Shown here: piece after piece, positions 1-64,000 of the stretch
Numbering within the stretch: the first letter of the stretch is position 1
Layout of the letters: every line of letters starts with the position of its first letter
IMG/VR virus record: IMGVR_UViG_3300029288_000001
Span: 32,001-96,000 of that record
DNA: 64,000 bases
From: a virus
Lineage: Duplodnaviria > Caudoviricetes
Direction: 5' to 3' (one strand)
The notes under the pieces: model-generated
Databases searched by the model: none
What the model was told of the DNA's origin: nothing
Seen by the model: the letters and a program-made list of their open reading frames with translations, nothing else
Made by a program: the position numbers and the translations under genes

Positions 1-397
1 GAGCGATCTTCTCTTCGTAGCAGTGGTTAAACAGATCGTAACATACTTGGATCTGGTAATGCGTTAAATAGATCTTATACCCTCCTACGTTAAACCATAC
101 GATGTCCGTTTTCTTTTCGCCTTTATCGGCGCCCCACGATACATTGATCGGGGTTTTCTTTTCCTTATACGCGTGCACGGTCTTGAACTCCTTCGCTCCT
201 TTTCCGAGCACTTCGTTTATGGCGGCGATCTCTTCGAGACCTATCTTTACCACCAATCCCTCTTTGTTCGAGGGCTTCTCCCATCCACCGTCCTGTTTCT
301 TCTTCAAAAAAGTTAGATTCATGAACGGCTCGGTGGCGTTCGATCGGATAAGCATACCCGTCGATTTTATGAAAAACCTATAGTTGTGACTGTTCGT
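1..397 (-). CDS. Conserved hypothetical protein, runs off the left edge; probable ACG start
   Basis: Open frame (M)NSHNYRFFIKSTGMLIRSNATEPF...WEKPSNKEG...EEKIA. It follows GGAGG and TAAT-ACG, with an in-frame TGA three codons upstream. Not in the ORF track. Confidence 0.65.
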
Positions 398-398
398 A

Positions 399-671
399 TT
401 ACTTCATATCCTCCTTAATTTTTGATTTTATATCTTCAATAATAAAGTCTATTTTAACTCCTTTTTCGTAGCGGAACGATTGGATCATACTATACCTATA
501 GAGTAAATACGCGGTAAAGCCTCCGTCCATTCTAAGATAATGGTGGATTTGATACCCGTTCCCGAGCTGGATATATTCCTTCCTAGGACCCGTTACGGCA
601 CGCCTACTTATAGGTCGGTTGAGCCTCGTCATTTCGCTTTTAAACCGCTTCGATTCTATTTTTTTTCGCGT
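399..671 (-). CDS. Hypothetical protein (ORF track 399..632, extended to ACG)
   Basis: The in-frame ACG overlaps the upstream stop as TAACG, like the TAATG coupling used elsewhere. Confidence 0.5.
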   Translation of the reverse strand, partial: TRKKIESKRFKSEMTRLNRPISRRAVTGPRKEYIQLGNGYQIHHYLRMDGGFTAYLLYRYSMIQSFRYEKGVKIDFIIEDIKSKIKEDMK

Positions 672-1048
672 TATATCTCATCACTATTATTGTTGTTATT
701 TTTTAGATAATTATCTAAATTACTAGGTTTTTTCGTTGATACATAAATCGTTGATATATAAAAAAAATGAATTTTATAGTTCGCATAGTCTACGTATTGT
801 GTGTTAACTTGATAATAAACCTTAATATCATTATGTAATGTACGATATTCTATGTAATCAATGATAGGAGACTGTTGATTTTTTAGATCGAGTTTCCACT
901 TCTTATCGTCGGGCACATAGAGCTCGTCCATGACCATATCCTTAGGGTCGATCTCGTAGTAGTCCCCTCTTCCTCCGTGCTCGATCCTTACATGGTCTCT
1001 AGCGATCATTACACCGCTTTCCTTATCGTAAAGAGGTTTTTCTACCAT
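671..1048 (-). CDS. Hypothetical viral protein
   Basis: Coupled ORF with RIEHGGRGDYYEI motif and C-terminal SNLDNYL. Confidence 0.6.
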   Translation of the reverse strand: MVEKPLYDKESGVMIARDHVRIEHGGRGDYYEIDPKDMVMDELYVPDDKKWKLDLKNQQSPIIDYIEYRTLHNDIKVYYQVNTQYVDYANYKIHFFYISTIYVSTKKPSNLDNYLKNNNNNSDEI

Positions 1049-1457
1049 GCGTCGTCCTCGTCCTCCTCCTCGTCGTCAGGGTCGTAGGAACTTTCGTGGT
1101 CTTCGTATTCGTGCCCTCGGATCTTCGTCAACTCCTTCTTGACCTCCTCGTAGGTGACTTCTTTATCCTTCCCAAAAACCTTCTGTAATTGATCGTATTC
1201 TTCCTTTTTCATATACCACTTACAGATCTTGTCCGATCTCGTGGAATGGTAGAACTTGGGAAACTTCGCGGGCATCGCCTCGTTCGAGCAGTAGCCTTTC
1301 CAGATCCAGAAACTAAAACATCCCAGCTCTTCGTCGTAGGCGTATTCCTCTTCGGTCCAAAAGACCGTAGGAAAGAAAAACACGCAGCTCTGGCACGCTT
1401 TCACCACTCTATTACAGTGCGCGTCCCAATCGATCGATTTCTTCTCGGACTCGTTAC

Positions 1458-2093
1458 TCATATGTCCACCTCGCGAATTAACTTCGCTTTTTCCCATTTA
1501 CTTTTCCAATGAATGTCGGTCTGAACGTGATTAGCTCTTACGCACTTCGCGATGTTATCGTTAAACTCGGACACTGGAAACGCAGCTTTATTCCTTACTA
1601 CATACCCTTCGCAGACGCTTCCGTAGAGACTCTCTCTTGGAATATGCATTTCGTATCTACTATCAATATCTCCGAGAGTAATAATCGGTGCCGTGTAGAG
1701 CTTGAGCTCGTTGGTTATATCGTACATCTCGTCCGTAGATACGAACACATCGCCTCGCCGTATCGCGAACACGTAGAAGTAAGAAGTTAGCTTCTCGTAG
1801 GTGATCGAGTGGATGGCATACATATTTTCCCCGTAAATGATCATATCGTCAGGGAGGTCGTATTGGAACTTCTCTGCCATTTTGATTATATAAGTCTGCC
1901 ACGGTTTTCCATAGGCGGCAGCGTTATCCGACCGCGCGTGAATATAGTTCTTTGCGATTGCGGTATTCTCTCCGTCGAGTTTTTCCGTGAAGACAAGAGA
2001 TTTATCCTCGAAACATTTTACATTTTCCTTCCGTTTATCGTCGCGGCTTAACTGCTGAGACCACGGCAGGTGCTCTATGCTTGGGAACTTCAT
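1458..2093 (-). CDS. Small ATP-dependent RNA ligase family protein
   Basis: KFPSIEHLPWS start, motif I TEKLDGEN, IYGEN, FYVFAI, EGYVVR, KCVRANHVQTD. Confidence 0.85.
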   Translation of the reverse strand: MKFPSIEHLPWSQQLSRDDKRKENVKCFEDKSLVFTEKLDGENTAIAKNYIHARSDNAAAYGKPWQTYIIKMAEKFQYDLPDDMIIYGENMYAIHSITYEKLTSYFYVFAIRRGDVFVSTDEMYDITNELKLYTAPIITLGDIDSRYEMHIPRESLYGSVCEGYVVRNKAAFPVSEFNDNIAKCVRANHVQTDIHWKSKWEKAKLIREVDI

Positions 2094-2314
2094 TTAATAT
2101 CATCTTTTTCTTTTAGTTTAATTAAATAATCTAAATACCACTTCGCTTTCTTCAAATCCTCTAGTTCTCTTCCTTTAAACTTAGCGCGGAGAATATACGT
2201 TACTACATTGCCTTCGTAGAATCCTAGCTTATACGCGTTTATAACATCCACGGCTTCTATCCCTCCTTGGTTGTAGTGCGAGGGGTGGTTAACATTATCG
2301 TTCTTTTCGCTCAT
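2090..2314 (-). CDS. DUF3310 phage protein
   Basis: DNVNHPSHYNQGGIEAVDVI...GNVVTY...EDLKKAKWYL signature. Confidence 0.9.
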   Translation of the reverse strand: MSEKNDNVNHPSHYNQGGIEAVDVINAYKLGFYEGNVVTYILRAKFKGRELEDLKKAKWYLDYLIKLKEKDDIK

Positions 2315-3549
2315 GGATACAATCTCCTACTCGTTATTATGTGAAAACACTCCAAACAAAGAAGATCGTTGAACATCTCGTCTCTTATCAAATCTACGCC
2401 TTCGACGCCTTCTTTACCACATCGTTGGCATTTTAATTTATTCTTTTCGCTCATCCAAAACATCCCCTTTTGTGCTTTTTAGTAAACATCGCTTTCTTAT
2501 TGATCTCTGGATCGCTCTTACCGATTATATTTAACACGTCCTGCTGGCGCTTTTTATCGCGTTTAAAATTCTCTAACTCCTCTTCGATTAATTCTCCTAT
2601 ACTTTTCTTCTCGGTCATTCTTTCACTCACTTTTTCTTAGTTCTTTAATTTTTATTCCCGCTTCTATTTCCTTCTTAATATATTCGTCTAACACGCCAGA
2701 AGCACGCGAGATAACAGTATCGAACCCGTCGCGCACGCTTCCCAAATAAGTTTTTAAATGGTTGTAATGCTCTTCCGTAGTAGGTTCGTGGCTATCGTAA
2801 TTCTCTAACGCGTTAAATGCGATGCACTTTCCTACGATAATTCCTTTTCTCTTACCTTTCTTATAAATTTTCATTTCTTTTTGGAATTTCTCCCATTCTT
2901 CGCTTCTATTTTTCATTTCCTTACCTCCTCCATCCACTTTTCGTATTGGTCCTTTCCCGTAGTGCACAATTGGTCGTAAGTCATATATTCTAAGTGGTGC
3001 TCTTGGACATTGTTGTTATTCTCGATGATCTCTCGGTCGTCAAACATAAAAATCGTTTTATCTTTCAGTTTTATAATCTTCGTTCTTATCGCCTTTTTTA
3101 TAATGTAGTTCGCACGGTTTATGATAATAAGGACAGGTATCGCAGGTTTCGTGCTCGTTGCAAGTCCATTTCCCATACTTACCGATCAATTCCAACATTT
3201 CGTCTAGAACATCCTTATTTCTCTTCCTTCCATCTTCAATACTATCCCTCTCTATGATTCTTTTAACGGAATTAAATGCCGCGATTTTTCCTTTCACGAA
3301 TTCTCGCTCTAAATCCTTCGTATCGAATAGTTCTATAAATCCATCGATGAGAGAGAGTAAGTTTTTCTTAAATAGTTGTAAGCTCATTCTTACTCGTCTC
3401 GTTTTCTTTTATAGGTTGGAATCCATAATATTTCAACATTACATTAAACATATCTATTAATTCTGCGCGGGTTTTATCCTCGAAAAGCGTGCAGTCTGTA
3501 TCGTCCTTTTTTTTAGTGTGAAGACAGCCCTTGCACATGTTTTTATCGT

Positions 3550-4617
3550 TCATAGCTCTTGTTCCTCTCTCTTTTCCATTTTGGGTAAGTTCTCCTTTAC
3601 TCGTTTCGTGATGTAGTTGTCTAATCTATCCCATCTTTTGTCTATCGTGAGGAAAACACCGCTCTTGTGCGTTAAGTCCGTGCGTGCGGCGATCTCTTTT
3701 CTTGGAACACCTTGCACCTTCTTACATTCCTCTAAAACAGCCGTGCGAGTGTCGAAATATGCTTTCTCTAAATATGCTACCATTTCTCTAAGCTCGGTGC
3801 AGAACTCCTCGGGAATCGTGAGTATTAGTTCTTCGTCCACTTTCCCATCTTTCATACTTCCACATAAATTCTTGTAGGTAAGGTTCGCTAATAACTTCGC
3901 CACTTCGAAATATCTCTTTGATTTAAACTTTACTCGTTCTCCTCCCTTATAGAGCGCTACGAACCCTTCTTGGTCGAGCTCGCGGTGCGTTTCTTGCCAT
4001 TCGAACATCTGCTCGGGCGTAATAGTAAATTCCTTGACTAGCTCCATTTTAAGGTCCTGGTTAATTTTCTCTACTAACTTACGCGGGAGCTCTCCTACGG
4101 ACTTATCGAAGATCGCGAGTAGGACGAACTTCTCTTCCTTACCGTAATCGATCACGATTCTATTCTCGGGATATATGATCTCGGCTAAGATCGTGTAGTC
4201 GTGTGGAACCATCGAAAGATCGTGCTTCTTTAACATCTCCGTCGCTTTAATAGACTGCTCAGACGCGAACGACCCGCGCGTGTTAACTCTCCACTTCCCG
4301 TCGTACCAATAGATTATTCCTAGAGAGCCATCGACCTTCTCGGTAATCGATACTGGCTTCGCGGCAAGAAACCTCTTCTGTTCCTCGGGAGAGAACTCGC
4401 TTAGATTGAAGAATTTCGAGAACGGTCTCGCGACGAGATCGCCAGTATGCGCGTCGTATATGTGCCCTCTCGAATTGATCGTGATGTCGTTCCATATTTT
4501 ATCGAACTGGCACTTGTCTGAGTAGTTAAAGAGCACCAGCTTGCCGTCGTCGGAAAATTTCCGCATGAGGTAGCCTTGGTCGATCAACTCGTCTATGCGT
4601 TTATCCTTTATGTCCAT
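3550..4617 (-). CDS. T4 Rnl1-like RNA ligase
   Basis: SRG...ARPFSKFFN, EKVDGSL, TRGSF, AEIIYPENRIV, EGFV, VKFK motifs. Confidence 0.88.
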   Translation of the reverse strand: MDIKDKRIDELIDQGYLMRKFSDDGKLVLFNYSDKCQFDKIWNDITINSRGHIYDAHTGDLVARPFSKFFNLSEFSPEEQKRFLAAKPVSITEKVDGSLGIIYWYDGKWRVNTRGSFASEQSIKATEMLKKHDLSMVPHDYTILAEIIYPENRIVIDYGKEEKFVLLAIFDKSVGELPRKLVEKINQDLKMELVKEFTITPEQMFEWQETHRELDQEGFVALYKGGERVKFKSKRYFEVAKLLANLTYKNLCGSMKDGKVDEELILTIPEEFCTELREMVAYLEKAYFDTRTAVLEECKKVQGVPRKEIAARTDLTHKSGVFLTIDKRWDRLDNYITKRVKENLPKMEKREEQEL

Positions 4618-5171
4618 AATAACTACACATCCATTTTATAAAACATTTTATCTTTTTAAACATATTTATCTTACCTCGTCTCATATTATCGAACTCTTTT
4701 AACATTTTCTTAAACTGGCGTTTACTAAGATCGCCGTTCTCGTATATGTGGAGAGGTATCACGCTCCATGCGCCCGTGCGGTCGGAGCCTATTGGATTAT
4801 AGGTAATGTATTTAAACGGATCGTTGTCGTCTGCCATTCCATTACCACTCGCTGTATTCTAATTGTATTTCTCTCCAATCGATTTCGATTTCCTTATAAT
4901 TCTTCTCTCTTAACTCGTCCAAATGATACTCGTCGGTGATCTCGATCGTGCATTTACCGTGCTCGCGAATGTAGTCAAGAATGCCATACATCACGAACGG
5001 ATTAAGTAGTACTTCCCCCCACTTACACACATCGGGATAGAAATATTCCTTCCTCGTGTGGTTTACGATCACGGCTAGAGTTCCCATTTACATCACATCT
5101 TTTCTTAATTGCGGGACTCCCGCGACCAGAGTTAATCGCGATGGATGTCGGTGGTGAAGGAGCCTTTCCGC

Positions 5172-5777
5172 TTATTTTTTTACTTCCAGAAAATCTTCTG
5201 GGCAAGTTTTTTCTTTATCGGACTCTTTCTTCTCTTCTACCTTCTTTACATCGGTATTAGAAAGGATATTATCCGTAGGGCTGTATATTGTAGGTGTGTT
5301 TGTGGATGTTGTATCGGTAACGCCATTCATATCTATATTGATTCCTCGAACCGTAGGAGGAGGAACGAATTGAATGTAATCCGTCTCGGAAGCGTCGGCG
5401 TCCAGCATTCTTAGGTTCCCTATAGTAGGATAAAACCACGATCCCCTCGTATCGGATTGTATTACCTCTTTGTAGTCGTGGACTTGTTGTAGTTGTTCCA
5501 ACTGTCGCCGCGTATTCTCTACAATAGTTTGTGATGTTAAATTCTCGTTGTTCTTTATTGCGTGCGCTTCCTTGATTGTCTCTGATAACTCGTCCGTGCG
5601 TGTGAGTAATATTATGATACCAAATACAACTACCGTTATAAGCATTCGCACGGGTAAATACCACGACTCGTTCTTTTCCGTAGGAACTCCAAAGATTAAA
5701 TCGGGTAAACAATAGCTACCTGTGACTAATATCGCTACTACTATTGTTTTTACGATCGCGCTAGTCCGTTCCTTCAT
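5172..5777 (-). CDS. Membrane-anchored hypothetical protein with C-terminal PEDF tag
   Basis: Two N-terminal hydrophobic helices; ends EKTCPEDFLEVKK. Confidence 0.65.
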   Translation of the reverse strand: MKERTSAIVKTIVVAILVTGSYCLPDLIFGVPTEKNESWYLPVRMLITVVVFGIIILLTRTDELSETIKEAHAIKNNENLTSQTIVENTRRQLEQLQQVHDYKEVIQSDTRGSWFYPTIGNLRMLDADASETDYIQFVPPPTVRGINIDMNGVTDTTSTNTPTIYSPTDNILSNTDVKKVEEKKESDKEKTCPEDFLEVKK

Positions 5778-5961
5778 TTACTCCTCTCCTTCGTTATTGC
5801 CTCGTCGCACTCGGTACAGATTACTCTTTTCTTGAATTTTTCCACCAATTCCTCGTAGTTCTTCCATTTCGCGTCCCACTCGGCTTGGGGTAGGTTCTCC
5901 GCGTTATACCCGTCCGCCAAATGCATGATCAGTTTACCGCACCTCGAACAATGGATGTAGG

Positions 5962-6225
5962 TCATTCGATCAGCTCTTTTATATGTTTCTCGAAGTTTTC
6001 TACGATCGCTTTTTGTGTGGGACGAACCATCTTACCTTTCTTATCGTAAAGACTACGGAATATGGCACTATTCTTCATTGAAGTCCACTCGTCTAGTAAA
6101 TACTCCGCTTTTATTTTTAATTTGATCGATTCTAACGACTTGGAGTCCGTTCTGGGAGGTCTCGGCTCGCGTGGTTCTTTTTTCGCTTTCTTCTCTTTAA
6201 ACTCAGGCGGCTTAAATAGACTCGT
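5962..6225 (-). CDS. Hypothetical protein with ACG start (87 aa, missed by ORF track)
   Basis: GGAGG-CGCAGT-TAA-ACG AGT CTA. The open frame (M)SLFKPPEFKEKK... fills the gap and ends in an ATGA overlap. Confidence 0.7.
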   Translation of the reverse strand, partial: TSLFKPPEFKEKKAKKEPREPRPPRTDSKSLESIKLKIKAEYLLDEWTSMKNSAIFRSLYDKKGKMVRPTQKAIVENFEKHIKELIE

Positions 6226-6514
6226 TTAACTGCGCCTCCAGATCCGCTAATCCATCCTTTGTTAAGTGTTGATTTAATATTTCAACGAAGCTATTAAACT
6301 TACTCTCGGTATTGAAGTATGTGTCTTTAATCGCGTTTAAGAATTGTATAAGTCCTTTTATTGTTTTTTTATCGTATACGGTGGTAGTATACGATGTGTC
6401 CGATGGTATACCATTGCCTCGATGGAGTTTAATGAAATCTTCCCACTTCGCCTTCTCCGAGGGTGGAACTTTCACTTGAAGGTTTACCAGAGTTTCCTTA
6501 AATAGCTTCTTCGT
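6212..6514 (-). CDS. Hypothetical protein, extended to ACG start
   Basis: GAGG lies 10 nt before an in-frame ACG; (M)KKLFKETLVNLQVKVPPSEK. Confidence 0.55.
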   Translation of the reverse strand, partial: TKKLFKETLVNLQVKVPPSEKAKWEDFIKLHRGNGIPSDTSYTTTVYDKKTIKGLIQFLNAIKDTYFNTESKFNSFVEILNQHLTKDGLADLEAQLNESI

Positions 6515-6573
6515 TGTTTTATAGCCTCTTATTCTTTGTGGTATACTATGATCTATGTATAGTATACGATTAT

Positions 6574-6858
6574 TTAAAGGTTATTATTAACCTCTTGCTC
6601 GTCGATCTCGTAGTATAAATAGTTAATATTGTGATAAGGAATGGACACGATCTTTTCTACTTCGTCTTTAATGATCTTATTCCTATACTCTTGTTTAAAG
6701 CGCACTACCGCTTGACCCATGCCCAAGTATATCTCTTGAAGATATATGCTATATCCATACGCATTTGGGTGAAATATAAATTGACATTCGTGAGATACTC
6801 CAGTCTTCGTGTCTAGATTTATTTTCTTTATTTTTACCCATTCTCCTACGTAGCTCGT
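6574..6858 (-). CDS. Hypothetical protein with ACG start (94 aa, missed by ORF track)
   Basis: TAA AGA ACG AGC TAC; the frame (M)SYVGEWVKIKK... fills an otherwise empty gap. Confidence 0.65.
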   Translation of the reverse strand, partial: TSYVGEWVKIKKINLDTKTGVSHECQFIFHPNAYGYSIYLQEIYLGMGQAVVRFKQEYRNKIIKDEVEKIVSIPYHNINYLYYEIDEQEVNNNL

Positions 6859-9019
6859 TCTTTATCGCCTTCTCCTTTATTATATTCAATAGTCCATTTT
6901 CCGTTTTTATAAATATTCTTTCCTTTTATTTTCTTAGAGTAACGAGCAGAATCTTTATCGTTTGGAAATGGCTTCACTTGGCAAGTAATATAGATCTCTT
7001 CCGTAAAATCTTCGTCGTCGTAATCCTCTCGTTCTTTCTGGCAATATCCTTTATATTTCACGAATATGGTTTCTCTCGTTTTATAATCGATTCTCTTTTT
7101 AATCTCCCGATACGACCATCCACAGATATATTCTTTGTCGTGGTGGACGACCTCGTGGATATATTCTATGTGAACCATGATTTCTTCATCTCCCTCGCTC
7201 GATCCACCGAAACGGTTCTTTATTTAATTCTGGAATTATATATTTCTCGAACACTTCGTTCCAATCCACGCCTGCGAAATGGGAACACGAGTCGCACAAG
7301 GCAAAAGGACAACCACCAATGTCGCATTTGTCCGTTACATCAATGTCTATCATGGAAGCGAAGTTGAATTCTATTTTATTCACGATTCTACCGTTGATGT
7401 TTTGGAAGCTATAAATACGACTAAGAAACGATGGGAATTTACCATAAGTAGACCACACATCGTTTTCGTATTTCTTCTTATCGTAGGTCATAACTCGCGA
7501 TCCTCCATTTCTACATCGAAATTCTTGTTTCCTTTTTTCTTTAAATACTCGTAATACTCTCTCGTCTCGCACACGATCACGGGCTTAGTATGTCCTTGTA
7601 GAAACGCCATTGGTTGGGGCATCATATCGTCGTCGAACGAGTCCCCTTTCAACCGATAGATCGGAACTGTGTGTATGGCGTGCCATCCCCAAACCGTCCC
7701 TAGTAGCTCGTATTCCGCGTCACATTTTTGACATTGGGGAAAATAACACATGTAAATCGGATACACTACTTCGTACCCGCACTTCTTACACTTCCAGACC
7801 GCGTCAGTCACTTTACATCTCCTCCTTTTTCTTGACCAAACGCGATCTCGGGGTGCTCCTCGTAGCACTTCTGGCACATTCCAAAGATGCGGTAAGTGTC
7901 CACATCCAGCGGTAGTATGCCTCTCTTACAGACTTTACAGATCGGCTGCGCTATAAACCTCGTTCTATGGGTTTTCATTTTTTCTTCTCACTACTCCATT
8001 CCTTAAATTTATTATCTAATTCTTCTAACATACCTTTCTTATTAGCTTGATCTAGCACTTTCTGGCGTATATCAAGCGTGAGTAAGGTCATATTCGTGAT
8101 CATAGCGTTAAATTGATCTTTCAAAATCGTTTCTATTCTTTCGTTGTATTTCGCACAATCCTTACAATAATATAGTTCCTCGCGTCGCTTTCCGTTTCCG
8201 TAGTTATAACCGCGCTCGGATTCTATGTTGAAATCTAACATGATAACCCTACGATAGGAAATATGATCGTTCTCTGGGATATATTCCAAACAGTTCAAAC
8301 AACAATTCCTCTTGCATACGAAGCACTCTTCAGATAGGCTCCATATCTCTTGTCCGCAGCACTCGCACGCTTCTTTTTCGATCATTCTTTCTTATCCTCT
8401 TTATCGTATTTTAACGGACAATTCTTTTTATTACATCCTTTTATATCTAAACCATGTTTCATACCATAACGGCAAGTAGATCCACCCCATCTATCTCGAT
8501 GAGGGCAACAATTCTTGGGTAAAATTACATCCCAGTTTTCGCTCATTCGTTCTCGCCTCGCGGGGGTATTACTTTCCATCGTATGTTCGCTTCGAGCTCG
8601 TCGTTGATCGCTACGATATGGTGGATACCGTCGTCTCCGTTTTTCTGGAGCTCCGCTACATATTGTTCCATGGTTTCTATCCAGTCCTTACTTATGTAGT
8701 ATCCTTGGTAGTAGTCTCCTTCTCGCACGCCTTTCTTCATAACATAGATCCACGCGTGATACGAGGGACCTTCTATTTCAATACAGTAGATCCCTTTTAT
8801 TCTTTTTTTATTGTCTTTCTTTTCTCGATCTAATATATCCAACACTAACTCTTGTAGATTCATGTTTTTATCACTTCTCTTTTTTTAAGTTATTGGTAAG
8901 TATCTTCTTTACACCGTTAAGTAGCGTTTTTAATTTATCTATCTTCTCCTCGACCGACCACGAATCCTTATAGTATTGCACGGTATTATATAGATCTTTC
9001 AACTCTTTTCTTATATCGG

Positions 9020-9487
9020 TCATTCGCACGCCTCTTTCATTCTTTTATTAAAATAATGCTTGGGAAACTTTAATATAAAACCCTTCAAGTCCTTTTCGTT
9101 ATACTCCTTCATTAACTCGCGCCACGCCTCGATCTGACCGTAATTTAACGAGAGATCAAGTTTCTTGGGAATGAAGGTAATTTCCGACTCCAACTCCCGA
9201 TTACATTTTGGGCACACGACCGCGATCCATTTTAAATTCTTATGGTTATGATGTAAATGGAAATTCGGTGAGCCTATGGCTGGAACGGCGCATTTATAAC
9301 AAACCAAACGCGAGTCCTCGATTCTTGGCTCGTATTTCATGGATTCTACCTTTTTCCGTATGGAATTAATATAACTCGGCGTTCTCCCGTAGCGCTCTCC
9401 TATTTCCTTGTTAGAGCCTTTTCCTACGCAGATATCTTCCAAGATTTCGTTATATTGACTATTCGTCGCGGTTAGTTTCCCCTCCAT
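9020..9487 (-). CDS. HTH plus HNH/endonuclease VII-like protein
   Basis: SNKEIGERYGRTPSYI helix-turn-helix, then CYKC...LHHNH...CPKCN. Confidence 0.55.
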   Translation of the reverse strand: MEGKLTATNSQYNEILEDICVGKGSNKEIGERYGRTPSYINSIRKKVESMKYEPRIEDSRLVCYKCAVPAIGSPNFHLHHNHKNLKWIAVVCPKCNRELESEITFIPKKLDLSLNYGQIEAWRELMKEYNEKDLKGFILKFPKHYFNKRMKEACE

Positions 9488-11324
9488 CCCGATTGTTGTT
9501 GATATAATAACGCTTTTTTAAGCTCTTCGTCTATTTTCTTATTGTTTTCCTCTTGGTTCTCTCCTTTTTCGATCAACGCGCAGACCGTTCCTAGATAAGT
9601 AGTATGGCACTTCAGACACGAACAATACGCTCTATCGAATAGATAATAGTCTTGGTTGGTCTTTTCGCTCGCGACGATGTATCCTAGAAACGCGATCTCG
9701 CTCGCGTGGCACTCCGCGCATTTTAAAACGGTAGACCGATAGAGTACTCTATTCTTGTATTTATATTTCTCGTTGCCTATTCCTATCCACACGGTTGGGG
9801 TTATTACTTCCCAGTCGTATTCTTCTTTATCGTCGGTCATAATATTATATCACCATTTTTACTATTATATACCACATAAACTTCTTTTTCTATAATTCTA
9901 TCGAACGGAAGCTTATTGTATCTACCATTCCATTTCTTACTGCAACAATAATTAACCGCCTCTCCGTAGGTATAGAACACGAGAAAACGCCTTTTATGAA
10001 TGATAAGATACCATTTATCGAGATTTAATAACATTCCTATGGTATTTTCTATCGAGAATTGGGTCTCCCACTCGTTTACCTCTTCTCTAATTCTTATCGT
10101 ATGCGATCGCGCTCCTATTCAATAATTGGTTTAACCCAATCGGGTATAGGTTTATCGTTTAATAGAAACTCTACGGTTTCGTCCATTAAAACGCGAAGAT
10201 CGTAACTATAGAATTGGTGTTTAATTACTACGGGTATGTTACTCGTATATCTTGCTATTAATTCTTGGATCGTTCTCGGGTCGGGATTCATGGATTTCCA
10301 CACCAGCGTTGCCGGCATCTCGCATTTACTCACGCCGTGCTTCTTAACGGTTAAATAATCGTCCTTACTCGGTTCTTGTAACAACTCCCAACCCACCCAC
10401 CACGCTTGTTTTTCTATTTTCATGAAACAACCTCTATTATTTGTTTAATCTACAATTGTCTTCGTCGCACCCACAACCGCATAACCAGAGGTGGTGGTCT
10501 TCGAACTTGAATTTATCGTCTTGGTCGGCATAGAACTCTCTAATTACTAAATCGAGTATTTCCGTGCAAGATCCATTTCCTACGGGGCAGATCGTTAGAT
10601 CGGAGAGTAATTTTCCCAGTTTCTTCCCTTTCGGATAGTCCATGATCTTTTTTTCTATGTTACTCAAGAAACTCGCGTTTTTCTTCATACTTTTTTCCAC
10701 CCATTCTTTAAATATTCTTGTATGTGATCTTTAAACTCGTCTGTATCGTAGTAATCTTGGGCAATTCTATTATGACAAAAAGTGTCGTCGGGATTAAGTA
10801 AGATCATCACGGAACTATCGTAGTCTACATCCATGCGTTCTATTACTCCATCGGGAAGGTTAGATCCGAACGGGGGCACGAATGCCATGTCAACCTCGCG
10901 CCATATTCCTACATTATGTTTGTTGGGAGCGTTTAATCCAGAATACACCCATCTTTCTAATCGTATTTTCATTCTACATCGTCCTCGCGTTTTACGATCT
11001 CTATAGCGGTAATTTCGTGGAAGGGGAATATATATTCTACGAACGGTGCGTCTCTTTTATGATATTGTTTATGGCGGATCTTTAACGCCGCTTGTCCCGA
11101 TCCAAAGTATTTATCGATGTAATAAAGACAAGTCTTATGTCCATAATTATCGATACAAACAGCGTGGTTGTCTTGAAAAAAGAAAGGTTCCTTTGGTTTA
11201 ATCCACCCCGTGCCTCTTCCCGACCACGACTCGGTTTCTTCCTGCCCTGAGAGGAGCGCAGTTGGCATTTTATTTTCATTAAACGAGATATTGATAAAGC
11301 TCGCTTCTTTCCATTCTTCGTCCA

Positions 11325-11909
11325 TTATTTTATCCACTTCTCTAAATTGTTTTTTCTTGTATTTCTACACAGTAAACACACTAAATAAATTACATTCTCT
11401 GGTCTTACTTCCATGTCTTTAATACCGTTCTTTCTCATCGTAGAAAACACATTAATACACGCGTTCTCCATAGAACCTACTATTTGTTGGTGTTTAAGTT
11501 TAAGTCCCGAGCCGCAGCCTAGCACATAATCGGTCGAGGGAATCGTCGCGTTCTCGATCATAGTAGTAATCTTTTTCTTGACTGCCGCCTGCCAGTGTCT
11601 CGAATTCCCGAGCTGCTTATCGCTCCAGTCTGGGTGTTGGTCGCGTCGGAGTTCTTTATAAGTCTTGAAGTCGAACCGCGCGTAGATGAGGTAATACTCG
11701 TCGAACTTACCGCGTTGTTTTATCTCCTCGAAGGGGCGAATACCTAGCGTGCGGCACTTAAACCGATTGGGGCAACCGTCGGGATACCCTGGATATGGTC
11801 TCGCGCAGAGTTCTTTTATGTAATCGTAGTTTACGATGGAGTATTCTCGTATTTGTTTTACGCCGATGGATACTAGATCGTGGAAGTTGATTTTAGAGGC
11901 TGCCATCAT
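11325..11909 (-). CDS. DUF2284-like predicted metal-binding protein
   Basis: LC...GCPN..C, LGCGS, SMENACINVFST pattern. Confidence 0.6.
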   Translation of the reverse strand: MMAASKINFHDLVSIGVKQIREYSIVNYDYIKELCARPYPGYPDGCPNRFKCRTLGIRPFEEIKQRGKFDEYYLIYARFDFKTYKELRRDQHPDWSDKQLGNSRHWQAAVKKKITTMIENATIPSTDYVLGCGSGLKLKHQQIVGSMENACINVFSTMRKNGIKDMEVRPENVIYLVCLLCRNTRKNNLEKWIK

Positions 11910-12395
11910 TTCTCTTCTTTCTCCCTTTTTTCCACAATATAAAGAATACTATACTACCGTAAATAGCTCCTACGGAATATAGGACAAATTCGTTCGATCC
12001 AAAGAAGATAAGGTATATCATTCCAACTACGATGAAACCGAGCCAGATGATAAATCCTTCTATAAGTTCTTTCTTAAGGGTCGCCATCGCTGCTCTCTTC
12101 CTCCAACAATGGGCATTGACAATTTAACTCGTTTATTTTTCTCAACAATTCGTGGTACTCAGGAGGTTGTTTAAATACTGGTTGGTCTTTTGTTGTGATC
12201 TCGTTTAAATCCTTAATTAATTCGTTGAACTTTTTCTCGTGCATTGGCGAGTGAGGACAGTTGCAATGGGCTCCATACCCATCGTCTCCTCCATCAAAGA
12301 ATGGACACGCACACTCTACATGAAAGACGCCTCGACGATATATATCTTCTCCCGCGCTATAACTGATATCCATTCCCTGCATCCACGAAGGGAGT

Positions 12396-13181
12396 TTATT
12401 TAGCTTGAATTTCTTCTCGGTCACTTCCTTTTTCTACCTCGTTACCATTCATTCTACTCGTTATATAATTCCGATCGGTCGAAAAGATCGGTATTTCGTT
12501 GTCCACGACCCATTCTCCTCGTTCTACCAATCCCGTAAAGTATGGAGGTTTATCTACGTAGACGGAATTCTTGACCTTGATCACGCATCTCCCTCGCTTT
12601 AGCTTAGTCGGTAGCTTGTCCCAATTGTCTCCTTTTTCGTAGATCATGTCGTGCATTTTATGTCCATCGCACCCTTGGAGCTTCTTTTGGGAGTAATACT
12701 TCCGTGCGAGCATCTGTAAGGAATTCCGTTCCCAATCGCGCTGTCGAAAGATAAAGTAATTTACTACATCGAACTCGGGCACGGAAAACGCTCTACTATC
12801 GAAGCTAACGATCGTGTCTTTCTTTAGATCGTGTTGATGTTTCCAGAGCATGCAATACGCCGTCGCTAAGGACGCAGAGATCGTGGTTATCTTAACAACT
12901 TTATTGTCGAACCACGGATCGCTCTCGTAGCCGTTGTGGAGGAGGATGTTGATCTCGTCTGATTGTAGATACGCGAACCGTGCGCCAGAGATCACCTTGC
13001 ACAGCTCCACCGCTACGAACTCCATCATTTCTACGAATTTATTATCGAATGGCTTCTCTAACCCTCGCGTGAAGGTGTGGAACGCCCGTCCGTCAATTCT
13101 AACGATCACGGGTATGTTATACGGTAAGGTATACGAAAAACACTTCTCGTAGTCCTTCATTCTATCGTCTAGATCTTTCAT
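12396..13181 (-). CDS. thg1: tRNA(His) guanylyltransferase Thg1-like protein
   Basis: RMKDYE, RIDGRAFHTFT, YLQSDEI, FDSR, YFIFRQRDWERNS. Confidence 0.93.
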   Translation of the reverse strand: MKDLDDRMKDYEKCFSYTLPYNIPVIVRIDGRAFHTFTRGLEKPFDNKFVEMMEFVAVELCKVISGARFAYLQSDEINILLHNGYESDPWFDNKVVKITTISASLATAYCMLWKHQHDLKKDTIVSFDSRAFSVPEFDVVNYFIFRQRDWERNSLQMLARKYYSQKKLQGCDGHKMHDMIYEKGDNWDKLPTKLKRGRCVIKVKNSVYVDKPPYFTGLVERGEWVVDNEIPIFSTDRNYITSRMNGNEVEKGSDREEIQAK

Positions 13182-13968
13182 TTCTTTTCCCTTCTAAAAT
13201 ATAATACAATCGCGTATGCTACGCTAAAAATTGCCCCCCATACCATAACTATGCCAATGGGCACATCTTCTATATTCTTTATGTTTACCACCATTACTAT
13301 AAATGCCACCATAAAGTAACACATTACATACGCAAAGAACAATCCAACGGAGTATAGAGCTATAATAGCTAAAGATTTCATGATTCTTTTACCTTCTTTT
13401 TTTAAAAGAGTCTATAAGGAATTGTAAGAGCTTGGGATTAAGCTCTCCTTTCTTAACGCCTATTTTTAACAAGATACAATGATACACTTCGCCCATATGG
13501 TTGATTCCTTCTAAGAAGTCCTTGACCTGCCACCCTCTTCCTTCGTTCCACGCCTTAATACCTTCTAGGTCGGTTCCTTTCTTTAGTTCTCGTATGATTC
13601 CTTTTATCGCGTGGAGCCTATCTAAGTGGAATTGTCTGCGTTTTTTCCTATGTTTAGCGGTCTGTAGGTCGAGATGCCCTAGTGTGTAGAACTTTTCGTA
13701 GTTCTCCGTGGTATACGGCAAGGTAGGTTCGCCGTCGTAGTTTTTTATATGTCCACAGTTAACGCAAGTTAATTTATCAGACTTATTGGGATACGATTTT
13801 CTCCATTTTATCGTTTTATTAAGCGTATCTAATACGATCTTCTCGTTCTTGAAGATACTACGCTTTCGTTGGAATATATCTCTTATTAAGTAATATTCCT
13901 CGCATATTGGGCATACTACCATAGAGATTTCTTTAAAGTATTGTTGGTCTTTCATTAAAGAACCCTCT

Positions 13969-14184
13969 TTATTTAAATTCTTCTTGCACTTCTATTACGA
14001 ATGTATACACTCCTCTAGATAAACTCATGGTAGATATGTGCGTGGTAAGCTCCTCGAGCGTTTTAAAACTCATGTCAAAATGCACGGGTATGTCCATATA
14101 TTTGGAATCGTTCTTGTCATACGCCTGTTTTAACGGACTATTCAAGTTCGCGTTGTAAAATCCATATAATTTGTAATATGTCGT
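13969..14184 (-). CDS. Hypothetical protein with ACG start (missed by ORF track)
   Basis: GAGG lies 7 nt before ACG ACA TAT; a 71-aa frame fills the gap. Confidence 0.55.
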   Translation of the reverse strand, partial: TTYYKLYGFYNANLNSPLKQAYDKNDSKYMDIPVHFDMSFKTLEELTTHISTMSLSRGVYTFVIEVQEEFK

Positions 14185-14186
14185 TA

Positions 14187-14474
14187 TTAATCCTCTCCTT
14201 TCGCGATCGCTTCTTTATTGGCGATATATCTCGGGTAATCGGGTAGTTCGCTAACGATCTTTAACTTAGTTCTCCCATCGTGACCGTGTAGGATTCTTAC
14301 CGTTTCTAGACAATCTGCGATCGTGGTAGTGGCAATATCAGATAACCATCTATACGCCACTGTGCCATCGGAAAACACTATACCTTCCGCTATGATACCA
14401 GTGCCGCTAATTCCGCTTACATCTTCAAACCGTTCTAATATGAAATACTTCGTGATCTTATCTACCTCTTTCGT
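14187..14474 (-). CDS. Conserved phage hypothetical protein; ACG start at 14474 or 14453
   Basis: The family motif FILERFEDVSGISGTGIIAEGIVFSDG extends upstream of the track's GTG. No ATG is in frame; two in-frame ACGs have SD-like motifs. Confidence 0.7.
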   Translation of the reverse strand, partial: TKEVDKITKYFILERFEDVSGISGTGIIAEGIVFSDGTVAYRWLSDIATTTIADCLETVRILHGHDGRTKLKIVSELPDYPRYIANKEAIAKGED

Positions 14475-14799
14475 TTTTATACCTTTAAAAAAAATAATTA
14501 GATTAACTTACTAAGCCCATCTTTTAACGGCACGGAAATGTCGTCTGTTATAGGGGCTATTACTAATGGTTTATTGAAATAAATGTCGTCGTGGCATAAC
14601 CCACACGAATTATTGCGAGGAACGGCAAACCGATACGCGGACGAAAACACATAAGCTTTGTCTCCTTTTTCGTTCTCGAGACGCATTCCCACGAACATTA
14701 AGTCTCCCCCGTCGCATTTTGGACACCGCACGCGTGCAGAGGCGCGGTAATGCACGGGCTCGCTCTTGGTGTAAGTAATCCCGTTGATCGCGATGTCGG

Positions 14800-15186
14800 T
14801 CATACCACATTCTCTCCCTTATAAAGCTTTAATTTATTTAACCCAAGCTCTTTCGCTTGGTCGTCGTCGCACAAGATTCCGCACATAAGAATCTCCCCTT
14901 CCTCCACCTCGTAGAAGCCCGCGTCAGGTACGAACGCAGTACATAACTTCATATTCAACGCATGTTTGTTATACTCGTCTAATGTCGCAAGGTGGGGCAC
15001 GGATAAAATTATCTTCGTTTGAAAGTGATCTAATATCCAGCTATTGATCTTGCAACCCGATGAAGAGCCAAGGTATTTATACACTAACTCTGAGCCCACA
15101 TGGCTCGAATGGACGAGTAATTTCCCAACGGAGTAGCTCTTGTCCGTCCTTACCAATATATACAATTTTATTGCCATTAGAACCAC
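14800..15186 (-). CDS. pth2: Peptidyl-tRNA hydrolase, Pth2 family
   Basis: ILVRTD...GKL..H, QTKIIL, DAGFYEV...CGI. Confidence 0.8.
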   Translation of the reverse strand: MVLMAIKLYILVRTDKSYSVGKLLVHSSHVGSELVYKYLGSSSGCKINSWILDHFQTKIILSVPHLATLDEYNKHALNMKLCTAFVPDAGFYEVEEGEILMCGILCDDDQAKELGLNKLKLYKGENVV

Positions 15187-15474
15187 CCTATAAATGTGTT
15201 ATCCCATTCGTCTTCTAAGACTGGATAGTTAAGAGAAATGTAATTTTCAAGTTCCATTAATAGATCGTTTAATTTTTCTTTAAACCACCATATATCAGAG
15301 ATTTCCACTTCTTTCTTGAAATCATCGAACTCTATCTTCAATTTCGGCATATTAATCATCGCATTTCTCCTTTTCTAAGACATCGTGGACATAAATATTG
15401 ATCGTTATCAGACGGCTCGAACCGCGTGAAGCACCGAGTGCATCTTCGCGTCCATCGCCTTCCTTTTTTATTTT

Positions 15475-15654
15475 TTATAACCATTTATCCAATCCGACTC
15501 CTTCTTTCTTTTCTTTATCCTTTAACGGGCAATAATATTTTCTATTACACAGCTTCTTCATATCAACGATCAATGGATACGAGCAGTAGGCGTAGTTTCT
15601 TAATCCTCCGCACGATTCTATCGTTTCTATGTGCCGATACGGACAGTCGGGCGT
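15475..15654 (-). CDS. Small Cys-rich protein with ACG start
   Basis: TAACG overlap with the upstream stop; (M)PDCPYRH...CPL...GLDKWL. Confidence 0.6.
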   Translation of the reverse strand, partial: TPDCPYRHIETIESCGGLRNYAYCSYPLIVDMKKLCNRKYYCPLKDKEKKEGVGLDKWL

Positions 15655-15934
15655 TATTTGTCCTTCTCCATGATAAACTGCTTTATGAACTTATACAACT
15701 CGACTTTTTGTTCGTAGGTCAGGTTGATCGCGCTGTGGTGACGCCAATGCTTCCATTTGGGAAACACTTCTACGATCAGGTCGCTGGTCTGTTTATCGTT
15801 GTCGGCTTTACCCCACTCGTAGTCCGAGAACTTCATTAAACCGCAGGTGTGGACACAATCGCACGAAAACACGATCGCCTTGTCAAATTCGTAGGGCGAT
15901 CCATACCGCGTAACTTCCTTTTTTTTAAACACCA

Positions 15935-16651
15935 TTATTTTATCTCCTCATCCGGTTCTTTTTCTTCTTTTTCTTCCAATTCGATCTCCTCTAACAAAGG
16001 AGGTCCGTTAAAACTATAATTGATCGTCTGGATAAACTTCTTGACGGATTCGTCTCCAAACTTCTCGATGTCTTTAAGCTCCTTCTCGGGAGCGTTTACC
16101 ATCTTCTTAAGCGTGTCGAACTTCTTTAACGCGTTCCTCGCTCCCGTTTCGATGATACGTAGACCAGACGCGAGCACCATGTTGACCGCGCGGTCTTCCG
16201 TCTTGACTTTAAGCGTGACGGGCTTAATGATTTTATCGTCGTAGCTCTTTTCAATAATTCTACTCGCTAAGTATACGGCGGCTTTCTTAGCTGGCATGGG
16301 AATACACGGTATTCTATACCGCCCGTTAATAGAACCTATTGCCCCCATGATCGCGTTTATGTTAATGTGCTCTTCTGCGGCAAGACTATCCCAACTGCCA
16401 TAGACGATGTAAAAGAACTTAATAGTTGGATTAAGGTGCATGTTATAAAGCTGGTTACGGAAGCGTTCTCCTCTATCTACCGTTAACGCGCTCCATAAAT
16501 CCTTGAAACTCTTTAACTCGATCACGACATCCTTGTATTGGATATCTCCTATTTCCAGTTTTTTCTTTTTCGCTAACGGAAAATACTGTAACACTAGATC
16601 GAGCGTGGGTTGATAGTCCTTCGTGCGAGCCTCGGGCTCGGAGGTGTCCAC
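15935..16651 (-). CDS. ERCC4/XPF-family nuclease with C-terminal HhH
   Basis: DTSEP, LEIGDI, IELKSFKDL nuclease motif; ELKDIEKFG HhH. Confidence 0.85.
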   Translation of the reverse strand: MDTSEPEARTKDYQPTLDLVLQYFPLAKKKKLEIGDIQYKDVVIELKSFKDLWSALTVDRGERFRNQLYNMHLNPTIKFFYIVYGSWDSLAAEEHININAIMGAIGSINGRYRIPCIPMPAKKAAVYLASRIIEKSYDDKIIKPVTLKVKTEDRAVNMVLASGLRIIETGARNALKKFDTLKKMVNAPEKELKDIEKFGDESVKKFIQTINYSFNGPPLLEEIELEEKEEKEPDEEIK

Positions 16652-18203
16652 CCATACTTCGAATTCCTTTGGATCTACTTTTTTTACCGTTTTCCACGCA
16701 CCGTTTTAATTTGTTATTATAAAATACTAAAAAAAATTATTTAATTAATCTCTTTTAAAAGGTATTGATTTATTCCTCCTCTTCTTCGCCTTCTCCTTCC
16801 TCTTCTTCCTCGTCCACTTCGTCTTCTCCTTCCTCTTCTTCTTCCGTTGCTGCGGGAGTTGTCGGAGTAGTCGCGTTCTGGACGGTCTCGGGGATAGTAA
16901 GCTGTTTCTTGCCTGGTAGTTCGAGCATCATGACCATGTCTTCGTCCTCGTAGAACATCTCGTCCGACCAGTCGCGTAGCTTGTGTAAGGACTTCTCTTC
17001 CTCGTAGGTAATCGAGATACCGTGCTTTCCTTTGAATAGGACTTTTCTAACCTCGACCACGCGAATTTCCTTGGTCTTTTTGTCCTTCATCTTCTTTTTC
17101 TTGTCCTGAATCCCTGCGAGTTTTAAGGTGAAGGTAAACTGTTTTTTTCCTGCCATATTTTTTCCTTTTTATTTTTTTAAATATTCCTCGATCACTTTTC
17201 GAACGAGATAGGTGTTATTAACCAGTTCTTTGTCGGCATCTGGGTGGTTTTCTACCCATTTCTTAGTTAATTCGTCTAGTAACGAATGTTTTAATCGTAT
17301 CATCGTGTATTCTGAAATAATGAATCTTCTCGTTTTAAGTGATGTTATTATAATATAATATGATATACTATTATATAAACTTGCTATTAAATGAATATTA
17401 ATACATTATTAGTTCGTTGTTAACAACGATTTTTAACCTTCTCTACCATATACGATCTATGGAACCTATCATTTCGATCCATATAGGCAATTACATAAAA
17501 GACATTTTCGCCGCCGAGTTTAACAAAGAATATTGTTCGTATAACTCTTCCAACGAAGCCCAGTGCGTCAATTACCTAGACTTCGTGCGGAGAACTCGTG
17601 GGCATAACCGTTGCTACCTCTGTTATTTATGTAAGTATTTTAATATCGAGAAGTTACGGTTTAATGTGCCAAAAGAGTTAATTCGTCAGACGGAGCTAGA
17701 ACTTAATCAATCGCCGTAGAAGGATGTTTTGGACATGTGCACTGTTCTGTTGGAACTAGAGTTCTCCCTGTATAGCCAAATGGTATTTTCTCGATTGTGC
17801 ATCGTTCCACTTGATCGGCGAGCGTTCTAAAATCTTGGAACGGTTGGTCTGCAAGCGTGCGATCGGGATTATCTTCAACGAGTGCATCTACGGCTTTATC
17901 CCGCATTTTACACATAGACTCACATACGCTCTTGCAATGAGCCGCGGCTGGATAACACATATTACTGGTAGCATTATCCCTTTTTGGTATTCCTGAGATA
18001 ATATATCCTTCCGTTCTCCACGCCGTGGTGTTTGGACTCTTTCCTGCCATGCTTTCCAGCTCTTAACTCGTTTTAAGACTTTTATAATAAGTTATACTAT
18101 TATTATTGTTTTCTACTTATTTAAACTTTAATAAGAGTCGTTAAATTTTAACACTCTCTCTATTTTAAATCTAATTTTATCTTATAGTTATTTGTGATTT
18201 TTT

Positions 18204-18500
18204 ACGATCAAAGTTGAAGATGTAATTCTATATTTCGAAAAAAATGTGCTCGTTAAAAACGATCTTTTAAGAGAAAATAAAGACCTCGTTATCCACGCGA
18301 TTCGCGACGTCCACGAATATATCGTGCGGAACTTTGGTATGATGCCTCCTATACGGAGTATAATCGCTCTAGCGCTGTATAAATCCACGACCTTCGCTAA
18401 ATACGAGATCGCAGGTATGGTCGGAATCACCCTTACTACCTTTAATAAATACATACGAAAGCTCCCTATTTCTTTTTCCGACTCCTTGGAGACCGTTTAG
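18204..18500 (+). CDS. Small TFB/TFIIB cyclin-repeat-like HTH protein; probable ACG start
   Basis: P..SIIALALY...KYEIAGMVGITLTTFNKY resembles the TFB C-terminal repeat. TGA TTT TTT ACG lies upstream in frame. Confidence 0.5.
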   Translation, partial: TIKVEDVILYFEKNVLVKNDLLRENKDLVIHAIRDVHEYIVRNFGMMPPIRSIIALALYKSTTFAKYEIAGMVGITLTTFNKYIRKLPISFSDSLETV

Positions 18501-18984
18501 ACGCTTTCTTGGGCTTCTCCTCTACTTTATCCACCGTAGGACGAGGACGGGCTACTTCCATAAAGTCCTCGGGACAAGTCTTCTCTATCGGAGGAATGGC
18601 TGCCGTTGGAGGCTCAGTCGTAATGTTGTTGTTCTCTAAAGGATTGCCAAAAGCGTCAACAGCAGGATTTATACCCGTTCTTATATATGTGATTGTGGGA
18701 AGTCCTGGAAGTCCTGTTCTTATTGTAGGCTCTGTCGCTACCACTGATGTTGGTGGCTCTCGCACTACTCTATAAACTGGTTCTGGCGGAGGTAGTATAA
18801 CGGGCTCTGGTTCGGGTTCTGGAGGAGGTGGCGGAGGCGGTGGTGGAGGTCGTATCGCTACTGGGTCGGGTAATGCTTCCATTAAAATATGATAGATGAC
18901 TTTAGCCGTGCCGTTAAGGGGAAGCTCGTGATATACTGCGATCTCGCGGTTGTTTAACACGCGAAACTCTCCTCGGCAGTGCAT
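18466..18984 (-). CDS. Proline-rich hypothetical protein with PEDF tag
   Basis: Poly-Pro tract; EKTCPEDFMEVAR. Confidence 0.6.
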   Translation of the reverse strand: MHCRGEFRVLNNREIAVYHELPLNGTAKVIYHILMEALPDPVAIRPPPPPPPPPPEPEPEPVILPPPEPVYRVVREPPTSVVATEPTIRTGLPGLPTITYIRTGINPAVDAFGNPLENNNITTEPPTAAIPPIEKTCPEDFMEVARPRPTVDKVEEKPKKASKRSPRSRKKK

Positions 18985-19197
18985 CGATAGTTCCTTGTAA
19001 GGAGACCGTCTCTGTCGCAGCGGATTAACCTCTCTCCGTAGTATTTGTTCGTGCCTTGATAGCGAAGGCGTTGTCGTATTTCGATCAGTTCGATTGGGGC
19101 TCGGTCGTCCACATCGATCGCGTAGAACTCGTCTGGAATAACCAGCACATCTTCGCGCCTCGCCCCCGACACTAGGAAATCGATCTCGCTTGCGGTT

Positions 19198-19488
19198 TTA
19201 AGTACCATCTCTCTTTACCTCTATGAAGTCTTCGGGACAGGTTTTCTCCCGCTCTGGTTCTTTTTTCGTCTCTTCGACCGTCTCGTCTAGATCGAGCGAG
19301 GTTCTAAGTTTTTCGATAAACTCTTCCGCGAGACGCTTTCCAAAACCCTTCTTATCGTAGAACTCGAGTTCCTTCTCTATTTTATATCGTCTTGGAAAAT
19401 AGGCTTTCTTAAACTCGTCGAGACTGTGGAACTCGCGCACATCGTCGTTAATATCCATATAATTTCCCATATTTCTCTTCCATGACAT
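19198..19488 (-). CDS. Hypothetical protein with C-terminal PEDF tag
   Basis: Ends EKTCPEDFIEVKRDGT. Confidence 0.65.
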   Translation of the reverse strand: MSWKRNMGNYMDINDDVREFHSLDEFKKAYFPRRYKIEKELEFYDKKGFGKRLAEEFIEKLRTSLDLDETVEETKKEPEREKTCPEDFIEVKRDGT

Positions 19489-22083
19489 AATAATGGTTCT
19501 TTCAAGTTTTTTAACTTTTTTATTTATTCCTTAGCGCTAAGATCTGATCTTTTAACGCTTGGTTCTCTTGTAATAACTGTATTTTATCTGAGATCGCAGT
19601 ATTTTGGTTTTTTATAATTTCGTCTAGGTTTTTCGATATTGTTTTATATTGTTCTACGGTTAATTTCAATTGCTCTGTAAGTTCTTGGTTCTCCTTTTTT
19701 AATTTAACGCACATATCTGCGGCGTTGGTCATATCCTTCGCGCATTTCTCTAGCCTTGCCACCAACGCCTCGTTCTCATCGTTGAGTTTCTTTATACGCC
19801 ATTCGCGAGAGTGGATCATTTCCTCGTAGTCCTGTTTAGTGTAATTCATTTAATCCTCCTCCGCTGTTATTCGCGCTTTACAAGCCTTACTCGATTTAAA
19901 CGGACACAAGGTTCCGTAGAAAGTTATTTGAGCGTTTCTACACTTCCCAGAAGGATCTATATGAACACAACCGTTCCCACGCGCAATTCTATATTTCGAT
20001 CTCATTTTATTTTTCCCTCTGTAACTCTTCAATTAACTCTTTTATATATTTCCATTTTACTTTCTCGTCGTCGTCCACGGGAAGTTCCATCAACCTTCGT
20101 ATGAAATCGCTCCGTTCGTTCTGTCCTTTAACTTCCTTAGATATTTCCTTAATCCACTCGTTTATCTCGTGGGGATTCATGTTTTACCTCCTCTTTTTCT
20201 AAATACTCTATGATCCGATCTAGTTTATCGTGGATCGGTTGTAATAGTTTACACGCGTCGCATACATACCCTACGCTGTTGGTCGGATATTCCGTTGGTA
20301 TTTCTCTCTTACACTTCTCGCACGTAGCGTAGTGCTGTAGAGAAACATCGCCGTAGTCTCCCGATGCAATGGCTTCGCCGTTCATGTAATGTATATTACT
20401 ATATCTATCTATATACGCTCCTTTCACGGTTTTTTCTCTCCTCCTCTCGCTTTAGAGCTACATTTTTTACAATAGGTCGTGTTTTTATCGATTTCCTTTG
20501 GGTTAACTCCGTTTTCAATGTGTCCAGATTCGATGTAGAGATCGTAGGATAACGATTGCCCGTGGTTAACGATCCTTTTCTTACAGCCAGGACATCGTTG
20601 CAAGCGGATTCTCTTTCTCATTTCTTAAGATCGCCTCCTACAATATTCTTTATTTCTTCCAAATATTCGCTGTCCGGTAATCGATCGTGGTGGAGGGATC
20701 GTTTAAACCCGCACTTAGTACAGAAGGAATACGCCTCGTTCCCTTCTTTTGGGTGCCATTCGTTGCAGTTTCCACACCATTGAGCGTTAGTTTTTATCTC
20801 CCCTCCGCAGTGTGGGCATACTTGGTCTTCCCACCACTTGATCACGTTCCTTACTTGATCTACGCTCATTTTTTACTCTCCTTTTTTTAAATGATCTTGT
20901 AAACATTGAAAAGAGCAGAAGTCAAATGGATCTTCGCGCATGACTCCTACGGAATTCTTTATAATTCCACGACCTAGTTCTAGGTTTCCTACGCGTAGCC
21001 ATCCTTCTTGGTGATAATTATCCGTTTCTTTTCCACAAACATCGCATCTATATTTCTTGATCTTTGTCATTTACTCTCACCTCTTTTAATTGTTTAATTA
21101 TATCATGTAATTCCACGCCTTCCTTGTGAAAATGTTCGTGAATCTCCGTGCTGAGGTCTCTCGTTAAATTAGATAAACGATCTATATGTTTCGCGAGTTG
21201 CATGAGTAGTGTCTTCATAATCTCTATTTCCGATTCGCTCACGGCGCGCCCTCCTCCTTAATACGAATCTCTTTTACGCCTAACCAATTCATGTGACGGA
21301 AGATCTCTGATTTGTAATACTCCATAAACTCGTCCGTGTTCTCTTGTTTAACTTCAATCGCTAACGAGAGGAGTTGTTCGTACATTTCTCTTAATTCGGT
21401 CATGGTTTGCTCTCGCCCCCGAGCTTCTCTAACCTTTCTTCCCGCTCTTTATAGGTCTCGATGGGGTTTCTCTCGATTATATATTTCAACCAACATTCGT
21501 AGCACAGTGATTTATTAAATAACTTCCATGGATCGTCTTTTTCTTTTATTTCTTTTCCACATTTATCACATTTGCTCACGGGTCGCCCGCCTCCTTCTTT
21601 TCTGCTAACAATCGAGCTATACCTATAATGAGAACCATAAGAAATAACCCGTGAGATACTCCACATAAATACCATAGAAATTCGTTAATGGTCACGGTCG
21701 TTTCTAGTCGCCCTCCTCGTCTTCTATATCTTCGTATTCAATACAATCTACGCATAAATATCCGTCGTCGCAGAGAGCATAACTTTCTTTTAGGATGTTT
21801 ATTACATCACCACATTCTACGCATTTCCGCTTTCCGTTAATAACCCAAGTAATTTTCTTTTTGGTCATTTAGTCGCCCCCTTCCACCATCTCTTTTTTAT
21901 CCATATTGCATTTTTATAGCTCACTCTGTTCACCCCCGAGCTTCTCTTGTATATGATCTAAATACATTCTCATAAATATCATAATATCCTGTAATAGATC
22001 ACAATGATCGCATCCAATCGCCTTTTCTAAATATCGATCTTCAAACGATTTCCATTTCAAGATAAAAAAAGAATCTTCTGGTT

Positions 22084-23646
22084 TCATTTCTGTTCGCCCC
22101 CGAGCTTCTCTTTTAGTTTCTCGTAGAACTCGTTATAATCGTCGGAACGCGCAAGAACGAGCGAATCTAAGCGTTCGATGTCCTTAGCGACCTCCGCCTT
22201 CATTATGAAGTACTCGCAAGGTTCGCATAATTTACACGGAATATGATTACGATCTGCATTTCTAGGACATTTAGCGATCTTTTCTTCGAGAGAGGGTTCC
22301 GCAACGAAACACGAACATTTATTGTCGTTAACTGGCTTACAACCTTCGAACCGTTTCTTACATCCATTACAAATTTCGTGAGAGGGTTCCGCCGCCGCGC
22401 CCTTCTCTGCTTTCACTTTCTTACACGACTCACAATTACATAAGAGTCCGTGTGCCATGTAAGTCGCAACATCGTCAGAAGAGGGTTCCTTCGGTTTCGA
22501 GTCGGTCTCTTTCTCGTATTCACCACAATTCTTAGAATTAATTGTACTCCACGCGCTCCATGTGTAGGAACATCCGTTCCTTCTTCGACAAGTCAAGCAA
22601 GAGGTCTCGCTCGTGGGTTCCTTCGGTTTCGAGTCGTGTTTGCAACTATCTAAATTATAACACCATTCATCGTTCTCGATGTAAGCTTTATGGCACTCTT
22701 CACAAACCGATTTCTCGCCCGAAGTCTTTAAAAACGATCTAACCTCAAACGGCAATTTAACGCCCGCTTCTGCGCTTCGATCTACTAAACAGATCACGAA
22801 TTTCGGTTGTTTTCCTACTCGTTTGATACAGTCCTCTACGCTCTTTCCCGTAGTGATCACATCGTCGTAGATTATATAATCGCATCCTCTTAGATCAAAG
22901 TTCCAAGTGTCATCTTTAGGAGAATAATACCCATCAATACAGTCAGTTAAGGTGATTGGATGAATCGATTGGATTGCGAATAGTTTTAAACCGTTCCGTA
23001 ATTCTAATATTTTATTCGTTATAATACGAGCGTCCTTGTTTTCTGGCTTGTCTAATAGATCGAACTCGTATTTTCCGTTCAATTTAACTCCGTGCGTGGA
23101 TGTAAACTCTCCTGCTACGAAGTATTTTGAAAAATCAATTAGAGACGAAATTGGAATTGGCGGTTCCATATTCCACTCCGCGAGTCGTTCTACCGATTTC
23201 TCGCGCGAAGGCTCCTTCCCTTCGCAATGCTCTTTGTAATATTTAATAAAGTCTTGATTAACGGATTCGTGTTTATCTACGGTATCTCTGATGATAGAGA
23301 GCGCCCCGCGTAGAACCTTTATTTCTTTATCTTGTTTGTTAAGACGGTTAAATATGTTATCGTAATCTGCCTTAAAGATTAAGACTAAACGATTGTTCGA
23401 AGCACCAACGGGACAAAACCTTTTATTGGCAAGCTCGTCGGGAAGAGATTTAAGCTGGGCTTCCAGCTTCTCAATTGATTGAAACGCTTTTCCAAACGAA
23501 TCTATATAATTTTGCTCGATGGCTCGGATGTCTTTATTCTCTAATTCAGAGACCTTTTCCTCCAGCGCCTTGATACCTAATTGATCTCGGAACAATTCCG
23601 CGCTTTCCTTTTCGATGTAAAATGTGGTCTTCTTAGAATCATTCAT
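22084..23646 (-). CDS. Mosaic protein A: coiled coil, orotate-PRTase-like domain and Cys-rich cassettes
   Basis: GEFTSTHG and the PRPP motif IYDDVITTGKSV; linker motifs shared with 42425..43735 and 48532..49857. Confidence 0.75.
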   Translation of the reverse strand: MNDSKKTTFYIEKESAELFRDQLGIKALEEKVSELENKDIRAIEQNYIDSFGKAFQSIEKLEAQLKSLPDELANKRFCPVGASNNRLVLIFKADYDNIFNRLNKQDKEIKVLRGALSIIRDTVDKHESVNQDFIKYYKEHCEGKEPSREKSVERLAEWNMEPPIPISSLIDFSKYFVAGEFTSTHGVKLNGKYEFDLLDKPENKDARIITNKILELRNGLKLFAIQSIHPITLTDCIDGYYSPKDDTWNFDLRGCDYIIYDDVITTGKSVEDCIKRVGKQPKFVICLVDRSAEAGVKLPFEVRSFLKTSGEKSVCEECHKAYIENDEWCYNLDSCKHDSKPKEPTSETSCLTCRRRNGCSYTWSAWSTINSKNCGEYEKETDSKPKEPSSDDVATYMAHGLLCNCESCKKVKAEKGAAAEPSHEICNGCKKRFEGCKPVNDNKCSCFVAEPSLEEKIAKCPRNADRNHIPCKLCEPCEYFIMKAEVAKDIERLDSLVLARSDDYNEFYEKLKEKLGGEQK

Positions 23647-24724
23647 TTCTTTTTCGTCTCCTTTATTTTCTTTCTTTTAATCCTACACACCCAATCTTCG
23701 TCGCAGTAGCTCCTATATCCGCATCTATCGCACGGAATAAACAACGGAAATAAGTTCTTCTTAGCCCATTCCTGCCCGTGTGGCAGCGGTTCTTTCTTCT
23801 CGGTCATTTCTTCTTTTCCTCATCTTTATATAATTTTTTTCCTAATTCTCGATTAATTTTACTGTCAAAAATATCTAGGATCGGGTGTAGTTTCCCTTTC
23901 TGGCGCAGATCGTTAATATAATCGTCAATAACATCGTCTATATTAGGTTCTCCCGCTAATCTCCGTATTCTTCGCGCTCTTACTTCGTCGAACTCTTTTC
24001 CCAAGAACTTTTTACTCATTCCTTCTCGCCTACTCGTATTATGTATTTACAGATCGGACATTGATATAATCTAACTCCAAACCACATCTCTCCTTGATCG
24101 TCTCTTGACAATGGTATTAAGTCTTTATCGCATTTATGACAATATAATCCAATTGTAATAATCTTCTCGATCGAAAAGCTCATTCCTACCACTCCCAATC
24201 GTCAAATACTGATCGTTTTTTTGGAGGGTCATTAAACCCTTCCATATCTTGTATGATCTCATCTAGAATATCCTCAACGGTTGTCGCCTTCTTGCACTTA
24301 TCGCACCAATAGATCCATTTCTTTTCGTTATCTTTAAATCTTCCTCGATGCACTGTACCTCCGCAAGGACATGGTTTTTTTTGATCGAATAAATCGTTAT
24401 AATTCTCGGTCATTCCTTAACCTCCTCTCTCTAAGTCCATATCCGCCCAATCGGCTTCGCACTCGTAATAATCGTCCGTTTCCTTGAAATTCTTGCATTT
24501 AAACTTTCGCTTTACCATCCATAATGGCATGGTATACGCGCTGCACCAATCGGTGGAGTCTGGACCTTCTGCGTGGCTGCACCGCATGCATAACTGGGCG
24601 CTGTTGTGCCACCTACCGTAGGCTTCTTGCTCGTCTTCTTCATACCTCCTCTGGCATTCGCTACACCACTCGCCCGGCTTGTCCACTCCGTTCTTTCCGC
24701 AATTATCGCATTCAAAGGACATGT

Positions 24725-25024
24725 TCACACCTTCTCGTTTAATTTCCATATTTCTATGATGTTCTTCTTTTCGAACTGGACGCGATCTCCATAGTGTCCA
24801 TAATCGGAGGAGTTTATTGTTCTATTGGCTAACAATCCTTCTATCTTATCGCCGTTTATTTGTGCGACGCTTATCCATAGTCTCTCGCCGTATTTCCCGT
24901 CGTCGTCGGTAAGGATTATCTTAACGAGATCGGCTACTCTAACGGCGTCCTTTTCTTCCTTGGAAGGTATCCAGAAGGTATCTGGGTACTTCCTATGATT
25001 TTCTTCTTCATCTACTATTTTCGT
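24725..25024 (-). CDS. DUF2314-like protein with ACG start (missed by ORF track)
   Basis: TAA TAA CCT ACG AAA; YPDTFWIPS...DLVKI...GERLWISV...GLLAN...GDRVQF. Confidence 0.6.
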   Translation of the reverse strand, partial: TKIVDEEENHRKYPDTFWIPSKEEKDAVRVADLVKIILTDDDGKYGERLWISVAQINGDKIEGLLANRTINSSDYGHYGDRVQFEKKNIIEIWKLNEKV

Positions 25025-26629
25025 AGGTTATTATCCCCCCAATAAAAGTTTTCTCATTTCTTCTGGCGTGAGCTCGTTACGAAAGATCTCCTCTCGAATT
25101 AGTCTTATCTCTTCTCTAAGATCGCGGATGATCGCGTTCGATTTGGCTAATTCTCCTTGTAAGCGTTCGTTCTCGAACTTTAATTTTTTATAGGCTAGTT
25201 CCAATTCTTGATATAATCGAATGTTGTTGGAATGGTATTGTTTTGGAGTCATTCGTTCCCCTCCAGATAATCGTCGTAGGTGTCGTTGGAACACTCGCTT
25301 TCGTGCGCGTCCCAACAATCGAAACATAGATCCGCGTCGCAATACTTACAATTATAAGATTTGGAGAGATCCTTTCCGCATTCCGCGCATTTTATAGGCG
25401 GATAATATTTGGTTTTCGCCATTATATTTCACCTCATTCTAAATATAACTTGGTGTAGTAGTCGTCTCCGTTAATACCGTGTTTCTCTAAGAGGTAAGTC
25501 TCTAAATCCAAGAGTATATCGTCTATCACATTGTGGATACCCTTCAAATCAGAAACTTCTTTCTCTTCTTTAAATTCTTCAAACTCTATTTTTATCTTTC
25601 TTACCATTCTATATCACTCTTAGTTTCTCTATAATAGTATATAACTTACCCGCTGTTAAATCGTCCACCTTGCCACAGTTTCTTTGGTGCGTGGCGATAA
25701 AGTCCTTAATCACGCATAGCGCGTCTAGCACCAGATCCTGTAGCGTTTCCGTTTTTTCGTTTAACTCGTCTAAACTTAATTCTACCGTTTTTTTATCCCT
25801 TCTTTTTATAATAATCGTCTATAAAACTAAGAAAACCCTTTATTTTGTTTTTCCACGTCGGTCTTGAAAACACGAGCGCGGTCTTCTCGTCGCTAGGGTC
25901 GTATTCTATGTATTCGAGTTTTCTCCCTCCCGTCGAAGGATCGGTGGTAAGAGTAATAAACGAATCCGATTTTATTATTTCTATTTTTGGCGAGTAGTCT
26001 GGAATGGTATACTCGTTCTCTTTCTTCTCTTCGCTCATGCCTTCCACCTCGCTACTATCCACGCCATTAATAAAACTAATAGAAACGCCGCGAGCACGCC
26101 GCACATCGCTCCTATAAACATAACGATCACATCTTCCATGGTAAAACATTCTGTCGCTAGAACGATCGTGTTATACCACCTCGAGCGCTATTAATATGCG
26201 GAGCGCTAACAGCCCGACTAAGAGAATCAAAATTCCTAGAAACATCCATAATCCATACTCTGGCTTACCCGCGCGATAGATCGCTGTGCTGAAATTGACC
26301 CATTGGTGGAGCTGGTCGTGAGTGATCTCCCCCCGCTCGGCTTTTCCTTGCATTTCCACGAACTCGGCGTAGAGCTCTTTTCTTCTCTTATGCATATTCT
26401 TTTCTCTCTTTTAAATTGTTATTTCTTTATTATAAGGTTTTGTTATAATTTGATCGCAGATAGCACATTTTATACTATGCATATTAAAAACCCAGATTTG
26501 TTTATGATTTAAAGATCGCGTTTTACCGCACTTACAAACAATATCGTACTTTCCCGTTTCTTTGTTAAAACATTTTTCTAAATACTCTTTTGTTTCTTGT
26601 TCTTCTTTCGTTAGAATTTGATCGGTCAT

Positions 26630-27370
26630 TTATTCCTCTTCTCCTCCGTTAATAATATCGTCCATTCCCATTTTCTTTAACCTCCATTTAATTAAGAACT
26701 TCTCGAACGGCACTGGGTCGGGCTTCTCGGGCAAGAAAGTATGAGTATACGCCTCGTTAAGCTTGTTCTTCAAGTCCCAGAGCTCTTCCTCCTTGGTAAT
26801 TTCCACCTTCTCGAACATGGGCTTCCCCCACACAAATACGTTGATTCCGAACTTTAACGATCGTCCGATGGTGTTAAGCTTCTTCTTATAAATTAACGAG
26901 TTTCTGTCGATCTCTCTCGTGGGAGCCTTTTCGCCTTTTCTTACCTTTCCCGTGCGCGAGCCCGTGCCAGTTATGAAGTGGTAGATGTTGTGCTCTGCCA
27001 TTCCATTGATCGAGTGAAAGCAGTTCTTCGCAATGGTCTTAATCGCGATCTCTCGTAGCTCGCGCAGCACGGAGCGATATTCGTTTACCACGATCGGAGA
27101 GGTGACCGCCCATAGATAATTTACATTACCCTTAAGGACTTCGCGCACACAGTTTCCTAGATCGCACGATTGCACGTCCGATTCTCGCTCTACGCCGTTG
27201 TAGGTCTCCTTACCCTTATATTCTCGGTTCCGCCTCGTCTGTTGGAGAAGGAAGTCCCTCGAGTCCATAATATAAACCTCGTTGATGTCCAGGTCTGAGG
27301 TCGGTTTTTCCATGCCCCACATATGACTGCCTGTTATAGTTCTAAACGCTAATAAATCGTTCTCTTTCGT
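26630..27370 (-). CDS. Phage nucleotidyltransferase (Pol-beta superfamily), extended to ACG/ATA start
   Basis: The catalytic ITGSHMWG...SDLD motif begins upstream of the track's ATG. An in-frame TAA precedes AAA ATA ACG. Confidence 0.8.
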   Translation of the reverse strand, partial: TKENDLLAFRTITGSHMWGMEKPTSDLDINEVYIMDSRDFLLQQTRRNREYKGKETYNGVERESDVQSCDLGNCVREVLKGNVNYLWAVTSPIVVNEYRSVLRELREIAIKTIAKNCFHSINGMAEHNIYHFITGTGSRTGKVRKGEKAPTREIDRNSLIYKKKLNTIGRSLKFGINVFVWGKPMFEKVEITKEEELWDLKNKLNEAYTHTFLPEKPDPVPFEKFLIKWRLKKMGMDDIINGGEEE

Positions 27371-27752
27371 TATTTTTTATCGCTCTCCTTTTTTTGTGAT
27401 ACCATACCCACGAGTAAGATCATGATACAGATCCAATACGCGTCTTCCGAGATGTTGGTAACTCCTACAGCTTTTAACACAATAAACATTATTTCTATTA
27501 TTAACAACACCCACGCGCCAGCTTCGCTCATTTTTTTTTCATTCTCCTTTCTTTATTCTGGAAACCCATAATAATGGGGTTTTTTCAACTCTATTTTTTC
27601 TAATATAATATAAGAACTAGGAGATGTCCACTCCACTTTCAATTTATACTTCCCGCATAATTGGCAGTATCTAACTTCCGTGCGATCGTCTGGGAACTCC
27701 ACCGCATCTATATTTCCTCCGCACAATGGACAGACATCTAACTCGTCTTCTT

Positions 27753-28193
27753 TCATTTTACTCCCATCAGCTCGTCTCTTACTTTCATTAACAGTTTTCC
27801 GAGCATGTCCTTTCCTTTAACCCCCCAGTATAGGTCCGTAGGCGAATTCTCGTGCAATCTCGCGGGATAGGTCGCGATTAGCTTCGCTTTAAGGTCGGGG
27901 TTCTGGGAAAACTTCGCTCTAAGTCCTTCTAACATCACGTCGTTTTTCATGGCGTCCCAGTTCTCTTTCATATCCTCTTTTCTAAGATTGTGTCCTACGA
28001 CCATCGCGTAGTAAGGAATAGGCGCATTCTTGAGCCACTCGCTAAGCTCTTTTTTATTGGTCTTCACGGATTGGTAAAACACCTCGTTGCAACTATACTC
28101 TTCGTCGCCAATCTTTTGGATCGCGCGTTCGAAGTTAGAAAAACATCCGTTCTTTTCTTTCCTTAAGTAAAAATATACATCTTCTTCTACCAT
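27753..28193 (-). CDS. NADAR/YbiA family protein
   Basis: FSNF, EVFYQ, AKFSQNPDL, ENSPTDLYWG, LGKLLMKVRDEL. Confidence 0.9.
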   Translation of the reverse strand: MVEEDVYFYLRKEKNGCFSNFERAIQKIGDEEYSCNEVFYQSVKTNKKELSEWLKNAPIPYYAMVVGHNLRKEDMKENWDAMKNDVMLEGLRAKFSQNPDLKAKLIATYPARLHENSPTDLYWGVKGKDMLGKLLMKVRDELMGVK

Positions 28194-28601
28194 TTTTTAT
28201 TCCTCCTTATTTTTTAAGTATAACGAATAATGATCCCGCATAGATCGCTTCCTGAGCGTCTTCCACTTCGCGATCACTTTCTTTAACCGTTCTACTTTAT
28301 CGTTGTAAGTGCCCTCTGTCGCCCAGTCTAAGTCTCCTACTATATCGGCGATCACGGACGCGACGAAGCCTTTCCTGTCCGAGTCCTTATACTCTTTAGT
28401 AATGTCTTTGTAATTATACGACCACTCGGTATTGGAGGGGTGTAGACAAGGTTTTATGGTATTACCCTTGATCGTGTGATTAGATGTTTCTAAGCTATAT
28501 TTCTTCCACGGCATTTTTACTCCTCGTCTTTTTTAAGTATGTTTTTTATTATTTAAATAATTTGATTAATAGAATAATATAAAAAAAAATTGAGTTAAGA
28601 G

Positions 28602-29021
28602 TTATGTTTTATACGGTAGTTGTAAATCGGCGCTGGTAATCAATTTACTGAGGTCGATCGTCTCGCGCACGGATTTTATCTGTCCATCGGGTAGTTTTAT
28701 CAACAGCTCGGTAAGGAACTCCTCTTCGATCGTGCGAATGCCAAAGTCTACGCTGGTAAATCGTGCTTTAAGATAATACAGTAACGCGCGGTAAAGCTGT
28801 TGTTTGTAGTTCTCTTGGGTCGGTAGCTTGAATTGTAGTCGGAACCCTCGTTCCACGCCGTTGATCTCTAAGATAAACTCGATCACGCCAGTCTCCGTGT
28901 ATTCCGTAGTCCGTATTCCTTTAAGGTTGTATTTCTGTAAGAACTTGCGGATTTCGCCCTGCGTGTTCGCTACGTCTACTTTAGACCTGTAATACGGTAG
29001 CTCGGAAAACTTCTTCGTCGT
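28602..29021 (-). CDS. Conserved hypothetical protein, extended to ACG start
   Basis: GAGG lies 8 nt before ACG; the frame is open for 45 codons upstream of the track's GTG (LPYYRSKVDVANTQGEIRKFL). Confidence 0.65.
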   Translation of the reverse strand, partial: TTKKFSELPYYRSKVDVANTQGEIRKFLQKYNLKGIRTTEYTETGVIEFILEINGVERGFRLQFKLPTQENYKQQLYRALLYYLKARFTSVDFGIRTIEEEFLTELLIKLPDGQIKSVRETIDLSKLITSADLQLPYKT

Positions 29022-31840
29022 TTCTATCGCCTCATATAAGGGTTTCGTCTAAACCTAGGTCTTCCTTCGGTGGTTGTGGTGGTGTAGGATCCGCGCTTGG
29101 TTGGGGAGGAGGCATGTTCATCATAGATTCGAGTAGAGTCCTCATAGCGTCTACGTCGCGTCTCAATGCGGCGAGCTCGGAGAGGATTAGTTCGAAGTAT
29201 CCTTTCGTGGTCTGGGGTGAGCTCGTAGTAGGCGTCACGAAGGTAGGAGTTCCAGGGGGTGCTCCTTTGGGAGGAGGGGGTAAGTTCTTAGATTGTGCCG
29301 AGCCTCCAAACTCTGCGGGAATAGGCGTAGGAATAGGTTTTGTGTCGTTGTATTTGTTCTTGTATCTTTCGTAGTCCTTCTCTGGACCCCATTTTACCGT
29401 AGCGTTATCCGCTATTCGAAAGATCACGGTCTGGAGCTTTTCGTAGTTCTTTGGGAAGGCGTCTAAGATGTCATTAGTTTGTATCCACGCCATTTGTCCT
29501 TTCCCGTCTCCAATTCCTACGACGCTTTTTCCGTTTGGTTTTATCCAGATCGCGATCCCTCGTTCTAGTTTAACCATTTTTCTTATCTCCTTCTATTTGT
29601 TCTAAGTCCTTGATCATTGCGCGGTATTTTATCATTACAGCTTTTAGTTGCGAACTCGTGTGGTCTAAGCCTAGCGATATTTCTTTAAAATATTGTTGTC
29701 CAGAAACGGACAGCGAAAACAGCTTTACAAACGGACAGGTTTCAAGTTGTTTGAAAAGTTTCTCTAAGTATTCTAACTCGTCCCTTGCCGTATTGATGAG
29801 GGTCGTTGCGTCTTCTTCTGCTTGGTAGATGGTAATTTTATTCATTACTTCTTCTTTTTTATCTTCCATTGTGTTGATCTTCCTCCAATTTAAGAATTCG
29901 CTTGATCAGTTCTCTGATAAGTTCGTCCTTCGCTCCTTTATCTAGGTAGCTCCAATCGGCTCCTTCGTCGATCACTAGTTTAAGCAAGTCTTTGGGTCGT
30001 TCCATCATTTTCTACTACGCCTCTTTCTTTCTTCTTTTAATTGCCTACGCGCTCGCGCTAGCTCTACATCAAGCTCGGTTATTCTTCTTCTCTTGAAAGA
30101 CATAGATTTTAGAACCATCGACCTATACCTCGATCGCTAACAGTTGTTTGATTAGTTCCTCGAAGCACGGCACGCACATGGGCTCGTTTCCGATACCGTA
30201 GCGCACCATCTTGTTGTAAGGTGCTTCATCGGCTGGTAAGAGCCCGTGCTCGCACCGTCGGCACCTGTACGGGTTCCTTACTTTCTCTACTGTATACGAA
30301 AACCGTATCTTGATAATTTCGATTTTCTTTACCAATTCCAATATTTCTTTCATTTCCATTATTTCTTCTCCTCCTTGATATAAAAACTATTAAAATGTCG
30401 CACGATGTCGCGGATGTGTCCTTCTACGGATTCGTTGGATGGTCCTTTAAATGGATCTTCGCAGCTAATGATGTCGCAGTCCTCCGAGGTCGGATTATAA
30501 TATTCGCATTTGGGACAGATCACTTCTTCTCCTTGTGCTAACCTTCGCTTTAACTCTTCGTAGTCCATTATTCTTTCTTGCCCTCCAGTTTTAGTTTCTC
30601 TTCCTTGTCCTTGATTACATCTTCGACAATATCGCTGGCTTTTTCGAAGGTCAAGGCAAAGAGAAATCCCCATGCAAAGAAAATCCAACTTTCTTCTGGG
30701 ATGACGATCATCATCATAATAAATATAGCGATCGTTACCGCAGTCAGTATGGACACTACTACGAGTCTAAGTTTCCATAACATTATTTCTCTTCCGCCTC
30801 CAATTTCTTTAACTTTTCTACTTGGTCGGGGTCTCCGTATTCGCATATAATATCTTTAATAGTATCGAGAAGGAGATCATCCAAGACATCTTCCGCTAAA
30901 TGTCTGATCTGTGATTGAATGTCTAGTTCGTAGTCCATAATTAGTCTACCTCGTAGCCTTGTTTTTCCAGCCATTCCGCGAACATTTTCGTTGGTTTTCC
31001 CTGTCGCACCGCGATCCTATTGGTGTTCTCTCGGGAGAACGCGTTGATAAGACCTTGGTATTCGTCTGAGCTTATAGGAGGTAGTTTCTTTAATATCTTC
31101 GTCTCGCCGTTCTTTTCCGCGATTTCTACGAGCTTGTCTTCTAAGTTTTCTTCTTTCTTCGTCGCTTTCAAGATTTCGCCTTTACTATATTCCACTTCTT
31201 CTGGATGTTCTTCCATGTAGAGAACCATACGGTCTAAGTCGCTATCGGGTATCGTGCGCGAGGTGTCGATCGTGCAAGTCGTGTCGGTGCAGTTCGTCTT
31301 GTTATCGTATATAACCGTGTCCGTGTTCGCGTCGTTAATGGTGTAGTTAAAGTCCGTGGTCGTAGTCGCGTTGATCGCCTTCTTCCCTTTCTTTTTAGTC
31401 AACCATTTCTTGAGTCCCATATTATTTCTTCTCCTCCTTCCTTTCTTTAAGTTGTTGCATAATGTCTTTGTGGATGGCGGCGTCTAAGAGTTTTTTAATT
31501 TTCTCTCGACTCTTTGGGTCAGTAAGGTAAACCCATTCTAAGATACGATAAAAGAACTCGTCGCATTCCTGAACGGTGGACCCATTCCACGCATCGTCAA
31601 TGGTGACCTCCTTTTCAAATTCGAACATAGGCATTATTTCTTCTCCTCCGTATCGTGTAACATCCTTCCTAGCGTGTGATTACTTCCCAGAGTGATTAAG
31701 AATTTAAAAGTAGCTACGTCGGTTTTTAACCCTTCGTGTTTCTTAATTTCTTCAAATGTTTCTACGAACTCTTGATCTAACTCTATTTGATATTTGTGTT
31801 TAAAATGTGTCATGATGTAATACTTATTCGTGTGTTGTAA

Positions 31841-31848
31841 TATTTAAA
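31841..31848 (-). promoter_or_regulatory. Archaeal TATA box TTTAAATA (same motif at 6571, 33937 and 36619)
   Basis: Lies in AT-rich gaps upstream of minus-strand genes; here about 28 nt before an ATG at 31813. Confidence 0.5.
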
Positions 31849-32496
31849 TATTTATATCAATAAATAAATAATTAGAGATCGAGAAATTTAGATTCTTTTC
31901 TTTTCTTCGTATACGCCTTGCGCATTACAAAGTTCCACGACTTGTTACGGTCTATAAACAACCACATTACATCCCACAACCAGTCTAGAACCTTTAAAAC
32001 AAACAAGATCGGGCGATGGGACTCAAGATTCTGCTCGCATTCCCCACTAACTACGCGAATCGTTCCTTCTTTAGTCTTACCTAGAAATATACGAATCTTA
32101 GTCGGTTTTACGTTAAAAAAAGAGTTTATCTTCATGTGCCCCTTCTCGTGGATATAGACGATTCTCATCTTATCGTGGAGCTTTTTTATTATGCTTAGAG
32201 GTATTTTTACCTTTAACGGATTATTTATTTTATAGCTTTCTATTGTCATGTTTAATCCTCTTACAGTATAATTTAAAAATATTAAAAAAAATAAGGTTTA
32301 AAGGTTATTTTTTATAGTTGGGAGTTACTTTACAGTGGATTATGTCGAATTCAAAACCGCAGTTATCGCACTTAACCCATTCTCTTACCGTAGCGTTACA
32401 GATCTTAGACATGTCCGCTTGTATGTGCGGAACTTCTGCGCCACATTTTGGACACTCTACGCCACATTCTGGACCAGTCTCGATATCTGAGGTCAT

Positions 32497-33894
32497 TTAT
32501 TCTCCCCCGATTCCGTCTTCCGTCACGGTAAAGATCGCTTCTCCTTCTGGGAGACACGGCGAGTCTACGATCTTGGCGATCCTCTGCTCTCCTTTTCCTT
32601 TCCTCAGATACACGCGCATAGTCGTGCCGTGGGCGACGATGTTCCCCCCTGCCGCTTGAATTGGATTTCCGTAGAATGTATCGGGCTTCGATTGAACCTG
32701 ATTCGTAACGATGATCGCTAAGTCGGGATAAATGTCGCACAGTCTCAACAGATCGTGGATGTGGCTATTAAGGGTTTGTTGCCGATTCGCTAAGGTCCCT
32801 CTCCCAACATACTCGCTTCTAAAGTGTCCTACGAGAGAATCTACGATCACGAGTTTTATGTTCCTCTCTTTCACAAAATTTTGGTTTAATAATTGTTTCG
32901 CGAGGAGGATTTGGTGATCGCAGTTATACACGCGTCCATAAAGGATATTCTTTAACGCCTTATCGGGATCGATTCCTTTAGCTTTCGCCATGCTGATAAT
33001 ACGCTCGGGTCGAAAAGTTCCTTCTGTATCTAGATAAACGGCAGTGCCTCCTAGTCCACCGCTTTCCTTGGGTAGCTGGACGTTCACGCAGAGCTGATGG
33101 GCGATCTGTGTCTTTCCGGTTCTATATTCCCCAAAGAACTCGGTCATGCTTCCCGTTTCTATACCCCCTCCCAACAACTCGTCTAACTCGTGGGAGCTCG
33201 TGGTTATTCGCGCCATGTTCCTTCTATGTTCCCAGACTTCTGTTCCAGATTTGAAACATACGTTAGCTTTTTCCATCGCGTCTTTTATAATCTTCTCGGC
33301 GGTCTTTTCTCCCAGCCCGCTCTCTTCTTGGATGATCTTGGGAGGAGTCATGGCAATAGATTCGAAACTACTAAAACCTGCCTTCACGAGCTTCGTCGCG
33401 GTCGCTTTTCCTACGCCTTCGATTGTCATTATTAACGCTACGGCGTCCGCATCTGCGCCACTCATGTCTATCTTCTCGTCGTCGTCAGTATCCTTGTCCT
33501 TGTCTTTACTCTTGGATTTCGCCTTCGCCTTCTTGGTCTTAGTCTTAGTCTTGGGTTCTGCATCCTCGTTCTCGTCCTTACCTGCGAGATCGAACTCTTC
33601 TTCTTCTATTTCTTCTAAGAAATTAACATCTTCCTCAATAGGGGCGGGCTTCTCTTTCACCTCTTCTTCGAGACCGACCTTCTTGGGAGGATCCTCCTCG
33701 ACTACGAGTTCCATCTCTTCTACTACTATTTCTTTCTTCTCTTCTTCGTTGGTTTTTACTTCCATATTTTTATTCACTTCCGCGCCACCGACCCCTTCTG
33801 GGACTTCCTCCTTCGCGAACTTCAAATGCTCTTCGTAGATCTTTCCCTTCTGGTGGTTGTGGTGGCATTCCGTACAATAATATTCCTTTTCCAT
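32497..33894 (-). CDS. radA: RadA recombinase with long N-terminal extension
   Basis: HhH domain, Walker A GEYRTGKT, DTEGTFRPER, VIVDS, GRGTLANRQQ, TNQV, GGNIVAH, DSPCLPE. Confidence 0.97.
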   Translation of the reverse strand: MEKEYYCTECHHNHQKGKIYEEHLKFAKEEVPEGVGGAEVNKNMEVKTNEEEKKEIVVEEMELVVEEDPPKKVGLEEEVKEKPAPIEEDVNFLEEIEEEEFDLAGKDENEDAEPKTKTKTKKAKAKSKSKDKDKDTDDDEKIDMSGADADAVALIMTIEGVGKATATKLVKAGFSSFESIAMTPPKIIQEESGLGEKTAEKIIKDAMEKANVCFKSGTEVWEHRRNMARITTSSHELDELLGGGIETGSMTEFFGEYRTGKTQIAHQLCVNVQLPKESGGLGGTAVYLDTEGTFRPERIISMAKAKGIDPDKALKNILYGRVYNCDHQILLAKQLLNQNFVKERNIKLVIVDSLVGHFRSEYVGRGTLANRQQTLNSHIHDLLRLCDIYPDLAIIVTNQVQSKPDTFYGNPIQAAGGNIVAHGTTMRVYLRKGKGEQRIAKIVDSPCLPEGEAIFTVTEDGIGGE

Positions 33895-33984
33895 GGGTTA
33901 AATCTTCTTTTAAGTATAGTAACTATAATTTTTTTATATTTAAATAATTACTCTCTTGAAAAAAAATAAATTAATGATCGTTTT

Positions 33985-36442
33985 TTATTCTTCTTTTAAA
34001 TATTTTGGTGTCTTATACTCCGCGTATTTATCTAACCCTTTCTTGGGTATGAATTTATCTACGATCGGATAATGCTTGTGCTCTAAGATGTCTTTTACAT
34101 CGAAGTAATGAATAGTAATCTCGTTCTCGCGTTTTAACCGCGCTACCTCCGCTCTAAAATCCGCCGAGAATTCCGTCGCGATGAAGATCCCTTCCGTCTG
34201 CTTCTCTCTTAATAGAGTCCCGCTAAACGCGTCTAGATGAGCGCGCCCCGCCTTGAATTTCTTTACTTGGATAAGGCACTCCCCCAGATTGCCGTCTATG
34301 CCGCCGTCGGCGCCTCTATTGCCCGAGAAGCCTCCAAACTCGCGTATGACGAAGTTCTGGAACTCGTAGCCGTCAAGCTGGGCGATCTCCTCGGGGGTGA
34401 TGGGTAGTCCTTCTATGATATCGAACCTTACTTTAAGGCGCTTGGCGATCAACCTACACGCAGTAGGAGATACATCTATTCCGATCCATTGCCTGTTGAG
34501 TTTCTTCGCTACGGCGATCGTTGTGCCACAGTTCCCATTCAATATTACTTTTCCTTCTCTTCTTATAATGATTATATGGGAAGGAACTGTTACACAATAT
34601 ACATAGTCGTTCCAATCAATAATTTCTGCGTGTTTTAATGTAGACTCGGTTCGTTTAATCGTTCCGCTGATGCAATAACATATACTCTTCGACCAGAATA
34701 ATCGACCATCCTTTGACATTTTTTTCTCCGTTCGTGGTAGTCGTTTTGAAATCGTAACACATATACCAAGCTTAACCATTATTTCTGCTATGTTATCAAT
34801 TAATTGTTTTGAAATGCTATAGATCCGTATTCCATCTTCCCTTGTCATTCCATCTGATAAGATTAAGCCTTCTAATACATCTTGTAAGTATGGTTTATCG
34901 TAGTTTAGAACTTCTCTTGGTATCGTGCGTGTTGGTTGTTTGTGGCATTGTTTAAGATAAGTAAAGATCTCTTCGTTGTTAAAGGTATATCGTCCTTCAG
35001 TTTTCTTCCAAACTATGTTCATTTTGTTTAAGAAGTTTTTAATGTAACTATCGTTGTCTTTTATTTGGCGTATTCCTACACGATACCCCGTTGATGTTTT
35101 TCCTTCGTCAATATATCCATCACCTAGCCAGAATCCAAGGAACTTACACCATGCGTGTGGGTCTATGTTATTTGGTGGTTTCGGTATATTTCCAGAGCTA
35201 ATTCCATTGCAGTTTCTTTTAATTTTCGCTAGCCATTTTATGTCCTTAGCTTTGATAAAATCATAATCTGTATAATGAAATGTTGGGGCGGTCTTTCTCT
35301 CAGCCGCATACATGTTATGATCGGGCGTGACTAAAATGTCATACATTGTGGATTTCCAGTGATACATCTTTCCATTATGGATATATTTCTGTTTCGTTAT
35401 AGCATCTACATATTCAATGGTATTACCTTCTACTTGGGCGATCCTTTCGTTTTCTAGGTTCTTAAATTTTACCCATCCGTTCTCTGTTAATAACTCCGTT
35501 TCTCCATCGTAACATCCACAAAACGCGTCAAGGACGACATCGTTCTCGTTGGAACTGGTTTTGATTATACGTTCTAAGAGCGCTTCTGGCTTCTGTGTTG
35601 GATAACCAAGTCGTTCTTTTGATGACGGATGTAAATACATTCCATCCCATACATCTGAGCATGGTATATTAGCATCGAGATATTTTTTATAATTAGGTAA
35701 TCCTCCACTCGACCATTCGAACTCTCCACCATTCCTTACGAATTCGTCTATCTTATTTTGAGTCCATACCCAACCGTGTTTATTATCTAATTGAACTGTT
35801 TTGTCTTCCGTTGGGAAGTATCTACTTTGACCTTTTGAGACATCTACATAACTATTAGCTTTTATGATAGTTATACTTCTATAATATCCTTTGTTATCTT
35901 TTTTCTTGTATTGACCAGATAGATCTTTGGACTTTTCTTTTTGAATGTTAAATATATAATCGTCTGATTTGGTATAAATCAATATTACATCGTGGATTAC
36001 TCCAAATTTATTAGTGCCAGTTCCTTTAGCGTTCGTTCTCAACCAGCATATACGATTTAAAGGATCTCTATCGAATATTTGATCGCATAGAACTCTTAAA
36101 TACGCGTCCGCGTGCCAGTCGCAATGGAGATAGAAGCTTCCCGTTTTTTTAAGAACCCGATATATTTCCTTAATTCTCGGTTCCATCCACTCCAGATACA
36201 CGTTGATATCCTTCTTCGCCCGTCCGCTCCCGTTCTTGTTCTCGGTAATCCAACGGTCTCCAAACTGCCGTATTTCCGCGCCGTCGCCCCAAATGACCTC
36301 GTAGTTCTTGATCGCGAAGGATTAGTAAAATCTAATCGGTTTTCGTGAAGAACGGAGGGTCTATGTAGACGAGATCGACGGACTCGGATTCCAAGGTCTT
36401 GAGGACTTCTAAATTATCTCCACATATTATTCTTTCTATCAT
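33985..36442 (-). CDS. N6/N4 DNA methyltransferase (beta class) fused to an Mrr-like nuclease domain; contains an intein and a predicted 31-nt intron
   Basis: Exon 1 (36442-36342) reads MIERIICGDNLEVL...DLVYIDPPFFT. Exon 2 has YLHCD, YPTQKPEALLERII, DAFCG/CGTT, and a C-terminal GYEFQ...DGGIDG...IQVK. Confidence 0.88.
34531..35514 (-). mobile_element. Intein (328 aa) with LAGLIDADG homing endonuclease
   Basis: Splits the SAM motif DAFCG|CGT. Starts CYDGETELLTENGW and ends VYCVTVP...GN|C; contains FLGFWLGDG and LEGLILSDG. Confidence 0.93.
36311..36341 (-). other. Predicted BHB-type mRNA intron, 31 nt
   Basis: GUUCUU CACG AA^A...GAUUAG-loop-CUAAUC...CGCG AU^C AAGAAC. Removal deletes an in-frame TAG and fixes the frame, giving DPPFFTNKNYEVIWGD. 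Confidence 0.75.
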
Positions 36443-37855
36443 TTTAATAACCTCTCTAAATATTCTGGATGATCCCTTTTCCATATTACGCCTTCTATTG
36501 AATATGGACTAATTCCTCTTTTTATAAGATCATCGTCTAATTTCTGAAAGATATTTTGTTTTCTTTTTCTTTTCTTCATTTCCTTAAACCTCTTTCTTGT
36601 TTTATGATCGTTTTAAACTATTTAAATAAAATTATTAATTAGAACTTACTTAGCGAAGGAGCAGATTCGTTAAATACTCCCATTCCTGTTTCTCTTCTTC
36701 CGTTACCTCTTCTTTCTTTAATACCAGCTTGGTGCGTAGGTAAATCCAACGATACGCGCGTTTCTTATCTATCCTTTTCGCGAGAATTTCTAACGCTTCT
36801 TCGCTTGGAAGACCTTTCTTTAACTTTTCAAAGTCTTCTAACGCTTCCATGAATTCTTTCACGGATTATCTCCTTCCAATTTCAAGAAATAAATACCTTC
36901 CTTCCCAATGTCATACCCCCGTATCCGATATTTCCGCTCGGGGTGGTTCTTGGTCGCGCGTTCAAGGCACGACTCGCAGAGCGCGATCACTTTAGAACCG
37001 CACCGCCAGCGCATTAATTCGCCTTTCGCGTCGTAGATGTCCACCGGGAGACCATCCTTGATACAGTCTTTTCCGCAGCACTTTACCACGTTATTTCTTC
37101 TCCAACTCCTTTTTATCGATTCCGCTTGCCAATTTATTAAAACACGCCCTACAAATTCGTTTCCCTTCGAACATAAACACTTGCCGTCGCTTCAATTTGG
37201 CAACGCACAACCCACAATACTTTTGTTTGGGTTCTCTTTTATAATCCGTTACTATTGGGCTCATGGTTCCTTTCTACCTCTCGGTCTCTTTTTTAATCCT
37301 CGTCGTCTTCTTCTTCTTCGTCGTCCTCGTCCTCGGTTATGGTGTCCATCGCCATTTCCCGTTCGTCTCTCGGAAGCTCGGATATCATGGACGCTCCCAG
37401 CATTCCAAACCACTCGCTATCGAGGACTACGGTGAGCTCGTTGTCTCCTTCCTTAATGCGGAAGTAATACTCACCTTCGTCGTTGTGACCTACAAGGTAA
37501 CGGATCTTCTTTCCTATATAATTTCTTTCTTCTTTCGTACCCTCCTTTTCGTAGCAGTCCCCGCACATTCCATGTTGTGTTATGGACTTTTTAATATCGC
37601 TAAAAAAAGACGAAGACACCACAATGGGAAGGATGGTTTCTCCTTCTTGAAAAGATATTGGCTCATTCATAGTATCAGACCATTTTCTTTTACATATTGG
37701 ACATTCTATATTCATATTTTTACACCTTTTTTATTCCGTAGTTCCCCGACTCGATCTGAGTCTAGGTTTAAAATAGGAAAAAAATGATTTGGTTTGGGTT
37801 TATATGTGTTTCGATTGAGGTAAAATTGTTCGTTTTCGTTCGTGATCGTCATAGA

Positions 37856-38653
37856 GCGGGCGCGGATCTTCTATGGTTTTCGGATTTAGATTGGCTCGCG
37901 TTAACAATCTGGTTTTCGAGCATTAAGTGGCTCGCGATTATATGATGGTTCTCGGACCCGTAGTGGCTCGCGCTTCGTTCATGGGTTACGGTTGTAAAGC
38001 GGCTTCGCGTATATAGAGTGGTTCTCGAACCTCTGGTGGCTCGCGTCCAAGTTTTGGTTTTCGATTAGAAAATGGCTCGCGTTTTGTTCTTGGGTTTCGA
38101 TCGTCTAATGGCTCGCGGTTTATCGGTGGGTTTCGAATGCTCTGTGGCTCGCGGTGCTAATATGGTTCTCGATTTTAGATTGACTCGCGGAAATATTGTG
38201 GTTTTCGGGGATATCATGACTCGCGGGCACATTGTGGGTTCCGAGATAGCTATGGCTCGCGTATATCCAATGGGTTTCGAGGTTTCTGAGGCTCGCGGGG
38301 TTCATATGGTTTTCGATTTTGTTGTGGCTCGCGTCTGCATTTTGGGTTGCGAAACGACCTTGGCTCGCGTAGTTAATGTGGGTTTCGAGGGTATCGTGAC
38401 TCGCGTTCTTATCTTGGCTCTCGAACTTTCTGTGGCTCGCGAAGGCGAGTTGGGTTTCGAATACCTTATGGCTCGCGTTCTTTATATAGGTTTCGAAAAG
38501 AAATTGGCTCGCGGTTATTGAATGGTTTCCGAATTTTATATGGCTCGCGACAAGGCACTGGGTCTCGAATTCTCATTGGCTCGCGTTATTGATGTGGGTT
38601 TCGAGAATATCATGGCTCGCGGTGATTTAATGGGTTTCGATCCAGTCTTGGCT
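37856..38653 (-). ncRNA. TIGR-like dual-spacer array 1 (22 units of 36 nt), orphan
   Basis: Plus strand reads TGGCTCGCG-N9-TGGKTTTCG-N9 repeatedly, with loop repeats from 37874 to 38631. Spacers are variable. Confidence 0.9.
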
Positions 38654-38948
38654 ATATAAACACCATTTCCTCCAGTCTCTCGTCCATCGACGGCGTGGTT
38701 CTCTCTACGACCTGGAGCGACATCGCTACGTAGCCTTCCGCTAAGAAAGCTTTATTGTCGAGAAGGTAGGTCACTTTACAGAGGAGCTCTCGCCCCATAT
38801 ACTTCTCGGTCGTAGGATTATAGTCCTTCAACCGCAGGTAGTCTCCCACTTTATAGTTACGATCGTTCTTTCTTATTTCGAACAACTTAACGCCGTTCCA
38901 CACGGGATTGAAATATTCTGTCCAGCACTTTAGATCGTGCGTAGTCAT
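38652..38948 (-). CDS. ASCH/PUA-fold DUF3850-like protein
   Basis: HDLKCWTEYF...GVKLFEIRKNDRNYKVGDYL...GYVAMS. Confidence 0.88.
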   Translation of the reverse strand: MTTHDLKCWTEYFNPVWNGVKLFEIRKNDRNYKVGDYLRLKDYNPTTEKYMGRELLCKVTYLLDNKAFLAEGYVAMSLQVVERTTPSMDERLEEMVFI

Positions 38949-41900
38949 ATTTTATACTTCCTCCAATATACTTAATTCTTTTTCTATAGGAAGGTCGGGT
39001 AATTCCCCTTCCGTGATCTTAATTAACTCGGGATATAAAGACATCAACCGCATGAGCTCGTCTTCCGCGGCGTCTATGTCGCTCCAAGATTTGAGGCTCT
39101 TTAATCTTTCTTGCACGCGCCACCGAATTAACCCGAGAATTATCCAATGAAACACGCTCGCGCGTCGGACGAGCCGTATCCATAATTTCGTCTGATAATC
39201 CCAGCTATATTTAATAGCATACCATTTATTAGAAACTTTCGTTCTACGAGCGTCGTACCACGTAAATAGCGTTAAATACCGAGCTTGGAGCTTGTTATGA
39301 AGTCTATTTCGCCACAGATAGTATCTTTGTTTTATAGGACGCTTGATCGCCCGTTCGTAACACTTCTCGCACAGGAGCCTATCCCATTGATCGCCCGCAG
39401 TAAAACCTACTCTCGCGCGAAGGTCGGTAAGCGGTCTAGCGCATCGTCCACAATATTCCGTGCGATATACGCTTTCTTCTTTTTTCTTAACTTCAAAAAT
39501 AGGCGAAAACAGCCCTCCATCTTGAGGTATTTTATCAGCCAAGATTAGAGGTTTATCTTCTTCTTTTATAGCCTCTTCCTTGAATAATCTAGGATTCATG
39601 ATATAGGTTTGATCGTGTTTCCATTCAGCAGGATCGAACGGTTTGATGCTATTTAACGGTAATTCAACGAACTCAGAATCCTGTTTTTCTGTAGTAGTTA
39701 TTGGTATTCCACTGCCCGACACAACACCATAAGTGTATCCTTCGAACTCGTACACGACCTCTCCTTCGTGATAATCGCGGTCTAACCAATCGCATTCTTT
39801 CCGCGTAACTTCTCTCTTCACGATTAGTTTTCTTGGCATGTGTTTATTTCTCTCCTTATTTTGTTTTCTTCGTCATAAAATACGCTTCCGCAGTTTTTAT
39901 AAATGCGTCGAGCTGGGCGCTTATCCGATCTTTTAATTGGTCTACGAACTCCACTGCTTCCGCGTATGAATCGAAATCGTCGGGGGAAACATTGTTTTGA
40001 CAACAGCCGCAGCCGTCGTCGGAGACTTTAACCGAACCGTCGTAATCTATGCGCGGAAAAAACGTTCTTCCTTGACTTATCATCTTAGTTAGATAGCTCT
40101 TCATTTACTTTCCTCCAGAAATATTTTTTCTTGGATTAGATCGTCCAGAGCTTCGAACAGATTCTTAGCCTTTCTAAACCGTTCGATCGTGCCGTCCGTT
40201 AAGAAACAATGATCGTATTCGAGTGGGCGGACTCGTTCTTCTTCGTTCTCGTTTATCGTGATCTCGTCAGTGACATATAACTCCTCTTCGTTTCTATGCA
40301 CTAATCGTCTCGGCATTTACTTTCCTCCTTTTAATAGGTCCACGAGCGGAAATGTATCGAAGACCTTTAACCGATCTTGGTCCACGCGCACGCACATACT
40401 TCCTACATTGAAATAGAAGCGAAAACACTTCGAGGTCGCGTAGTACACTACTATGATCTTGCGGTGGAAATTGTTTAAAATATTACCGATCTTCTTCCGT
40501 TTGTTGCACGCTTTATACTTACGAACCTCGTAGGCTTGGCACGAGCTTCTCGCCTGCATATATTTTCCGATCGATATAGGGAATATGTAATATCTATATC
40601 TTGGTTCTTTTGATTTATACCAAGCTGGATGGAGATCGTACCACATCTTATCAACCACGTTGTCCGACAAATATATAGACAGAGCGTATTTCGCCTCTGT
40701 AAACATATCGAACAACGGATCTTGGCGAAGTCTTAATTGCCTCTCGTAACTAAGCTTAATATACTCCTTCCGTTCCTTTAACTTCTCCGCCCGTTTACTT
40801 ACCACCAACGCGGCGGCGTCCTTTTTCTTTTTTATTATTTCCTCGATTTCCTCTTTCGTTTTCATTTATTCCTCTTCCTCCTCTTCGTCTTCTTCGTTGC
40901 CTACGATCATGGTTAGAGCCATTAAGAACGTGTCGAGCTCGCCATCTCCCCCAAGTCCTTTATCGTCGCATTTGGAGCAGATCCCTCCGTCTATGTCTTC
41001 GTCCTCGTCCCCTAGATCGCCACAAAAAAGACACGCACCTTCGTCGGCGCGATTTATTAACTCTTTTATTTTATCTATTTTTTCGGTATCATTACTACTC
41101 ATTTTTTCTTCTCCTCCCACCAGTATCGACAGGTCTCGCACTGGTAAGTAGTCTTTTTCTGATCGTCTCGTAACTTTCTTATTCTTACGCTGAAACATTT
41201 ATGGCAGTTCCCTTTCAAAAACAACGCACCATCGTCAAGTCCACTACACTTCCATTCCACATACGCATAGAAACACCGTATCGCGTGGTATATAAACCAT
41301 ACTAAGGCACCTACGCATATAACGATTATTATACATAACATAATCCGTAGTTGTATCTAAAACTCTCGTTGTTTTTTAAAAAAAAATACAATTTAATTAA
41401 GTTTTTTTTCTATTTAAGCATTTTTATTCGTTTTAACAATCACTGTTATCGAACGAGAACTCTTTTCCACATTCTGGGCAGAAATGAAGCTCGTCCCAGT
41501 CCGTTACGGTGTATTCCATAGTAGCATAAGTTCTCGCGTTTTCGTATCTTGGATAGATCTTCATTCCTTTATAGTATAACCTTAAACCATTACTACCGTC
41601 TCGATGTGGGATAAAACCGTGCTTCCACGAGCTTATTAACGCGAACTTCGCGCCTTTAACCACGCTACATTCTTTCTTGTTTAAGAATAGTAATATCCTC
41701 AGCAGTTTTAACGAGCGCCTTTTAACCGCGATGTAAGGATACTCGGGACAGTAGAGCCCGTCGTAGTTCTTACAATGAGGACATCTATATTCCATATCTA
41801 CCATAGATTCCTTCTTTTCCAATCCTTCGTTAAACGGGTTATTTTCTGGGTTAAACTCGCAGGTCTTACACTCCTCGCATTGGTCGAAGGTATCTAAACA

Positions 41901-42424
41901 TATTATGTCGTTTCTATAAACACAATCGGTCATTTCCGCACCCCCGCCTCTTTTCTGCATTCCTCCATTGGGAATTTACACGAACCTTCGTAAGTACAAT
42001 GAGGTGTCCACATATTTCTTAGTTCGGGACACTCTAAATTGATTAGAATATTATCATAACCGTCTTCGTTGTTCGGATGGCTCACGGTGCGCCCACCTCC
42101 TCTTTAATCTCTTCTATTTCTGCCGTTACGGTTATTCTATATCGCTTATTATCTTCCATGAAATCCTCTAACTCAAACTTCCAGTAGTCAAGTTTCGAAG
42201 GAAAGGTTCGTGCGTGGTGTCTTCCGTATTTTTCCCTATTAAAAGTTCCTTCTACGGTCTTAGTATATTTCATTTCTTCTCGTCCCCGAGCTTCTTTAAT
42301 TTCAATAAAACATCGTCTAATTTCTCGTGAAGCTTCTTAATCTCCGCGTTCAGGTTAATGCTCACTAAATTAACCAAATCGTCCAATGCCGCTAATTTCT
42401 GCAAGATTACCTCATAGGTATCCA

Positions 42425-43735
42425 TTATGTACCGCCCCCGAGCTTCTCTTGTAAGTTCCTCAAATGCGTGATGATTCCCGCGTATAACTGAATACCGTTG
42501 ATTCCCATGTCGTCTCCTAATCCTTGTTTTGTTTGATCAATCCACGCGAAGATTGCGTTAATGTCCTTAGCGACCTCCGCCTTCTCGACCCATTTCTTTC
42601 TGCGAGAACATCTCTTTTTTCTATCCTCTGGTCTATACGAACAATAACCGTTGCAATTGAGGTCTTCGCATTCATAACATAAATCAAAAGGATGAGAGGG
42701 TTCCGCCGCCGCGCCCTTCTCTATTGGTTTAAAATAATCACATATTCCCCATGTATCTACATTCAAGCAATCCTCAGACATATATTGCGAGCAGAATTCC
42801 TTACAAGTTGGTTCGTCGTAAGGTTCGCCCTTCGGTTCAAAACTACTATATTCTTCGTCGCATTCATCGCATTCGGGAGAAGGATCTTTAAACATACATT
42901 CTTCGCATTTCTGAAACATTTTAGAGGGTTTCGATTTCGAGTCGGTCTCTTTCTCTAATTCCGTTTGTCGTAGGTTATAGCCTTGCCAGAACTCGTTTGA
43001 TTTCTCGATCTCGGTCTTGTCTTCCTTCGATTTAAAGATCGGTAATCCACACATGTTTCCGTGCGAGTCTCGAGCACAGTTAGAAGTGTCGATGGTATAA
43101 TCCTTCGGCTTCGAGTCGGTTGAGGGGACTTGAACCCCTATTCCTCCCGTAAGAGAGTCTTTCCCCAGCTCGCGAGCCTGTTCCGCTTGTCTCGGAATTA
43201 GACTGACAACCGATTTCTCGCCCGAAGGCTCCTTCTCTTTCTCTCGTTCTTTGCTACAACTACTTGCGTGATTTACGGGTAGTCCTCCACATTCGGGGCA
43301 TCTAATCGAAGACTCCTTCACTTCGTGTAATTTCTGAGAGAGTTTTCTAAATAAATCAGACGCAATAGAATCAGAAGGTATTCTGCCTTCCGTAACATCC
43401 TTTAGTATGGATTCGATAAGAAAGAGCGCCCCGCGCAGAGCTTCGTTCTCTTTTCGAATATTTACTAATGTTATATTAGTTTTCGTGATCTCTCCCATTT
43501 CAGCTCCAATTCGTTCTTTAATATGCTCTCCTAATTGGTTGAACTGGGCTTCCAGCTTCTCAATCTTAGGCTCTATGAAGTTCTCTTGTCCAATACCACC
43601 TAATATCATCGCCTTCTCGGAGATCCAAGCGTTAATTCGTTTTAGAACTTCAGAATGGTTGTTGTCGAGGCTCGCGACCTTCTCTTTTAGATCGTTAAAT
43701 TCCTTTCGTTCTATATAGTCCATTTCTTTCACCAA
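42425..43735 (-). CDS. Mosaic protein B: coiled coil and Cys-rich cassettes
   Basis: Shares IEKLEAQ, LRGAL, KEPSGEKSV, TDSKPK, GAAAEPSH, KAEVAKDI and EKLGG with mosaic protein A. Confidence 0.7.
   Translation of the reverse strand: MVKEMDYIERKEFNDLKEKVASLDNNHSEVLKRINAWISEKAMILGGIGQENFIEPKIEKLEAQFNQLGEHIKERIGAEMGEITKTNITLVNIRKENEALRGALFLIESILKDVTEGRIPSDSIASDLFRKLSQKLHEVKESSIRCPECGGLPVNHASSCSKEREKEKEPSGEKSVVSLIPRQAEQARELGKDSLTGGIGVQVPSTDSKPKDYTIDTSNCARDSHGNMCGLPIFKSKEDKTEIEKSNEFWQGYNLRQTELEKETDSKSKPSKMFQKCEECMFKDPSPECDECDEEYSSFEPKGEPYDEPTCKEFCSQYMSEDCLNVDTWGICDYFKPIEKGAAAEPSHPFDLCYECEDLNCNGYCSYRPEDRKKRCSRRKKWVEKAEVAKDINAIFAWIDQTKQGLGDDMGINGIQLYAGIITHLRNLQEKLGGGT
43116..43213 (-). ncRNA. tRNA-like element embedded in a CDS (no anticodon loop)
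   Basis: Acceptor stem TCGGTTG/CAACCGA, T-arm AGGGG-TTCAAGT-CCCCT, D-stem AGTC/GACT with an enlarged loop, and CTCT-TACG-GGAG in place of the anticodon arm. Confidence 0.7.
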
Positions 43736-44595
43736 TCCATAAAATATACTATTTCGCGATAAACCGCGATGTGTCTATTCTCGGCTTCTTTCAACGCGTT
43801 ATCCAATAAGTCTCCGTATATATCTTCGCCAATGTAGTCTTTGATATATCCATGGACTTCCCAGTAATCGGCAGAATCGGAATACGAAGTGTTCGTCCTG
43901 CGCTGATACGCACTTATTAAATTTATTATATCGTCCATTTCCAACTCTTCTTTCTCGTAGAAGTTTTTTTCTCTACACCCGTCGCATTCCTCGGGTTCTT
44001 TGTCCTTAAACACGCTTCCACATTCTGTGCATATATAAAACATTATTTTACCAACTCCTCCATGTGCTGATCCATTGCCGCCGTTAAGAAACCTATAAAA
44101 CCTAGTCGATCTTCCTCGTTAAGGAGGTTAATCCTCTTGTTTCCATCGCGGTGTGTTAGAGCGTAACCCCAACCTTTTTGGAACTCGTCCACCAGTTTCT
44201 GTGCTAGGTTCCACGACAACTTCTTCCACTTTTCTAACTCTATTATTTTAGCTTCCATTCGTAACACCTCTTATCCTCTATATTAAGGCAATTATTCGTG
44301 ATATCTTCAAAAAATACAGCAGTTTCGTAGACGGTCACTTCGCCTAGACGTTTTTCGTAGACGAGGATCTTAACCTTACCGTTCTTAAATAACACGATCT
44401 TTCTAAGATCTTTAAATAAACTGTAATACTCCGTTATAATCTTCATAATTCATCCATCCATCAAATTAAAAACTAATCTATTAGAATGAAAACATTTTTT
44501 ACAGATTCTCTTTCCACGACCCCATAATGTTTGGGAGAGGGCTTCGTAGATTTTAATAATTCGTATTTTCTTGCAACTAACGCATCTACCGATCA

Positions 44596-45354
44596 TTACA
44601 ACGCCTCGGGAATGTGTTTTAATTTAACTTTGGTAAACTTTTTTAATGCTTCGATTAATTCCCCTGTCTTATATATCATAGGTTCTGGTAAGACACATCT
44701 GTCGCGGTGGCTATTATATCCTACATAAACGCGTTCTGGTTTAAGTTCCATTAACATGGGAACGAATTCTTCTAAGTCGAACTCTAAGATCGGTTCCACC
44801 GTGACCATGATCGGATTATCGGGCTCCTTTTCTTTAATGTAGGTTAAGAACTCCGCCCATCGTAGTTTTGGCGTAGGAGCGTTCGAGATCGTGCCATATG
44901 CCCGATTGGTTTCGAGGGTTATTGCGAGCATGCAATTGGGAGGGAAGAGCCGATCTATCTTGTAGAAAGTAGCTACATTCTTCGTTTGGAATAAGAACTT
45001 TCGATCGTTCCACTTCTCCGCTAAGACTACTAACTTTTCGATCATCTCCTTCGTAGCGAACGCGAGATCGCCAAACCGCGAGAGCCATATAAATTGATCT
45101 CCGGTAGTCGTAGGCATTCGTTTTTTCGTAGTAAGGTATTTTTGATACCGATCTTCGTGCCAATGAGGCTCGTAGTCGTAGCATTTCTGGCATCCGTTGA
45201 TTTGTTTTCCTTGATCGTCGAAATGTGGCATACGACGCTTCATTTGGGCTTTAAAACTTGGTTTACAATAACTACAAGTATACCCGCAGCCAATAAACAC
45301 ATTACCAAACGGTAACTTGACCGCGTCCTCGTACATATTATCCTTTTCTTCCAT
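44596..45354 (-). CDS. DUF5131 / phage Gp37-Gp68-like radical-SAM-type protein
   Basis: GCGYTCSYC (CxxxCxxC), FGDLAF, FLFQTKN, TLETNR, VTVEPIL. Confidence 0.75.
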   Translation of the reverse strand: MEEKDNMYEDAVKLPFGNVFIGCGYTCSYCKPSFKAQMKRRMPHFDDQGKQINGCQKCYDYEPHWHEDRYQKYLTTKKRMPTTTGDQFIWLSRFGDLAFATKEMIEKLVVLAEKWNDRKFLFQTKNVATFYKIDRLFPPNCMLAITLETNRAYGTISNAPTPKLRWAEFLTYIKEKEPDNPIMVTVEPILEFDLEEFVPMLMELKPERVYVGYNSHRDRCVLPEPMIYKTGELIEALKKFTKVKLKHIPEAL

Positions 45355-47098
45355 ATTTTCTTACTCCTTAAAATCTATTATTAATTTTTGTTTTTGAGAT
45401 TGATCGTCATATATTTTATTTTTAATCAATTCCGAGAGTTCATACATCTCGTATAACATCTCGTCGGTGACTTGGTTCTTACCATGCTTTTCGTTATGGT
45501 CCATAAAATCGTCTAACTCTCCACTACACATAATCATGCTTTTAGAATCCTCCTTGTTCTCGTAGAACGAAAACGCGTTAAGCGGTTCTTCTTCCGTATT
45601 AAAGACCACGATCGAGTTCTCGTTCCATTTAATATCTGGGGGTTCGTGCTCTTCGTACATAAGACCACCAAACTTTTTATTTCTTTTCGCTCCCTCGCTC
45701 GATCGACACGCATATTCCATATCCTACAATTAACATGGCGTGAACTAAGAAAAACGCGAAGAAATAAATGCTCGGGTCGAGTTTCTGTAGGTAGTTCGCG
45801 AGCTGCATAGCGATTGCCATGGCTATAGTTAATATTACTATAACTGAGCTTCCTTTTCCCATTTTTAATATCCCTCTCCTATTTCTTTTACTATTTCGCT
45901 TATCTTATTTATTTTCTTAAATAATTCGCGTATTTCTTCGATCTTGTAATCAAGGTTTTCGCGCCACTTTACTTTTTCTTCTAAAGTCTTGAATTGTTGT
46001 TCTAAACTATATTTTAATTGCCACACATCTTTCCAATCGTGGTCTTTCGCCTCCGCTCGCACCAACGCGACGCGATACGCCTCTTTCGCTTCCTCGAACT
46101 TTTGGTTTAACCCTACCATCGTGGTGCGCAGTAACGCGACCTCGTTCCTTACATCCAATAGTTCCTTTCTAAGATCTTCGCTCATTCTTTCTTTTCCTCG
46201 TCGGTTATCTTAATATGACTTTCGCCCTTTAACTTCGCTTCGCGTATCTTCAGGATGAGACCGTGCATACGATTTTTATGGATTATCTGCACTCGGGCAA
46301 AGGTCTCCTCGCATTTTTTAATAAGCTCTATGGGCTCGGAGGTTTCTACTTTATGACCTATATAGTCGTTGGTAGGGTTTCCACAGATAACGCAATTACA
46401 TCCGTTTTCCCGAACGGGATCATCGTCCTTGTTCGCGAGTTCGAGAAGCTCGGTTAAATACTCCTTCCTACACAATTCGCACATTACTTCCGATATATGC
46501 ATTCTAACTCTCATTTTTCTTCTTTTCCTCCTTCTTTTTTATTGGTTCTCTGGCTTCGTAACCACTCCATCTTTAACCATAACGGTATTTTCCCTTCTCC
46601 TTTACATAGATCGCAGTCGTAGGGAACGCCTTCTTCGTGTAAGTTGTAGCCGTATTCTCTATACCCTCCTTCGCCGTGGCATTCTGGACACGTCACGATC
46701 TTATATTTATTACTGGGAGAACTATTACCTGGTCTTTTATGAATCATTCTCATTTTATTAGATCACCTTTTTATAATTTACCATATCTTGATACGCGCAC
46801 CGCGACTTGTTGTGCTTGGGACATAGATTCCATTTTTTATAGAAACGGCATTTGAGCTTGCACTCGATGTCCTCGATCTCTTTTTCGATCTTATAGAGCT
46901 TAACCTCGTAGTGTCCTATCTTTTCTACCACCTCGTGGTAACGCTTTAACATCTTCGCGTCCTCGTCGGGTTCCTTTTCTTCGTCCTCTTCCTCCTCGTC
47001 CCAGTCGTCTGTCTCTATTTCGAGTTGGCGGTAAAGCCAATCTCTTTCTTCCTCTAAACCCTTTATTGTTTTCTTCGCGTCTTTTAGATCTTCAAGTA

Positions 47099-47491
47099 TT
47101 ATCCAACCATCGGGTTCCATACTTCCCCTCTCGCTTCTACTTCTTTCTTAATTTTTAGTAACTTAATTAATATCTGCCCATGACACTTCAATGGCGTTAG
47201 AGTGCGCGTCGTTGCACACCAACATCCAAGTCTTAACCCCTCGAGCTCGTTCAGGTTAAACATCTTCGGATCTAACGAGATTCGTTTCCGTATGTAGTTC
47301 TCGTATAACTCCAACGCTTTCGCGCCGTATTTCTCGATCGAAAACGGGTTCGCCCATTTCGAGTCCTTGGGAAACTCCTCGTGGAGCGCGTGCGTTCTCA
47401 TCTGAGCGCGACCTATGTAGAGGTCGTAGTGGGGACGCACTCCTTTTACCTTGTGGATGTCGATAACCATGCTCATTACAACCACCCCCAA
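47099..47491 (-). CDS. DUF4326 family protein
   Basis: YDLYIGR...SKWANPF...LGCWC...CHGQIL. Confidence 0.88.
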   Translation of the reverse strand: MGVVVMSMVIDIHKVKGVRPHYDLYIGRAQMRTHALHEEFPKDSKWANPFSIEKYGAKALELYENYIRKRISLDPKMFNLNELEGLRLGCWCATTRTLTPLKCHGQILIKLLKIKKEVEARGEVWNPMVG

Positions 47492-47730
47492 TATAGAATG
47501 TCAAGGTCGCGTTCGTCTTGTAGTTTGGATACCTTTATCCATTTCTCCGTTAGTCTATTTATAAAATTCAATAATTGTTGAGGCGTGAGCACTTGGAATT
47601 GAGAACAATCCTTTAATTCTCGCGGTAATTTCTCCCACCCCTCCTGTAATTGGAGGTGTTTAAAATTCATTATTTTATCCATTATTTTACAGTTGGTTTT
47701 ATGATCGCAGATATCGCATATTGGAATCGT
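47476..47730 (-). CDS. Hypothetical protein, extended to ACG start
   Basis: GGAGG lies 8 nt before ACG ATT CCA; the extension adds a CDICDHKTNC motif. Confidence 0.6.
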   Translation of the reverse strand, partial: TIPICDICDHKTNCKIMDKIMNFKHLQLQEGWEKLPRELKDCSQFQVLTPQQLLNFINRLTEKWIKVSKLQDERDLDILYWGWL

Positions 47731-48531
47731 TTTAATTGCCTCCTTTCGTTTCTAAATAACATCCTTCTTTTCGATCTTAATGTCATACGCGTTCATCTTA
47801 GTTAGTAACGCTTCTCGGATTATTCTAACTACGAACTCGTTCAACGCCACTTTCTTGTCTCTATAAGAATCTGGTAGCACTATTTCCGCCTCGTCCATAA
47901 ACCCATATACGTAATCCTTCACCAATTTCTTACCGTGATTCTCCATATATTCTTTAATGTATTTCGCTACGAATTTATGCACTTCGAACTTCTCTAACTC
48001 CTCGTGCAAGACTTGATACGCGATTCCGCGAATGTCCTTTTCCAACTCGCTAATATTGACTCGTATTTTACAGTCTTTCTTGTCTTCGGTCATTTCCGCG
48101 CCCCCGCCTCTTTCAGTTTTTTAATAATATTATTTAATATAAAAGTATCGTTAATATTTCTATCCCACTTCCGTTGTTCTATGGTTAGAATTGATTGTAA
48201 TTCAGAATCAGATAAAAGCGACATTTTTAAATGTTTTATTAATCGTATTAAATGATTTAAATGCGTTCTATTCTCCGCGTGACATACCACATTCACATAA
48301 TTAATCTGTCGCGTGGCATCTATTTTATCTATTAATAAACGCGTTATTTCCTTTAGGCTCATGGAGCGCCCGCCTCCTTCGTTTTATGTTCTTCTATAAA
48401 ATAGTCTATAATAAAATTAACTAAAGATTCAACGGCATAATAAGCGTGAGGATTATGAATAACATCAATAATAGGACCTCCAAGAGCTTTTGTTTTTTCG
48501 CGGAGTTCGTCTATAAAAGCTTTCTCGTCCA

Positions 48532-49857
48532 TTACTTTTCTCCCCCGATCTCCTTTCTTAGTTTTTCAATATATACGGAAATTATTCCTTTTAGCGTTTT
48601 ATGATCGATACACGCGTCAACATATTTCTGTAATTGATCGGCGACTACTGCCTTTTCGATCACATCGATGTGTTCCATTACCGATTCTTCGTTGTTTTTC
48701 GTGCGATCTATAACGATTATTTTTTCAAGAGGGAGACAATTTGGATAAAACCAATTTCCTTTGAGATCCTTACATTTTAGTCCGCATTCGTCTATTCCTT
48801 CACCACCTATCGCGAAAGGACAACGATCGCATTGACCAGGGACTGGTTCCGCCGTCGCGCCTCTCATTTTATTGAACTCGTCTTGAACTTCCTTTTCCGT
48901 AATATCAGGGATCTTTAGATGAGACGCCGCCTCTTTCTCGTCTTCTTCCTTAATCCTCTTACAATAATCTATTTCCGATTCGCCGTCGATCTCAGAAACT
49001 ACGGTGTAAGGAGCGGTAGAGAGAACCGTTCCCACAGGAGGGTCCACTCTTTTATAACATTCACAATCGCATTTATTACAGTCTCTATCATAATGGTCGG
49101 CGAATGTATGTCCACACTTACAAAGGGGATGATCCTTCGCTTTCGAGTCGGTCTTTTCCTTCTCTCTTTTTTCGATTAACGCTTTTCTTTCTTGTTTATA
49201 TTTGATCTCGTCGTACACGCTACATCCTACCGTTCTATTGTTTTTTTCTTTACAATCAATAGATTTGGGACACTTCTCGCATACAATAATCGATTTCTCG
49301 CCTGGAGGATCTGTCGCTTCTTTCATTATTTTTTTTAATCTCTCTTCTTCTTTTTTAAACTCGAACGCTTCCTTTATAGAAGGATCGCCAATTCTTATAT
49401 CTCGTAGTCCTCTTGATTGGTAAGCGTCTTGGATTGAATGAGAAGGTGGTATTCCTTCCTTCTTTCCTTCGAGCGCGTCTAACCTCTTTAATACGCTCTG
49501 TTCCTCTTTCCACTCTTCTTGAGACGAGTTCACGCACGCACGCATCCAAGTTTCGAGATCGTTTAACCGCAGTAACATTTCCTCCCGTCCTTCGATCTCT
49601 TTCGTCATTACTACCATCCTCTCTTCGATCTTACATTCGAGCGTTTCTATTCTATCTCGGAAGTCTATAAGCACCTCTCCCGTCTGCGTGAGCTCTCGGT
49701 CGGCGAAGGTTGTAAGGTCTTTTACCTTGTCCTCTATTTCGTGAAACCTTTGTCGTATTCCATCTATAACGCTCAGTTGATCGTTCCTATGTCTCGCGAG
49801 GATGTCTTCGAGCTTGTCCAACCGTTCTTTTAATTGGATGCTTTCGTAGTCGGTCAT
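48532..49857 (-). CDS. Mosaic protein C: coiled coil and Cys-rich cassettes
   Basis: Diverged linkers PPGEKSI, KTDSKAKD, GATAEP, EKAVVAD and EIGGEK. Confidence 0.7.
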   Translation of the reverse strand: MTDYESIQLKERLDKLEDILARHRNDQLSVIDGIRQRFHEIEDKVKDLTTFADRELTQTGEVLIDFRDRIETLECKIEERMVVMTKEIEGREEMLLRLNDLETWMRACVNSSQEEWKEEQSVLKRLDALEGKKEGIPPSHSIQDAYQSRGLRDIRIGDPSIKEAFEFKKEEERLKKIMKEATDPPGEKSIIVCEKCPKSIDCKEKNNRTVGCSVYDEIKYKQERKALIEKREKEKTDSKAKDHPLCKCGHTFADHYDRDCNKCDCECYKRVDPPVGTVLSTAPYTVVSEIDGESEIDYCKRIKEEDEKEAASHLKIPDITEKEVQDEFNKMRGATAEPVPGQCDRCPFAIGGEGIDECGLKCKDLKGNWFYPNCLPLEKIIVIDRTKNNEESVMEHIDVIEKAVVADQLQKYVDACIDHKTLKGIISVYIEKLRKEIGGEK

Positions 49858-50779
49858 TTCTTGTTAATTACCTCCATTACTTTCTTTTTCCCCTCCTCTG
49901 ATAGATCGTCCATAGTTCTCTGCGACGGAGGGTGCTCGCAGCCGTATTCTGAGCACGACACAAGACCCGTTAATGCACCGTGGGTGAGGATCACGCCGTC
50001 TGGCTCATTAAGGTAATAGTTAGCTAAAAGACACGCTACTCCAAAACTATTTCCAGAATGTTCGTCGCTCGTAACTCCTTTCTGTAGATCGTCGTTATCG
50101 TGGAACTCCTTAACCGTTTTATTGTTCTTCTTACAGTAGTCTGCTATTTTCACGGCTTCTTCGCAGCACATTAACTCGTAGCCTCCGAACGCGTGGTTAA
50201 AATTAGAACAACTCCTTCGAAACCGATCGATTCTTTTCTGGAATATGGGTGGTAGCGCATTGTACTGCGCGTCTTGTTTCTTCTGGTCGTATAAACGATA
50301 GAAGAAGCACTCTCCGTTATCGGTGAGGCTTTCCGTCTTACAGTCGGTAGTGTCTTCTTTATAATACACGCATTCTTTACATTTTTCGTTCATGATCGTT
50401 CTCTTTTTCTTTATTTTGATTAGTATATTATAAATATAAAAAAATAATTATTTCTTAATTAATAGATCGCTTAATTCGCACAGTTTCAACAATCGTTCTA
50501 GGACTTTTTCGTAGTCTTCTTTCTTATAGTCACAAACGCGCGTATCAAAGATGATCTTCTTCTTCTTTTTTAATTGTTTATCCGTTTTTCTTCGCGCTTT
50601 ATAACTATCAATCCTAGTATCTATTACTAAATTAGAATATATCTTCGTCTCGGTGATATTAATGTGTCGTTCGGACTCTCGATTCTTGATGTGATGGTAT
50701 GCCACTAATTCCACTTGAGGCATGCACGGGTTCGTGTAAAAAATTAATTTAAAGTAAAATCTAGGATCCATTTCTTTCC

Positions 50780-51655
50780 TTACCCCTTTATTTTATCGTT
50801 TAAATAATTGAAGAACTCTTTCCTTGCCTTCTCTCCGATCGCTTTCTTGACTGCGTCCGTGATCACGGTCTCTCCTTTCGATTCTTTTTCCACATCCGCG
50901 ATCATTGCCTTGATCACATCTCCGGTATCTTTTTTATCAGGATCCGCAGGGAGACCATATTTCGTAGGGTTACTCATTAAATGACTAAGCCGCCCAGCAG
51001 TGACCCATTCTTCCGCGATCGCTTTCGCTTCTGTTAAGACCTTCAACTTCGCGGGATCGTCTATAGCTCGGGGAGTTTTAACTTCGTCGTATTCTGGGTT
51101 TCTATATTTCGCGATCACTCTAGAACCGTTGTTGGATGTAAACTCTTCTAATGGATGGAGCACTAACCCTTCGCGTAGATGCTCACCCATCTCTTTCTTT
51201 GCGGCTATCGTAGAAGGTAATCTCGCAACTCGCATTACTTCTTCTGGCGTAGCGTCTATGATCACAGAATCTACCACTTGTAACCCTAGTTGTCCTCCCA
51301 GTGCGATCGTTTTATCGAACGAAAGCCACATATCCTCTACTCGGATGTCGAACAAGATGAAATCTGAGTTCTTTCCATACATATGGCTCATTTTATTGAT
51401 CTTTCCTCCGTAGAACTCGCCATGGAGCTTCACTTTCTTAGTTCCAAACTTTTCGCGCATAAGAGCTAATAACTTCTCGTGGTTGAATAGCGCCTTAAAT
51501 ACATCTGCGGAACCTCCTCCTGAATGATAGAAAAGATTATCGTCCTTATAGGTAATCCACGCGCTCGTGCCGTGAATCTTCTCGGTCGCCCAGATCTTCT
51601 TAAACAACAATATTTGTTGGTTTTTATACAAATTCTCGATTTCTAAATAACCCAT
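50780..51655 (-). CDS. Rnl2-like RNA ligase
   Basis: ATEKIHGT, HGEFYG, FILFDI, REGLVL, IAKYR, WVTAGRL C-domain. Confidence 0.85.
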   Translation of the reverse strand: MGYLEIENLYKNQQILLFKKIWATEKIHGTSAWITYKDDNLFYHSGGGSADVFKALFNHEKLLALMREKFGTKKVKLHGEFYGGKINKMSHMYGKNSDFILFDIRVEDMWLSFDKTIALGGQLGLQVVDSVIIDATPEEVMRVARLPSTIAAKKEMGEHLREGLVLHPLEEFTSNNGSRVIAKYRNPEYDEVKTPRAIDDPAKLKVLTEAKAIAEEWVTAGRLSHLMSNPTKYGLPADPDKKDTGDVIKAMIADVEKESKGETVITDAVKKAIGEKARKEFFNYLNDKIKG

Positions 51656-53278
51656 ATTTTTTCACTTTTTTTTATTAATATAAATTTCTTCGCATTCCTT
51701 ACAGAACGCCGTTAATCTTCTTGGTATCGACCAATGCGATTCTACCCAGTATAGTTCCACGGAAGGAACGATCTTCTCGCACCAGTCGCACTTCACGCCT
51801 TTATTTTCCTTAATGAAATCTAGCCAATATTCTGCGCTCATTTCTTAATTGCACTCCATTTACTATTGTTAAAACATCCTACTGTTTGGCAGAGATCGCC
51901 GTGCGTGTCTTTACCGTATTCACAGTTTCCACAGGTTAGTTTACAATGATTCACACACCAAAAATGGTGATACTTGGGATTTAAACCGTCGTCGTCTATG
52001 TGGTATTCGTTATAGACCTTGCCTCCGCATTCGGGGCATTTCATGGTAGTCAAGCTCATTTTTAATCACCATTTATGCTATCGAATCAAATACGGTCTTA
52101 CCACATTTATAACATTCTAAAGAAAACGATCCTTTTTCGTAGTGTAATTTAGTGTTACACGAGGGACATCGTATCTTCTTGGTTCTATTTTTAATTCTCG
52201 TTTTCAATCACCATTTATAATCCTTATCGTTTTCCTCGTGGTATTTCTTATTAAGCTCGCCGCAGATCTTGGGCGCAGTGCTTACTGGCGCTTTAAATAT
52301 GTGTTTAAACGCGCTTTCAAAATCGATCATCGTGCCGCACAGAGCGCACCTTCTTTTCTTAATACGCTTCGTCGCGTAGGTGTATTGCTTACACCGTGGA
52401 CATTGGAAACAGAATATTTCCGCGTCCGTTGATTTCTTAGAGTCTTCCATCTTCTATTCTCCACCTTACTTCCCATTTTATAAAACTTTTGAATTCTTGT
52501 AATAACATATCGATCTTAAACATAAGCTCTCCTATAGTCGGTTTTACTTGTTGCCATTGCATTATGCAAGTTATTTTGCGACTTCCCCCGTGCGTGAATA
52601 CTTCCTCGTGGTTGCCATTATGATGCTTCCGTAATTGACAATAGAAGGTACAACTGTTGTCGCCAAAATCGTCTCCTATGGACAACTTCGCCTTACATTG
52701 TCCTTTTTCTCGATGTCTCATATTAATCGTGGTTTACTTGTTCGTAGTCGATTATACAGATCAAGCGAAGCGACTGTTGCACGAGCTTCCAAGTCATCGT
52801 ATACGCGCATGTTTCGCACGCTTTTTCTTTCATGAAGTCGTTAATCCTTTTCTCAAAACTGGATAACTCTTCCGTGCCAATCGTTTCCTTATAGCCATTA
52901 ACGATCGCACCTTGGACAAATATTTTAATCGTCATTTTTCTTAACCTCGTATTCTTTTATTATTTTCTTAATTCTTTCCCGCTCGTCGTCAAAACTAGCG
53001 TAGATTTCAACCAATTTGTAGAAGAACTCGTCCGACTGCTCGTTGGTGAGCTTAGACCAGACTTCCTCGATGTCCATTTCAACATTCGTATTTATTTTTA
53101 TTCTCGTCATCCTTATCCAACTTCCGCAATTTTAGATCGTATAACATGCAAGTTACATTACGGCACGCGTACCAGTCATCTCTTCCCTCGAATGGGTCGT
53201 CCTTGAAGAGGAGCTTCCCACACGATAAACAAGAGGGTCGTTCGTCTGACATTTTGATTTTTTCTCTTTTTTAATAAA

Positions 53279-53926
53279 TTATATTATTTTTATTTGTTTA
53301 TAAATCTTTTTATCGTTACTCTTAACATATTTCTTGTAATCGAACGACACTAATTCGCGATCGAAGTGAATTCCTATGTTGTTAACCCATAGCACCACGA
53401 TCGAAGGGAAGTTCGACACGCTCATTACTTTCTTTAATAAAGGTTTTCCCGTTTTCGGATCGATGACTTTCAGACCCGTTTTCTTGTCCACGACCTCCTT
53501 GTAGTAGAATGGCTTCCCGTCCACGAGGAAGTTAATGCGTCCTTTACAGAGAAGGAAATACTGGGCGTGGTAACAATAATCGTGGAAATATTTAGTCTCC
53601 GTCCTCGCGGGTATGAGCAAGGCGATCAGGCATCTACGATTATGGAGAACGGCTTCGTCGTGCTCGAAGGAACATTTCATAGACCATTCCTTTACATGCG
53701 AGTAAGGAGGGTTCACGAACACGAGTTCCTCTTTCCACGATTGTAAGAGACCGTTGGTCTCCTTCGTGAATACTTTGGGAGCTTTCTTGTTCTTCTCCGT
53801 GCCACACGCGTCCAGAGTAAATTCTACATCTAGAAACGATTCTAGCGCTTTTACGACTTCTGGAGGAGTTTCCCAGTCATCGGAGCTCGTTTCCTTGGGA
53901 GCGCGGCTAAAACCTTCTTTATTCAT
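53279..53926 (-). CDS. Phage-type DNA N6-adenine methyltransferase (Dam family)
   Basis: DDWETP, FTLDAC, NGLLQSW, FVNPPYS, LIPARTETKYFH, GRINF. Confidence 0.92.
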   Translation of the reverse strand: MNKEGFSRAPKETSSDDWETPPEVVKALESFLDVEFTLDACGTEKNKKAPKVFTKETNGLLQSWKEELVFVNPPYSHVKEWSMKCSFEHDEAVLHNRRCLIALLIPARTETKYFHDYCYHAQYFLLCKGRINFLVDGKPFYYKEVVDKKTGLKVIDPKTGKPLLKKVMSVSNFPSIVVLWVNNIGIHFDRELVSFDYKKYVKSNDKKIYKQIKII

Positions 53927-54731
53927 ATCGCACCTGATTTCTTTCCGTTTTATTCGTTTCTTTATCGTATAGTCTAAACTCTTTTATTTTACAGATAGGA
54001 CAGTTAAAATATTTAAAAACATAAAAAATAGTCGTTAGTTGATATATCTTCTTTTTATGGTTACATTCGATCATTTTTTTAAGTCACCTCAAGAAGTACG
54101 AGATCGCCGTATTTTAATTCTGCACCACATTTCTCGCATTTAAAATCACATAATTCCAATTGTATATCAGAATTTGAAGTACAGTCTGACCAAGGATAGA
54201 AAACTTGATTCAAACGAGTAATTCCTGTTTCCCCTAGATCGTTGGGACACGCTAAATAAAATATAGACATTTTTGGCTCACTTCTCCGTGATCCTTATCG
54301 TGGTAATGAGTTTCTCTCCTTCTTCTTTATGGTTTACATTCATAACACCAACTTGCCTATCGTAGATAAAATGTAGCGCGTCCAACACTTCCTGCGTATC
54401 GTGTTTATGAGCACTAAATAGACCGCACAAGAACTTTTCGTTTTTAACCGTTATTACAACGGTGTTGCGTTCGTGCGACACGCGGAATACCCACGCGGCG
54501 AGCTGGGCTTGTAAGCCCTTGTAAATCCAAGCTATATTGAAGGGAATTTTCTGTGCGCGAAGGATCGTCTCTACTAACGATAAATGAGAGGTAGCAGAGC
54601 GTTGTAACATGTGTTGGGTAAGGAACTCTTTATTACCGTCCGTGAGCTCGTTCCAGAGCTCGTCTGCTTTCTTAGCGGGATATTCTACACCTTTTTTAGC
54701 GAGTTCTAATATAAGATCGTCCTTCTCTACT

Positions 54732-54974
54732 TTAGATATTTCTATTTCTTCCATCTTTTCTTTCCTCCATTAGGTAGTTTATAAACGCGATTATGTCCGA
54801 CATGCACCCGCGATCGAACATCGTATTGTTCTCGGGAAAGAAGCAGTATTGCCTCCACGCGCCGCTCCATTTCACATAGCCTATTACCAAGTTGTTGGTG
54901 TTGTTAACCACCTCGTATAGGTTCGTTTTCTCGCCTTTATGTTTTAATTTAAAATCTATGTAATGTTTACTCGT
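54732..54974 (-). CDS. Conserved phage hypothetical protein with ACG start (missed by ORF track)
   Basis: GAGGTGA-AAAAGA-ACG AGT AAA with in-frame TGA upstream; (M)SKHYIDF...KWSGAWRQYCFFP. Confidence 0.75.
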   Translation of the reverse strand, partial: TSKHYIDFKLKHKGEKTNLYEVVNNTNNLVIGYVKWSGAWRQYCFFPENNTMFDRGCMSDIIAFINYLMEERKDGRNRNI

Positions 54975-55539
54975 TCTTTTTCACCTCTATGAAATCTTCG
55001 GGAGTTTCTTTTATTTTCATCTTCCACGATCGTTTTCTTTTCTGTTGTACTTCAATACTCCACGGAGAGCAGTCCTTCACTCGTTTCGATACATTCTCGT
55101 AGCACCACCGCGCGAAAGTCCCTAGCACCGCTCTGCTACTATCGGAATTGTCGAATCTAAGCTCTACGCGGTCTCTATTCTTCCAGTTCCTCTGTTCGTT
55201 GTCGCCATAGACCGAGATTCCTTCCTCTGGATGATAATTCAAGAGAATACTATATCCTCCTTCCCAAGAAGCGAAATCAAGATCCATACTACCGTCTCCG
55301 CATTGATTCATCATAGGTTTTTCGATCGTTAAGTTCCGTTCCTGATAGTATTTCTTAATACTAAGGGCAATTTCGATCGCTTTATCGATCGTGGATTCTA
55401 AGATAGGTTCCGTATCGTCGTCGTCCGCCCAGCCTTTTACACTACAGTTCTTCAAGATATACGCTTTTTCTTCGTCAAAAATCCACGGTTCGCTCATTCC
55501 TCTTTCTCGCCTCCTTTTTCTACTTCGATCTCGTTCCAA
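54967..55539 (-). CDS. Hypothetical protein with C-terminal PEDF tag
   Basis: Ends KETPEDFIEVKKNE; the true start is probably at MSEPW. Confidence 0.6.
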   Translation of the reverse strand: MERDRSRKRRRERGMSEPWIFDEEKAYILKNCSVKGWADDDDTEPILESTIDKAIEIALSIKKYYQERNLTIEKPMMNQCGDGSMDLDFASWEGGYSILLNYHPEEGISVYGDNEQRNWKNRDRVELRFDNSDSSRAVLGTFARWCYENVSKRVKDCSPWSIEVQQKRKRSWKMKIKETPEDFIEVKKNE

Positions 55540-57147
55540 TCGTCTAAATAGATTTTAGGTTCTCCTTTTTTTATTTTCACAATATTTACATTAACAATTG
55601 TTTTTTTTATTGGCTCTACTTCGATCTTATTCCAATACAGGTCTTTTTCCGTAACTCCATCTACTTCTTGGTATAAGAGTTTTATTATCTTTTCCGCGCG
55701 TAGGTTTAAATACGCCGATTTTGGATCGGTAGCGATCATGATTTCCGTTACGAGCCTTTTTAATTCCTCGTATACTTCTTTTTTCACGTTAATACTCGTC
55801 CTCCCAATCGTTACCCCACTCGTCGTCCTCGTCGAGATCGAAGTTCTCGTCTATGAAATCTTCTATTATATCTGGAGTCCACCACTCTTCGCACTTGGGA
55901 CACCAACCTCCTTCCTGCGCGTCGTAGTTCTCTAACGCGCCTCCACAATCGGGGCATATTCCAAAATAATTCATTCTTCTCTATCCTCCTTTATTTCTAT
56001 AAACTTATTAATCTTCGCAGAAACGCTCTCCTTTTCTTTTTCTTCTCTTCTTTTCTCTTGTTTCTCCTTTCCAACGCTTGATTACGTATCTCTGCCATGT
56101 TTTGGCAGTGTTCAAACGCTAAGAGGTATCCCGCGGTAGATATATATCGAATAAACTTCAAGCACATATTAATCGTCCATATCGCTCCAATCGTCGTCTG
56201 GATCCCAATAGTCGTAGCGATCCTCGTCCTCGAACTTATCGTAGTCGGGACCGTCGTATTCCCCGTTGGTATATCCTTCTAACCATTGATCCTCTAACTC
56301 GGCTTCGCGTTCTTGTTCTTGTTCTAGGTCTTGTAGCGCGTAGATACAACCCATCTGAGCAAGATATTCTCGGTCTGCTACGAGATCGTTGGTAAATACG
56401 TTCTTTATCTTACAGTTCTTACAGTCTTGATTACATTTCTCTACCATTTTTATCTATACCTCTTTAGCGGTGTTGGGTGTAAACGGCGTTTCATGCACTC
56501 TCGGCACTTCTTTTTCGAAGGATCGTAGTTACATAAACACATCCGCCTATGCGGGCTACAATTCTTATCTTCTCCTCTCGTATTATCCCACCTCCATTTC
56601 TAATACTTTTTTTTCGATCGTTTTTAATTCTTTCTTTATGTCGGGGCAGTCGGAAGTATCGATCTCGCATTTAATTCCTTTGGAGTCCATGAGTTGTTTC
56701 GCTAACACTAAGAACCCATACAACAACCGTAGCCTAGAATCGAAGATGTCGTAGCCCACATCGCCCCATATGTTTCTGCCAATATTTGGCGACATACGAA
56801 GATCTTGTATAAACTGGATGCCTTCTATTCTAATTCCGAAATACCACGCGATCCTATCTTCCATCGTCTTGAAATGGGTTTCGCAGAACTCGCAGTCGTC
56901 GCGATCGCAGGATGGTGCGGTAAGGTCGCGCGAGTCTACTACTCTTAATATTCTTCGTAGGAGCGCGTCGTTTTTTAATCGGTAGCCTCCTTCCACGCTC
57001 CATCTTTTATAACTGTCCTTATCGATCGTGGGAGGGTTCTCCTCCATCTCGTTGTAAAGATCGAGTGGGAACTTCTCGTTAACGATAATAAACAATTGTA
57101 ATGGGTCTACCTCTTCTTTAAACTCTAACCATATTGATTGTACCATG

Positions 57148-64000: not shown

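Follow-up and report, generated by a model that had tools for sequence, protein, structure and literature searches.

A jumbo virus of probable Asgard archaeal hosts appears to use ACG systematically as a start codon

Analysis of the complete 224,826-bp (225 kb) genome of a jumbo virus indicates that ACG is probably a real and systematically used start codon in this virus, more frequent than GTG and TTG together. Judged from the sequence, approximately 35–40 of its approximately 426 genes, or roughly 1 in 11, most likely begin at ACG. The virus probably infects Asgard archaea (Promethearchaeota): its MCM helicase is approximately 55% identical to Asgard MCMs. Its GC content is 41% versus approximately 30% in the lineages with the closest MCM. 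A preliminary description of a 64,000-nt stretch of the genome (positions 32,001–96,000 of IMG/VR record IMGVR_UViG_3300029288_000001; hereafter the window) had proposed ACG starts in about 16 genes. This number is right for the window, where 11 sites have a posterior of at least 0.8 in the start-site model below and approximately 18 are plausible (Table 1), but the phenomenon is not bound to the window: ACG-start genes lie on both strands, from 29 kb to 210 kb of the genome.

A start caller that permits ACG had been suggested as a check, and we ran a start-site model in which all 61 sense codons were free to act as starts on 426 virus ORFs genome-wide. The model placed ATG at 269 ORFs and ACG at 40.1 (9.4%), followed by ATA (8.4), GTG (8.1), ATT (6.2), TTG (0.6) and CTG (0), with the other Thr codons at 0.04 (ACA), 3.0 (ACC) and 4.5 (ACT), confirming that ACG is enriched above chance. 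As a negative control, the same model returned 0.03 ACG starts in 400 kb of a Thorarchaeota chromosome and 0.02 in 400 kb of P. syntrophicum MK-D1. Per ORF, ACG begins 40 of 426 in the virus versus approximately 0 of 428 and 376 in two Asgard cell genomes, and its density in the virus is at least 10 times that of the sampled Asgard cell genomes. The model also makes GAA and AAA calls that we judged artefactual, so the ACG count probably includes a few false positives, roughly 4–6 as gauged from ACC and ACT.

In the window, all 17 coordinates named in the preliminary description carry ACG in the claimed frame and on the claimed strand. Scanning for the Shine–Dalgarno (SD) cores GGAGG, AGGAG, GGAG, GAGG, GGGG and AAGG bore out an SD-like motif upstream of most sites, with a core ending 7–14 nt upstream at 14 of the 17. 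An in-frame stop, reported 1–3 codons upstream in seven cases, lies 0–2 codons upstream at 397, 671, 6225, 6858, 25024, 27370, 54974 and 18204. The claimed stop–start coupling is likewise real, as TAACG at 671 and 15654 and as TAAtACG at 397 and 56581; genome-wide, a stop followed by 1 nt and ACG occurs at 8 of 31 confident ACG starts. The one plus-strand site, 18204, found no support.

Table 1. Putative ACG starts in the window. Positions are those of the window; distances in codons run downstream from the ACG.
Coordinates	Strand	ORF	Proposed start	Upstream context	Posterior	First canonical start	Remarks
2..397	-	259 aa in the full genome	ACG 397	TAAtACG, 1 nt past upstream gene's stop; AGGAGG ends 13 nt upstream	0.57	ATG, 14 codons	Runs past window edge
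399..671	-	90 aa	ACG 671	TAACG overlaps upstream stop (gap -1)	0.84	ATG, 13 codons	
5962..6225	-	87 aa	ACG 6225	GGAGG ends 9 nt upstream; in-frame TAA adjoins ACG		49 codons	Extension coding score 0.26 per codon
6212..6514	-	100 aa	ACG 6514	GAGG ends 10 nt upstream	0.99	GTG, 13 codons	Homologue search found none
6574..6858	-	94 aa	ACG 6858	AGGAG upstream; stop one codon upstream	1.00	TTG, 44 codons	
9837..10100	-	87 aa	Probable ACG 10100	AGGAG ends 11 nt upstream; 14 nt past upstream stop		ATG, 22 codons	Model favoured GAG 10073
13969..14184	-	71 aa	ACG 14184	AGGAG ends 10 nt upstream; gap 2 nt	1.00		
14187..14474	-	88–95 aa	ACG 14474 or ACG 14453	AAGG ends 7 nt before 14474, GAGG 11 nt before 14453	Split between both	32 or 25 codons	
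15475..15654	-	59 aa, Cys-rich	ACG 15654	TAACG overlaps upstream stop; GGAG ends 11 nt upstream	0.89	27 codons	
15935..16690	-	251 aa, ERCC4-like nuclease	Candidate ACG 16690	GGTG ends 8 nt upstream	0.95	GTG, 13 codons	Missing from preliminary description
18204..18500	+		ACG 18204, unsupported	No SD; T-rich; RBS score -3.9	0.31		Minus-strand ORF overlaps
24725..25024	-	99 aa, DUF2314-like	ACG 25024	Junction TAA TAA CCT ACG after upstream gene	0.83	63 codons	
25609..25788	-	59 aa	ACG 25788	AAGGGA ends 7 nt upstream; RBS score 10.5; gap 4 nt	0.98	GTG, 19 codons	Missing from preliminary description
26630..27373	-	246/247 aa, RlaP-type nucleotidyltransferase	ACG 27370 or adjacent ATA 27373	Order TAA AAA ATA ACG			
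28602..29021	-	139 aa	Probable ACG 29021	GAGG ends 8 nt upstream; 10 nt past upstream stop	Model undecided	45 codons	Extension coding score 0.25 per codon
47476..47730	-	84 aa	ACG 47730	AGGAGG ends 8 nt upstream (AGGAG core at 9 nt in the motif scan)	0.87	ATG, 16 codons	
53279..53968	-	229 aa, Dam-like methyltransferase	ACG 53968 (weak) or ATG	No SD	0.96	ATG, 14 codons	Missing from preliminary description
54732..54974	-	80 aa	ACG 54974	GAGGTG ends 7 nt upstream; stop two codons upstream; 8-nt overlap with upstream gene	0.91	GTG, 21 codons	
56450..56581	-	43 aa, Cys-rich	ACG 56581	GGAGG ends 9 nt upstream; TAAtACG, 1 nt past upstream stop			Coding score neutral (-0.04); below length limit of modelled ORF set

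At 6225, 10100 and 29021 the model assigned purine-rich codons (GAA, GAG and AAA) instead of ACG; many GAA calls elsewhere stand one codon before an ATG, and we therefore read these calls as probable artefacts. GAA 6177, the model's choice for the first of these ORFs, is probably such an artefact. Two of the added sites are not demanded by their domains: the ERCC4 domain occupies residues 42–135 of the nuclease, so ACG 16690 is not mandatory, and the Dam domain starts at residue 26, so the downstream ATG would suffice for the methyltransferase.

It is unlikely, in our assessment, that the ACGs are not starts, that is, that translation begins at a downstream ATG, GTG, TTG or other codon, or that the ORFs are decaying or arose by chance, with the SD–ACG pattern a by-product of composition. 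ACG is indeed the most frequent Thr codon of the virus genome, a usable canonical start lies 13–16 codons downstream at 397, 671, 6514, 14184, 47730 and 53968, the model makes other artefactual calls, and most ACG-start genes are small ORFans without homologues. However, among leftmost-in-ORF codons, a GGAG ends 7–11 nt upstream of ACG in 18 of 259 cases, compared with 284 of 13,849 (2.05%) for the pooled other non-canonical codons (P = 8.9e-6) and 15 of 565 for ACA, ACC and ACT (P = 0.004). The enrichment holds over the other NCG codons, and at off-phase distances 9–10 nt after GGAG there are 20 ACGs versus 2, 8 and 6 of the other Thr codons. The near-zero ACG signal in the two control genomes also speaks against a by-product. 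Canonical downstream starts would further leave holes in a tightly packed genome: the median gap to the upstream gene is 1 nt from the ACG and 70 nt from the first canonical start (interquartile range, 39–104 nt), compared with 11 nt for ATG genes. At most sites the extension from ACG to the first canonical codon has a gene-body-like coding score of 0.1–0.3 per codon.

The upstream profile of the 31 confident ACG starts is that of 203 ATG starts, G-rich from -14 to -8, followed by an A-rich spacer and an A at -3, and SD motifs are equally frequent in both sets. The sets differ at +4, where A follows 23 of 31 ACG starts versus 85 of 203 ATG starts (P = 9e-4).

For two genes, the encoded domain itself is an argument against canonical starts, as neither domain would be complete from a canonical start: both need translation to begin farther upstream. 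The Pfam DUF2314 match covers residues 16–91 of the 99-aa ORF, and the first canonical codon would fall within it. In the nucleotidyltransferase, the GS motif (residues 14–15) precedes the first ATG, as had been noted. Homologue alignment, one of the checks suggested earlier, showed 127 homologues to begin only a few residues from the ACG: the G of their motif is preceded by a median of 12 residues (interquartile range, 10–15), versus 13 in the virus protein. This gene could begin at ATA 27373 instead of ACG 27370, since the in-frame ATA fits the SD spacing slightly better and is preferred by the model. An in-frame ATA immediately precedes the ACG at four sites (671, 14184, 15654 and 27370).

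The virus is represented by a single genome record; no close relative covers any of its ACG sites, and no virus ACG was matched to an orthologue's ATG. In a related virus contig, L196, an ATG stands in the place of an ATA of this virus, both after TAAACT, in an ORF without a canonical start. In the probable host lineage, the start column of the cellular MCM in 44 Promethearchaeota contigs contains ATG (14), TTG (12), ACG (8), ATA (3), GTG (1), CTG (1) and ATT (1), with ACG standing exactly where other contigs carry ATG or TTG; it recurs in several Asgard assemblies made independently by different projects, and in at least four sequence contexts. This recurrence also bears on a sequencing, assembly or base-modification artefact in which a true T of ATG was read as C. 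The single record and the DNA methyltransferases encoded by the virus lend that idea something, but errors would not select start positions, and 269 normal ATG starts stand in the same sequence context of the same record; we regard it as extremely improbable. Beyond MCM, the sampled Asgard cell genomes have almost no ACG starts, which suggests that the host machinery tolerates ACG yet leaves the heavy use by the virus unexplained.

Four mechanisms had been offered for these starts, of which relaxed initiation or translational down-tuning fits best, and near-cognate initiation by the ordinary Met-tRNAi, often translationally coupled, is probably how they work. The host small ribosomal subunit would be positioned by SD:anti-SD pairing at a GGAGG-type motif 7–11 nt upstream, or would already be on the mRNA after termination at the preceding gene. 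ACG, near-cognate to AUG and mismatched only at its second base, would then be read by the usual initiator Met-tRNA with its CAU anticodon, an A immediately after the ACG may help, and the protein would begin with Met, at a yield probably below that from AUG. ATA, and perhaps ATT, would be used likewise but less often.

An element-encoded initiator tRNA or factor, also among the four, was not found. In its fuller form, this alternative holds that, during infection, a CGU initiator-like tRNA of virus or host, or a factor relaxing start-codon proofreading, turns ACG into a full start codon, with the ACG genes as a regulated set. The excess of ACG in the virus over Asgard cells asks for some explanation, most virus proteins lack a recognisable family, and a haloarchaeal virus encodes a tRNA-Thr(CGU) whose role is unexplained (10.64898/2026.09.13.751334). 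Against this, no CGU anticodon occurs among the seven tRNA or tRNA-like genes of the virus. Searches of the virus for SUI1/aIF1, aIF1A (eIF1A) and translational GTPases came back empty, and eIF2-beta/eIF5 gave only an 11-bit match below threshold. The initiator tRNA is ordinary in five Asgard genomes with an ACG-start MCM: each has a single CAU copy and nothing similar with a CGU anticodon. ACG genes, spread as they are over both strands, match ATG genes in length and in SD strength, and a dedicated component appears improbable.

The last of the four mechanisms, C-to-U editing, is disfavoured. In plant chloroplasts and mitochondria, editing with PPR-DYW factors turns ACG into an AUG start, and there, as here, the genome has ACG where the protein must start. 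ACG does stand out among the near-cognates, it alone among them becomes AUG by a single C-to-U change, and the preference for A at +4 could belong to a recognition context. However, the virus has no cytidine-deaminase domain (PF00383), the context upstream of ACG is that of ATG starts without an extra motif, and editing would neither repair the ATA and ATT starts found alongside nor account for the ATA matched by ATG in L196 or the ATA, ATT and CTG at the MCM start column. We know of no mRNA C-to-U editing system in archaea, and we give this explanation little probability.

Near-cognate initiation by the ordinary initiator tRNA has counterparts elsewhere. Initiator Met-tRNA initiates at ACG in eukaryotic viruses and cellular mRNAs, as for AAV2 VP2 and Sendai virus C′. 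Bacteria and archaea use GUG and UUG as alternatives under NCBI table 11, and rarely AUU, AUA, AUC and CUG; ACG is not included. In E. coli, ACG starts yield N-terminal Met at 0.1–1% of AUG (10.1101/063800). As in AAV2 VP2, Sendai virus C′ and the E. coli reporters, the virus codons have a single mismatch to AUG at a marked start, with Met and a lower yield expected, and context matters in the known cases too; here it consists of the SD motif and A at +4. Unlike those cases, which concern single genes or alternative isoforms, ACG would be the sole start of approximately 9% of the virus genes, and its placement by SD pairing or termination–reinitiation would be archaeal, as opposed to the cap-dependent scanning of the eukaryotic examples. 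The arrangement of SD, a 5–10-nt spacer and start, with frequent stop–start overlap in operons, resembles that of GUG and UUG starts and of Haloferax near-cognate sites, which account for approximately 30% of the putative alternative starts identified there by ribosome profiling (PMC7261190), whereas the usual rank, with GUG and UUG above the rest, is inverted in the virus (ACG 40, GUG 8, UUG <1). Because translation would start at ACG, which standard gene finders do not allow, such genes get truncated or missed.

All 17 positions listed in the preliminary description, which had proposed ACG as a systematic start codon in about 16 genes of the window, proved to be ACG in the claimed frame, and the signals described around them were recovered: an SD core ends 7–14 nt upstream of 14 of the 17 sites, an in-frame stop lies 0–2 codons before the ACG at eight, and stop–start coupling occurs as TAACG at 671 and 15654 and as TAAtACG at 397 and 56581, the TAA being the stop of the preceding gene. 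The verdicts on individual sites, further ACG candidates and the coordinates of the other features are collected in the table.

ACG start sites and other features, in positions of the window or of the whole virus record
Feature	Coordinate system	Position	Strand	Remark
ACG starts, well supported	window	397, 671, 6225, 6514, 6858, 14184, 15654, 25024, 47730, 54974, 56581
ACG starts, probable	window	10100, 29021, one of 14474/14453
Ambiguous start	window	27370		ATA or ACG
ACG start, unsupported	window	18204	+
Further ACG candidates beyond the earlier list	window	16690, 25788, 53968		53968 weakly
DUF2314-like ORF	window	24725-25024
DNA methylase ORF	window	33985-36321	-	N6_N4_Mtase
432-aa ORF	window	42425-43723	-
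tRNA-like element	window	43115-43213	-	inside the 432-aa ORF
DUF2997 gene	record	127976-128167	-	outside the window; L196:2271-2462 in the related contig
Densest ACG cluster	record	137833-142936	+	outside the window
ARAGORN tRNA-Met(CAT)	record	170868-170944	+	outside the window
Paralogous pair	record	197368, 197810	-	outside the window

Two of the window's genes, the DUF2314-like ORF and the nucleotidyltransferase, appear from their sequences to be forced into a non-canonical start. In the former, a Pfam DUF2314 match spans residues 16–91, the first canonical start lies 63 codons in, and TAA TAA CCT stands directly ahead of the ACG. In the nucleotidyltransferase (site 27370), the RlaP match begins at residue 7, a TAA lies two codons ahead of the ACG, and the catalytic GS motif does precede the first ATG, as had been claimed: GS occupies residues 14–15, and the first ATG encodes the conserved Met that follows GSH. 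Among 127 homologues collected by an exhaustive HMMER search, the median number of residues ahead of the GS glycine is 12 (IQR 10–15), and the virus protein has 13 counted from the ACG or 14 from the adjoining ATA. Either ATA or ACG must therefore be the start of this gene; of the two, the start model described below favours ATA, on spacing.

The enrichment of ACG at start-like positions was assessed in several ways. When trinucleotides were counted at each distance after GGAG, with the frame open for at least 60 codons, ATG peaked at 8–11 nt; ACG occurred 47 times at 7–11 nt, against 15 for ACA, 27 for ACC and 28 for ACT, and 20 times at the off-phase distance of 9–10 nt, against 2, 8 and 6 for the same three codons (GTG, 11; TTG, 3). 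If only positions at or before an ORF's first canonical start are considered, GGAG lies 7–11 nt upstream of 18/259 ACG codons against 284/13849 other non-canonical codons (p=8.9e-6) and 15/565 for ACA, ACC and ACT together (p=0.004 versus ACG), with 6/140 for GTG and 1/204 for TTG. Start codons were also assigned by an expectation-maximisation model that combines a codon-usage coding score, a 22-nt upstream weight matrix and 61 free sense-codon probabilities. For 426 virus ORFs this start model gave ATG 269, ACG 40.1, ATA 8.4, GTG 8.1, ATT 6.2 and TTG 0.6, and the other Thr codons received 4.5 (ACT), 3.0 (ACC) and 0.04 (ACA). Roughly 48 virus ORFs were assigned GAA or AAA, many of them one codon ahead of an ATG; such calls are artefacts of the purine-rich matrix. 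We put the number of ACG-start genes in the virus at about 35–40, a few false positives included.

Two control stretches of 400 kb each, one from the chromosome of Thorarchaeota bin27 (47% GC) and one from P. syntrophicum MK-D1 (30% GC), were put through the same model, which assigned 0.03 of 428 and 0.02 of 376 ORFs to ACG, respectively, and the near-zero values in both control genomes therefore indicate that the method itself does not generate ACG calls. The controls showed a different feature, ATT starts in 57/376 ORFs of MK-D1 and ATC (30) and ATT (17) starts among the 428 of Thorarchaeota, which may reflect real AUU/AUC initiation or an artefact of the model in weak-SD, AT-rich genomes. 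A one-codon-at-a-time likelihood test also ranked ACG top, with a gain of 356 log-likelihood units, and placed purine-rich codons high too; it was set aside because any frequent codon 'rescues' ORFs without a good start.

The 31 confident ACG starts share the upstream profile of the 203 confident ATG starts, being G-rich from -14 to -8, followed by an A-rich spacer, with A at -3 and G nearly absent from -1, and ACG and ATG genes do not differ in SD-core frequency, RBS score or gene length. 'ATA ACG' occurs at four sites, which reflects the common AAATA-start context that also precedes ATG. The two classes differ conspicuously in one respect: an A directly follows 23/31 of the ACG codons, against 85/203 for ATG (p=9e-4). 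With ACG as the start, the median gap to the upstream gene is 1 nt (IQR 0.5–17), against 70 nt (39–104) for the same genes begun at the first canonical start instead; for ATG genes the gap is 11 nt. Junctions of the form 'stop + 1 nt + ACG' account for 8/31 and TAACG for 2/31; the SD of these falls within the last part of the upstream gene, an arrangement that is the layout of translational coupling. At most sites, codon usage from the ACG up to the first canonical start scores 0.1–0.3 per codon, as in gene bodies.

The densest ACG cluster in the genome comprises five ACG-start genes within 5 kb; strong SDs (GGAGG, GAGGG or GGTGA) precede four of them, and the junction is TAAnACG at three. Elsewhere, two paralogous genes share 39% identity in an alignment that begins at residue 3 of both; one copy has an ACG start behind GGAGAGGG, and the other reads GAA ATC right after an in-frame TAG, with no canonical start nearby. 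A paralogue test of virus genes was limited to two pairs, neither of them decisive.

No orthologue covering any ACG site of the virus was found among GenBank phages, viral_contigs or metagenome_contigs or by protein search. A 12-kb megablast query had no match among the GenBank phages; viral_contigs scans with the nucleotidyltransferase, the MCM and an MCM alignment gave no relative or one at 30% identity only; in metagenome_contigs, the MCM picked up nothing but cellular MCMs of Asgard archaea, at ≤55% identity; and a protein search with the ACG-6514 ORF gave no homologue. An AAA ATPase as query retrieved one 2.4-kb Logan contig from a related virus (L196, in SRR12486999; 77% amino acid identity), which covers an ATA start and no ACG site. 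This contig is 74% identical to the virus in nucleotides and includes a 63-aa DUF2997 gene, for which the virus has no canonical start and the model calls ATA. L196 carries ATG exactly at the position of the virus ATA, and TAAACT precedes both; orthology therefore confirms a near-cognate start in the virus, for ATA and not for ACG.

Cellular genes offered a comparison at ACG itself, through the MCM start codon, which varies strikingly across Promethearchaeota. The N-terminus of the cellular MCM ([M]TTP(L/M)SSP...) could be aligned over 44 Promethearchaeota contigs, in which the first codon is ATG in 14, TTG in 12, ACG in 8, ATA in 3 and GTG, CTG and ATT in 1 each; this column lies two codons past an in-frame TGA, behind GGTGA/AGTGA. 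Several projects contributed ACG copies, which stand in at least four sequence contexts; their independence rules out a sequencing artefact at the MCM start. About 19 further gene families in the MCM loci showed no ACG in their start columns; a family neighbouring MCM has ATG 10 times and ATT 5 times at its start column. The start model was also run on pooled 30%-GC Loki loci, where it was noisy (AAA, ATT), and the orthologue-column analysis was used instead. Judged by these start columns, the cellular machinery accepts ACG but makes sparing use of it.

The window covers bases 32001–96000 of a single contig of 224,826 bp and 41% GC, which IMG/VR records as a virus with direct terminal repeats and a completeness estimate of 100%; almost every gene is small, lies close to its neighbours and is encoded on the minus strand. 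The virus carries archaeal replication genes, namely an MCM helicase, a RadA/Rad51 recombinase, an AAA_22 ATPase and an intein-bearing DNA methylase, and its MCM is 52–57% identical to those of many Promethearchaeota MAGs (Loki/Hermod/Thor-labelled) and 44% identical to that of Promethearchaeum syntrophicum. These replication genes and the Promethearchaeota-like MCM make an Asgard host probable; the lineages closest by MCM have about 30% GC, against 41% in the virus. PHROGs recognised no capsid or terminase among ten large virus proteins. The methylase has a LAGLIDADG intein and, at its C-terminus, a nuclease domain of the Mrr type; its ORF opens 40 codons ahead of the first canonical start without an RBS, which places its true 5' end elsewhere.

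An element-encoded initiator tRNA or initiation factor had been put forward as a possible explanation, and neither was found. The virus has five solid tRNA genes (His, Glu, Pro, Ile-UAU and Cys), together with two weak tRNA-like genes that bear introns; no CGU anticodon occurs in any of the seven, and SUI1/aIF1, aIF1A and translational GTPase all lacked a match in the virus. For eIF2-beta/eIF5 (PF01873) there was a single 11-bit zinc-ribbon-like match, below the cut-off. C-to-U editing of the transcript to AUG, a further explanation put forward earlier, would need a cytidine deaminase or editing factor; the CDA-type deaminase PF00383 had no match in the virus, and the control genomes matched. 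A tRNA-Met(CAT) called by ARAGORN, which has an odd D arm, was rejected as an initiator because it has U1:A72 and the Rfam tRNA model gave no match to it at E≤0.01. The tRNA-like element of the window scores 23.9 bits on the Rfam tRNA model (below the cut-off); its acceptor and T arms are good, its D-loop carries a 36-nt insertion, its anticodon arm is degenerate, and it lies within an ORF on the same strand. In five Asgard genomes with an ACG start at MCM, initiator tRNA is represented by a single locus each, marked by A1:U72, a GGG/CCC anticodon stem and a CAU anticodon, and no CGU initiator look-alike was found in the five. These genes, located by BLAST, are interrupted by one or two introns, which sit at 37/38, in the region of the T-loop or in the stretch that separates the acceptor from the D arm; split in this way, they were missed by ARAGORN and by simple pattern searches, an anticodon-stem pattern search having failed because of the introns.

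The simplest mechanism would be that Met-tRNAi reads ACG as a near-cognate codon, positioned by the SD or by termination. In the extended codon–anticodon model, the base after the start codon pairs with U33 of the initiator tRNA, and the A at +4 could form this pair. In E. coli reporters, ACG initiates at 0.1–1% of the AUG level, with N-terminal Met (10.1101/063800), and near-cognate codons made up about 30% of the putative alternative initiation sites in Haloferax ribosome profiling (PMC7261190).

Throughout, we infer ACG initiation in the virus from sequence. ACG would start about 9% of virus genes, against well under 1% in sampled Asgard cells, and it outranks GTG and TTG. The density of ACG starts in a virus and the inverted ranking of start codons are new; in the literature searched, no account of such starts turned up for Asgard archaea or for viruses of archaea. 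Such heavy use could possibly stem from an unsampled host with the same habit, from weak start-codon selection at coupled junctions, from deliberate low expression of many small genes or, with low probability, from a dedicated regime. We think it improbable that the roughly 40 ACG genes form a regulated set, switched or throttled jointly as the virus or its Asgard host shifts start-codon stringency during infection; stringency would then be changed by titrating or modifying aIF1-type proofreading, or by an unrecognised factor or RNA. Were this so, control over start codons like that of eukaryotes would be put to use by a virus within an archaeal system.

Should ACG be a routine start in this virus, every standard gene finder would mis-annotate about 9% of its genes, as truncated genes, missed genes or false gaps, and other elements and genomes associated with Asgard archaea are likely to be affected in the same way. 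ACG starts also bear on how the output of many small viral genes may be tuned without promoters. Start-codon stringency is set by aIF1/eIF1-type factors, common to archaea and eukaryotes, and a natural system in which ACG exceeds GUG and UUG would give access to the evolution of this stringency near the archaeal–eukaryotic boundary.

Follow-up and report, generated by a model that had tools for sequence, protein, structure and literature searches.

The window, a 64,000-nt stretch of a 225-kb virus genome whose host is probably an Asgard archaeon, contains two, perhaps three, cassette-bearing genes. The first-pass annotation, made from the letters alone, had placed three open reading frames here, and all three are present:

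22084-23646, minus strand: gene A, open reading frame of 520 aa
42425-43735, minus strand: gene B, open reading frame of 436 aa from a TTG, or 432 aa from the ATG at 43723 (P0004)
48532-49857, minus strand: gene C, open reading frame of 441 aa

The gene A product is laid out as an N-terminal coiled coil, a phosphoribosyltransferase-like insert, Cys-rich cassettes and an EKLGGE C-terminus. No Pfam or PHROG family was found for gene A, and the putative phosphoribosyltransferase likeness is a reading of the motif IIYDDVITTGKSV, not a tool match. GEKS[VI] and DSKxK linkers occur in A, B and C at the places described previously. The genes had been thought to share only these short linkers, which is incorrect for A and B: the two have nine nucleotide-identical blocks in common, including IEKLEAQ, GAAAEPSH, KAEVAKDI and EKLGGE. 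Every conserved A/B block is identical at the nucleotide level, the halves of the BHB motif included but not exclusively, so nucleotide identity alone is not specific evidence for that motif. A partial relative of gene C, P0005 on a syntenic 4-kb contig, has just the gene C N-terminus in common and carries no linkers.

The linkers of A and B fold, as MFE structures, into an outer helix, a 3-nt bulge, a 4-bp helix (CGAG/CUCG), a second 3-nt bulge on the opposite strand and an inner helix, which is the hBHBh' geometry apart from one extra unpaired G in the outer helix. The position of this G is directly across from the bulge or, should the G-run slide, two pairs distant from it; the 3' bulge in A and B is not as clean as first drawn. 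An independent scan returned the same predicted excisions, namely 22628-22711 (84 nt) and 22496-22711 (216 nt) in A, 43110-43214 (105 nt) and 42936-43214 (279 nt) in B and, by register, 49142-49294 (153 nt) in C. All five are multiples of 3. The predicted cuts follow the second base of a Lys codon and would leave GEK(P/S/A)K. The proposal that A and B each have two alternative 3' halves also held, the motif being found in the MFE folds of both the short and the long version of each gene.

Three sites make up the gene A motif:

22704-22724, minus strand: 5' half, with outer strand CUUCGG(G), CGAG (22714-22717), bulge AAA (22711-22713) and inner strand UCGGUUU
22620-22646, minus strand: proximal 3' half, with CUCG (22630-22633), bulge AAA (22627-22629) and outer strand CCGAAG
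22488-22508, minus strand: distal 3' half, AGACCGA-CUCG-AAA-CCGAAG

The predicted 5' cut falls between 22712 and 22711. Pairing with the distal half is the MFE fold (z = -2.83), with a central-helix probability of 0.95-0.98, and the corresponding 216-nt piece encodes two 4-Cys modules. The proximal inner helix consists, in its MFE fold, of a 3-bp and an 8-bp stretch with a 1-nt bulge between them (GUUUGUGA/UUGCAAAC); the central helix then has a probability of 0.97 if only the proximal half is transcribed and of 0 at equilibrium, and the 84-nt piece encodes one 4-Cys module. Judged by shuffles, the gene A pairing alone (11 bp or more when inner and outer helices are added) is expected by chance about once per strand per genome; its significance derives from its position on conserved linkers and from the evidence in relatives.

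Gene B likewise has one 5' half and two 3' halves:

43207-43228, minus strand: 5' half, CCUUCGG(G)-CGAG-AAA-UCGGUUG
43102-43122, minus strand: proximal 3' half, CAACCGA-CUCG-AAG-CCGAAGG
42930-42947, minus strand: distal 3' half, GACCGA-CUCG-AAA-UCGAA, which defines the 279-nt piece

With a predicted 5' cut between 43215 and 43214, the 105-nt version (7+4+7 Watson-Crick pairs) is the best BHB-type match in the whole 225-kb genome and is reached by none of eight dinucleotide shuffles. The proximal pairing is present in the MFE fold with a central-helix probability of 0.85-0.88, and the distal pairing appears in the MFE of the long segment, yet with an ensemble probability of only 0.07. The 105-nt piece encodes no Cys and adopts a tRNA-like fold with a perfect T-arm, scoring 23.9 bits against the Rfam tRNA model, under the gathering score of 29.

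The third copy, in gene C, is less regular:

49289-49311, minus strand: 5' half, GAUCCU-CCAGG-CGAG-AAA-UCGAU
49131-49152, minus strand: 3' half, ACCGA-CUCG-AAA-GCGA-AGGAUC, giving the nominal 153-nt excision

A co-varied outer helix, with an imperfect helix beside the bulge, had been proposed for this gene. The outer GAUCCU/AGGAUC pairs do form, but the central helix is absent from the MFE fold and has a probability of about 0, so the BHB pairing claimed for all three genes stands in A and B only. In C the pairs adjoining the 3' bulge have been lost and distal pairs gained, with the register unchanged. The evidence for this copy is weak and its folding is not predicted; it appears to be a degraded version of the motif.

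Homologues of the A, B and C proteins are almost absent; the RNA motif, in contrast, recurs elsewhere. A DNA-pattern scan of metagenomes gave 52 matches, and seven loci passed a filter independent of pairing, which asked for an open frame and a GC content under 0.45. Four of the seven (L145, L157, L175 and L168) have inner plus outer helices that together reach at least 12 bp, and the canonical hBHBh' fold, with outer helices that all differ (CUAUAAUUGG/CCAGUUAUAG, AGAGGG/CCCUCU, AGAUGG/CCAUCU), while no high-GC chance match exceeded 9 bp. Low-GC viral contigs that are only distantly related carry the motif core in frame within other genes, and its reading phase is the same in at least three protein families that are unrelated. 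Three orthologues of the L145 protein that were retrieved by protein search alone (L190, L192 and L193) have also kept the motif, and the outer helices of L145 and L190 differ by three double compensatory changes. The canonical motif is obtained by MFE in the four loci and in L192, and for 10 sequences RNAalifold gives a textbook BHB as consensus, with compensatory changes in 8 of 16 pairs, a level that none of 500 shuffles attains. In this alignment 90.6% of cells are paired, against 77.5% in shuffles (0/500 reach the observed value) and 23-46% in slid controls, and shuffles have a covariation score of 0.130 where the alignment has 0.356 (0/500). The outer and inner helices are thus maintained by pairing and not by sequence, and the covariation that had been suggested as a check on the motif is found. 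Since related viruses also have the motif, and its helices covary among them, the reading of the linkers as two halves of a BHB is strongly supported.

Other parts of the element evolve differently. The central helix and AAA bulges are nearly invariant in sequence, beyond what EndA needs; a further factor that recognises them, or common descent and nothing more, may be the reason. The L145 protein and its orthologues have conserved flanks around an interior whose sequence and length (60-87 nt) are hypervariable. Where a relative has the conserved Cys module between its GEK and DSK, an adjacent inner helix is mostly missing.

All 13 interiors are a multiple of 3 in length and free of stops, a joint outcome with a chance below 1e-10 under a neutral-intron null. 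This strict constraint shows that the unspliced message is translated, and splicing may consequently be rare or absent. No intron-less allele was seen among the orthologues of the L145 protein (7/7 carry the insert), and a search of IMG/VR for spliced-junction DNA gave no match apart from one chance match in a 67% GC phage; intron-free homologues matching the predicted exon junction were accordingly not found. Nor do the cassettes behave as obligatory introns of the cbf5 type, which break the frame or an essential motif, as all 13 inserts leave the frame open.

A BHB-like intron that does break the frame lies in the same window, where a methyltransferase gene is split across frames with its DPPF motif in an upstream exon. 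When the sequence is read by hand, the frame is regained through a BHB-like element of 31 nt (36311-36341), and Pfam places both exons on the methyltransferase model. Like the cassettes it belongs to this virus, has an AAA 5' bulge and presumably relies on host enzymes. It contains a stop and shifts the frame, so its removal is obligatory, whereas that of the A and B cassettes is optional in principle. Neither EndA nor RtcB was found in the virus genome. The nearest RadA homologues come from Promethearchaeia MAGs (56-65% identity), a candidate host lineage, and those genomes carry both enzymes. Asgard EndA is an (alpha-beta)2-type enzyme with an L1 loop and tolerates relaxed motifs (PMC5829648).

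Two constraints therefore act jointly on these messages: the RNA must fold as for a splicing endonuclease, and the insert must stay readable. The analysis shows the fold, covariation of the fold among relatives and a preserved reading frame. Conservation of an EndA-type fold together with an open frame is the signature expected of a message used both spliced and unspliced. Because related viruses keep the shape of the motif by compensating mutations, reading of the A and B messages is probably possible both with the cassette and without it. We favour, with a probability of about 0.58, facultative EndA/RtcB splicing of translatable introns bounded by BHB motifs, with cassettes in A and B and a degraded copy in C. 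The GEKS and (T)DSKPK linkers would then be the protein-frame reading of BHB halves that pair on the pre-mRNA. Host EndA, which in Asgard archaea has a broad specificity, would cut after the second base of each AAR bulge, and host RtcB would join the exons to give GEK-(P/S)K and circularise the cassette RNA. Unspliced messages are also translated, the insert being always a stop-free multiple of 3, and each gene would yield a long and a short protein. Gene A would drop zinc-ribbon-like modules, one or two according to the 3' half that is paired, and gene B the 105-nt tRNA-like piece. We infer cleavage, ligation, an isoform ratio and any benefit of the cassettes from these patterns. Alternative splicing or circular-RNA release, as originally put forward, would fit every constraint seen. 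Instead of acting as an adaptive switch, the element may be a selfish intron that the virus tolerates.

The RNA structure might instead be selected without being a splice signal, the protein always coming from uncut message and the motif serving cleavage without rejoining (message down-regulation), release, as the chief product, of a functional RNA that is circular or tRNA-like, or local control of translation or stability. This reading, which we rate as rather unlikely, draws on the in-frame, stop-free constraint, by which the read-through proteins matter, on the gene B cassette, tRNA-like with a perfect T-arm and no Cys module, and on the conservation of central helix and bulges beyond the need of EndA. 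Such a tRNA-like interior occurs in one case only, however, that of L145 not being tRNA-like, and the cuts share a codon phase, so that joining restores the Lys codon and the frame. RtcB joins what EndA has cleaved in every case known (PMC7714728, PMC2738675).

It is also unlikely that the conserved blocks are DNA recombination joints that shuffle cassettes, in the manner of T-even tail-fibre motifs or of folded single-stranded sites like integron attC, with an incidental likeness to BHB. The nine identical A/B joints, most without BHB pairing, the mosaic proteins with swapped modules and the restriction of P0005 to the N-terminus of gene C would all suit such a process. Short homology does not, however, predict that two different joints are complementary, nor does it predict the exact 3-4-3 geometry or covarying outer helices made of locus-specific exon sequence.

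Rickettsia palindromic elements are palindrome-bounded, in-frame, translated inserts in unrelated protein genes, with a conserved repeat as their body, in bacteria without splicing machinery. Selfish insertions of this kind, with no RNA processing or function, would account for the same core in the same phase in at least three unrelated protein families, for inserts tolerated as variable loops and for the failure to see an insert-free allele. We nonetheless consider them improbable here. The cassettes have no repeated body, their interiors lacking similarity even between orthologues; they are conserved only at their boundaries, with EndA substrate geometry and covariation. Compensatory change over long divergence is upkeep that a dead insertion would not show, and target-derived flanks would be direct repeats rather than complementary.

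Translational bypassing, with take-off at the AAA of GEK and landing via the helix on the AAR of DSK, predicts the same product as splicing without an RNA cut, and its codons match in every copy (AAA and AAA/AAG). It is hardly probable, as the take-off codon is followed by UCG and neither by a stop codon nor by any known stalling signal, the gaps (60-279 nt) are longer than is known for bypass elements, hopping has no need of exact BHB geometry, and the genes belong to an archaeal virus that has further BHB introns. Least probable of all is that flexible peptide linkers have accidentally complementary codons, which the shuffle frequency of gene A-strength pairings would allow but which the different outer helices, compensatory changes and 0/500 controls of the relatives make very unlikely.

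Facultative splicing of translatable cassettes would extend a small set of known cases. The cbf5 pre-mRNA intron of Crenarchaeota, 16-44 nt long and in one cellular gene, is likewise a tRNA-type BHB in a coding message and is removed by EndA and ligase; some of these introns (33, 36 and 39 nt) keep the reading frame, but they disrupt a catalytic residue, so their removal is required (PMC2738675). The cassettes differ in being viral, 60-279 nt long, always translatable and spread over several unrelated genes; entire Cys modules are encoded by some of them, and in two genes there is a choice of 3' halves. The BHB intron in the 5' UTR of Haloferax HVO_1309, identified by circular-RNA sequencing and in vitro cleavage, is a further splicing-endonuclease substrate in mRNA, outside tRNA and rRNA (PMC7714728). 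It lies in a cellular, untranslated leader, whereas the cassettes, whose role as substrates is predicted only, lie in viral coding frames. Putative 12-bp introns in protein genes of an archaeal virus (Peng et al., cited in PMC2738675) resemble the cassettes as short in-frame insertions, spliced or not, but are far shorter; the account that cites them gives no demonstrated splicing and calls their mode of insertion unknown (PMC2738675). In the literature searched, cbf5 and one 5' leader are the archaeal mRNA cases, no endonuclease-type splicing of viral messages was found, and a message readable with or without an in-frame BHB cassette is not described for any archaeal virus. If our reading is right, the tRNA-splicing machinery would choose protein isoforms in Asgard archaeal viruses, which would bear on how intron-bounded protein modules might have originated before the spliceosome. 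To gene callers and homology searches these proteins are orphans, in part because what is conserved is a motif in the RNA.

The 5' and 3' halves are exchangeable between A and B, and partly C, with identical central helices and compatible inner and outer strands, so the host endonuclease and ligase could act in trans as well as in cis. A more speculative extension, to which we give little weight, is that cassette skipping in cis is accompanied by trans splicing between paralogous messages, as with split tRNAs, yielding chimeric proteins, and that the cassettes are exon-like RNA modules whose spread built the mosaic families. Viruses of those archaea that stand closest to eukaryotes would then have an analogue of alternative splicing and exon shuffling.

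Gene A has a further 5'-half-like site, at REKSV (23191-23205), that had been overlooked, and it forms a local hairpin:

23179-23205, minus strand: upstream REKSV site, CGCGAG-AAA-UCG-GUAGAA-CGA-CUCGCG

The hairpin has the 5'-half sequence and the AAA bulge without a 3' bulge, and may be a relic or a decoy.

In the three mosaic paralogues of the window, the conserved linkers GEKSV and (T)DSKPK are the protein reading of the 5' and 3' halves of a motif of the bulge-helix-bulge (BHB) type, an assignment that is strongly supported.

22084-23646, minus strand: gene A, with an in-frame cassette of 84 or 216 nt between the BHB halves
42425-43735, minus strand: gene B, with a cassette of 105 or 279 nt
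48532-49857, minus strand: gene C, with a cassette of 153 nt

The three open reading frames and their linkers are present as the first-pass annotation described them, and cutting after the second base of each bulge reproduces exactly the five excisions it listed, all of which are multiples of 3 in length (5/5) and regenerate the Lys codon. As RNA, the 5' side in genes A and B runs CUUCGG(G) (outer helix), CGAG (central helix), AAA (bulge) and UCGGU (inner helix), and the 3' side runs ACCGA, CUCG, AAR (bulge) and CCGAAG. The proposed archaeal topology holds in both genes, each bulge lying 3' of its central-helix strand, but the 3' site carries an extra unpaired G: the 5' bulge is clean, and the 3' site leaves one G of the G-run unpaired, opposite the bulge or, if slid, two pairs away. 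ViennaRNA returns the motif as the minimum-energy fold in the short and long versions of both genes. In the gene A ensemble the distal of the two alternative 3' halves is favoured (0.97), and the proximal half pairs at 0.97 once the transcript ends there with the distal half not yet made; in gene B the proximal half reaches 0.87 versus 0.07 for the distal one. The short version of gene A has ACCGA mutated to CACGA and forms a replacement 8-bp helix, GUUUGUGA/UUGCAAAC, instead. The motif claimed for gene C is absent from the predicted fold, with a central-helix probability near 0; the original observation is confirmed for genes A and B and weak for gene C. The predicted spliced exon junction of the window genes would be GGCGAGAA + RCCGAAGG.

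Gene A also has a weaker BHB-like pairing (22298-22393, minus strand; 96 nt), which joins the GAAAEPSH block with a downstream FVAEPSL repeat through a CGCG/UGCG central helix and several G-U pairs, and is not significant alone. At genome position 21739 another GEKSV-like site was discarded, there being no open frame.

The whole genome was scanned for a 4-bp central helix with 3-nt bulges and flanking helices, counting Watson-Crick pairs only; a version allowing G-U pairs was too noisy. The top match is the 105-nt element of gene B, at a level that was not attained in eight dinucleotide shuffles. Pairing of gene A strength arises about once per strand by chance in the shuffles, and the within-genome case therefore rests on the match to the conserved linkers. 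Contrary to the claim that the genes share only short linkers, genes A and B have nine nucleotide-identical blocks, most without relation to BHB pairing. Synonymous sites in the BHB halves are frozen, as anticipated for a constrained RNA, but they are also frozen in every other block shared by A and B; since the identical blocks lie mostly outside the BHB, nucleotide identity alone is no specific evidence. The blocks, of 13-30 nt each, lie within 22178-23475 and 42433-43564 (minus strand) in diverged surroundings and encode the peptides IEKLEAQ, RGAL, GKEPS, GEKSV, EKETDSK, AEKGAAAEPSH, KAEVAKDI and KEKLGGE. Five genes end in ...EKLGG(E/G) before the stop (22093-22107, 42431-42445, 48538-48552, 21929-21943 and 21412-21426, minus strand), with near-identical DNA (as RNA, GAGAAGCUCGGGGGYG); the G-run may also serve the gene that follows as its ribosome-binding site, or these genes may have a C-terminal tag in common.

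A word-indexed search with the A, B and C proteins returned the query alone, a pattern-based search of IMG/VR for homologous loci returned none, and an exhaustive HMMER profile search recovered only the three paralogues and P0005, a 263-aa protein that resembles the N-terminal 127 residues of gene C only and has no linkers. The contig encoding P0005 (L123; Logan SRR12486999, 3998 bp) is a syntenic piece of a closer relative, with neighbour genes 55-73% identical. Of the short nucleotide probes, the 14-mer drawn from the 5' half was too unspecific, with at least 117 matching loci, and the longer ones (18 nt for the 5' half, 17 nt for the 3' half) produced chance matches only. The 14-mer loci include L036, a viral contig of 35% GC in which ...IIGEKSV...DSKPVID... 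is in frame across a 72-nt insert, and whose fold is a textbook motif: the outer helix has 10 bp, the inner helix 8 bp, the central helix is CGAG/CUCG and both bulges are AAA. In IMG/VR, a gapped pattern with a 50-80 nt gap retrieved L036 and two chance matches in 71% GC contigs, and a gap of 78-108 nt gave no matches. In metagenomes, a gapped pattern matched 52 loci, of which seven were kept because their frame is open and their GC is below 0.45, criteria that leave pairing aside. Four of these seven (L145, L157, L175 and L168) have canonical folds in which the inner and outer helices together span 12-18 bp, the outer ones bearing no relation to their counterparts in the window genes. The approximately 45 high-GC loci, which serve as a negative control, contain stops, have lengths in all three phases and pair over at most 9 bp. 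The low-GC motif contigs and this virus have distant protein homologues in common. JGI samples 3300009488 and 3300028835 are among the sources of the relatives.

Six homologues of the L145 protein are present in the protein collection, and each has an insert at the same place, between conserved flanks and with a hypervariable interior of 60-87 nt. The DNA of three orthologues (L190, L192 and L193), retrieved without regard to structure, keeps the motif, and the outer helix of L190 shows three double compensatory changes relative to that of L145, made at the cost of amino-acid changes. RNAalifold recovers the canonical motif from ten sequences, and 8 of its 16 pairs have changed in a compensatory way. 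The covariation that the first-pass annotation proposed as a check is borne out across the relatives, with a score of 0.356 against 0.130 in shuffled alignments (0/500 shuffles reach the value); in a pair-count tool, 90.6% of cells are paired versus 77.5 +/- 1.8 in shuffles (again 0/500), and slid-register controls pair at 23-46%. The central helix and bulges are nearly invariant across copies, an invariance that EndA, the splicing endonuclease, does not need and that counsels caution about splicing. The predicted spliced junction in this family would be UUGGCGAGAA + ACCARUUAU.

All 13 interiors are multiples of 3 with no stop in the GEKS frame, and have stops in the other two frames. Under a neutral-intron null the product of stop-free probabilities is about 1e-10.6, with a further 1e-6.2 from the length condition, values that are less extreme in truth, since some interiors are orthologous, yet still decisive. 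Because all interiors are in frame and stop-free against this null, the insert is, as judged from sequence, translated at least part of the time.

The simplest mechanism is facultative splicing, since it satisfies both the EndA-type fold and readability through the insert: EndA and the ligase RtcB would take the cassette out of some transcripts, and other transcripts would be translated unspliced. We put the probability that the cassettes are spliced at about 0.6. Such splicing could be an adaptive choice of isoforms; the cassettes of genes A and C are 4-Cys modules, and splicing would therefore change module number. Equally, the cassette could be a tolerated selfish intron. In a cell whose ribosomes stay close behind transcription, a motif with its BHB halves 60-280 nt apart in an open reading frame may often be unwound before cutting, so that inserts harmless when retained would be favoured. 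No intron-free allele occurs among the seven L145-family orthologues, and DNA probes for the spliced junction gave no true match. A structured RNA serving another role accounts less well for the data than facultative splicing, as do DNA-level recombination joints, RPE-like translated insertions and ribosomal bypassing between the matched AAA codons, each being a poorer account of covarying helices in 3-4-3 geometry in an archaeal virus. Chance, too, accounts less well for these helices and is very unlikely.

Among messages, the substrates published for the archaeal splicing endonuclease are the intron of cbf5 and one 5' leader in Haloferax (PMC2738675, PMC7714728). The cbf5 intron is sometimes in frame, yet is obligatory because it splits a catalytic residue (PMC2738675). 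Putative 12-bp introns in an archaeal virus are cited in PMC2738675, and splicing is not demonstrated where that source cites them. Our literature search found no BHB-bounded in-frame cassettes, alternative 3' halves or BHB introns in Asgard virus genes.

The window comprises bases 32001-96000 of a complete IMG/VR virus record (224,826 bp with direct terminal repeats); the minus strand bears nearly all genes, and the GC content is about 41%. Context genes encode a RadA/Rad51 recombinase, a DNA methyltransferase with a LAGLIDADG intein, an Rnl2-type RNA ligase and an RlaP-family protein. The host is likely an Asgard archaeon, because the closest RadA homologues in reference genomes come from Promethearchaeia/Promethearchaeota MAGs (56-65% identity, full length). 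The virus record contains neither an EndA nor an RtcB gene; EndA is present in all three MAGs with near RadA and RtcB in two of the three. EndA of Asgard archaea is of the broad-specificity (alpha-beta)2 type (PMC5829648), and their tRNA genes are heavily interrupted (bioRxiv 10.64898/2026.10.13.758758). No match to the motif pattern (58-88 nt class) was found in the 301 genomes searched from the phylum of the nearest-RadA MAG, nor in the three MAGs with near RadA. Two viral enzymes of RNA repair or joining type could be candidate actors on cut RNAs:

50780-51655, minus strand: RNA ligase (PF09414), some 900 nt upstream of gene C and separated from it by two small ORFs
26630-27322, minus strand: RlaP-family nucleotidyltransferase

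Outside the window, at genome 144680-145502 (minus strand), ARAGORN predicts introns of 55 nt in tRNA-Ser(GGA) and of 499 nt in tRNA-Leu(UAA), both inside a viral tRNA gene cluster; within the window neither ARAGORN nor Rfam at gathering threshold reports anything. The 105-nt cassette of gene B, the only one without Cys, aligns end to end with the Rfam tRNA model (43115-43213, minus strand), scoring 23.9 bits where the gathering score is 29. Its acceptor stem falls on the BHB inner helix, and it has U8, a perfect T-arm (AGGGG-UUCAAGU-CCCCU), a 36-nt D-loop insertion and a degenerate anticodon arm. The L145 interior has no Rfam tRNA match.

In other mosaic proteins of the viral lineage, GEK and DSK exactly bracket a conserved Cys module, CDLYGECDHQGAYQKDGKWCYE:

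L195, 301-840: Cys module between GEK and DSK (protein P0018)
L196, 223-660: Cys module between GEK and DSK (protein P0016)

Outer and central helices are often there in these relatives, but the inner helix is missing and MFE support is mixed; they were set aside as evidence. In P0016 the central helix is UGAA/UUCG, not CGAG/CUCG, with synonymous changes on both sides, and the fold is not predicted.

As context in favour of the splicing reading, an N6/N4 DNA methyltransferase gene of the window is also split by a BHB-like element:

36311-36341, minus strand: 31-nt BHB-like element, within 36300-36355
36332-36442: methyltransferase exon 1, ending ...DPPFFTKTD and a stop
33985-36201, minus strand: LAGLIDADG/Hom_end intein-like insert and C-terminal Mrr-type nuclease domain of the same methyltransferase

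The remainder of the gene lies in another frame, and Pfam places the two exons on the methyltransferase model. One A-C mismatch lies in the central helix, CACG/CGCG; by hand reading, cuts after the second base of the AAA (5') and AUC bulges join DPPFFT to NKNYEV... in frame. With the BHB-like element and the intein-like insert, RNA-level and protein-level intervening elements thus occur in one gene.

Follow-up and report, generated by a model that had tools for sequence, protein, structure and literature searches.

A 31-nt insert with relaxed bulge–helix–bulge geometry in the DNA methyltransferase gene of an archaeal virus: a candidate mRNA intron

Can a gene that breaks off directly after its catalytic motif still give rise to a full-length enzyme, and if so by what route? 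The gene in question encodes an N6/N4 DNA methyltransferase on the minus strand of the window, the whole stretch of 64,000 nucleotides analysed here (positions 32,001 to 96,000 of the IMG/VR virus record IMGVR_UViG_3300029288_000001). Its first-frame ORF (36484–36332) closes with ...DPPFFTKTD and a TAG (36334–36332), and the downstream part (36310 to 33985) lies in another frame. These two ORFs agree with the original prediction that a stop follows soon after DPPFFT and that the gene continues out of frame. An insert of 31 nt (36341–36311) separates the two parts and contains the TAG. Gene callers divide the gene into ORFs of 50 and 738 aa, and the 50-aa product (P0121) is recorded from JGI, ENA and Logan assemblies. 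The reading favoured here, with moderate confidence, is that the insert is an mRNA intron spliced by host EndA and RtcB, a new instance of the class known from cbf5.

The boundaries of the insert are exact. Deletion of precisely 31 nt yields a protein of 822 aa, and its alignment with 40 uninterrupted homologues is free of gaps (DPPFFTNKNYEVIWGD); a comparison with such homologues had been proposed as a check, and it requires this deletion. Two relatives with 77–78% identity read DPPFFTNK(N/H)YEVIW, and the spliced junction residues TNKN are identical in the closest relatives. The family pattern that had been expected is real: P0008 reads DPPFFSNRNYEIIWGD, and P0002, P0021, P0027 and P0037 read DPPFFTNKNYE. 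At the DNA level, alignment with the uninterrupted loci L001 and L002 leaves a single clean gap of exactly 31 nt, with the conserved ACNAA and YAAGAAY on its exon sides. Apart from the methyltransferase, the L001 and L002 contigs have nothing in common with the virus genome. The insert is single-copy in the 225-kb genome and is novel sequence, neither a duplication nor an inversion of its flanks.

The remainder of the gene is intact. All 822 codons are in place, including Cys1, the terminal Asn and Cys+1 of an intein, and full-length alignment with homologues reveals no further frameshift or stop. Exon 2 matches PF01555 (1.3e-38). For exon 1, the ATG at 36484 is one possible start; an internal ATG at 36442, which matches the N-termini of homologues, is the more likely one. 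The C-terminal Mrr_cat domain is common to most of the methyltransferase homologues, which carry PF04471. This is the sole N6_N4 methyltransferase of the virus genome.

Table 1. Features of the methyltransferase locus, in window coordinates. A slash marks a predicted cut.
Feature	Position	Strand	Remarks
Exon 1	36342..36484	minus	N-terminus and catalytic motif IV DPPF; ends ...TTC TTC ACG AA
Intervening sequence (putative BHB intron)	36311..36341	minus	31 nt, reads AACCGATTAGATTTTACTAATCCTTCGCGAT
Exon 2	33985..36310	minus	remaining N6_N4 methyltransferase, intein and C-terminal Mrr_cat, up to stop codon
Exon helix h, 5' strand GUUCUU	36348..36353	minus	codons Pro-Phe-Phe
Central helix H, 5' strand CACG	36344..36347	minus	pairs with CGCG, one A·C mismatch
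5' bulge AA/A	36341..36343	minus	predicted 5' cut between 36342 and 36341
Intron hairpin GAUUAG-AUUUUA-CUAAUC	36320..36337	minus	pair probabilities at least 0.99; acts as inner helix h'
Central helix H, 3' strand CGCG	36313..36316	minus	last paired stretch in intron
3' bulge AU/C	36310..36312	minus	predicted 3' cut between 36311 and 36310
Exon helix h, 3' strand AAGAAC	36304..36309	minus	codons Lys-Asn
Intein	34531..35514	minus	328 aa, LAGLIDADG homing-endonuclease domain
Mrr_cat (restriction-endonuclease-like) domain	34138..34371	minus	PF04471, E = 2.3e-4; exon-2 translation residues 648-725

The same gene carries a second intervening element at the protein level. The intein begins with Cys1, ends with Asn and is followed by Cys+1 (CYDGE...ILNGN/CGTT, the slash marking its C-terminal border). 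Its insertion site is the SAM-binding motif I, FCG/CGTT, and its Pfam matches are LAGLIDADG_3 (3.1e-7) and Hom_end (4.9e-5). In the full-length alignment the intein block has residues only in the window protein and is missing from all five of five homologues. By these sequence features it qualifies as a class 1 intein with a LAGLIDADG homing endonuclease, placed in a conserved host motif.

The RNA around the insert can form a bulge–helix–bulge (BHB), the motif cut by the archaeal splicing endonuclease. All elements that had been described (GUUCUU/AAGAAC, CACG/CGCG, bulges AAA and AUC, GAUUAG/CUAAUC) are found as described. The two 3-nt bulges lie on opposite strands, four positions apart, as in a BHB. 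The exon helix has six Watson–Crick pairs, five of them with ensemble probabilities of 0.98–0.999; the sixth, U18-A57, by which the 31-nt register is fixed, reaches only 0.23 because U18-A54 is favoured (0.74). The central helix has three of four pairs, with the A·C mismatch at position 2, and so falls outside the strict canonical hBHBh' motif. The inner helix consists of one A-U pair, a 2x2 internal loop and the perfect 6-bp hairpin, and is thus offset from H. In the 3' bulge, U55 and C56 are unpaired at probabilities of 0.97–1.0, and 74% of the ensemble has this bulge slid by a single base. For the 76-nt region as a whole the predicted folding energy is −18.7 kcal/mol (z = −3.78); none of 200 shuffles folds equally well. 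This minimum-energy structure is a variant in which the first two 5' bulge A's pair with U49 and U48 and the 3' bulge is slid by one base. The BHB conformer lies at −14.7 kcal/mol, 4 kcal/mol higher, and in 75–89% of the ensemble the A's of the 5' bulge are base-paired. By ensemble fold prediction the BHB is therefore not the preferred conformation of the RNA, and protein binding could select it. The canonical cut rule, applied to this fold, gives the same excision that homology demands: a cut past the second base of each bulge removes 31 nt and reproduces the predicted DPPFFT-N-KNYEVIWGD, whereas the neighbouring 33-nt register does not restore the reading frame. [quoted passage not shown] The exact 31-nt excision that restores the methyltransferase, the archaeal virus and its tRNA introns support it; the motif is relaxed and not canonical, given the A·C mismatch, the offset inner helix and an energy 4 kcal/mol above the minimum.

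From these features we infer EndA cleavage and subsequent ligation by the following route. (i) The transcript would fold so that the exon edges pair. (ii) A four-position central helix between two 3-nt bulges on opposite strands would present a relaxed BHB. (iii) Host EndA would cut past the second base of each bulge. (iv) An RtcB-type host ligase would join ...ACGAA to CAAGAAC..., with the predicted spliced junction TTCACGAA/CAAGAAC, that is, ...TTCTTCACGAA joined to CAAGAACTACGAGG... (v) The join would create an Asn codon and place the DPPF motif in frame with the remaining 775 codons. (vi) After RNA splicing, the intein would still have to be removed from the protein.

The genomic context is archaeal. 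The virus genome is complete, comprises 224,826 bp and belongs to an archaeal virus that encodes MCM, RadA and Thg1. Two of its tRNA genes, tRNA-Ser(GGA) and tRNA-Leu(UAA), contain introns at the canonical position 37/38; a comparison of both introns with Rfam gave no group I match. The tRNA-Leu intron motif has three of four central helix pairs (one mismatch) and AA/N bulges. The viral RadA is 70–73% identical to RadA of Asgard archaea (Promethearchaeota), and nearly all of the best 80 genome matches are Asgard, which indicates that the host is probably an Asgard archaeon. Neither EndA nor RtcB was found in the virus genome, so the tRNA-splicing machinery of the host would be needed for a full-length enzyme. 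Four Asgard genomes with a similar RadA each contain two genes with an EndA domain. One of the EndA paralogues is closest to chains 3p1z_B, 3ajv_B and 2zyz_B, which we take to be catalytic subunits of crenarchaeal heterotetramers.

The strongest alternative is that the 31 nt are an unspliced, disabling insertion; the methyltransferase would then be a recent pseudogene and its likeness to a BHB coincidental. This is considered unlikely, and it has several points in its favour. The insertion would have hit a spot at which the coding sequence is already helix-forming, and the exon helix is indeed mostly inherent in the family motif: 19 of 21 intronless homologues already have at least four of the six complementary exon-helix positions, with G-U counted. 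Since the helix stems largely from this coding motif, site-specific significance lies mostly in four intron bases and the hairpin. Codon usage makes a weak case for a selected exon helix; TTC, AAC and AAG are not unusual codons here, and CCG alone is rare (15%). Random genomic 31-mers placed at the exact site give an acceptable central helix in 6.9% of cases. Fold prediction favours a structure other than the canonical BHB, the insert is unique and has no conserved counterpart, and a 4-nt direct repeat, CTTC, with a spacing of 31 nt (36350–36347 and 36319–36316) is readable as a target duplication. The insert, however, contains a perfect 6-bp hairpin as well: an acceptable central helix together with a hairpin of 6 bp or more is seen in 0.2% of random 31-mers at the site, and a motif with an exon helix of at least six pairs, a central helix with at most one mismatch and a spacing of 31 is found at random genome positions with a frequency of 4.5e-4. 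Insertion between the CTTC repeats would give an ancestral FFAIKN, and the ACNAA (Thr-Asn) present in the DNA of both close relatives would have to be a chance gain within the insert. On this reading the virus would make no more than the N-terminal peptide of 50 aa and, at best, an inactive fragment of the C-terminal part. The other 822 codons contain no second lesion, even in the 328-aa intein, and the genome has no other N6_N4 methyltransferase.

Under programmed translational bypassing, known from T4 gene 60 and the mitochondrial 'byp' elements, the insert would stay in the mRNA. Peptidyl-tRNA-Phe would leave the second TTC (36349–36347), slide over 28 nt with the hairpin and land on the TTC at 36318–36316, giving DPPFF-AIKN-YEV..., a product of homologue-like length. 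The insert does resemble bypass elements (T4 gene 60; Magnusiomyces byps), which are 27–55 nt long and non-coding, enclose a hairpin and have identical take-off and landing codons within an essential-looking ORF. Here the identical TTC codons are exactly 31 nt apart, in the correct frames and with a stable hairpin between them, and the product length would equal that of the family. Take-off would nevertheless be followed by the sense codon ACG; no stop, rare or undecodable codon adjoins it, and the TAG lies four codons on. The bypassed product would also lose conserved residues, with Thr-Asn replaced by Ala-Ile (FFAIKN against the family's FFTNKN), and the match of ACGAA to the relatives' DNA would be left unexplained. 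Bypassing is thus regarded as very improbable. To our knowledge it has not been reported from archaea.

Still less credible is an assembly or sequencing artefact, with the 31 nt absent from the real virus. A k-mer size of 31, equal to the length of the insert, is common among assemblers, and the insert is confined to one virus population. Its novel sequence, without duplication or inversion of the flanks, argues against this origin, as do the Logan assemblies, which contain both ORF products. An ENA MEGAHIT contig (223,295 bp) is identical over 8217 of 8217 nt including the insert, so that the assembly error named as a refuting outcome does not appear in an independent assembly, in the sense of assembler independence only, as the raw reads behind the JGI, ENA and Logan assemblies may overlap. 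Group I and II introns possess a ribozyme core of hundreds of nucleotides. A self-splicing intron of either type is excluded by the 31-nt length and by the absence of any Rfam match at gathering score in the window; a single ribosomal frameshift is impossible because the frame-1 TAG (36334–36332) comes before the frame-2 TAA (36324–36322), both within the insert, and read-through of the TAG and GT–AG splicing are likewise ruled out from the sequence.

The insert has no counterpart in the collections searched. All 24 homologue loci in IMG/VR are continuous across the insert site. Gapped degenerate patterns for a family member with an insert of 11–41 nt between FF and YEVIW gave no match in viral contigs, with Asp-codon variants, and none in metagenome contigs or genome contigs, with the Trp-Gly variant only. 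A pattern for the spliced junction or an intronless allele also had no match in JGI metagenome contigs, a result that says little either way, and a RadA query of IMG/VR found no relatives of the virus. Several candidates were rejected. Among N-terminal fragments of 27–88 aa, several split methyltransferases break directly past DPPF; these are not intron cases, as they show large unrelated insertions or deletions in bacterial-looking loci and no short introns. P0015 seemed N-terminally truncated and is in fact cut by a contig end. Five exact matches of the 18-mer intron hairpin in IMG/VR are chance occurrences in unrelated coding sequence reading GLDFTNP.

Among the closest known counterparts of the proposed intron are those in the cbf5 (pseudouridine synthase) pre-mRNAs of Crenarchaeota (Watanabe 2002; Yoshinari 2006; Yokobori 2009, PMC2738675). 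They often have relaxed motifs cut by a hetero-oligomeric EndA (PMC2738675), and in the literature searched no archaeal pre-mRNA other than that of cbf5 is confirmed to be spliced by the tRNA endonuclease; papers of 2009–2025 continue to name this case alone (PMC2738675, PMC12397907). Like the insert, cbf5 introns are short (tens of nucleotides), have no ORF, interrupt a protein-coding gene at or adjoining a catalytic motif and have exon–intron borders with a BHB fold, in many cases relaxed; some also shift the reading frame. The insert differs in residing in a methyltransferase gene on a viral replicon, with a presumed Asgard (Promethearchaeota) and not crenarchaeal host. Its gene also has an intein, and it has no phylogenetic conservation. 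It appears to share the mechanism class of the cbf5 introns and not their lineage, its host gene belonging to PF01555. With the hBHBh' introns of archaeal tRNAs it has in common opposite 3-nt bulges four positions apart and cuts past the second base, and with the viral tRNA-Leu motif one mismatch in the central helix. Unlike these it has no tRNA body; its outer helix is coding sequence, an internal loop displaces its inner helix and a competing fold is more stable.

Two further systems offer parallels. As summarized in the relevant part of PMC2738675 (citing Peng et al. 2004), genes of the rudivirus SIRV1 have 12-bp insertions termed 'putative introns', which are likewise short, located in protein-coding genes of an archaeal virus and proposed as introns. 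By the same account they keep the frame and are possibly just translated, and their splicing is undemonstrated; the insert described here has BHB geometry and, unlike those of SIRV1, breaks the frame and carries stops, so that its removal is needed for a full protein. In HAC1/XBP1 splicing (Ire1 with tRNA ligase or RtcB), short mRNA introns are excised by a protein catalyst at sites defined by stem–loops, the ends are joined by a tRNA-splicing ligase and the downstream frame changes, as proposed here. The enzyme in that case is Ire1 and not EndA, the recognition motif is different, and a regulatory role has been demonstrated in eukaryotes.

A search for further introns across the genome had been suggested, and it yielded no excess. 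The scan, filtered for coding potential, looked for frame-joining BHB motifs among 63,045 eligible cut pairs. Motifs whose exon helix has four pairs or more numbered 114 against about 185 expected, and those with six or more 21 against about 28 expected by chance. The best extra candidate (genome positions 140620–140678) combines a perfect central helix with a 6-bp exon helix; it was set aside, since Pfam gives no match for its ORFs and a Shine–Dalgarno-like GAGG followed by an ACG start accounts for it equally well. Many ORFs in the virus genome lack a canonical start codon.

The suggestion that methyltransferase expression is gated by the intron through EndA activity is speculation; a neutral insertion, tolerated where splicing is already possible, fits the data equally well. 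On the switch reading, if true, the methyltransferase–Mrr protein would be full-length only while the host tRNA-splicing machinery is active, after two successive removals, first of the RNA intron and then of the intein. A broader proposal, in which Asgard viruses have protein-coding introns spliced by EndA and RtcB and the methyltransferase intron is a possible switch, is judged improbable. If several of the start-less ORFs were downstream exons of the same kind, the virus would have the first genome of prokaryotic type in which mRNA splicing is routine.

Splicing of this single insert would itself be of consequence. Asgard archaea are the closest prokaryotic relatives of eukaryotes. A second case, if true, would make the BHB route to mRNA introns more than a one-gene curiosity and would extend it to mobile genomes, the gene being unrelated to cbf5 and its virus probably one of Asgard archaea. 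A preprint describes tRNA introns of Asgard archaea as repeatedly gained at BHB-capable sites, and the insert would fit introns settling where the RNA already forms a cleavable motif (bioRxiv 10.64898/2026.10.13.758758). Since gene callers split the methyltransferase gene, archaeal and viral metagenome data may contain similar cases that pass for 'frameshifts'. With a small RNA substrate of about 70 nt and a sharp prediction, the claim lends itself to direct testing in vitro.

The methyltransferase gene is divided between two reading frames. The upstream open reading frame (ORF), which translates as MEKGSS...VDLVYIDPPFFTKTD, is ended by a TAG codon, and the remainder of the enzyme, NYEVIWGDGAEIRQFGDRW..., continues in another frame. 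This downstream piece belongs to the N6_N4_Mtase family by Pfam (PF01555, 1.3e-38) and also carries, besides a LAGLIDADG/Hom_end segment, an Mrr_cat domain at its C-terminus. Removal of a 31-nt insert, AACCGATTAGATTTTACTAATCCTTCGCGAT, joins ...ACGAA to CAAGAAC... and yields a protein of 822 aa with the junction DPPFFTNKNYEVIWGD, so that the break and the restoring excision described in the original prediction are both borne out. The insert is probably a genuine archaeal-type mRNA intron in the viral methyltransferase transcript. In the proposed mechanism, host splicing endonuclease EndA and ligase RtcB would excise it from the transcript of the intein-bearing gene, which would need splicing at both the RNA and the protein level.

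Querying with the 300 residues that follow the break matched thousands of uninterrupted methyltransferases, the best being P0001 and P0002 (484 aa, 77–78% identical). The spliced N-terminus aligns with 40 homologues without gaps anywhere near the junction, and DPPFFTNKNYE is identical in the homologues P0002, P0021, P0027 and P0037. DNA alignment with the two closest relatives leaves a single clean 31-nt gap. Because this gap is flanked by conserved ACNAA on its 5′ side and YAAGAAY on its 3′ side, the insert boundaries are known to within one base. Judged from these alignments, the homologues require the very deletion that had been predicted. The spliced protein is colinear with them over its full length, the 328-aa intein being the sole exception, and carries no other lesions. 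LAGLIDADG matches also occur in a few family members of 737–784 aa (P0156–P0158). No homologue with an insert at the same place was found in the collections searched.

Features of the methyltransferase gene and of the viral genome (window positions unless marked G000, the whole genome of the virus)
Feature	Position	Strand	Details
Upstream methyltransferase ORF	start 36484 or internal ATG 36442	minus	ended by TAG at 36334-36332
31-nt insert	36341-36311	minus	
Downstream methyltransferase part	extends to 33985	minus	
Intein, 328 aa, LAGLIDADG homing-endonuclease domain	34531-35514	minus	SAM-binding motif I, FCG|CGTT; Cys1...Asn|Cys+1
Rnl1-type (T4) RNA ligase	3550-4617	minus	PF09511, 1.7e-16
Thg1 tRNA-His guanylyltransferase	12396-13181	minus	PF04446, 5.2e-31
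RadA/Rad51 recombinase	32497-33894	minus	~150-aa extra N-terminal extension
MCM helicase, full-length	58276-60480	minus	
AAA_22 ATPase, 397 aa	60500-61693	minus	
Extra candidate, 59 nt	G000:C1:140620-140678 (outside window)	plus	perfect BHB-like CGAAAU-UUAA-UAA ... UUAA-ACU-AUUUCG
tRNA cluster Pro, Ile, Ser, Cys, Leu	G000:C1:144516-145502 (outside window)	minus	

The RNA around the insert reads, 5′ to 3′, GUUCUU-CACG-AAA-ACC-GAUUAG-AUUUUA-CUAAUC-CUU-CGCG-AUC-AAGAAC, and has the bulge-helix-bulge (BHB) elements originally described. (i) The exon–exon (outer) helix has six Watson–Crick pairs. (ii) Three of the four central-helix positions pair, and one is an A·C mismatch. (iii) The two bulges, AAA and AUC, are on opposite strands with four positions between them. 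(iv) Cuts between the second and third bases of both bulges release exactly the 31 nt that homology demands removed. (v) The inner helix consists of one A-U pair, a 2x2 loop and a perfect 6-bp hairpin. The order of helix, helix and bulge on each strand is that of tRNA introns at position 37/38. The 76-nt region (36365-36290, minus strand) folds with z = -3.78 and beats 200 of 200 shuffles. The motif is relaxed: its canonical conformer is predicted at -14.7 kcal/mol versus -18.7 for the minimum-energy fold, in which the first two adenines of the 5′ bulge pair with U48 and U49 of the folded RNA and the 3′ bulge shifts by one base. That register would excise 33 nt and leave the frame broken; the 31-nt register alone is therefore biologically meaningful. 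In all its details, the observation in the original prediction is right.

The main competing explanation is a recent insertion that stays unspliced, disables the gene and resembles a BHB by accident; we consider it unlikely. Most of the outer helix follows from the coding motif (Phe-Phe, UUYUUY; Lys-Asn, AARAAY), and 19 of 21 intronless homologues already have 4–6 of the six complementary positions, counting G-U pairs. Random genomic 31-mers placed at the site give an acceptable central helix in 6.9% of cases, and both such a helix and a hairpin of 6 bp or more in 0.2%. The site is thus predisposed, yet completion of the motif by an insert remains improbable by chance. An equally good motif with 31-nt spacing is present at 4.5e-4 of genome positions, the chance estimate varying with the null model chosen. 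The insert is novel sequence, single copy in the genome. A 4-nt direct repeat, CTTC (36316-36319 and 36347-36350, minus strand), lies exactly 31 nt apart around it and is compatible with the target-site duplication of a plain insertion, or with a slip site; the alternative deletion would give FFAIKN, with loss of the Thr-Asn codons of the relatives. If ribosomes hopped between the identical TTC codons at 36349-36347 (take-off) and 36318-36316 (landing), the product, FFAIKNYEV, would have the expected length but would likewise lose Thr-Asn, whose codons agree with the relatives' DNA; no stop follows the take-off codon. A separately assembled ENA contig (MEGAHIT, 223,295 bp) agrees at every base across 8217 nt, insert included, and both ORF products are on record from Logan assemblies. 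This agreement makes an assembler artefact unlikely; the assemblies may share reads, so it carries no population-level information. A junction-pattern search of metagenome contigs found no intron-less allele or spliced cDNA, and a RadA search of IMG/VR found no related virus. Ruled out are a single frameshift (the frame-1 TAG precedes the frame-2 TAA), TAG read-through (the wrong frame is kept), GT-AG splicing (no GT-AG pair) and a ribozyme intron (31 nt is too short, with no Rfam match in the window).

An archaeal intron would call for a host with the matching enzymes. The virus record (224,826 bp, with direct terminal repeats) encodes an archaeal replication and recombination set of RadA, MCM and an AAA_22 ATPase that is perhaps Orc1/Cdc6-like, which points to an Asgard host. 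The viral RadA core is 70–73% identical to Promethearchaeota RadA, and Asgard archaea make up nearly all of the best 80 genome matches, a similarity that suggests such a host. Four Asgard genomes from these matches each have two EndA-domain genes (~200 aa). One paralogue is nearest PDB chains 3p1z_B, 3ajv_B, 2cv8 and 2zyz_B, which we take to be crenarchaeal EndA of the hetero-oligomeric, broad-specificity class; the other is nearest 1a79. Neither EndA nor RtcB was found in the virus genome. With its RNA ligase and Thg1 the virus therefore owns tRNA repair or maturation genes, though without these two enzymes. Of its eight tRNA genes, two are interrupted at 37/38, tRNA-Ser(GGA) by 55 nt and tRNA-Leu(UAA) by 499 nt, and neither intron matched a group I model in Rfam. 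In tRNA-Leu the motif combines an outer helix of 6 bp with a single central-helix mismatch and the bulges AA|U and AA|A; that of tRNA-Ser is looser still. The virus, lacking EndA and RtcB, would thus already depend on host splicing of relaxed motifs. The tRNA-Leu intron codes for a 148-aa Endonuclease_7 protein (PF02945, E = 9.6e-22), whose stop codon adjoins the 3′ splice motif.

The viral insert would work in the same way as the introns of crenarchaeal cbf5 pre-mRNA but is unrelated to them. Relaxed motifs are frequent among the cbf5 introns, whose cleavage without a tRNA context has been linked to EndA of the hetero-oligomeric type (PMC2738675). According to a 2026 preprint (10.64898/2026.10.13.758758), introns are abundant in Asgard tRNA genes and were gained repeatedly where a BHB can form. 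If genuine, the methyltransferase intron would add a member to the small cbf5-like class, new in gene and host lineage, and in a virus. Gating of methyltransferase expression by host EndA, as originally proposed, is possible and speculative; an insertion tolerated where splicing was already allowed is the simpler reading.

When the whole genome was scanned for BHB motifs that join reading frames, filtered by coding potential and start codons, the methyltransferase case was among the hits, but their number did not exceed chance. Motifs with an outer helix of at least six pairs numbered 21 in the whole genome against ~28 expected, and further cases cannot be found from the motif alone. Many long ORFs across the genome open with 20–100 codons before any canonical start; a crude, unfiltered list gave 146 same-strand ORF pairs, many of them probably non-coding. 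The 59-nt extra candidate would link a 124-codon ORF to one of 170 codons that lacks ATG, GTG and TTG for 46 codons. Neither ORF has a Pfam match, and homology support is absent. An ACG start after a Shine-Dalgarno-like GAGG accounts for the second ORF equally well.

Follow-up and report, generated by a model that had tools for sequence, protein, structure and literature searches.

One of the questions raised by this viral locus is how an array of guide RNA units comes to lie at the very end of an unrelated gene, far from the gene for the protein that would use it. Which effector could such an array serve, how would it be transcribed, and is its position an accident of one genome or something that recurs? 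TIGR arrays are a non-CRISPR guide RNA family described in 2025 (Faure 2025, Science, PMC12045711), and the published surveys were confined to the 5 kb flanking tas on either side or to arrays 'surrounding tas loci'. The window analysed here is a 64,000-nucleotide stretch of viral DNA, corresponding to bases 32001-96000 of a 224,826-bp IMG/VR record that has direct terminal repeats and is rated complete; coordinates refer to this window unless the genome is named. In an earlier note, prepared from the sequence of the window, an orphan array of 22 units had been described some 24 kb from its effector, and it is this feature, here called array A, with which the account begins.

Window 37861-38653, minus strand: array A, a distal dual-repeat TIGR array of 22 units, 21 of them 36 nt and one 37 nt long.

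Read on the minus strand, array A extends from 38653 down to 37861, a length of 793 nt, and the 22 units claimed for it are borne out almost to the base. The bounds originally proposed, 37856-38653, are right at the start, but the end at 37856 takes in five bases that do not belong to the repeats. Each unit has the form AGCCA-spacerA(9)-CGAAACCCA-spacerB(9)-CGCG, such that between units the edge repeat is completed as CGCGAGCCA, while the loop repeat occurs in the variants CGAAACCCA, CGAAAACCA and CGAGAACCA; periods of 36 and 108 nt are recovered by TRF, and the single degenerate 37-nt unit is unit 19. Counted column by column, the 49 regular units from all three arrays that the genome proves to contain show that the edge CGCGAGCCA and the loop CG[A/G][A/G]A[A/C]CCA are near-invariant, with an A-rich interior to the loop repeat (A/G-A/G-A), and that the two 9-nt blocks between them vary at every position. 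Within these repeats CG is found at columns 10-11 and 28-29 in 47-49 of the 49 units, and CCA at columns 16-18 and 34-36 in 44-49. The pattern of edge, nine free positions and loop has 29 matches on the minus strand of the genome, against none for a reversed-pattern control. Array A is the best kept of the three arrays, with an edge identity of 97.8%, 17 consecutive 36-nt units in register, and CG..CCA present in 20 of 21 loops. The final base of spacer A is T in 32 of the 49 units and that of spacer B is A in 26, a bias from which it follows that the repeats may effectively be 10 nt long with 8 free spacer positions, as in the arrays of a second viral contig considered below.

The ends of the array are as informative as its interior. 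Its 5' end is a half edge repeat, AGCCA, at 38653-38649, and its 3' end is the other half, CGCG, at 37864-37861; the AGCCA start and CGCG end that had been noticed in two arrays are in fact common to all three. According to the published rule, a half edge repeat stands at either end of a TIGR array, and cutting takes place inside the edge repeat. The half edge repeats at the array ends therefore place the cut inside the edge repeat, and the mature unit predicted previously, AGCCA-N9-CGAAACCCA-N9-CGCG (36 nt), agrees with this rule. The minimal arrays that have been published required full edge repeats, and unit 1 of array A, because its 5' edge repeat is incomplete, may not mature. A search of array A against Rfam matched no family, and its RNA is without a strong fold (z -1.4), as has been published for pre-tigRNA. 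Array A is a real TIGR array and belongs to a known family; what is less familiar is where it lies. It had also been considered as a CRISPR array, a candidate that was rejected as each 36-nt unit holds two 9-nt repeats and two 9-nt spacers and there is no Rfam match.

Could the same region instead encode a protein built of 12-residue repeats? Open reading frames are certainly present, one of 149 aa on the plus strand and others of 55-61 aa on the minus strand, and these arise because 36 nt equals 12 codons. However, each of the six frames of array A contains between 4 and 12 stops and none is open across it, array C behaves likewise, and even the best frame of array B has two stops. Moreover, the 37-nt unit breaks any frame running across array A, and what is conserved is two 9-nt nucleotide blocks with variable blocks between them. 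A repeat protein as the product is scarcely credible. The 149-aa frame itself was set aside as a by-product of the 36-nt period.

What, then, is the relationship between array A and the tas gene? The relevant features of the genome are the following.

Window 62176-62714, minus strand: TIGR array B, 15 units, unit 1 of which overlaps the last tas codons.

Window 62696-63916, minus strand: tasA, 406 aa, the sole Tas gene of the genome, encoding a coiled coil and a Nop domain.

Genome 95992-96785, minus strand: TIGR array C, 22 units, the last 9 nt of which (…GATCA-CGCG) are window 63992-64000.

Genome 96799-97674, minus strand: ParB-like gene, 291 aa, ending ~14 nt before the first AGCCA of array C.

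A relaxed pattern scan and a generic 36-nt periodicity finder both return exactly three arrays in the genome, all on the minus strand and with the same repeats, which at 22, 15 and 22 units amount to 59 guides. The earlier note had counted two; the third is array C, which lies mostly past the end of the window. The core locus has the order ParB-like gene, array C, tasA, array B, with array C between the ParB-like gene and tas and directly upstream of the latter. The TAA stop of tas is placed inside the first loop repeat of array B, CGTAACCCA (window 62696-62718). The same is seen in another complete virus with a Tas homologue of 38% identity, where the TAA of tas falls in the first loop repeat, AGTAAACCA, of the array that follows; the overlap of the tas coding end with unit 1 is thus conserved in the two homologues.

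The distance of array A from tas (62696-63916) is 24,043 bp, in keeping with the 24 kb originally given, and this is the nearest and only tas, with none inside the ~5 kb customary for such arrays. The word orphan is nevertheless too strong, since array A is the distal third array of a genome in which tas itself is flanked by two more. As these flanking arrays carry identical repeats, array A belongs to the tas system, though it lies outside the locus as published. The earlier observation that the array has the same repeats as a tas-linked array and different spacers also stands: the repeats are identical, no 9-mer is common to array A and arrays B and C, and all 22 guides of array A are unique. 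Near-matching spacers between arrays, at 19 pairs, are at the level of the shuffled control (14.9 +/- 3.8).

Array A might be supposed to be a relic, a fragment that was translocated from the tas-linked arrays and has fallen out of use. Its distance from tas would fit such an origin, as would units 19-22 and the 77-nt trailer behind them, which look partly decayed. Against this, neither array B nor array C is as well preserved, the 22 guides of array A are unique and not copies, and its ends are clean half edge repeats of the kind found in the tas-flanking arrays; the relic reading is accordingly improbable. More improbable still is that the guides serve a Tas of the host or of a co-infecting element that the virus does not encode. 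On either side of the viral tas gene stand arrays whose edge and loop repeats are the same as those of array A, and because of this a foreign effector is unnecessary. The loading of array A transcripts in trans had been proposed already, and it is upheld by the complete genome: searches with tblastn and with a family profile, filters off, revealed no second Tas (next best E 0.34). With one tas and identical repeats, trans loading by the distant Tas is therefore the only option internal to the virus.

The nature of this Tas protein is clear from several comparisons. It has no Pfam match, including no match to a nuclease domain, and with phmmer it is related to TaTasR (9mty) at 1.3e-23 and to TasH at 2.5e-11; its 96 homologues are mostly of 290-350 aa. 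An AlphaFold model built from 45 homologues has a mean pLDDT of 86.9, and when this model is compared with the PDB by Foldseek the top 11 hits are all TasR or TasH, followed by IS110-type recombinases and Nop5. VIA-align superimposes the model on residues 112-322 of TaTasR with a Z of 19.1 and an rmsd of 1.8 A, and on residues ~59-307 of TasH with a Z of 17-19. The aligned part of the model comprises residues 17-381, and the matching parts of TaTasR and TasH begin after their RuvC and HNH domains; the model consequently points to a nuclease-less, TasA-type Tas, without RuvC or HNH. Its N-terminus is formed by a long helix that carries an insert, part helical and part beta-hairpin, for which the family shows no conservation. 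SpTasH cuts pre-tigRNA with Y289 and H296 (PMC13421893), to which Y362 and H369 of the TasA model align, and both residues are at least 90% conserved in the alignment of 45 homologues. For TasA proteins, RNA-guided DNA binding and repression of transcription have been described (Xu 2026, bioRxiv 10.64898/2026.09.09.750476). The 291-aa neighbour upstream of array C is putatively ParB-like, from its resemblance to the ParB/ParB_N clusters (Atlas score 0.94, 188 shared features), Pfam and PDB sequence searches having given nothing. The small proteins encoded beside array A match no informative family, and no second Tas is found among them.

The gene that array A directly follows is a quite different matter, and it raises the question of whether the two are functionally connected.

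Window 38652..38948, minus strand: DUF3850/ASCH-superfamily gene, 98 aa (PF12961 4.7e-25; phrog_986).

Window 38952..39839, minus strand: upstream 295-aa gene with a weak DUF6011 zinc-finger match, in the same tight operon.

The DUF3850 gene has a GGAGG 12 nt before its ATG, and starts 3 nt past the end of the 295-aa gene, which any transcript running on into array A would have to traverse. That the array begins within its stop codon had been claimed and is correct, as the TAG at 38654-38652 overlaps the array by 2 nt. This overlap is one reason for entertaining the DUF3850 protein as a dedicated partner of array A, for example in binding, stabilising or processing its RNA; others are that the ASCH fold is annotated as RNA-binding (phrog_986) and that the protein is ~18 aa longer at its C-terminus than most homologues, the nearest of which are 46-58% identical and mostly of 80 aa. 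Linkage in other genomes, where the earlier note had suggested looking for it, is nil when checked in both directions. Among the viral records compared, PF12961 is found only in the virus of array A, being absent from four of four other viral records that have arrays of this repeat family or a related Tas, and the loci of the six nearest DUF3850 homologues have no 36-nt periodic array (0 of 6), the next gene coming within ~90-180 nt in all of them. Furthermore, arrays B and C of the same virus come after tas and the ParB-like gene, those of the second contig come after the gene for the large terminase, a Zn-ribbon protein, an HTH protein and others, and in published systems Tas alone is enough for processing. 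The DUF3850 gene looks like an incidental neighbour of array A, and a dedicated role for its product is unlikely.

How is an array in such a position transcribed? The answer depends in part on the host, on which several genes of the virus have a bearing.

Window 58276-60480, minus strand: full-length MCM helicase.

Window 60500-61693, minus strand: AAA_22 ATPase adjoining MCM, in an Orc1/Cdc6-like position.

Window 32497-33894, minus strand: RadA/Rad51-type recombinase with an HhH N-terminus.

Since the virus encodes an MCM helicase and a RadA-type recombinase, the host of this 225-kb virus is, judging from its gene content, probably archaeal. Close to the recombinase gene is a gene for an N6/N4 DNA methyltransferase (window 33985-36201, minus strand), which is split by an intein-like homing-endonuclease segment (LAGLIDADG / Hom_end) and has an Mrr-like C-terminal domain.

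Array A lies inside a block of more than 40 kb in which all crude gene calls are on the minus strand, and between the DUF3850 stop codon and the array, which share that strand, there is no gap. Like arrays B and C, array A directly adjoins the stop codon of a gene running in its own direction. A search of the minus strand between 36.5 and 41 kb for a sigma-70-like promoter found none, the sigma-70 model being one that may not apply to an archaeal host. Given the absence of a gap, the common strand, the tightness of the operon and the lack of a sigma-70-like promoter, read-through is the most economical model, and co-transcription of array A with the upstream operon, including the ASCH gene, is plausible from this arrangement.

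An alternative is that array A serves the same effector from a promoter of its own, with TTTATATA acting as a TATA box, if the host is archaeal, and transcription starting in unit 1. The element spans the last ASCH codons directly 5' of AGCCA, the MCM helicase and RadA-type recombinase suggest the kind of host that such a promoter would call for, and co-transcription and embedded promoters are not separable by sequence alone (Xu 2026, bioRxiv 10.64898/2026.09.09.750476). However, arrays B and C have no TATA-like box at their starts, and across the genome the motif TTTAWATA shows no positional peak upstream of 304 crude gene calls; TTTATATA is perhaps a chance occurrence in AT-rich coding sequence (codons for V, F and I followed by the stop). 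A dedicated promoter is therefore rather doubtful, although the most probable of the alternatives, and read-through from the operon is preferred.

The downstream side is marked by a run of thymines.

Window 37778..37784, minus strand: T7 run, a possible oligo-T stop, ~77 nt past the last CGCG of array A.

In archaea, oligo-T tracts can terminate transcription, and T runs are found after all three arrays, 22-77 nt downstream (T7 for array A, T5 and T7 for array B, T8 for array C). The T-rich tract that had been reported to follow array A is real in so far as the T7 run exists, but it is ~77 nt away from the last CGCG and is accompanied by no hairpin terminator, the scan for which uses a model that may not apply to an archaeal host. 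The 77-nt trailer in between holds decayed repeat-like pieces, CGAAACACA and AAACCCA. A similar element also precedes the T run in the trailer of array A (window 37785-37860, minus strand) and in that of array C (window 63967-63991, minus strand), AACCCAAACCAAATCATTTTTTT in the one and AACCCAACCCCAAATTCAAATCAGTTTTTTTT in the other, and this shared element may be a decayed repeat or a common 3'-end signal.

Taken together, array A is probably a functional dual-repeat TIGR array that is transcribed by operon read-through, loaded in trans by TasA and cut by its Nop domain, and that directs DNA binding without cleavage. In this scheme the array would be transcribed as a 3' extension of the operon ending with the DUF3850 gene, and the precursor would be bound in trans by dimers of the single TasA encoded 24 kb away, as the identical repeats and the single tas suggest. 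The precursor would then be cut in each edge repeat, between CGCG and AGCCA, by the Nop-domain loop that contains Tyr362 and His369, a step suggested by the homology to Y289 and H296 of SpTasH and by the half repeats at the array ends. The expected product is ~21-22 tigRNAs of 36 nt, each AGCCA-spacerA-CGAAACCCA-spacerB-CGCG. By homology, the resulting ribonucleoprotein is expected to recognise DNA sites of 18 bp in which each strand pairs with one of the two spacers, and because the Tas has no nuclease domain it would bind without cleaving. The outcome would be repression or blocking, possibly together with the adjacent ParB-like protein.

What do the guides recognise? The 225-kb genome, its arrays masked, was searched for matches to all 52 regular guides, with both orders of the half-sites allowed. 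No site in the virus genome had 0-1 mismatch, and the counts at 2-4 mismatches equalled those for shuffled guides. As the virus's own genome offers no better-than-shuffled match, the targets of the array A guides are presumably in the host or in competing elements. Any given 18-mer is expected by chance ~17 times in a 596-Gb genome collection, and the false-positive problem in target searches has likewise been raised by others (Xu 2026, bioRxiv 10.64898/2026.09.09.750476).

Is the position of array A peculiar to this virus? Scans of IMG/VR with Tas and with the ASCH protein, each as a single protein, returned zero close viral relatives, and blastn of the array region against GenBank phages gave no match. 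A Tas profile scan detected three Tas loci only. A tas-independent pattern scan of IMG/VR recovered the repeat family of array A in four other records. Among the records with arrays is a GC-rich viral contig of 105,936 bp, rated 76% complete (IMGVR_UViG_3300021560_000014, here G001), in which arrays form at least 11 clusters, distributed over both strands, from 2.7 to 97 kb.

G001 2.7-7.1, 18.4, 73.2, 76.8, 86.6-89.0, 95.4 and 96.9 kb, both strands: array clusters.

Its single Tas homologue, at 87589-88632, is flanked by arrays and has a profile E of 1.8e-13. The start of at least six of the G001 arrays is only a few bases from the stop codon of a gene with the same direction, and the genes that precede arrays include those for the large terminase, a Zn-ribbon protein and an HTH protein. 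In five arrays the stop codon of the preceding gene draws on bases of the initial half edge repeat (TGAGCC or TAGCCA), the situation also seen in array A. A motif of ~24 nt, GGTGTGGGCAGGAAACGGGGCCGCA, or its reverse complement, also recurs beside many of the G001 arrays, preceding some and, in inverted orientation, following others; a promoter, a terminator and the end of a mobile element are candidate roles for it.

G001 ~6920, ~7105, ~18565, ~73470, ~76755, ~76860 and ~89015, among other places: GGTGTGGGCAGGAAACGGGGCCGCA motif.

Two array clusters separated by 11.5 kb are present on a 29-kb fragment (G003), the examined portion of which contains no tas, and in three other records, two of them complete, arrays are found only adjoining tas. 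Distal TIGR arrays thus recur. A literature search found no publication on orphan TIGR arrays and none on the multi-array G001 contig; such arrays fall outside the published view because searches covered only ~5 kb around tas.

The significance of array A lies in showing that an array of full size, and well maintained, can lie in an unrelated operon 24 kb away from its effector. Guides are therefore missed by catalogues compiled from ~5 kb around tas, in which some Tas genes may be wrongly listed as lacking arrays, and an array finder that is independent of tas is needed. A broader generalisation, which is put forward only tentatively and may well prove wrong, is that large viruses routinely scatter TIGR arrays as 3' trailers of unrelated genes, with one Tas serving all of them. 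If this were true, (i) the supply of guides would be tied to the expression class of each carrier operon, (ii) surveys centred on tas would fall far short of the true guide repertoire, and (iii) some of the 'array-less' Tas lineages of Xu 2026 may keep their arrays elsewhere; why one Tas branch seems array-less was left open in that work (Xu 2026, bioRxiv 10.64898/2026.09.09.750476). The locus also represents a clean natural test case for trans loading, as a complete genome here holds one TasA, three arrays and 59 unique guides. Research on TIGR-Tas is young, and array A leaves the known mechanism unchanged.

How does the system compare with those already known? With the dual-repeat TIGR-TasA arrays (Faure 2025, PMC12045711; Xu 2026, bioRxiv 10.64898/2026.09.09.750476) it shares the 36-nt unit of edge, spacer, loop and spacer, the box C CCA and a covarying box D in both repeats, the half-edge ends, the A-rich loop, and a Nop-only Tas with a Y/H processing loop. 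By definition such arrays have two distinct repeats of 8-12 nt in alternation, with ~9-nt spacers between them, and in array A both repeats are 9 nt long. Arrays lie on both sides of tas, with one running into the 3' end of the tas coding sequence, as they do in TIGR-TasA loci, and the ParB-like gene in the locus is reminiscent of the tasParB-tasA subtype, a layout mentioned previously (Faure 2025, PMC12045711). Box D is CG here and UG in TaTasR, a divergence with covariation that the published definition of TIGR allows. The differences from published loci are chiefly of position and size, in that array A is 24 kb from tas behind an unrelated DUF3850 gene, has 22 units in a genome of 59 guides where TIGR arrays usually have 5-15 units each, and, unlike published arrays, has no hairpin terminator that could be found after it.

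The structurally characterised relatives, SpTIGR-TasH of the Salicola phage CGphi29 (9w03/9w04/21kl) and TaTIGR-TasR (9mty), share the Nop and coiled-coil fold, the 36-nt tigRNA and the Tyr/His dyad for metal-independent cutting of the edge repeat. SpTasH and TaTasR, however, have HNH or RuvC nuclease domains and cleave DNA, whereas the TasA described here has neither and should only bind. Orphan or distal CRISPR arrays follow the same logic of a far array with a shared repeat that is loaded in trans by effector genes elsewhere. In contrast to CRISPR, array A has no palindromic repeat of 25-36 nt, no single spacer of ~30 nt and no cas genes, and TIGR guides come as two separate halves of 9 nt, each pairing with a different strand of the DNA. 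Finally, G001 has a near-identical repeat family, there GCG[C/T]GAGCCA and GCGAAACCCA. It differs in being GC-rich, in its 10-nt repeats and 8-nt spacers, in having no DUF3850 gene and in a Tas that is only distantly related, yet both genomes have one array-flanked tas, and in G001 further arrays are found up to ~80 kb away from it at the stops of unrelated genes.

What the first reader, a model, noticed from the sequence alone, without database searches (positions are those of the whole stretch)
43110..43214. Anticodon-less tRNA mimic inside an excisable in-frame cassette
The 105-nt BHB-flanked cassette of gene B folds with a perfect 7-bp acceptor stem (which is also the BHB inner helix), a canonical T-arm, a D-stem with a roughly 40-nt loop, and a UACG-capped 4-bp stub instead of an anticodon arm, while still reading in frame. 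It could be released as a circular tRNA decoy against anticodon nucleases or tRNA sensors. Alternatively, it shows that the linkers descend from a BHB-processed tRNA gene.
Basis: partly seen in the sequence, partly recalled or inferred. Interest (0 to 1): 0.75.

Follow-up and report, generated by a model that had tools for sequence, protein, structure and literature searches.

The report
tRNA-shaped insert inside viral gene
A protein gene of a 225-kb virus that probably infects Asgard archaea contains a 105-base stretch that reads as protein but folds like a tRNA with a ruined anticodon arm and is bracketed by a motif the host's tRNA-splicing enzyme could cut; the tRNA shape is real, but whether the piece is ever cut out or does a job is untested, and a captured tRNA-like gene is the likeliest origin.

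Summary
Observation largely confirmed, on the minus strand. The cassette has a 7-bp acceptor, a consensus T-arm, a D-stem and the tRNA core nucleotides. RF00005 gives 23.9 bits (cut-off 29; genome-wide E 0.0013). None of 20,000 synonymous recodings reproduces it, and its codon usage is the worst in the gene. Corrections: five of the seven acceptor pairs come from linkers that also flank tRNA-free cassettes in two paralogues; the BHB is relaxed and its folding depends on context; the stub is not a cUNCGg loop. The virus probably infects Lokiarchaeia and carries other non-decoding tRNA-like RNAs, one with the same swollen D-arm. No homologue of the cassette was found; two related proteins lack it, so covariation is untestable. 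Best reading (0.45): a tRNA-like gene captured in frame in a mosaic gene, translated as a spacer and optionally skippable by host EndA. A released functional mimic is possible (0.25). An anticodon-nuclease decoy has support only from the circle junction, which resembles a tRNA-Ser anticodon loop. Not Y RNA, tRNA-Sec, permuted tRNA or attP. The scan has no look-alike on other DNA.

The parts
42425..43735 (-). Gene B: mosaic ORF (436 aa from TTG, 432 aa from the ATG at 43723); coiled-coil-like ends, Cys-rich modules joined by short linkers shared with paralogues A and C
   Evidence: no Pfam or PHROG family; codon usage typical of the virus outside the cassette
43214..43228 (-). Linker L1, 5' strand of the BHB: outer helix 43228-43222, unpaired G 43221, central CGAG 43220-43217, bulge AAA 43216-43214; predicted cut between 43215 and 43214
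   Evidence: the 10-nt core occurs 4 times in the genome, all in genes A, B, C
43110..43214 (-). 105-nt in-frame cassette (35 codons); predicted intron if the BHB is cut
43207..43213 (-). Acceptor stem 5' strand = BHB inner helix (first 5 nt belong to L1)
43156..43204 (-). D-arm-like domain: 4-5-bp stem, 39-nt loop with A14, A15, a G run and A21, and about 30 extra nt forming a bulged hairpin
43144..43155 (-). Short stub (4-5 bp, 4-nt loop) where the anticodon arm, or a class II variable arm, would be; 17 nt between D- and T-stem against 22-23 in a normal tRNA
43123..43139 (-). T-arm: 5 WC pairs, consensus loop with G59
43116..43122 (-). Acceptor stem 3' strand (last 5 nt belong to L2); position 73 would be C at 43115; no encoded CCA
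43102..43115 (-). Linker L2, 3' strand of the BHB: central CUCG 43115-43112, bulge AAG 43111-43109 (cut between 43110 and 43109), outer helix 43108-43102
42936..42946 (-). Second L2 copy in gene B; would give a 279-nt alternative cassette (pairing probability 0.04)
49142..49294 (-). Paralogue A: L1-L2 cassette of 153 nt, Cys-rich, no tRNA fold, BHB decayed (probability 0)
22496..22711 (-). Paralogue C: L1-L2 cassettes of 84 nt (22628-22711) and 216 nt, Cys-rich, no tRNA fold, BHB probability about 0.95 (mutually exclusive)

Best explanation
The cassette is a tRNA-derived, non-decoding RNA gene, of the sort this virus keeps elsewhere as free-standing elements, that became lodged in frame between the short repeated linkers of a hypervariable mosaic gene. 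These genes collect unrelated modules between the same linkers. In the unspliced mRNA it is translated as a 35-residue spacer. Because L1 and L2 pair as a relaxed BHB, host EndA can probably skip it in some transcripts, giving a shorter in-frame protein and a 105-nt by-product; the tRNA shape is inherited and has no demonstrated job of its own. Shown: the fold, its non-chance nature, the frame, the shared linkers, the absence from two homologues. Inferred: capture, direction of events, EndA cutting, lack of a separate function.
For: Lowest codon adaptation of 404 windows in gene B and of 155 windows in 11 viral genes; 55% GC against 43%: RNA-derived, not protein-shaped. The same linkers bracket tRNA-free Cys modules in A and C, and a PRTase-like domain lies between two L1 copies in C (weak). 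Homologue P0002 keeps the module that follows the cassette but has neither cassette nor linkers; P0005 likewise lacks the linkers. A free-standing viral element (G000 145741-145844) has the same plan: 7-bp acceptor, UC link, GUYU/AGAC D-stem, 36-nt D-loop, abnormal anticodon arm. G59 is shared with 4 of 4 viral minihelices, against 0 of 8 true viral tRNAs and 8 of 62 host tRNAs. The lower half cannot be assigned to one isotype: Sec-, Val- and Leu-like readings all fit in part. The D-loop surplus equals a host-type intron in size and place. No TATA-like box in the 590 nt upstream.
Against: Decay looks non-random: all 16-17 core pairs and the tertiary-contact bases (U8, A14, A21, A15:U48, G18/G19, U54:A58, U55, C56) are intact while only the anticodon arm is lost, which suggests selection on shape. 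The two inner acceptor pairs extend the linker helix in exact tRNA register, which plain insertion would rarely give. Helix extensions beyond the shared linker are also complementary in C. Local sequence similarity to the free-standing mimic is not significant (p 0.54).
Confidence: 0.45

Rival explanations
1. Intron-hosted tRNA mimic: EndA excises the cassette, RtcB or a viral ligase joins the exons and circularises the intron, and the released RNA works as a tRNA-shaped decoy or ligand for proteins that read the elbow and acceptor. The circle junction would add a Ser(CGA)-type anticodon stem-loop.
For: Intact top half and core; BHB + cloverleaf at 0.9-1.0 probability in local windows; in-frame exon join; host EndA in 5 of 5 genomes; two viral RNA ligases; a frame-breaking insert in the methylase gene of this window suggests mRNA splicing occurs in this virus; other tRNA mimics in the genome; junction 12/17 identical to the viral tRNA-Ser anticodon arm.
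Against: No conserved copy found in IMG/VR, JGI metagenomes, phages or 100-200 Asgard genomes; two homologues lack it. BHB-like pairings are common by chance, and the motif loses to other folds in long contexts. The virus makes its other mimics from intergenic genes, a simpler route. The junction loop is partly a by-product of BHB geometry and would form in tRNA-free cassettes too. No CCA; no Ro60.
Confidence: 0.25
2. Cis-acting processing signal: the tRNA-like fold is a t-element moved inside the ORF. It stabilises the BHB or draws RNase P and RNase Z, and so sets isoform ratio or mRNA turnover of gene B; the released RNA is waste.
For: T-loop G59 shared with the intergenic minihelices that precede genes; acceptor + T-arm are what RNase P and Z read (PMC1920247, PMC3978253); the fold closes the BHB at short range.
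Against: Cassettes in C reach the same BHB probability with no tRNA fold. Leader and trailer are paired in the BHB, which should hinder P and Z until EndA has cut (inference). A minihelix would suffice; D-arm and stub would be superfluous.
Confidence: 0.15
3. attP-like tRNA fragment inside a viral ORF, as in SSV-type integrases.
For: Precedent for translated tRNA 3' ends in archaeal virus genes (PMC3293823); the 3' part is 31/38 identical to Lokiarchaeia tRNA-Sec (p about 0.02 after allowing for all tRNAs).
Against: No tyrosine integrase in the complete genome; gene B is not an integrase; no tRNA with this T-arm and acceptor 3' strand in 201 Asgard genomes searched; both ends of the tRNA are present, not only the 3' end.
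Confidence: 0.05
4. Chance fold in ordinary coding sequence.
For: Below the Rfam cut-off; weak folding z-score; most of the acceptor is explained by the linkers.
Against: 0 of 20,000 synonymous recodings; genome-wide E 0.0013; every other hit of the same scan is a tRNA or minihelix; outlying codon usage.
Confidence: 0.05

Closest known systems
BHB introns in archaeal mRNA: cbf5 of Desulfurococcales/Sulfolobales (PMC2738675) and the 5' UTR intron of Haloferax HVO_1309 (PMC7714728)
   Same: BHB-like motif in a protein-coding transcript; some cbf5 introns (33, 36, 39 nt) keep the frame; excised introns circularise.
   Different: Those are 16-47 nt, unstructured as tRNA, chromosomal and shown to be spliced. 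This is 105 nt, viral, tRNA-shaped, probably translated when retained, and splicing is not shown.
Functional RNA hosted in a BHB intron: C/D box RNA in the euryarchaeal tRNA-Trp intron (PMC12558985)
   Same: A structured RNA released as a circle by EndA and ligase.
   Different: There the host is a tRNA and the cargo a guide RNA; here the host is an mRNA and the cargo tRNA-like. Function and release are unproven here.
t-elements (plant mitochondria, PMC1920247) and this virus's own intergenic minihelices
   Same: Acceptor + T-arm kept, no anticodon; G59 shared with the viral minihelices.
   Different: Lies inside a reading frame, has a D-arm and stub, and its ends are clamped by a BHB.
Circularly permuted tRNA genes with a 37/38 junction (PMC3978253)
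   Same: The terminal BHB has exactly that geometry; ligation yields a C32-U33-CGA-A37-A38 loop.
   Different: The interior runs D, stub, T, not variable, T, acceptor, D; no acceptor forms inside, so no tRNA can mature from it.
tRNA fragment (attP) within SSV-type integrase genes (PMC3293823)
   Same: tRNA-derived sequence translated in frame in an archaeal virus gene.
   Different: No integrase, no matching host tRNA, whole cloverleaf outline rather than a 3' fragment.
YrlA-type Y RNA (RF02553)
   Same: tRNA mimic without an anticodon.
   Different: YrlA is permuted and bound by Ro60 (own knowledge); here the topology is unpermuted, there is no RF02553 match and no TROVE gene.

Membership tests
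Functional tRNA (RF00005) | Score above the gathering cut-off | tested here: not met
   23.9 bits against 29; ARAGORN none
Functional tRNA (RF00005) | 7-bp acceptor, 5-bp T-stem with consensus loop, D-stem, core tertiary bases | tested here: met
Functional tRNA (RF00005) | 5-bp anticodon stem with 7-nt loop | tested here: not met
   17 nt between D- and T-stem; 4-nt loop
Archaeal BHB intron | 4-bp central helix with two 3-nt bulges and flanking helices | tested here: met
   Relaxed form: inner 7 bp, outer 2 bp strict or 1x3 loop + 7 bp
Archaeal BHB intron | Motif folds in the mRNA context | tested here: inconclusive
   0.79-0.95 in most short windows, 0.0-0.17 in long ones
Archaeal BHB intron | EndA in the host lineage | tested here: met
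   two or more PF01974 genes in 5 of 5 Lokiarchaeia genomes; host assigned by RadA only
Archaeal BHB intron | Spliced or circular product observed | not testable with these tools
   No RNA run available; only the source DNA run
tRNA-Sec (archaeal 9/4) | 9-bp acceptor, 7-bp D-stem, UCA anticodon, long paired variable arm, G73 | tested here: not met
   Asgard Sec model 12.4 bits, below a background hit of 18; no RF01852 hit; only the 3' sequence resembles it
Circularly permuted tRNA | BHB at the termini giving an anticodon loop | tested here: met
   junction 12/17 identical to the viral tRNA-Ser arm
Circularly permuted tRNA | 3' half precedes 5' half with an internal acceptor | tested here: not met
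   arm order D, stub, T; T-arm lies 2 nt before the would-be position 27
YrlA / Y RNA | RF02553 match and a Ro60/TROVE partner | tested here: not met
attP in an integrase gene | Integrase gene and near-identity to a host tRNA end | tested here: not met
t-element | Cleavage by RNase P or RNase Z | not testable with these tools
   needs in vitro assay
Conserved structured RNA | Covariation among homologues | tested here: inconclusive
   no homologous cassette found; two protein homologues lack it

The most novel reading that the evidence does not exclude
A viral mRNA hosts, as an optional in-frame BHB intron, a tRNA mimic that host EndA releases as a circle with a tRNA elbow at one end and a Ser(CGA)-type anticodon loop at the ligation junction: alternative splicing and ncRNA production from one archaeal-virus exon.
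Probability: 0.2. Interest if true: 0.85.

Novelty: new variant of a known kind. Interest (0 to 1): 0.52.

Why it matters
Protein-spliced mRNA introns are known from very few archaeal genes (PMC2738675, PMC7714728), and my paper searches found none that hosts a tRNA-like RNA or lies in an Asgard virus. If cut, this would be optional exon skipping plus an intron-hosted ncRNA in the lineage closest to eukaryotes, testable in vitro with Lokiarchaeia EndA. If not cut, it still shows a tRNA-like gene turned into protein sequence, and it points to a tRNA splice site as the origin of the linkers of a module-collecting gene family.

Tried and rejected
No RNA holder listed in SRA; the single holder is a DNA run that may be the source. 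The four 'joints' come from the same contig's paralogue C sharing linkers, not from deletions. Homologue searches: protein, DNA patterns in IMG/VR, metagenome pattern (20 hits, none tRNA-like or gene-B-like), phages (T-arm matches to tRNAs only), Asgard genomes: no cassette homologue. Plus-strand fold is not tRNA-like. tRNA-Sec origin: 3' similarity only, model test failed. tRNA-Val(UAC) origin (UAC in the stub; T-arm 17/18 like host Val): the remembered Val(UAC) form was not found in 51 Asgard genomes, left open. Host tRNA-Ser(CGA) as linker source: its stem differs and the motif is at control level. Similarity to G000 120,250: chance (p 0.06). Similarity to host tRNA-His (5-bp helix, 12-nt intron end): post hoc, not counted. 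A clean BHB intron inside the D-loop: no register gives a normal D-loop. ARAGORN deletion and permutation scan gave no usable scores. ESM Atlas: no hit above 0.8. One folding script timed out. No structure or complex prediction was run, as neither bears on the RNA question.

Full report
Setting. The window is 32,001-96,000 of a complete 224,826-bp virus record with terminal repeats. It encodes MCM, RadA and two RNA ligases. RadA is 73-77% identical to Promethearchaeota (Lokiarchaeia) proteins, so the host is probably a Loki-type Asgard archaeon; this rests on one gene. tRNA genes of that lineage carry roughly 30-nt introns at many non-canonical places, including the D-arm (compare PMC11291895), and all five genomes tested have at least two EndA genes. 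The virus has no EndA, integrase or Ro60.

The observation. The cassette lies on the minus strand inside gene B and is in frame. The predicted fold is as described: 7-bp acceptor, 4-5-bp D-stem around 39 nt, a short stub, a perfect T-arm. Rfam scores it as tRNA at 23.9 bits, under the cut-off of 29, with E 0.0013 for the genome. A T-arm + acceptor scan finds eight places in the genome, and the other seven are tRNA genes or a minihelix; 20 simulated genomes gave one hit. Holding the protein fixed, none of 20,000 recodings has the motif, and the real sequence folds about 18 kcal/mol better than their mean. Its codon adaptation is the lowest of 404 windows in gene B and of 155 windows in eleven viral genes. 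Reading the Rfam alignment, U8, A14, A21, the A15:U48 pair, a G run for G18/G19, U54:A58, U55 and C56 are in place. The tRNA ancestry is therefore solid.

Corrections. The stub closes with U-G and has other registers, so it is not a UNCG-type cap. Five of the seven acceptor pairs belong to linkers L1 and L2, which recur in paralogues A and C around Cys-rich cassettes with no tRNA fold. The BHB is relaxed on its outer side. It forms with probability 0.79-0.95 in most windows of 160-500 nt but 0.0-0.17 in three longer ones. Pairings of this size are not enriched genome-wide (16 against 10-13), so the case for the BHB rests on the repeated linkers being complementary, and on helix extensions beyond them in B and C; in A it has decayed.

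Where it came from. No single isotype fits. The 3' 38 nt match Lokiarchaeia tRNA-Sec at 31 positions, the best of more than 65 host tRNA genes (p about 0.002 against Sec alone, 0.02 against all), which would make the stub a variable arm, but an Asgard Sec model scores it only 12.4 bits. A Val reading (UAC in the stub, T-arm like host Val) could not be confirmed. The closest in plan is the virus's own free-standing element at G000 145741-145844: same link, D-stem, swollen D-loop (36 against 39 nt) and abnormal anticodon arm, with encoded CCA, though without significant sequence similarity. The T-loop has G59 like all four intergenic minihelices, unlike eight true viral tRNAs and most host tRNAs (8 of 62). 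So the cassette looks like one more of this virus's non-decoding tRNA-like RNAs.

The linkers. Cutting the BHB and closing the intron joins L2 to L1 into a stem with a 7-nt loop reading C-U-C-G-A-A-A, a canonical anticodon loop for Ser(CGA). Twelve of its central 13 nt equal the spliced anticodon arm of the virus's own tRNA-Ser(GGA); the one difference is the wobble base. This is the geometry of a permuted tRNA gene with a 37/38 junction (PMC3978253), but the interior arms run in normal order, so it is not one. I infer that the linkers descend from a tRNA-Ser splice site. Part of the match is forced by BHB geometry, and the comparison was made after the fact.

Homologues. Among 1.84 and 5.8 billion proteins only two relatives appear, both from one other sample. 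P0002 shares the module right after the cassette and a later one, but has no cassette or linkers, and reads like a cassette-free allele; P0005 resembles the start of gene A and lacks linkers. DNA searches found nothing. Covariation cannot be tested.

How it most likely works. Shown: fold, frame, linkers, absence in relatives. Inferred: a tRNA-like gene was captured between linkers of a gene family that collects modules (Cys clusters, a weak PRTase-like domain in C). It is translated as a 35-residue spacer and can probably be skipped by host EndA in some transcripts (0.45). The intact top half, the exact register of the acceptor and a frame-breaking insert in the nearby methylase gene keep open a released functional mimic (0.25) or a cis processing signal (0.15). 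attP and chance are unlikely (0.05 each). As a decoy for anticodon nucleases only the circle junction could serve, and tRNA-free cassettes would supply it as well.

Comparison and verdict. It works, if at all, like a BHB mRNA intron (cbf5, HVO_1309) carrying a t-element-like cargo, by analogy with the C/D RNA in the tRNA-Trp intron. It fails membership as tRNA, tRNA-Sec, permuted tRNA, Y RNA and attP; membership as an intron is untested. I found no published case of this combination in nine searches of the paper library, which is incomplete. New variant of a known kind; real and odd, but one genome and no RNA data. Interest 0.52.

Noticed in passing
G000:C1:145741-145844 (minus; L184): Free-standing tRNA-like element with 36-nt D-loop, 10-nt loop on the anticodon stem, T-loop lacking the consensus and encoded CCA; RF00005 24.5 bits.
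   Followed up: partly
G000:C1:131010, 125750, 121492, 119004, 111034 (minus): Intergenic acceptor + T-arm minihelices upstream of genes; four share G59.
   Followed up: partly
G000:C1:144918-145502 (minus): tRNA-Leu(UAA) with a roughly 500-nt intron holding an endonuclease-like ORF.
   Followed up: no
G000:C1:144680-144820 (minus): tRNA-Ser(GGA) with a 55-nt intron at 37/38; imperfect BHB.
   Followed up: partly
G000:C1:145890-146075 (minus): Another tRNA-like start and acceptor end about 180 nt apart, missed by ARAGORN and Rfam; possibly a multi-intron tRNA or part of a longer RNA.
   Followed up: no
window 36300-36355 (minus): DNA methyltransferase gene broken by a stop and frameshift after the DPPF motif; removing 31 nt restores the frame. 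The gene also appears to hold an intein.
   Followed up: partly
window 22725-23200 (minus, gene C residues 150-305): Phosphoribosyltransferase-like domain between two L1 linkers; 5 of 7 weak PDB hits are PRTases (E 0.28-0.83).
   Followed up: partly
window genes B and C: At least six further 17-30-nt DNA blocks are identical between B and C in the same order, with unrelated sequence between; linkers nest as L1 L1 L2 L2 in C. A 6-nt direct repeat flanks the L1-L2 unit in B.
   Followed up: partly
L120, L125, L128: Lokiarchaeia tRNA-Sec genes with a roughly 30-nt BHB intron in the D-arm; PMC5330540 mentions only a T-arm intron for Lokiarchaeota tRNA-Sec. Other genomes (L127, L152, L154) have none.
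   Followed up: no
L200:1441-1575: Host tRNA-His(GUG) with two introns, in the variable region and the T-loop.
   Followed up: no
window 3550-4617 and 50780-51655 (minus): Two RNA ligases (Rnl1-like and Rnl2-like), consistent with tRNA repair or intron ligation.
   Followed up: no
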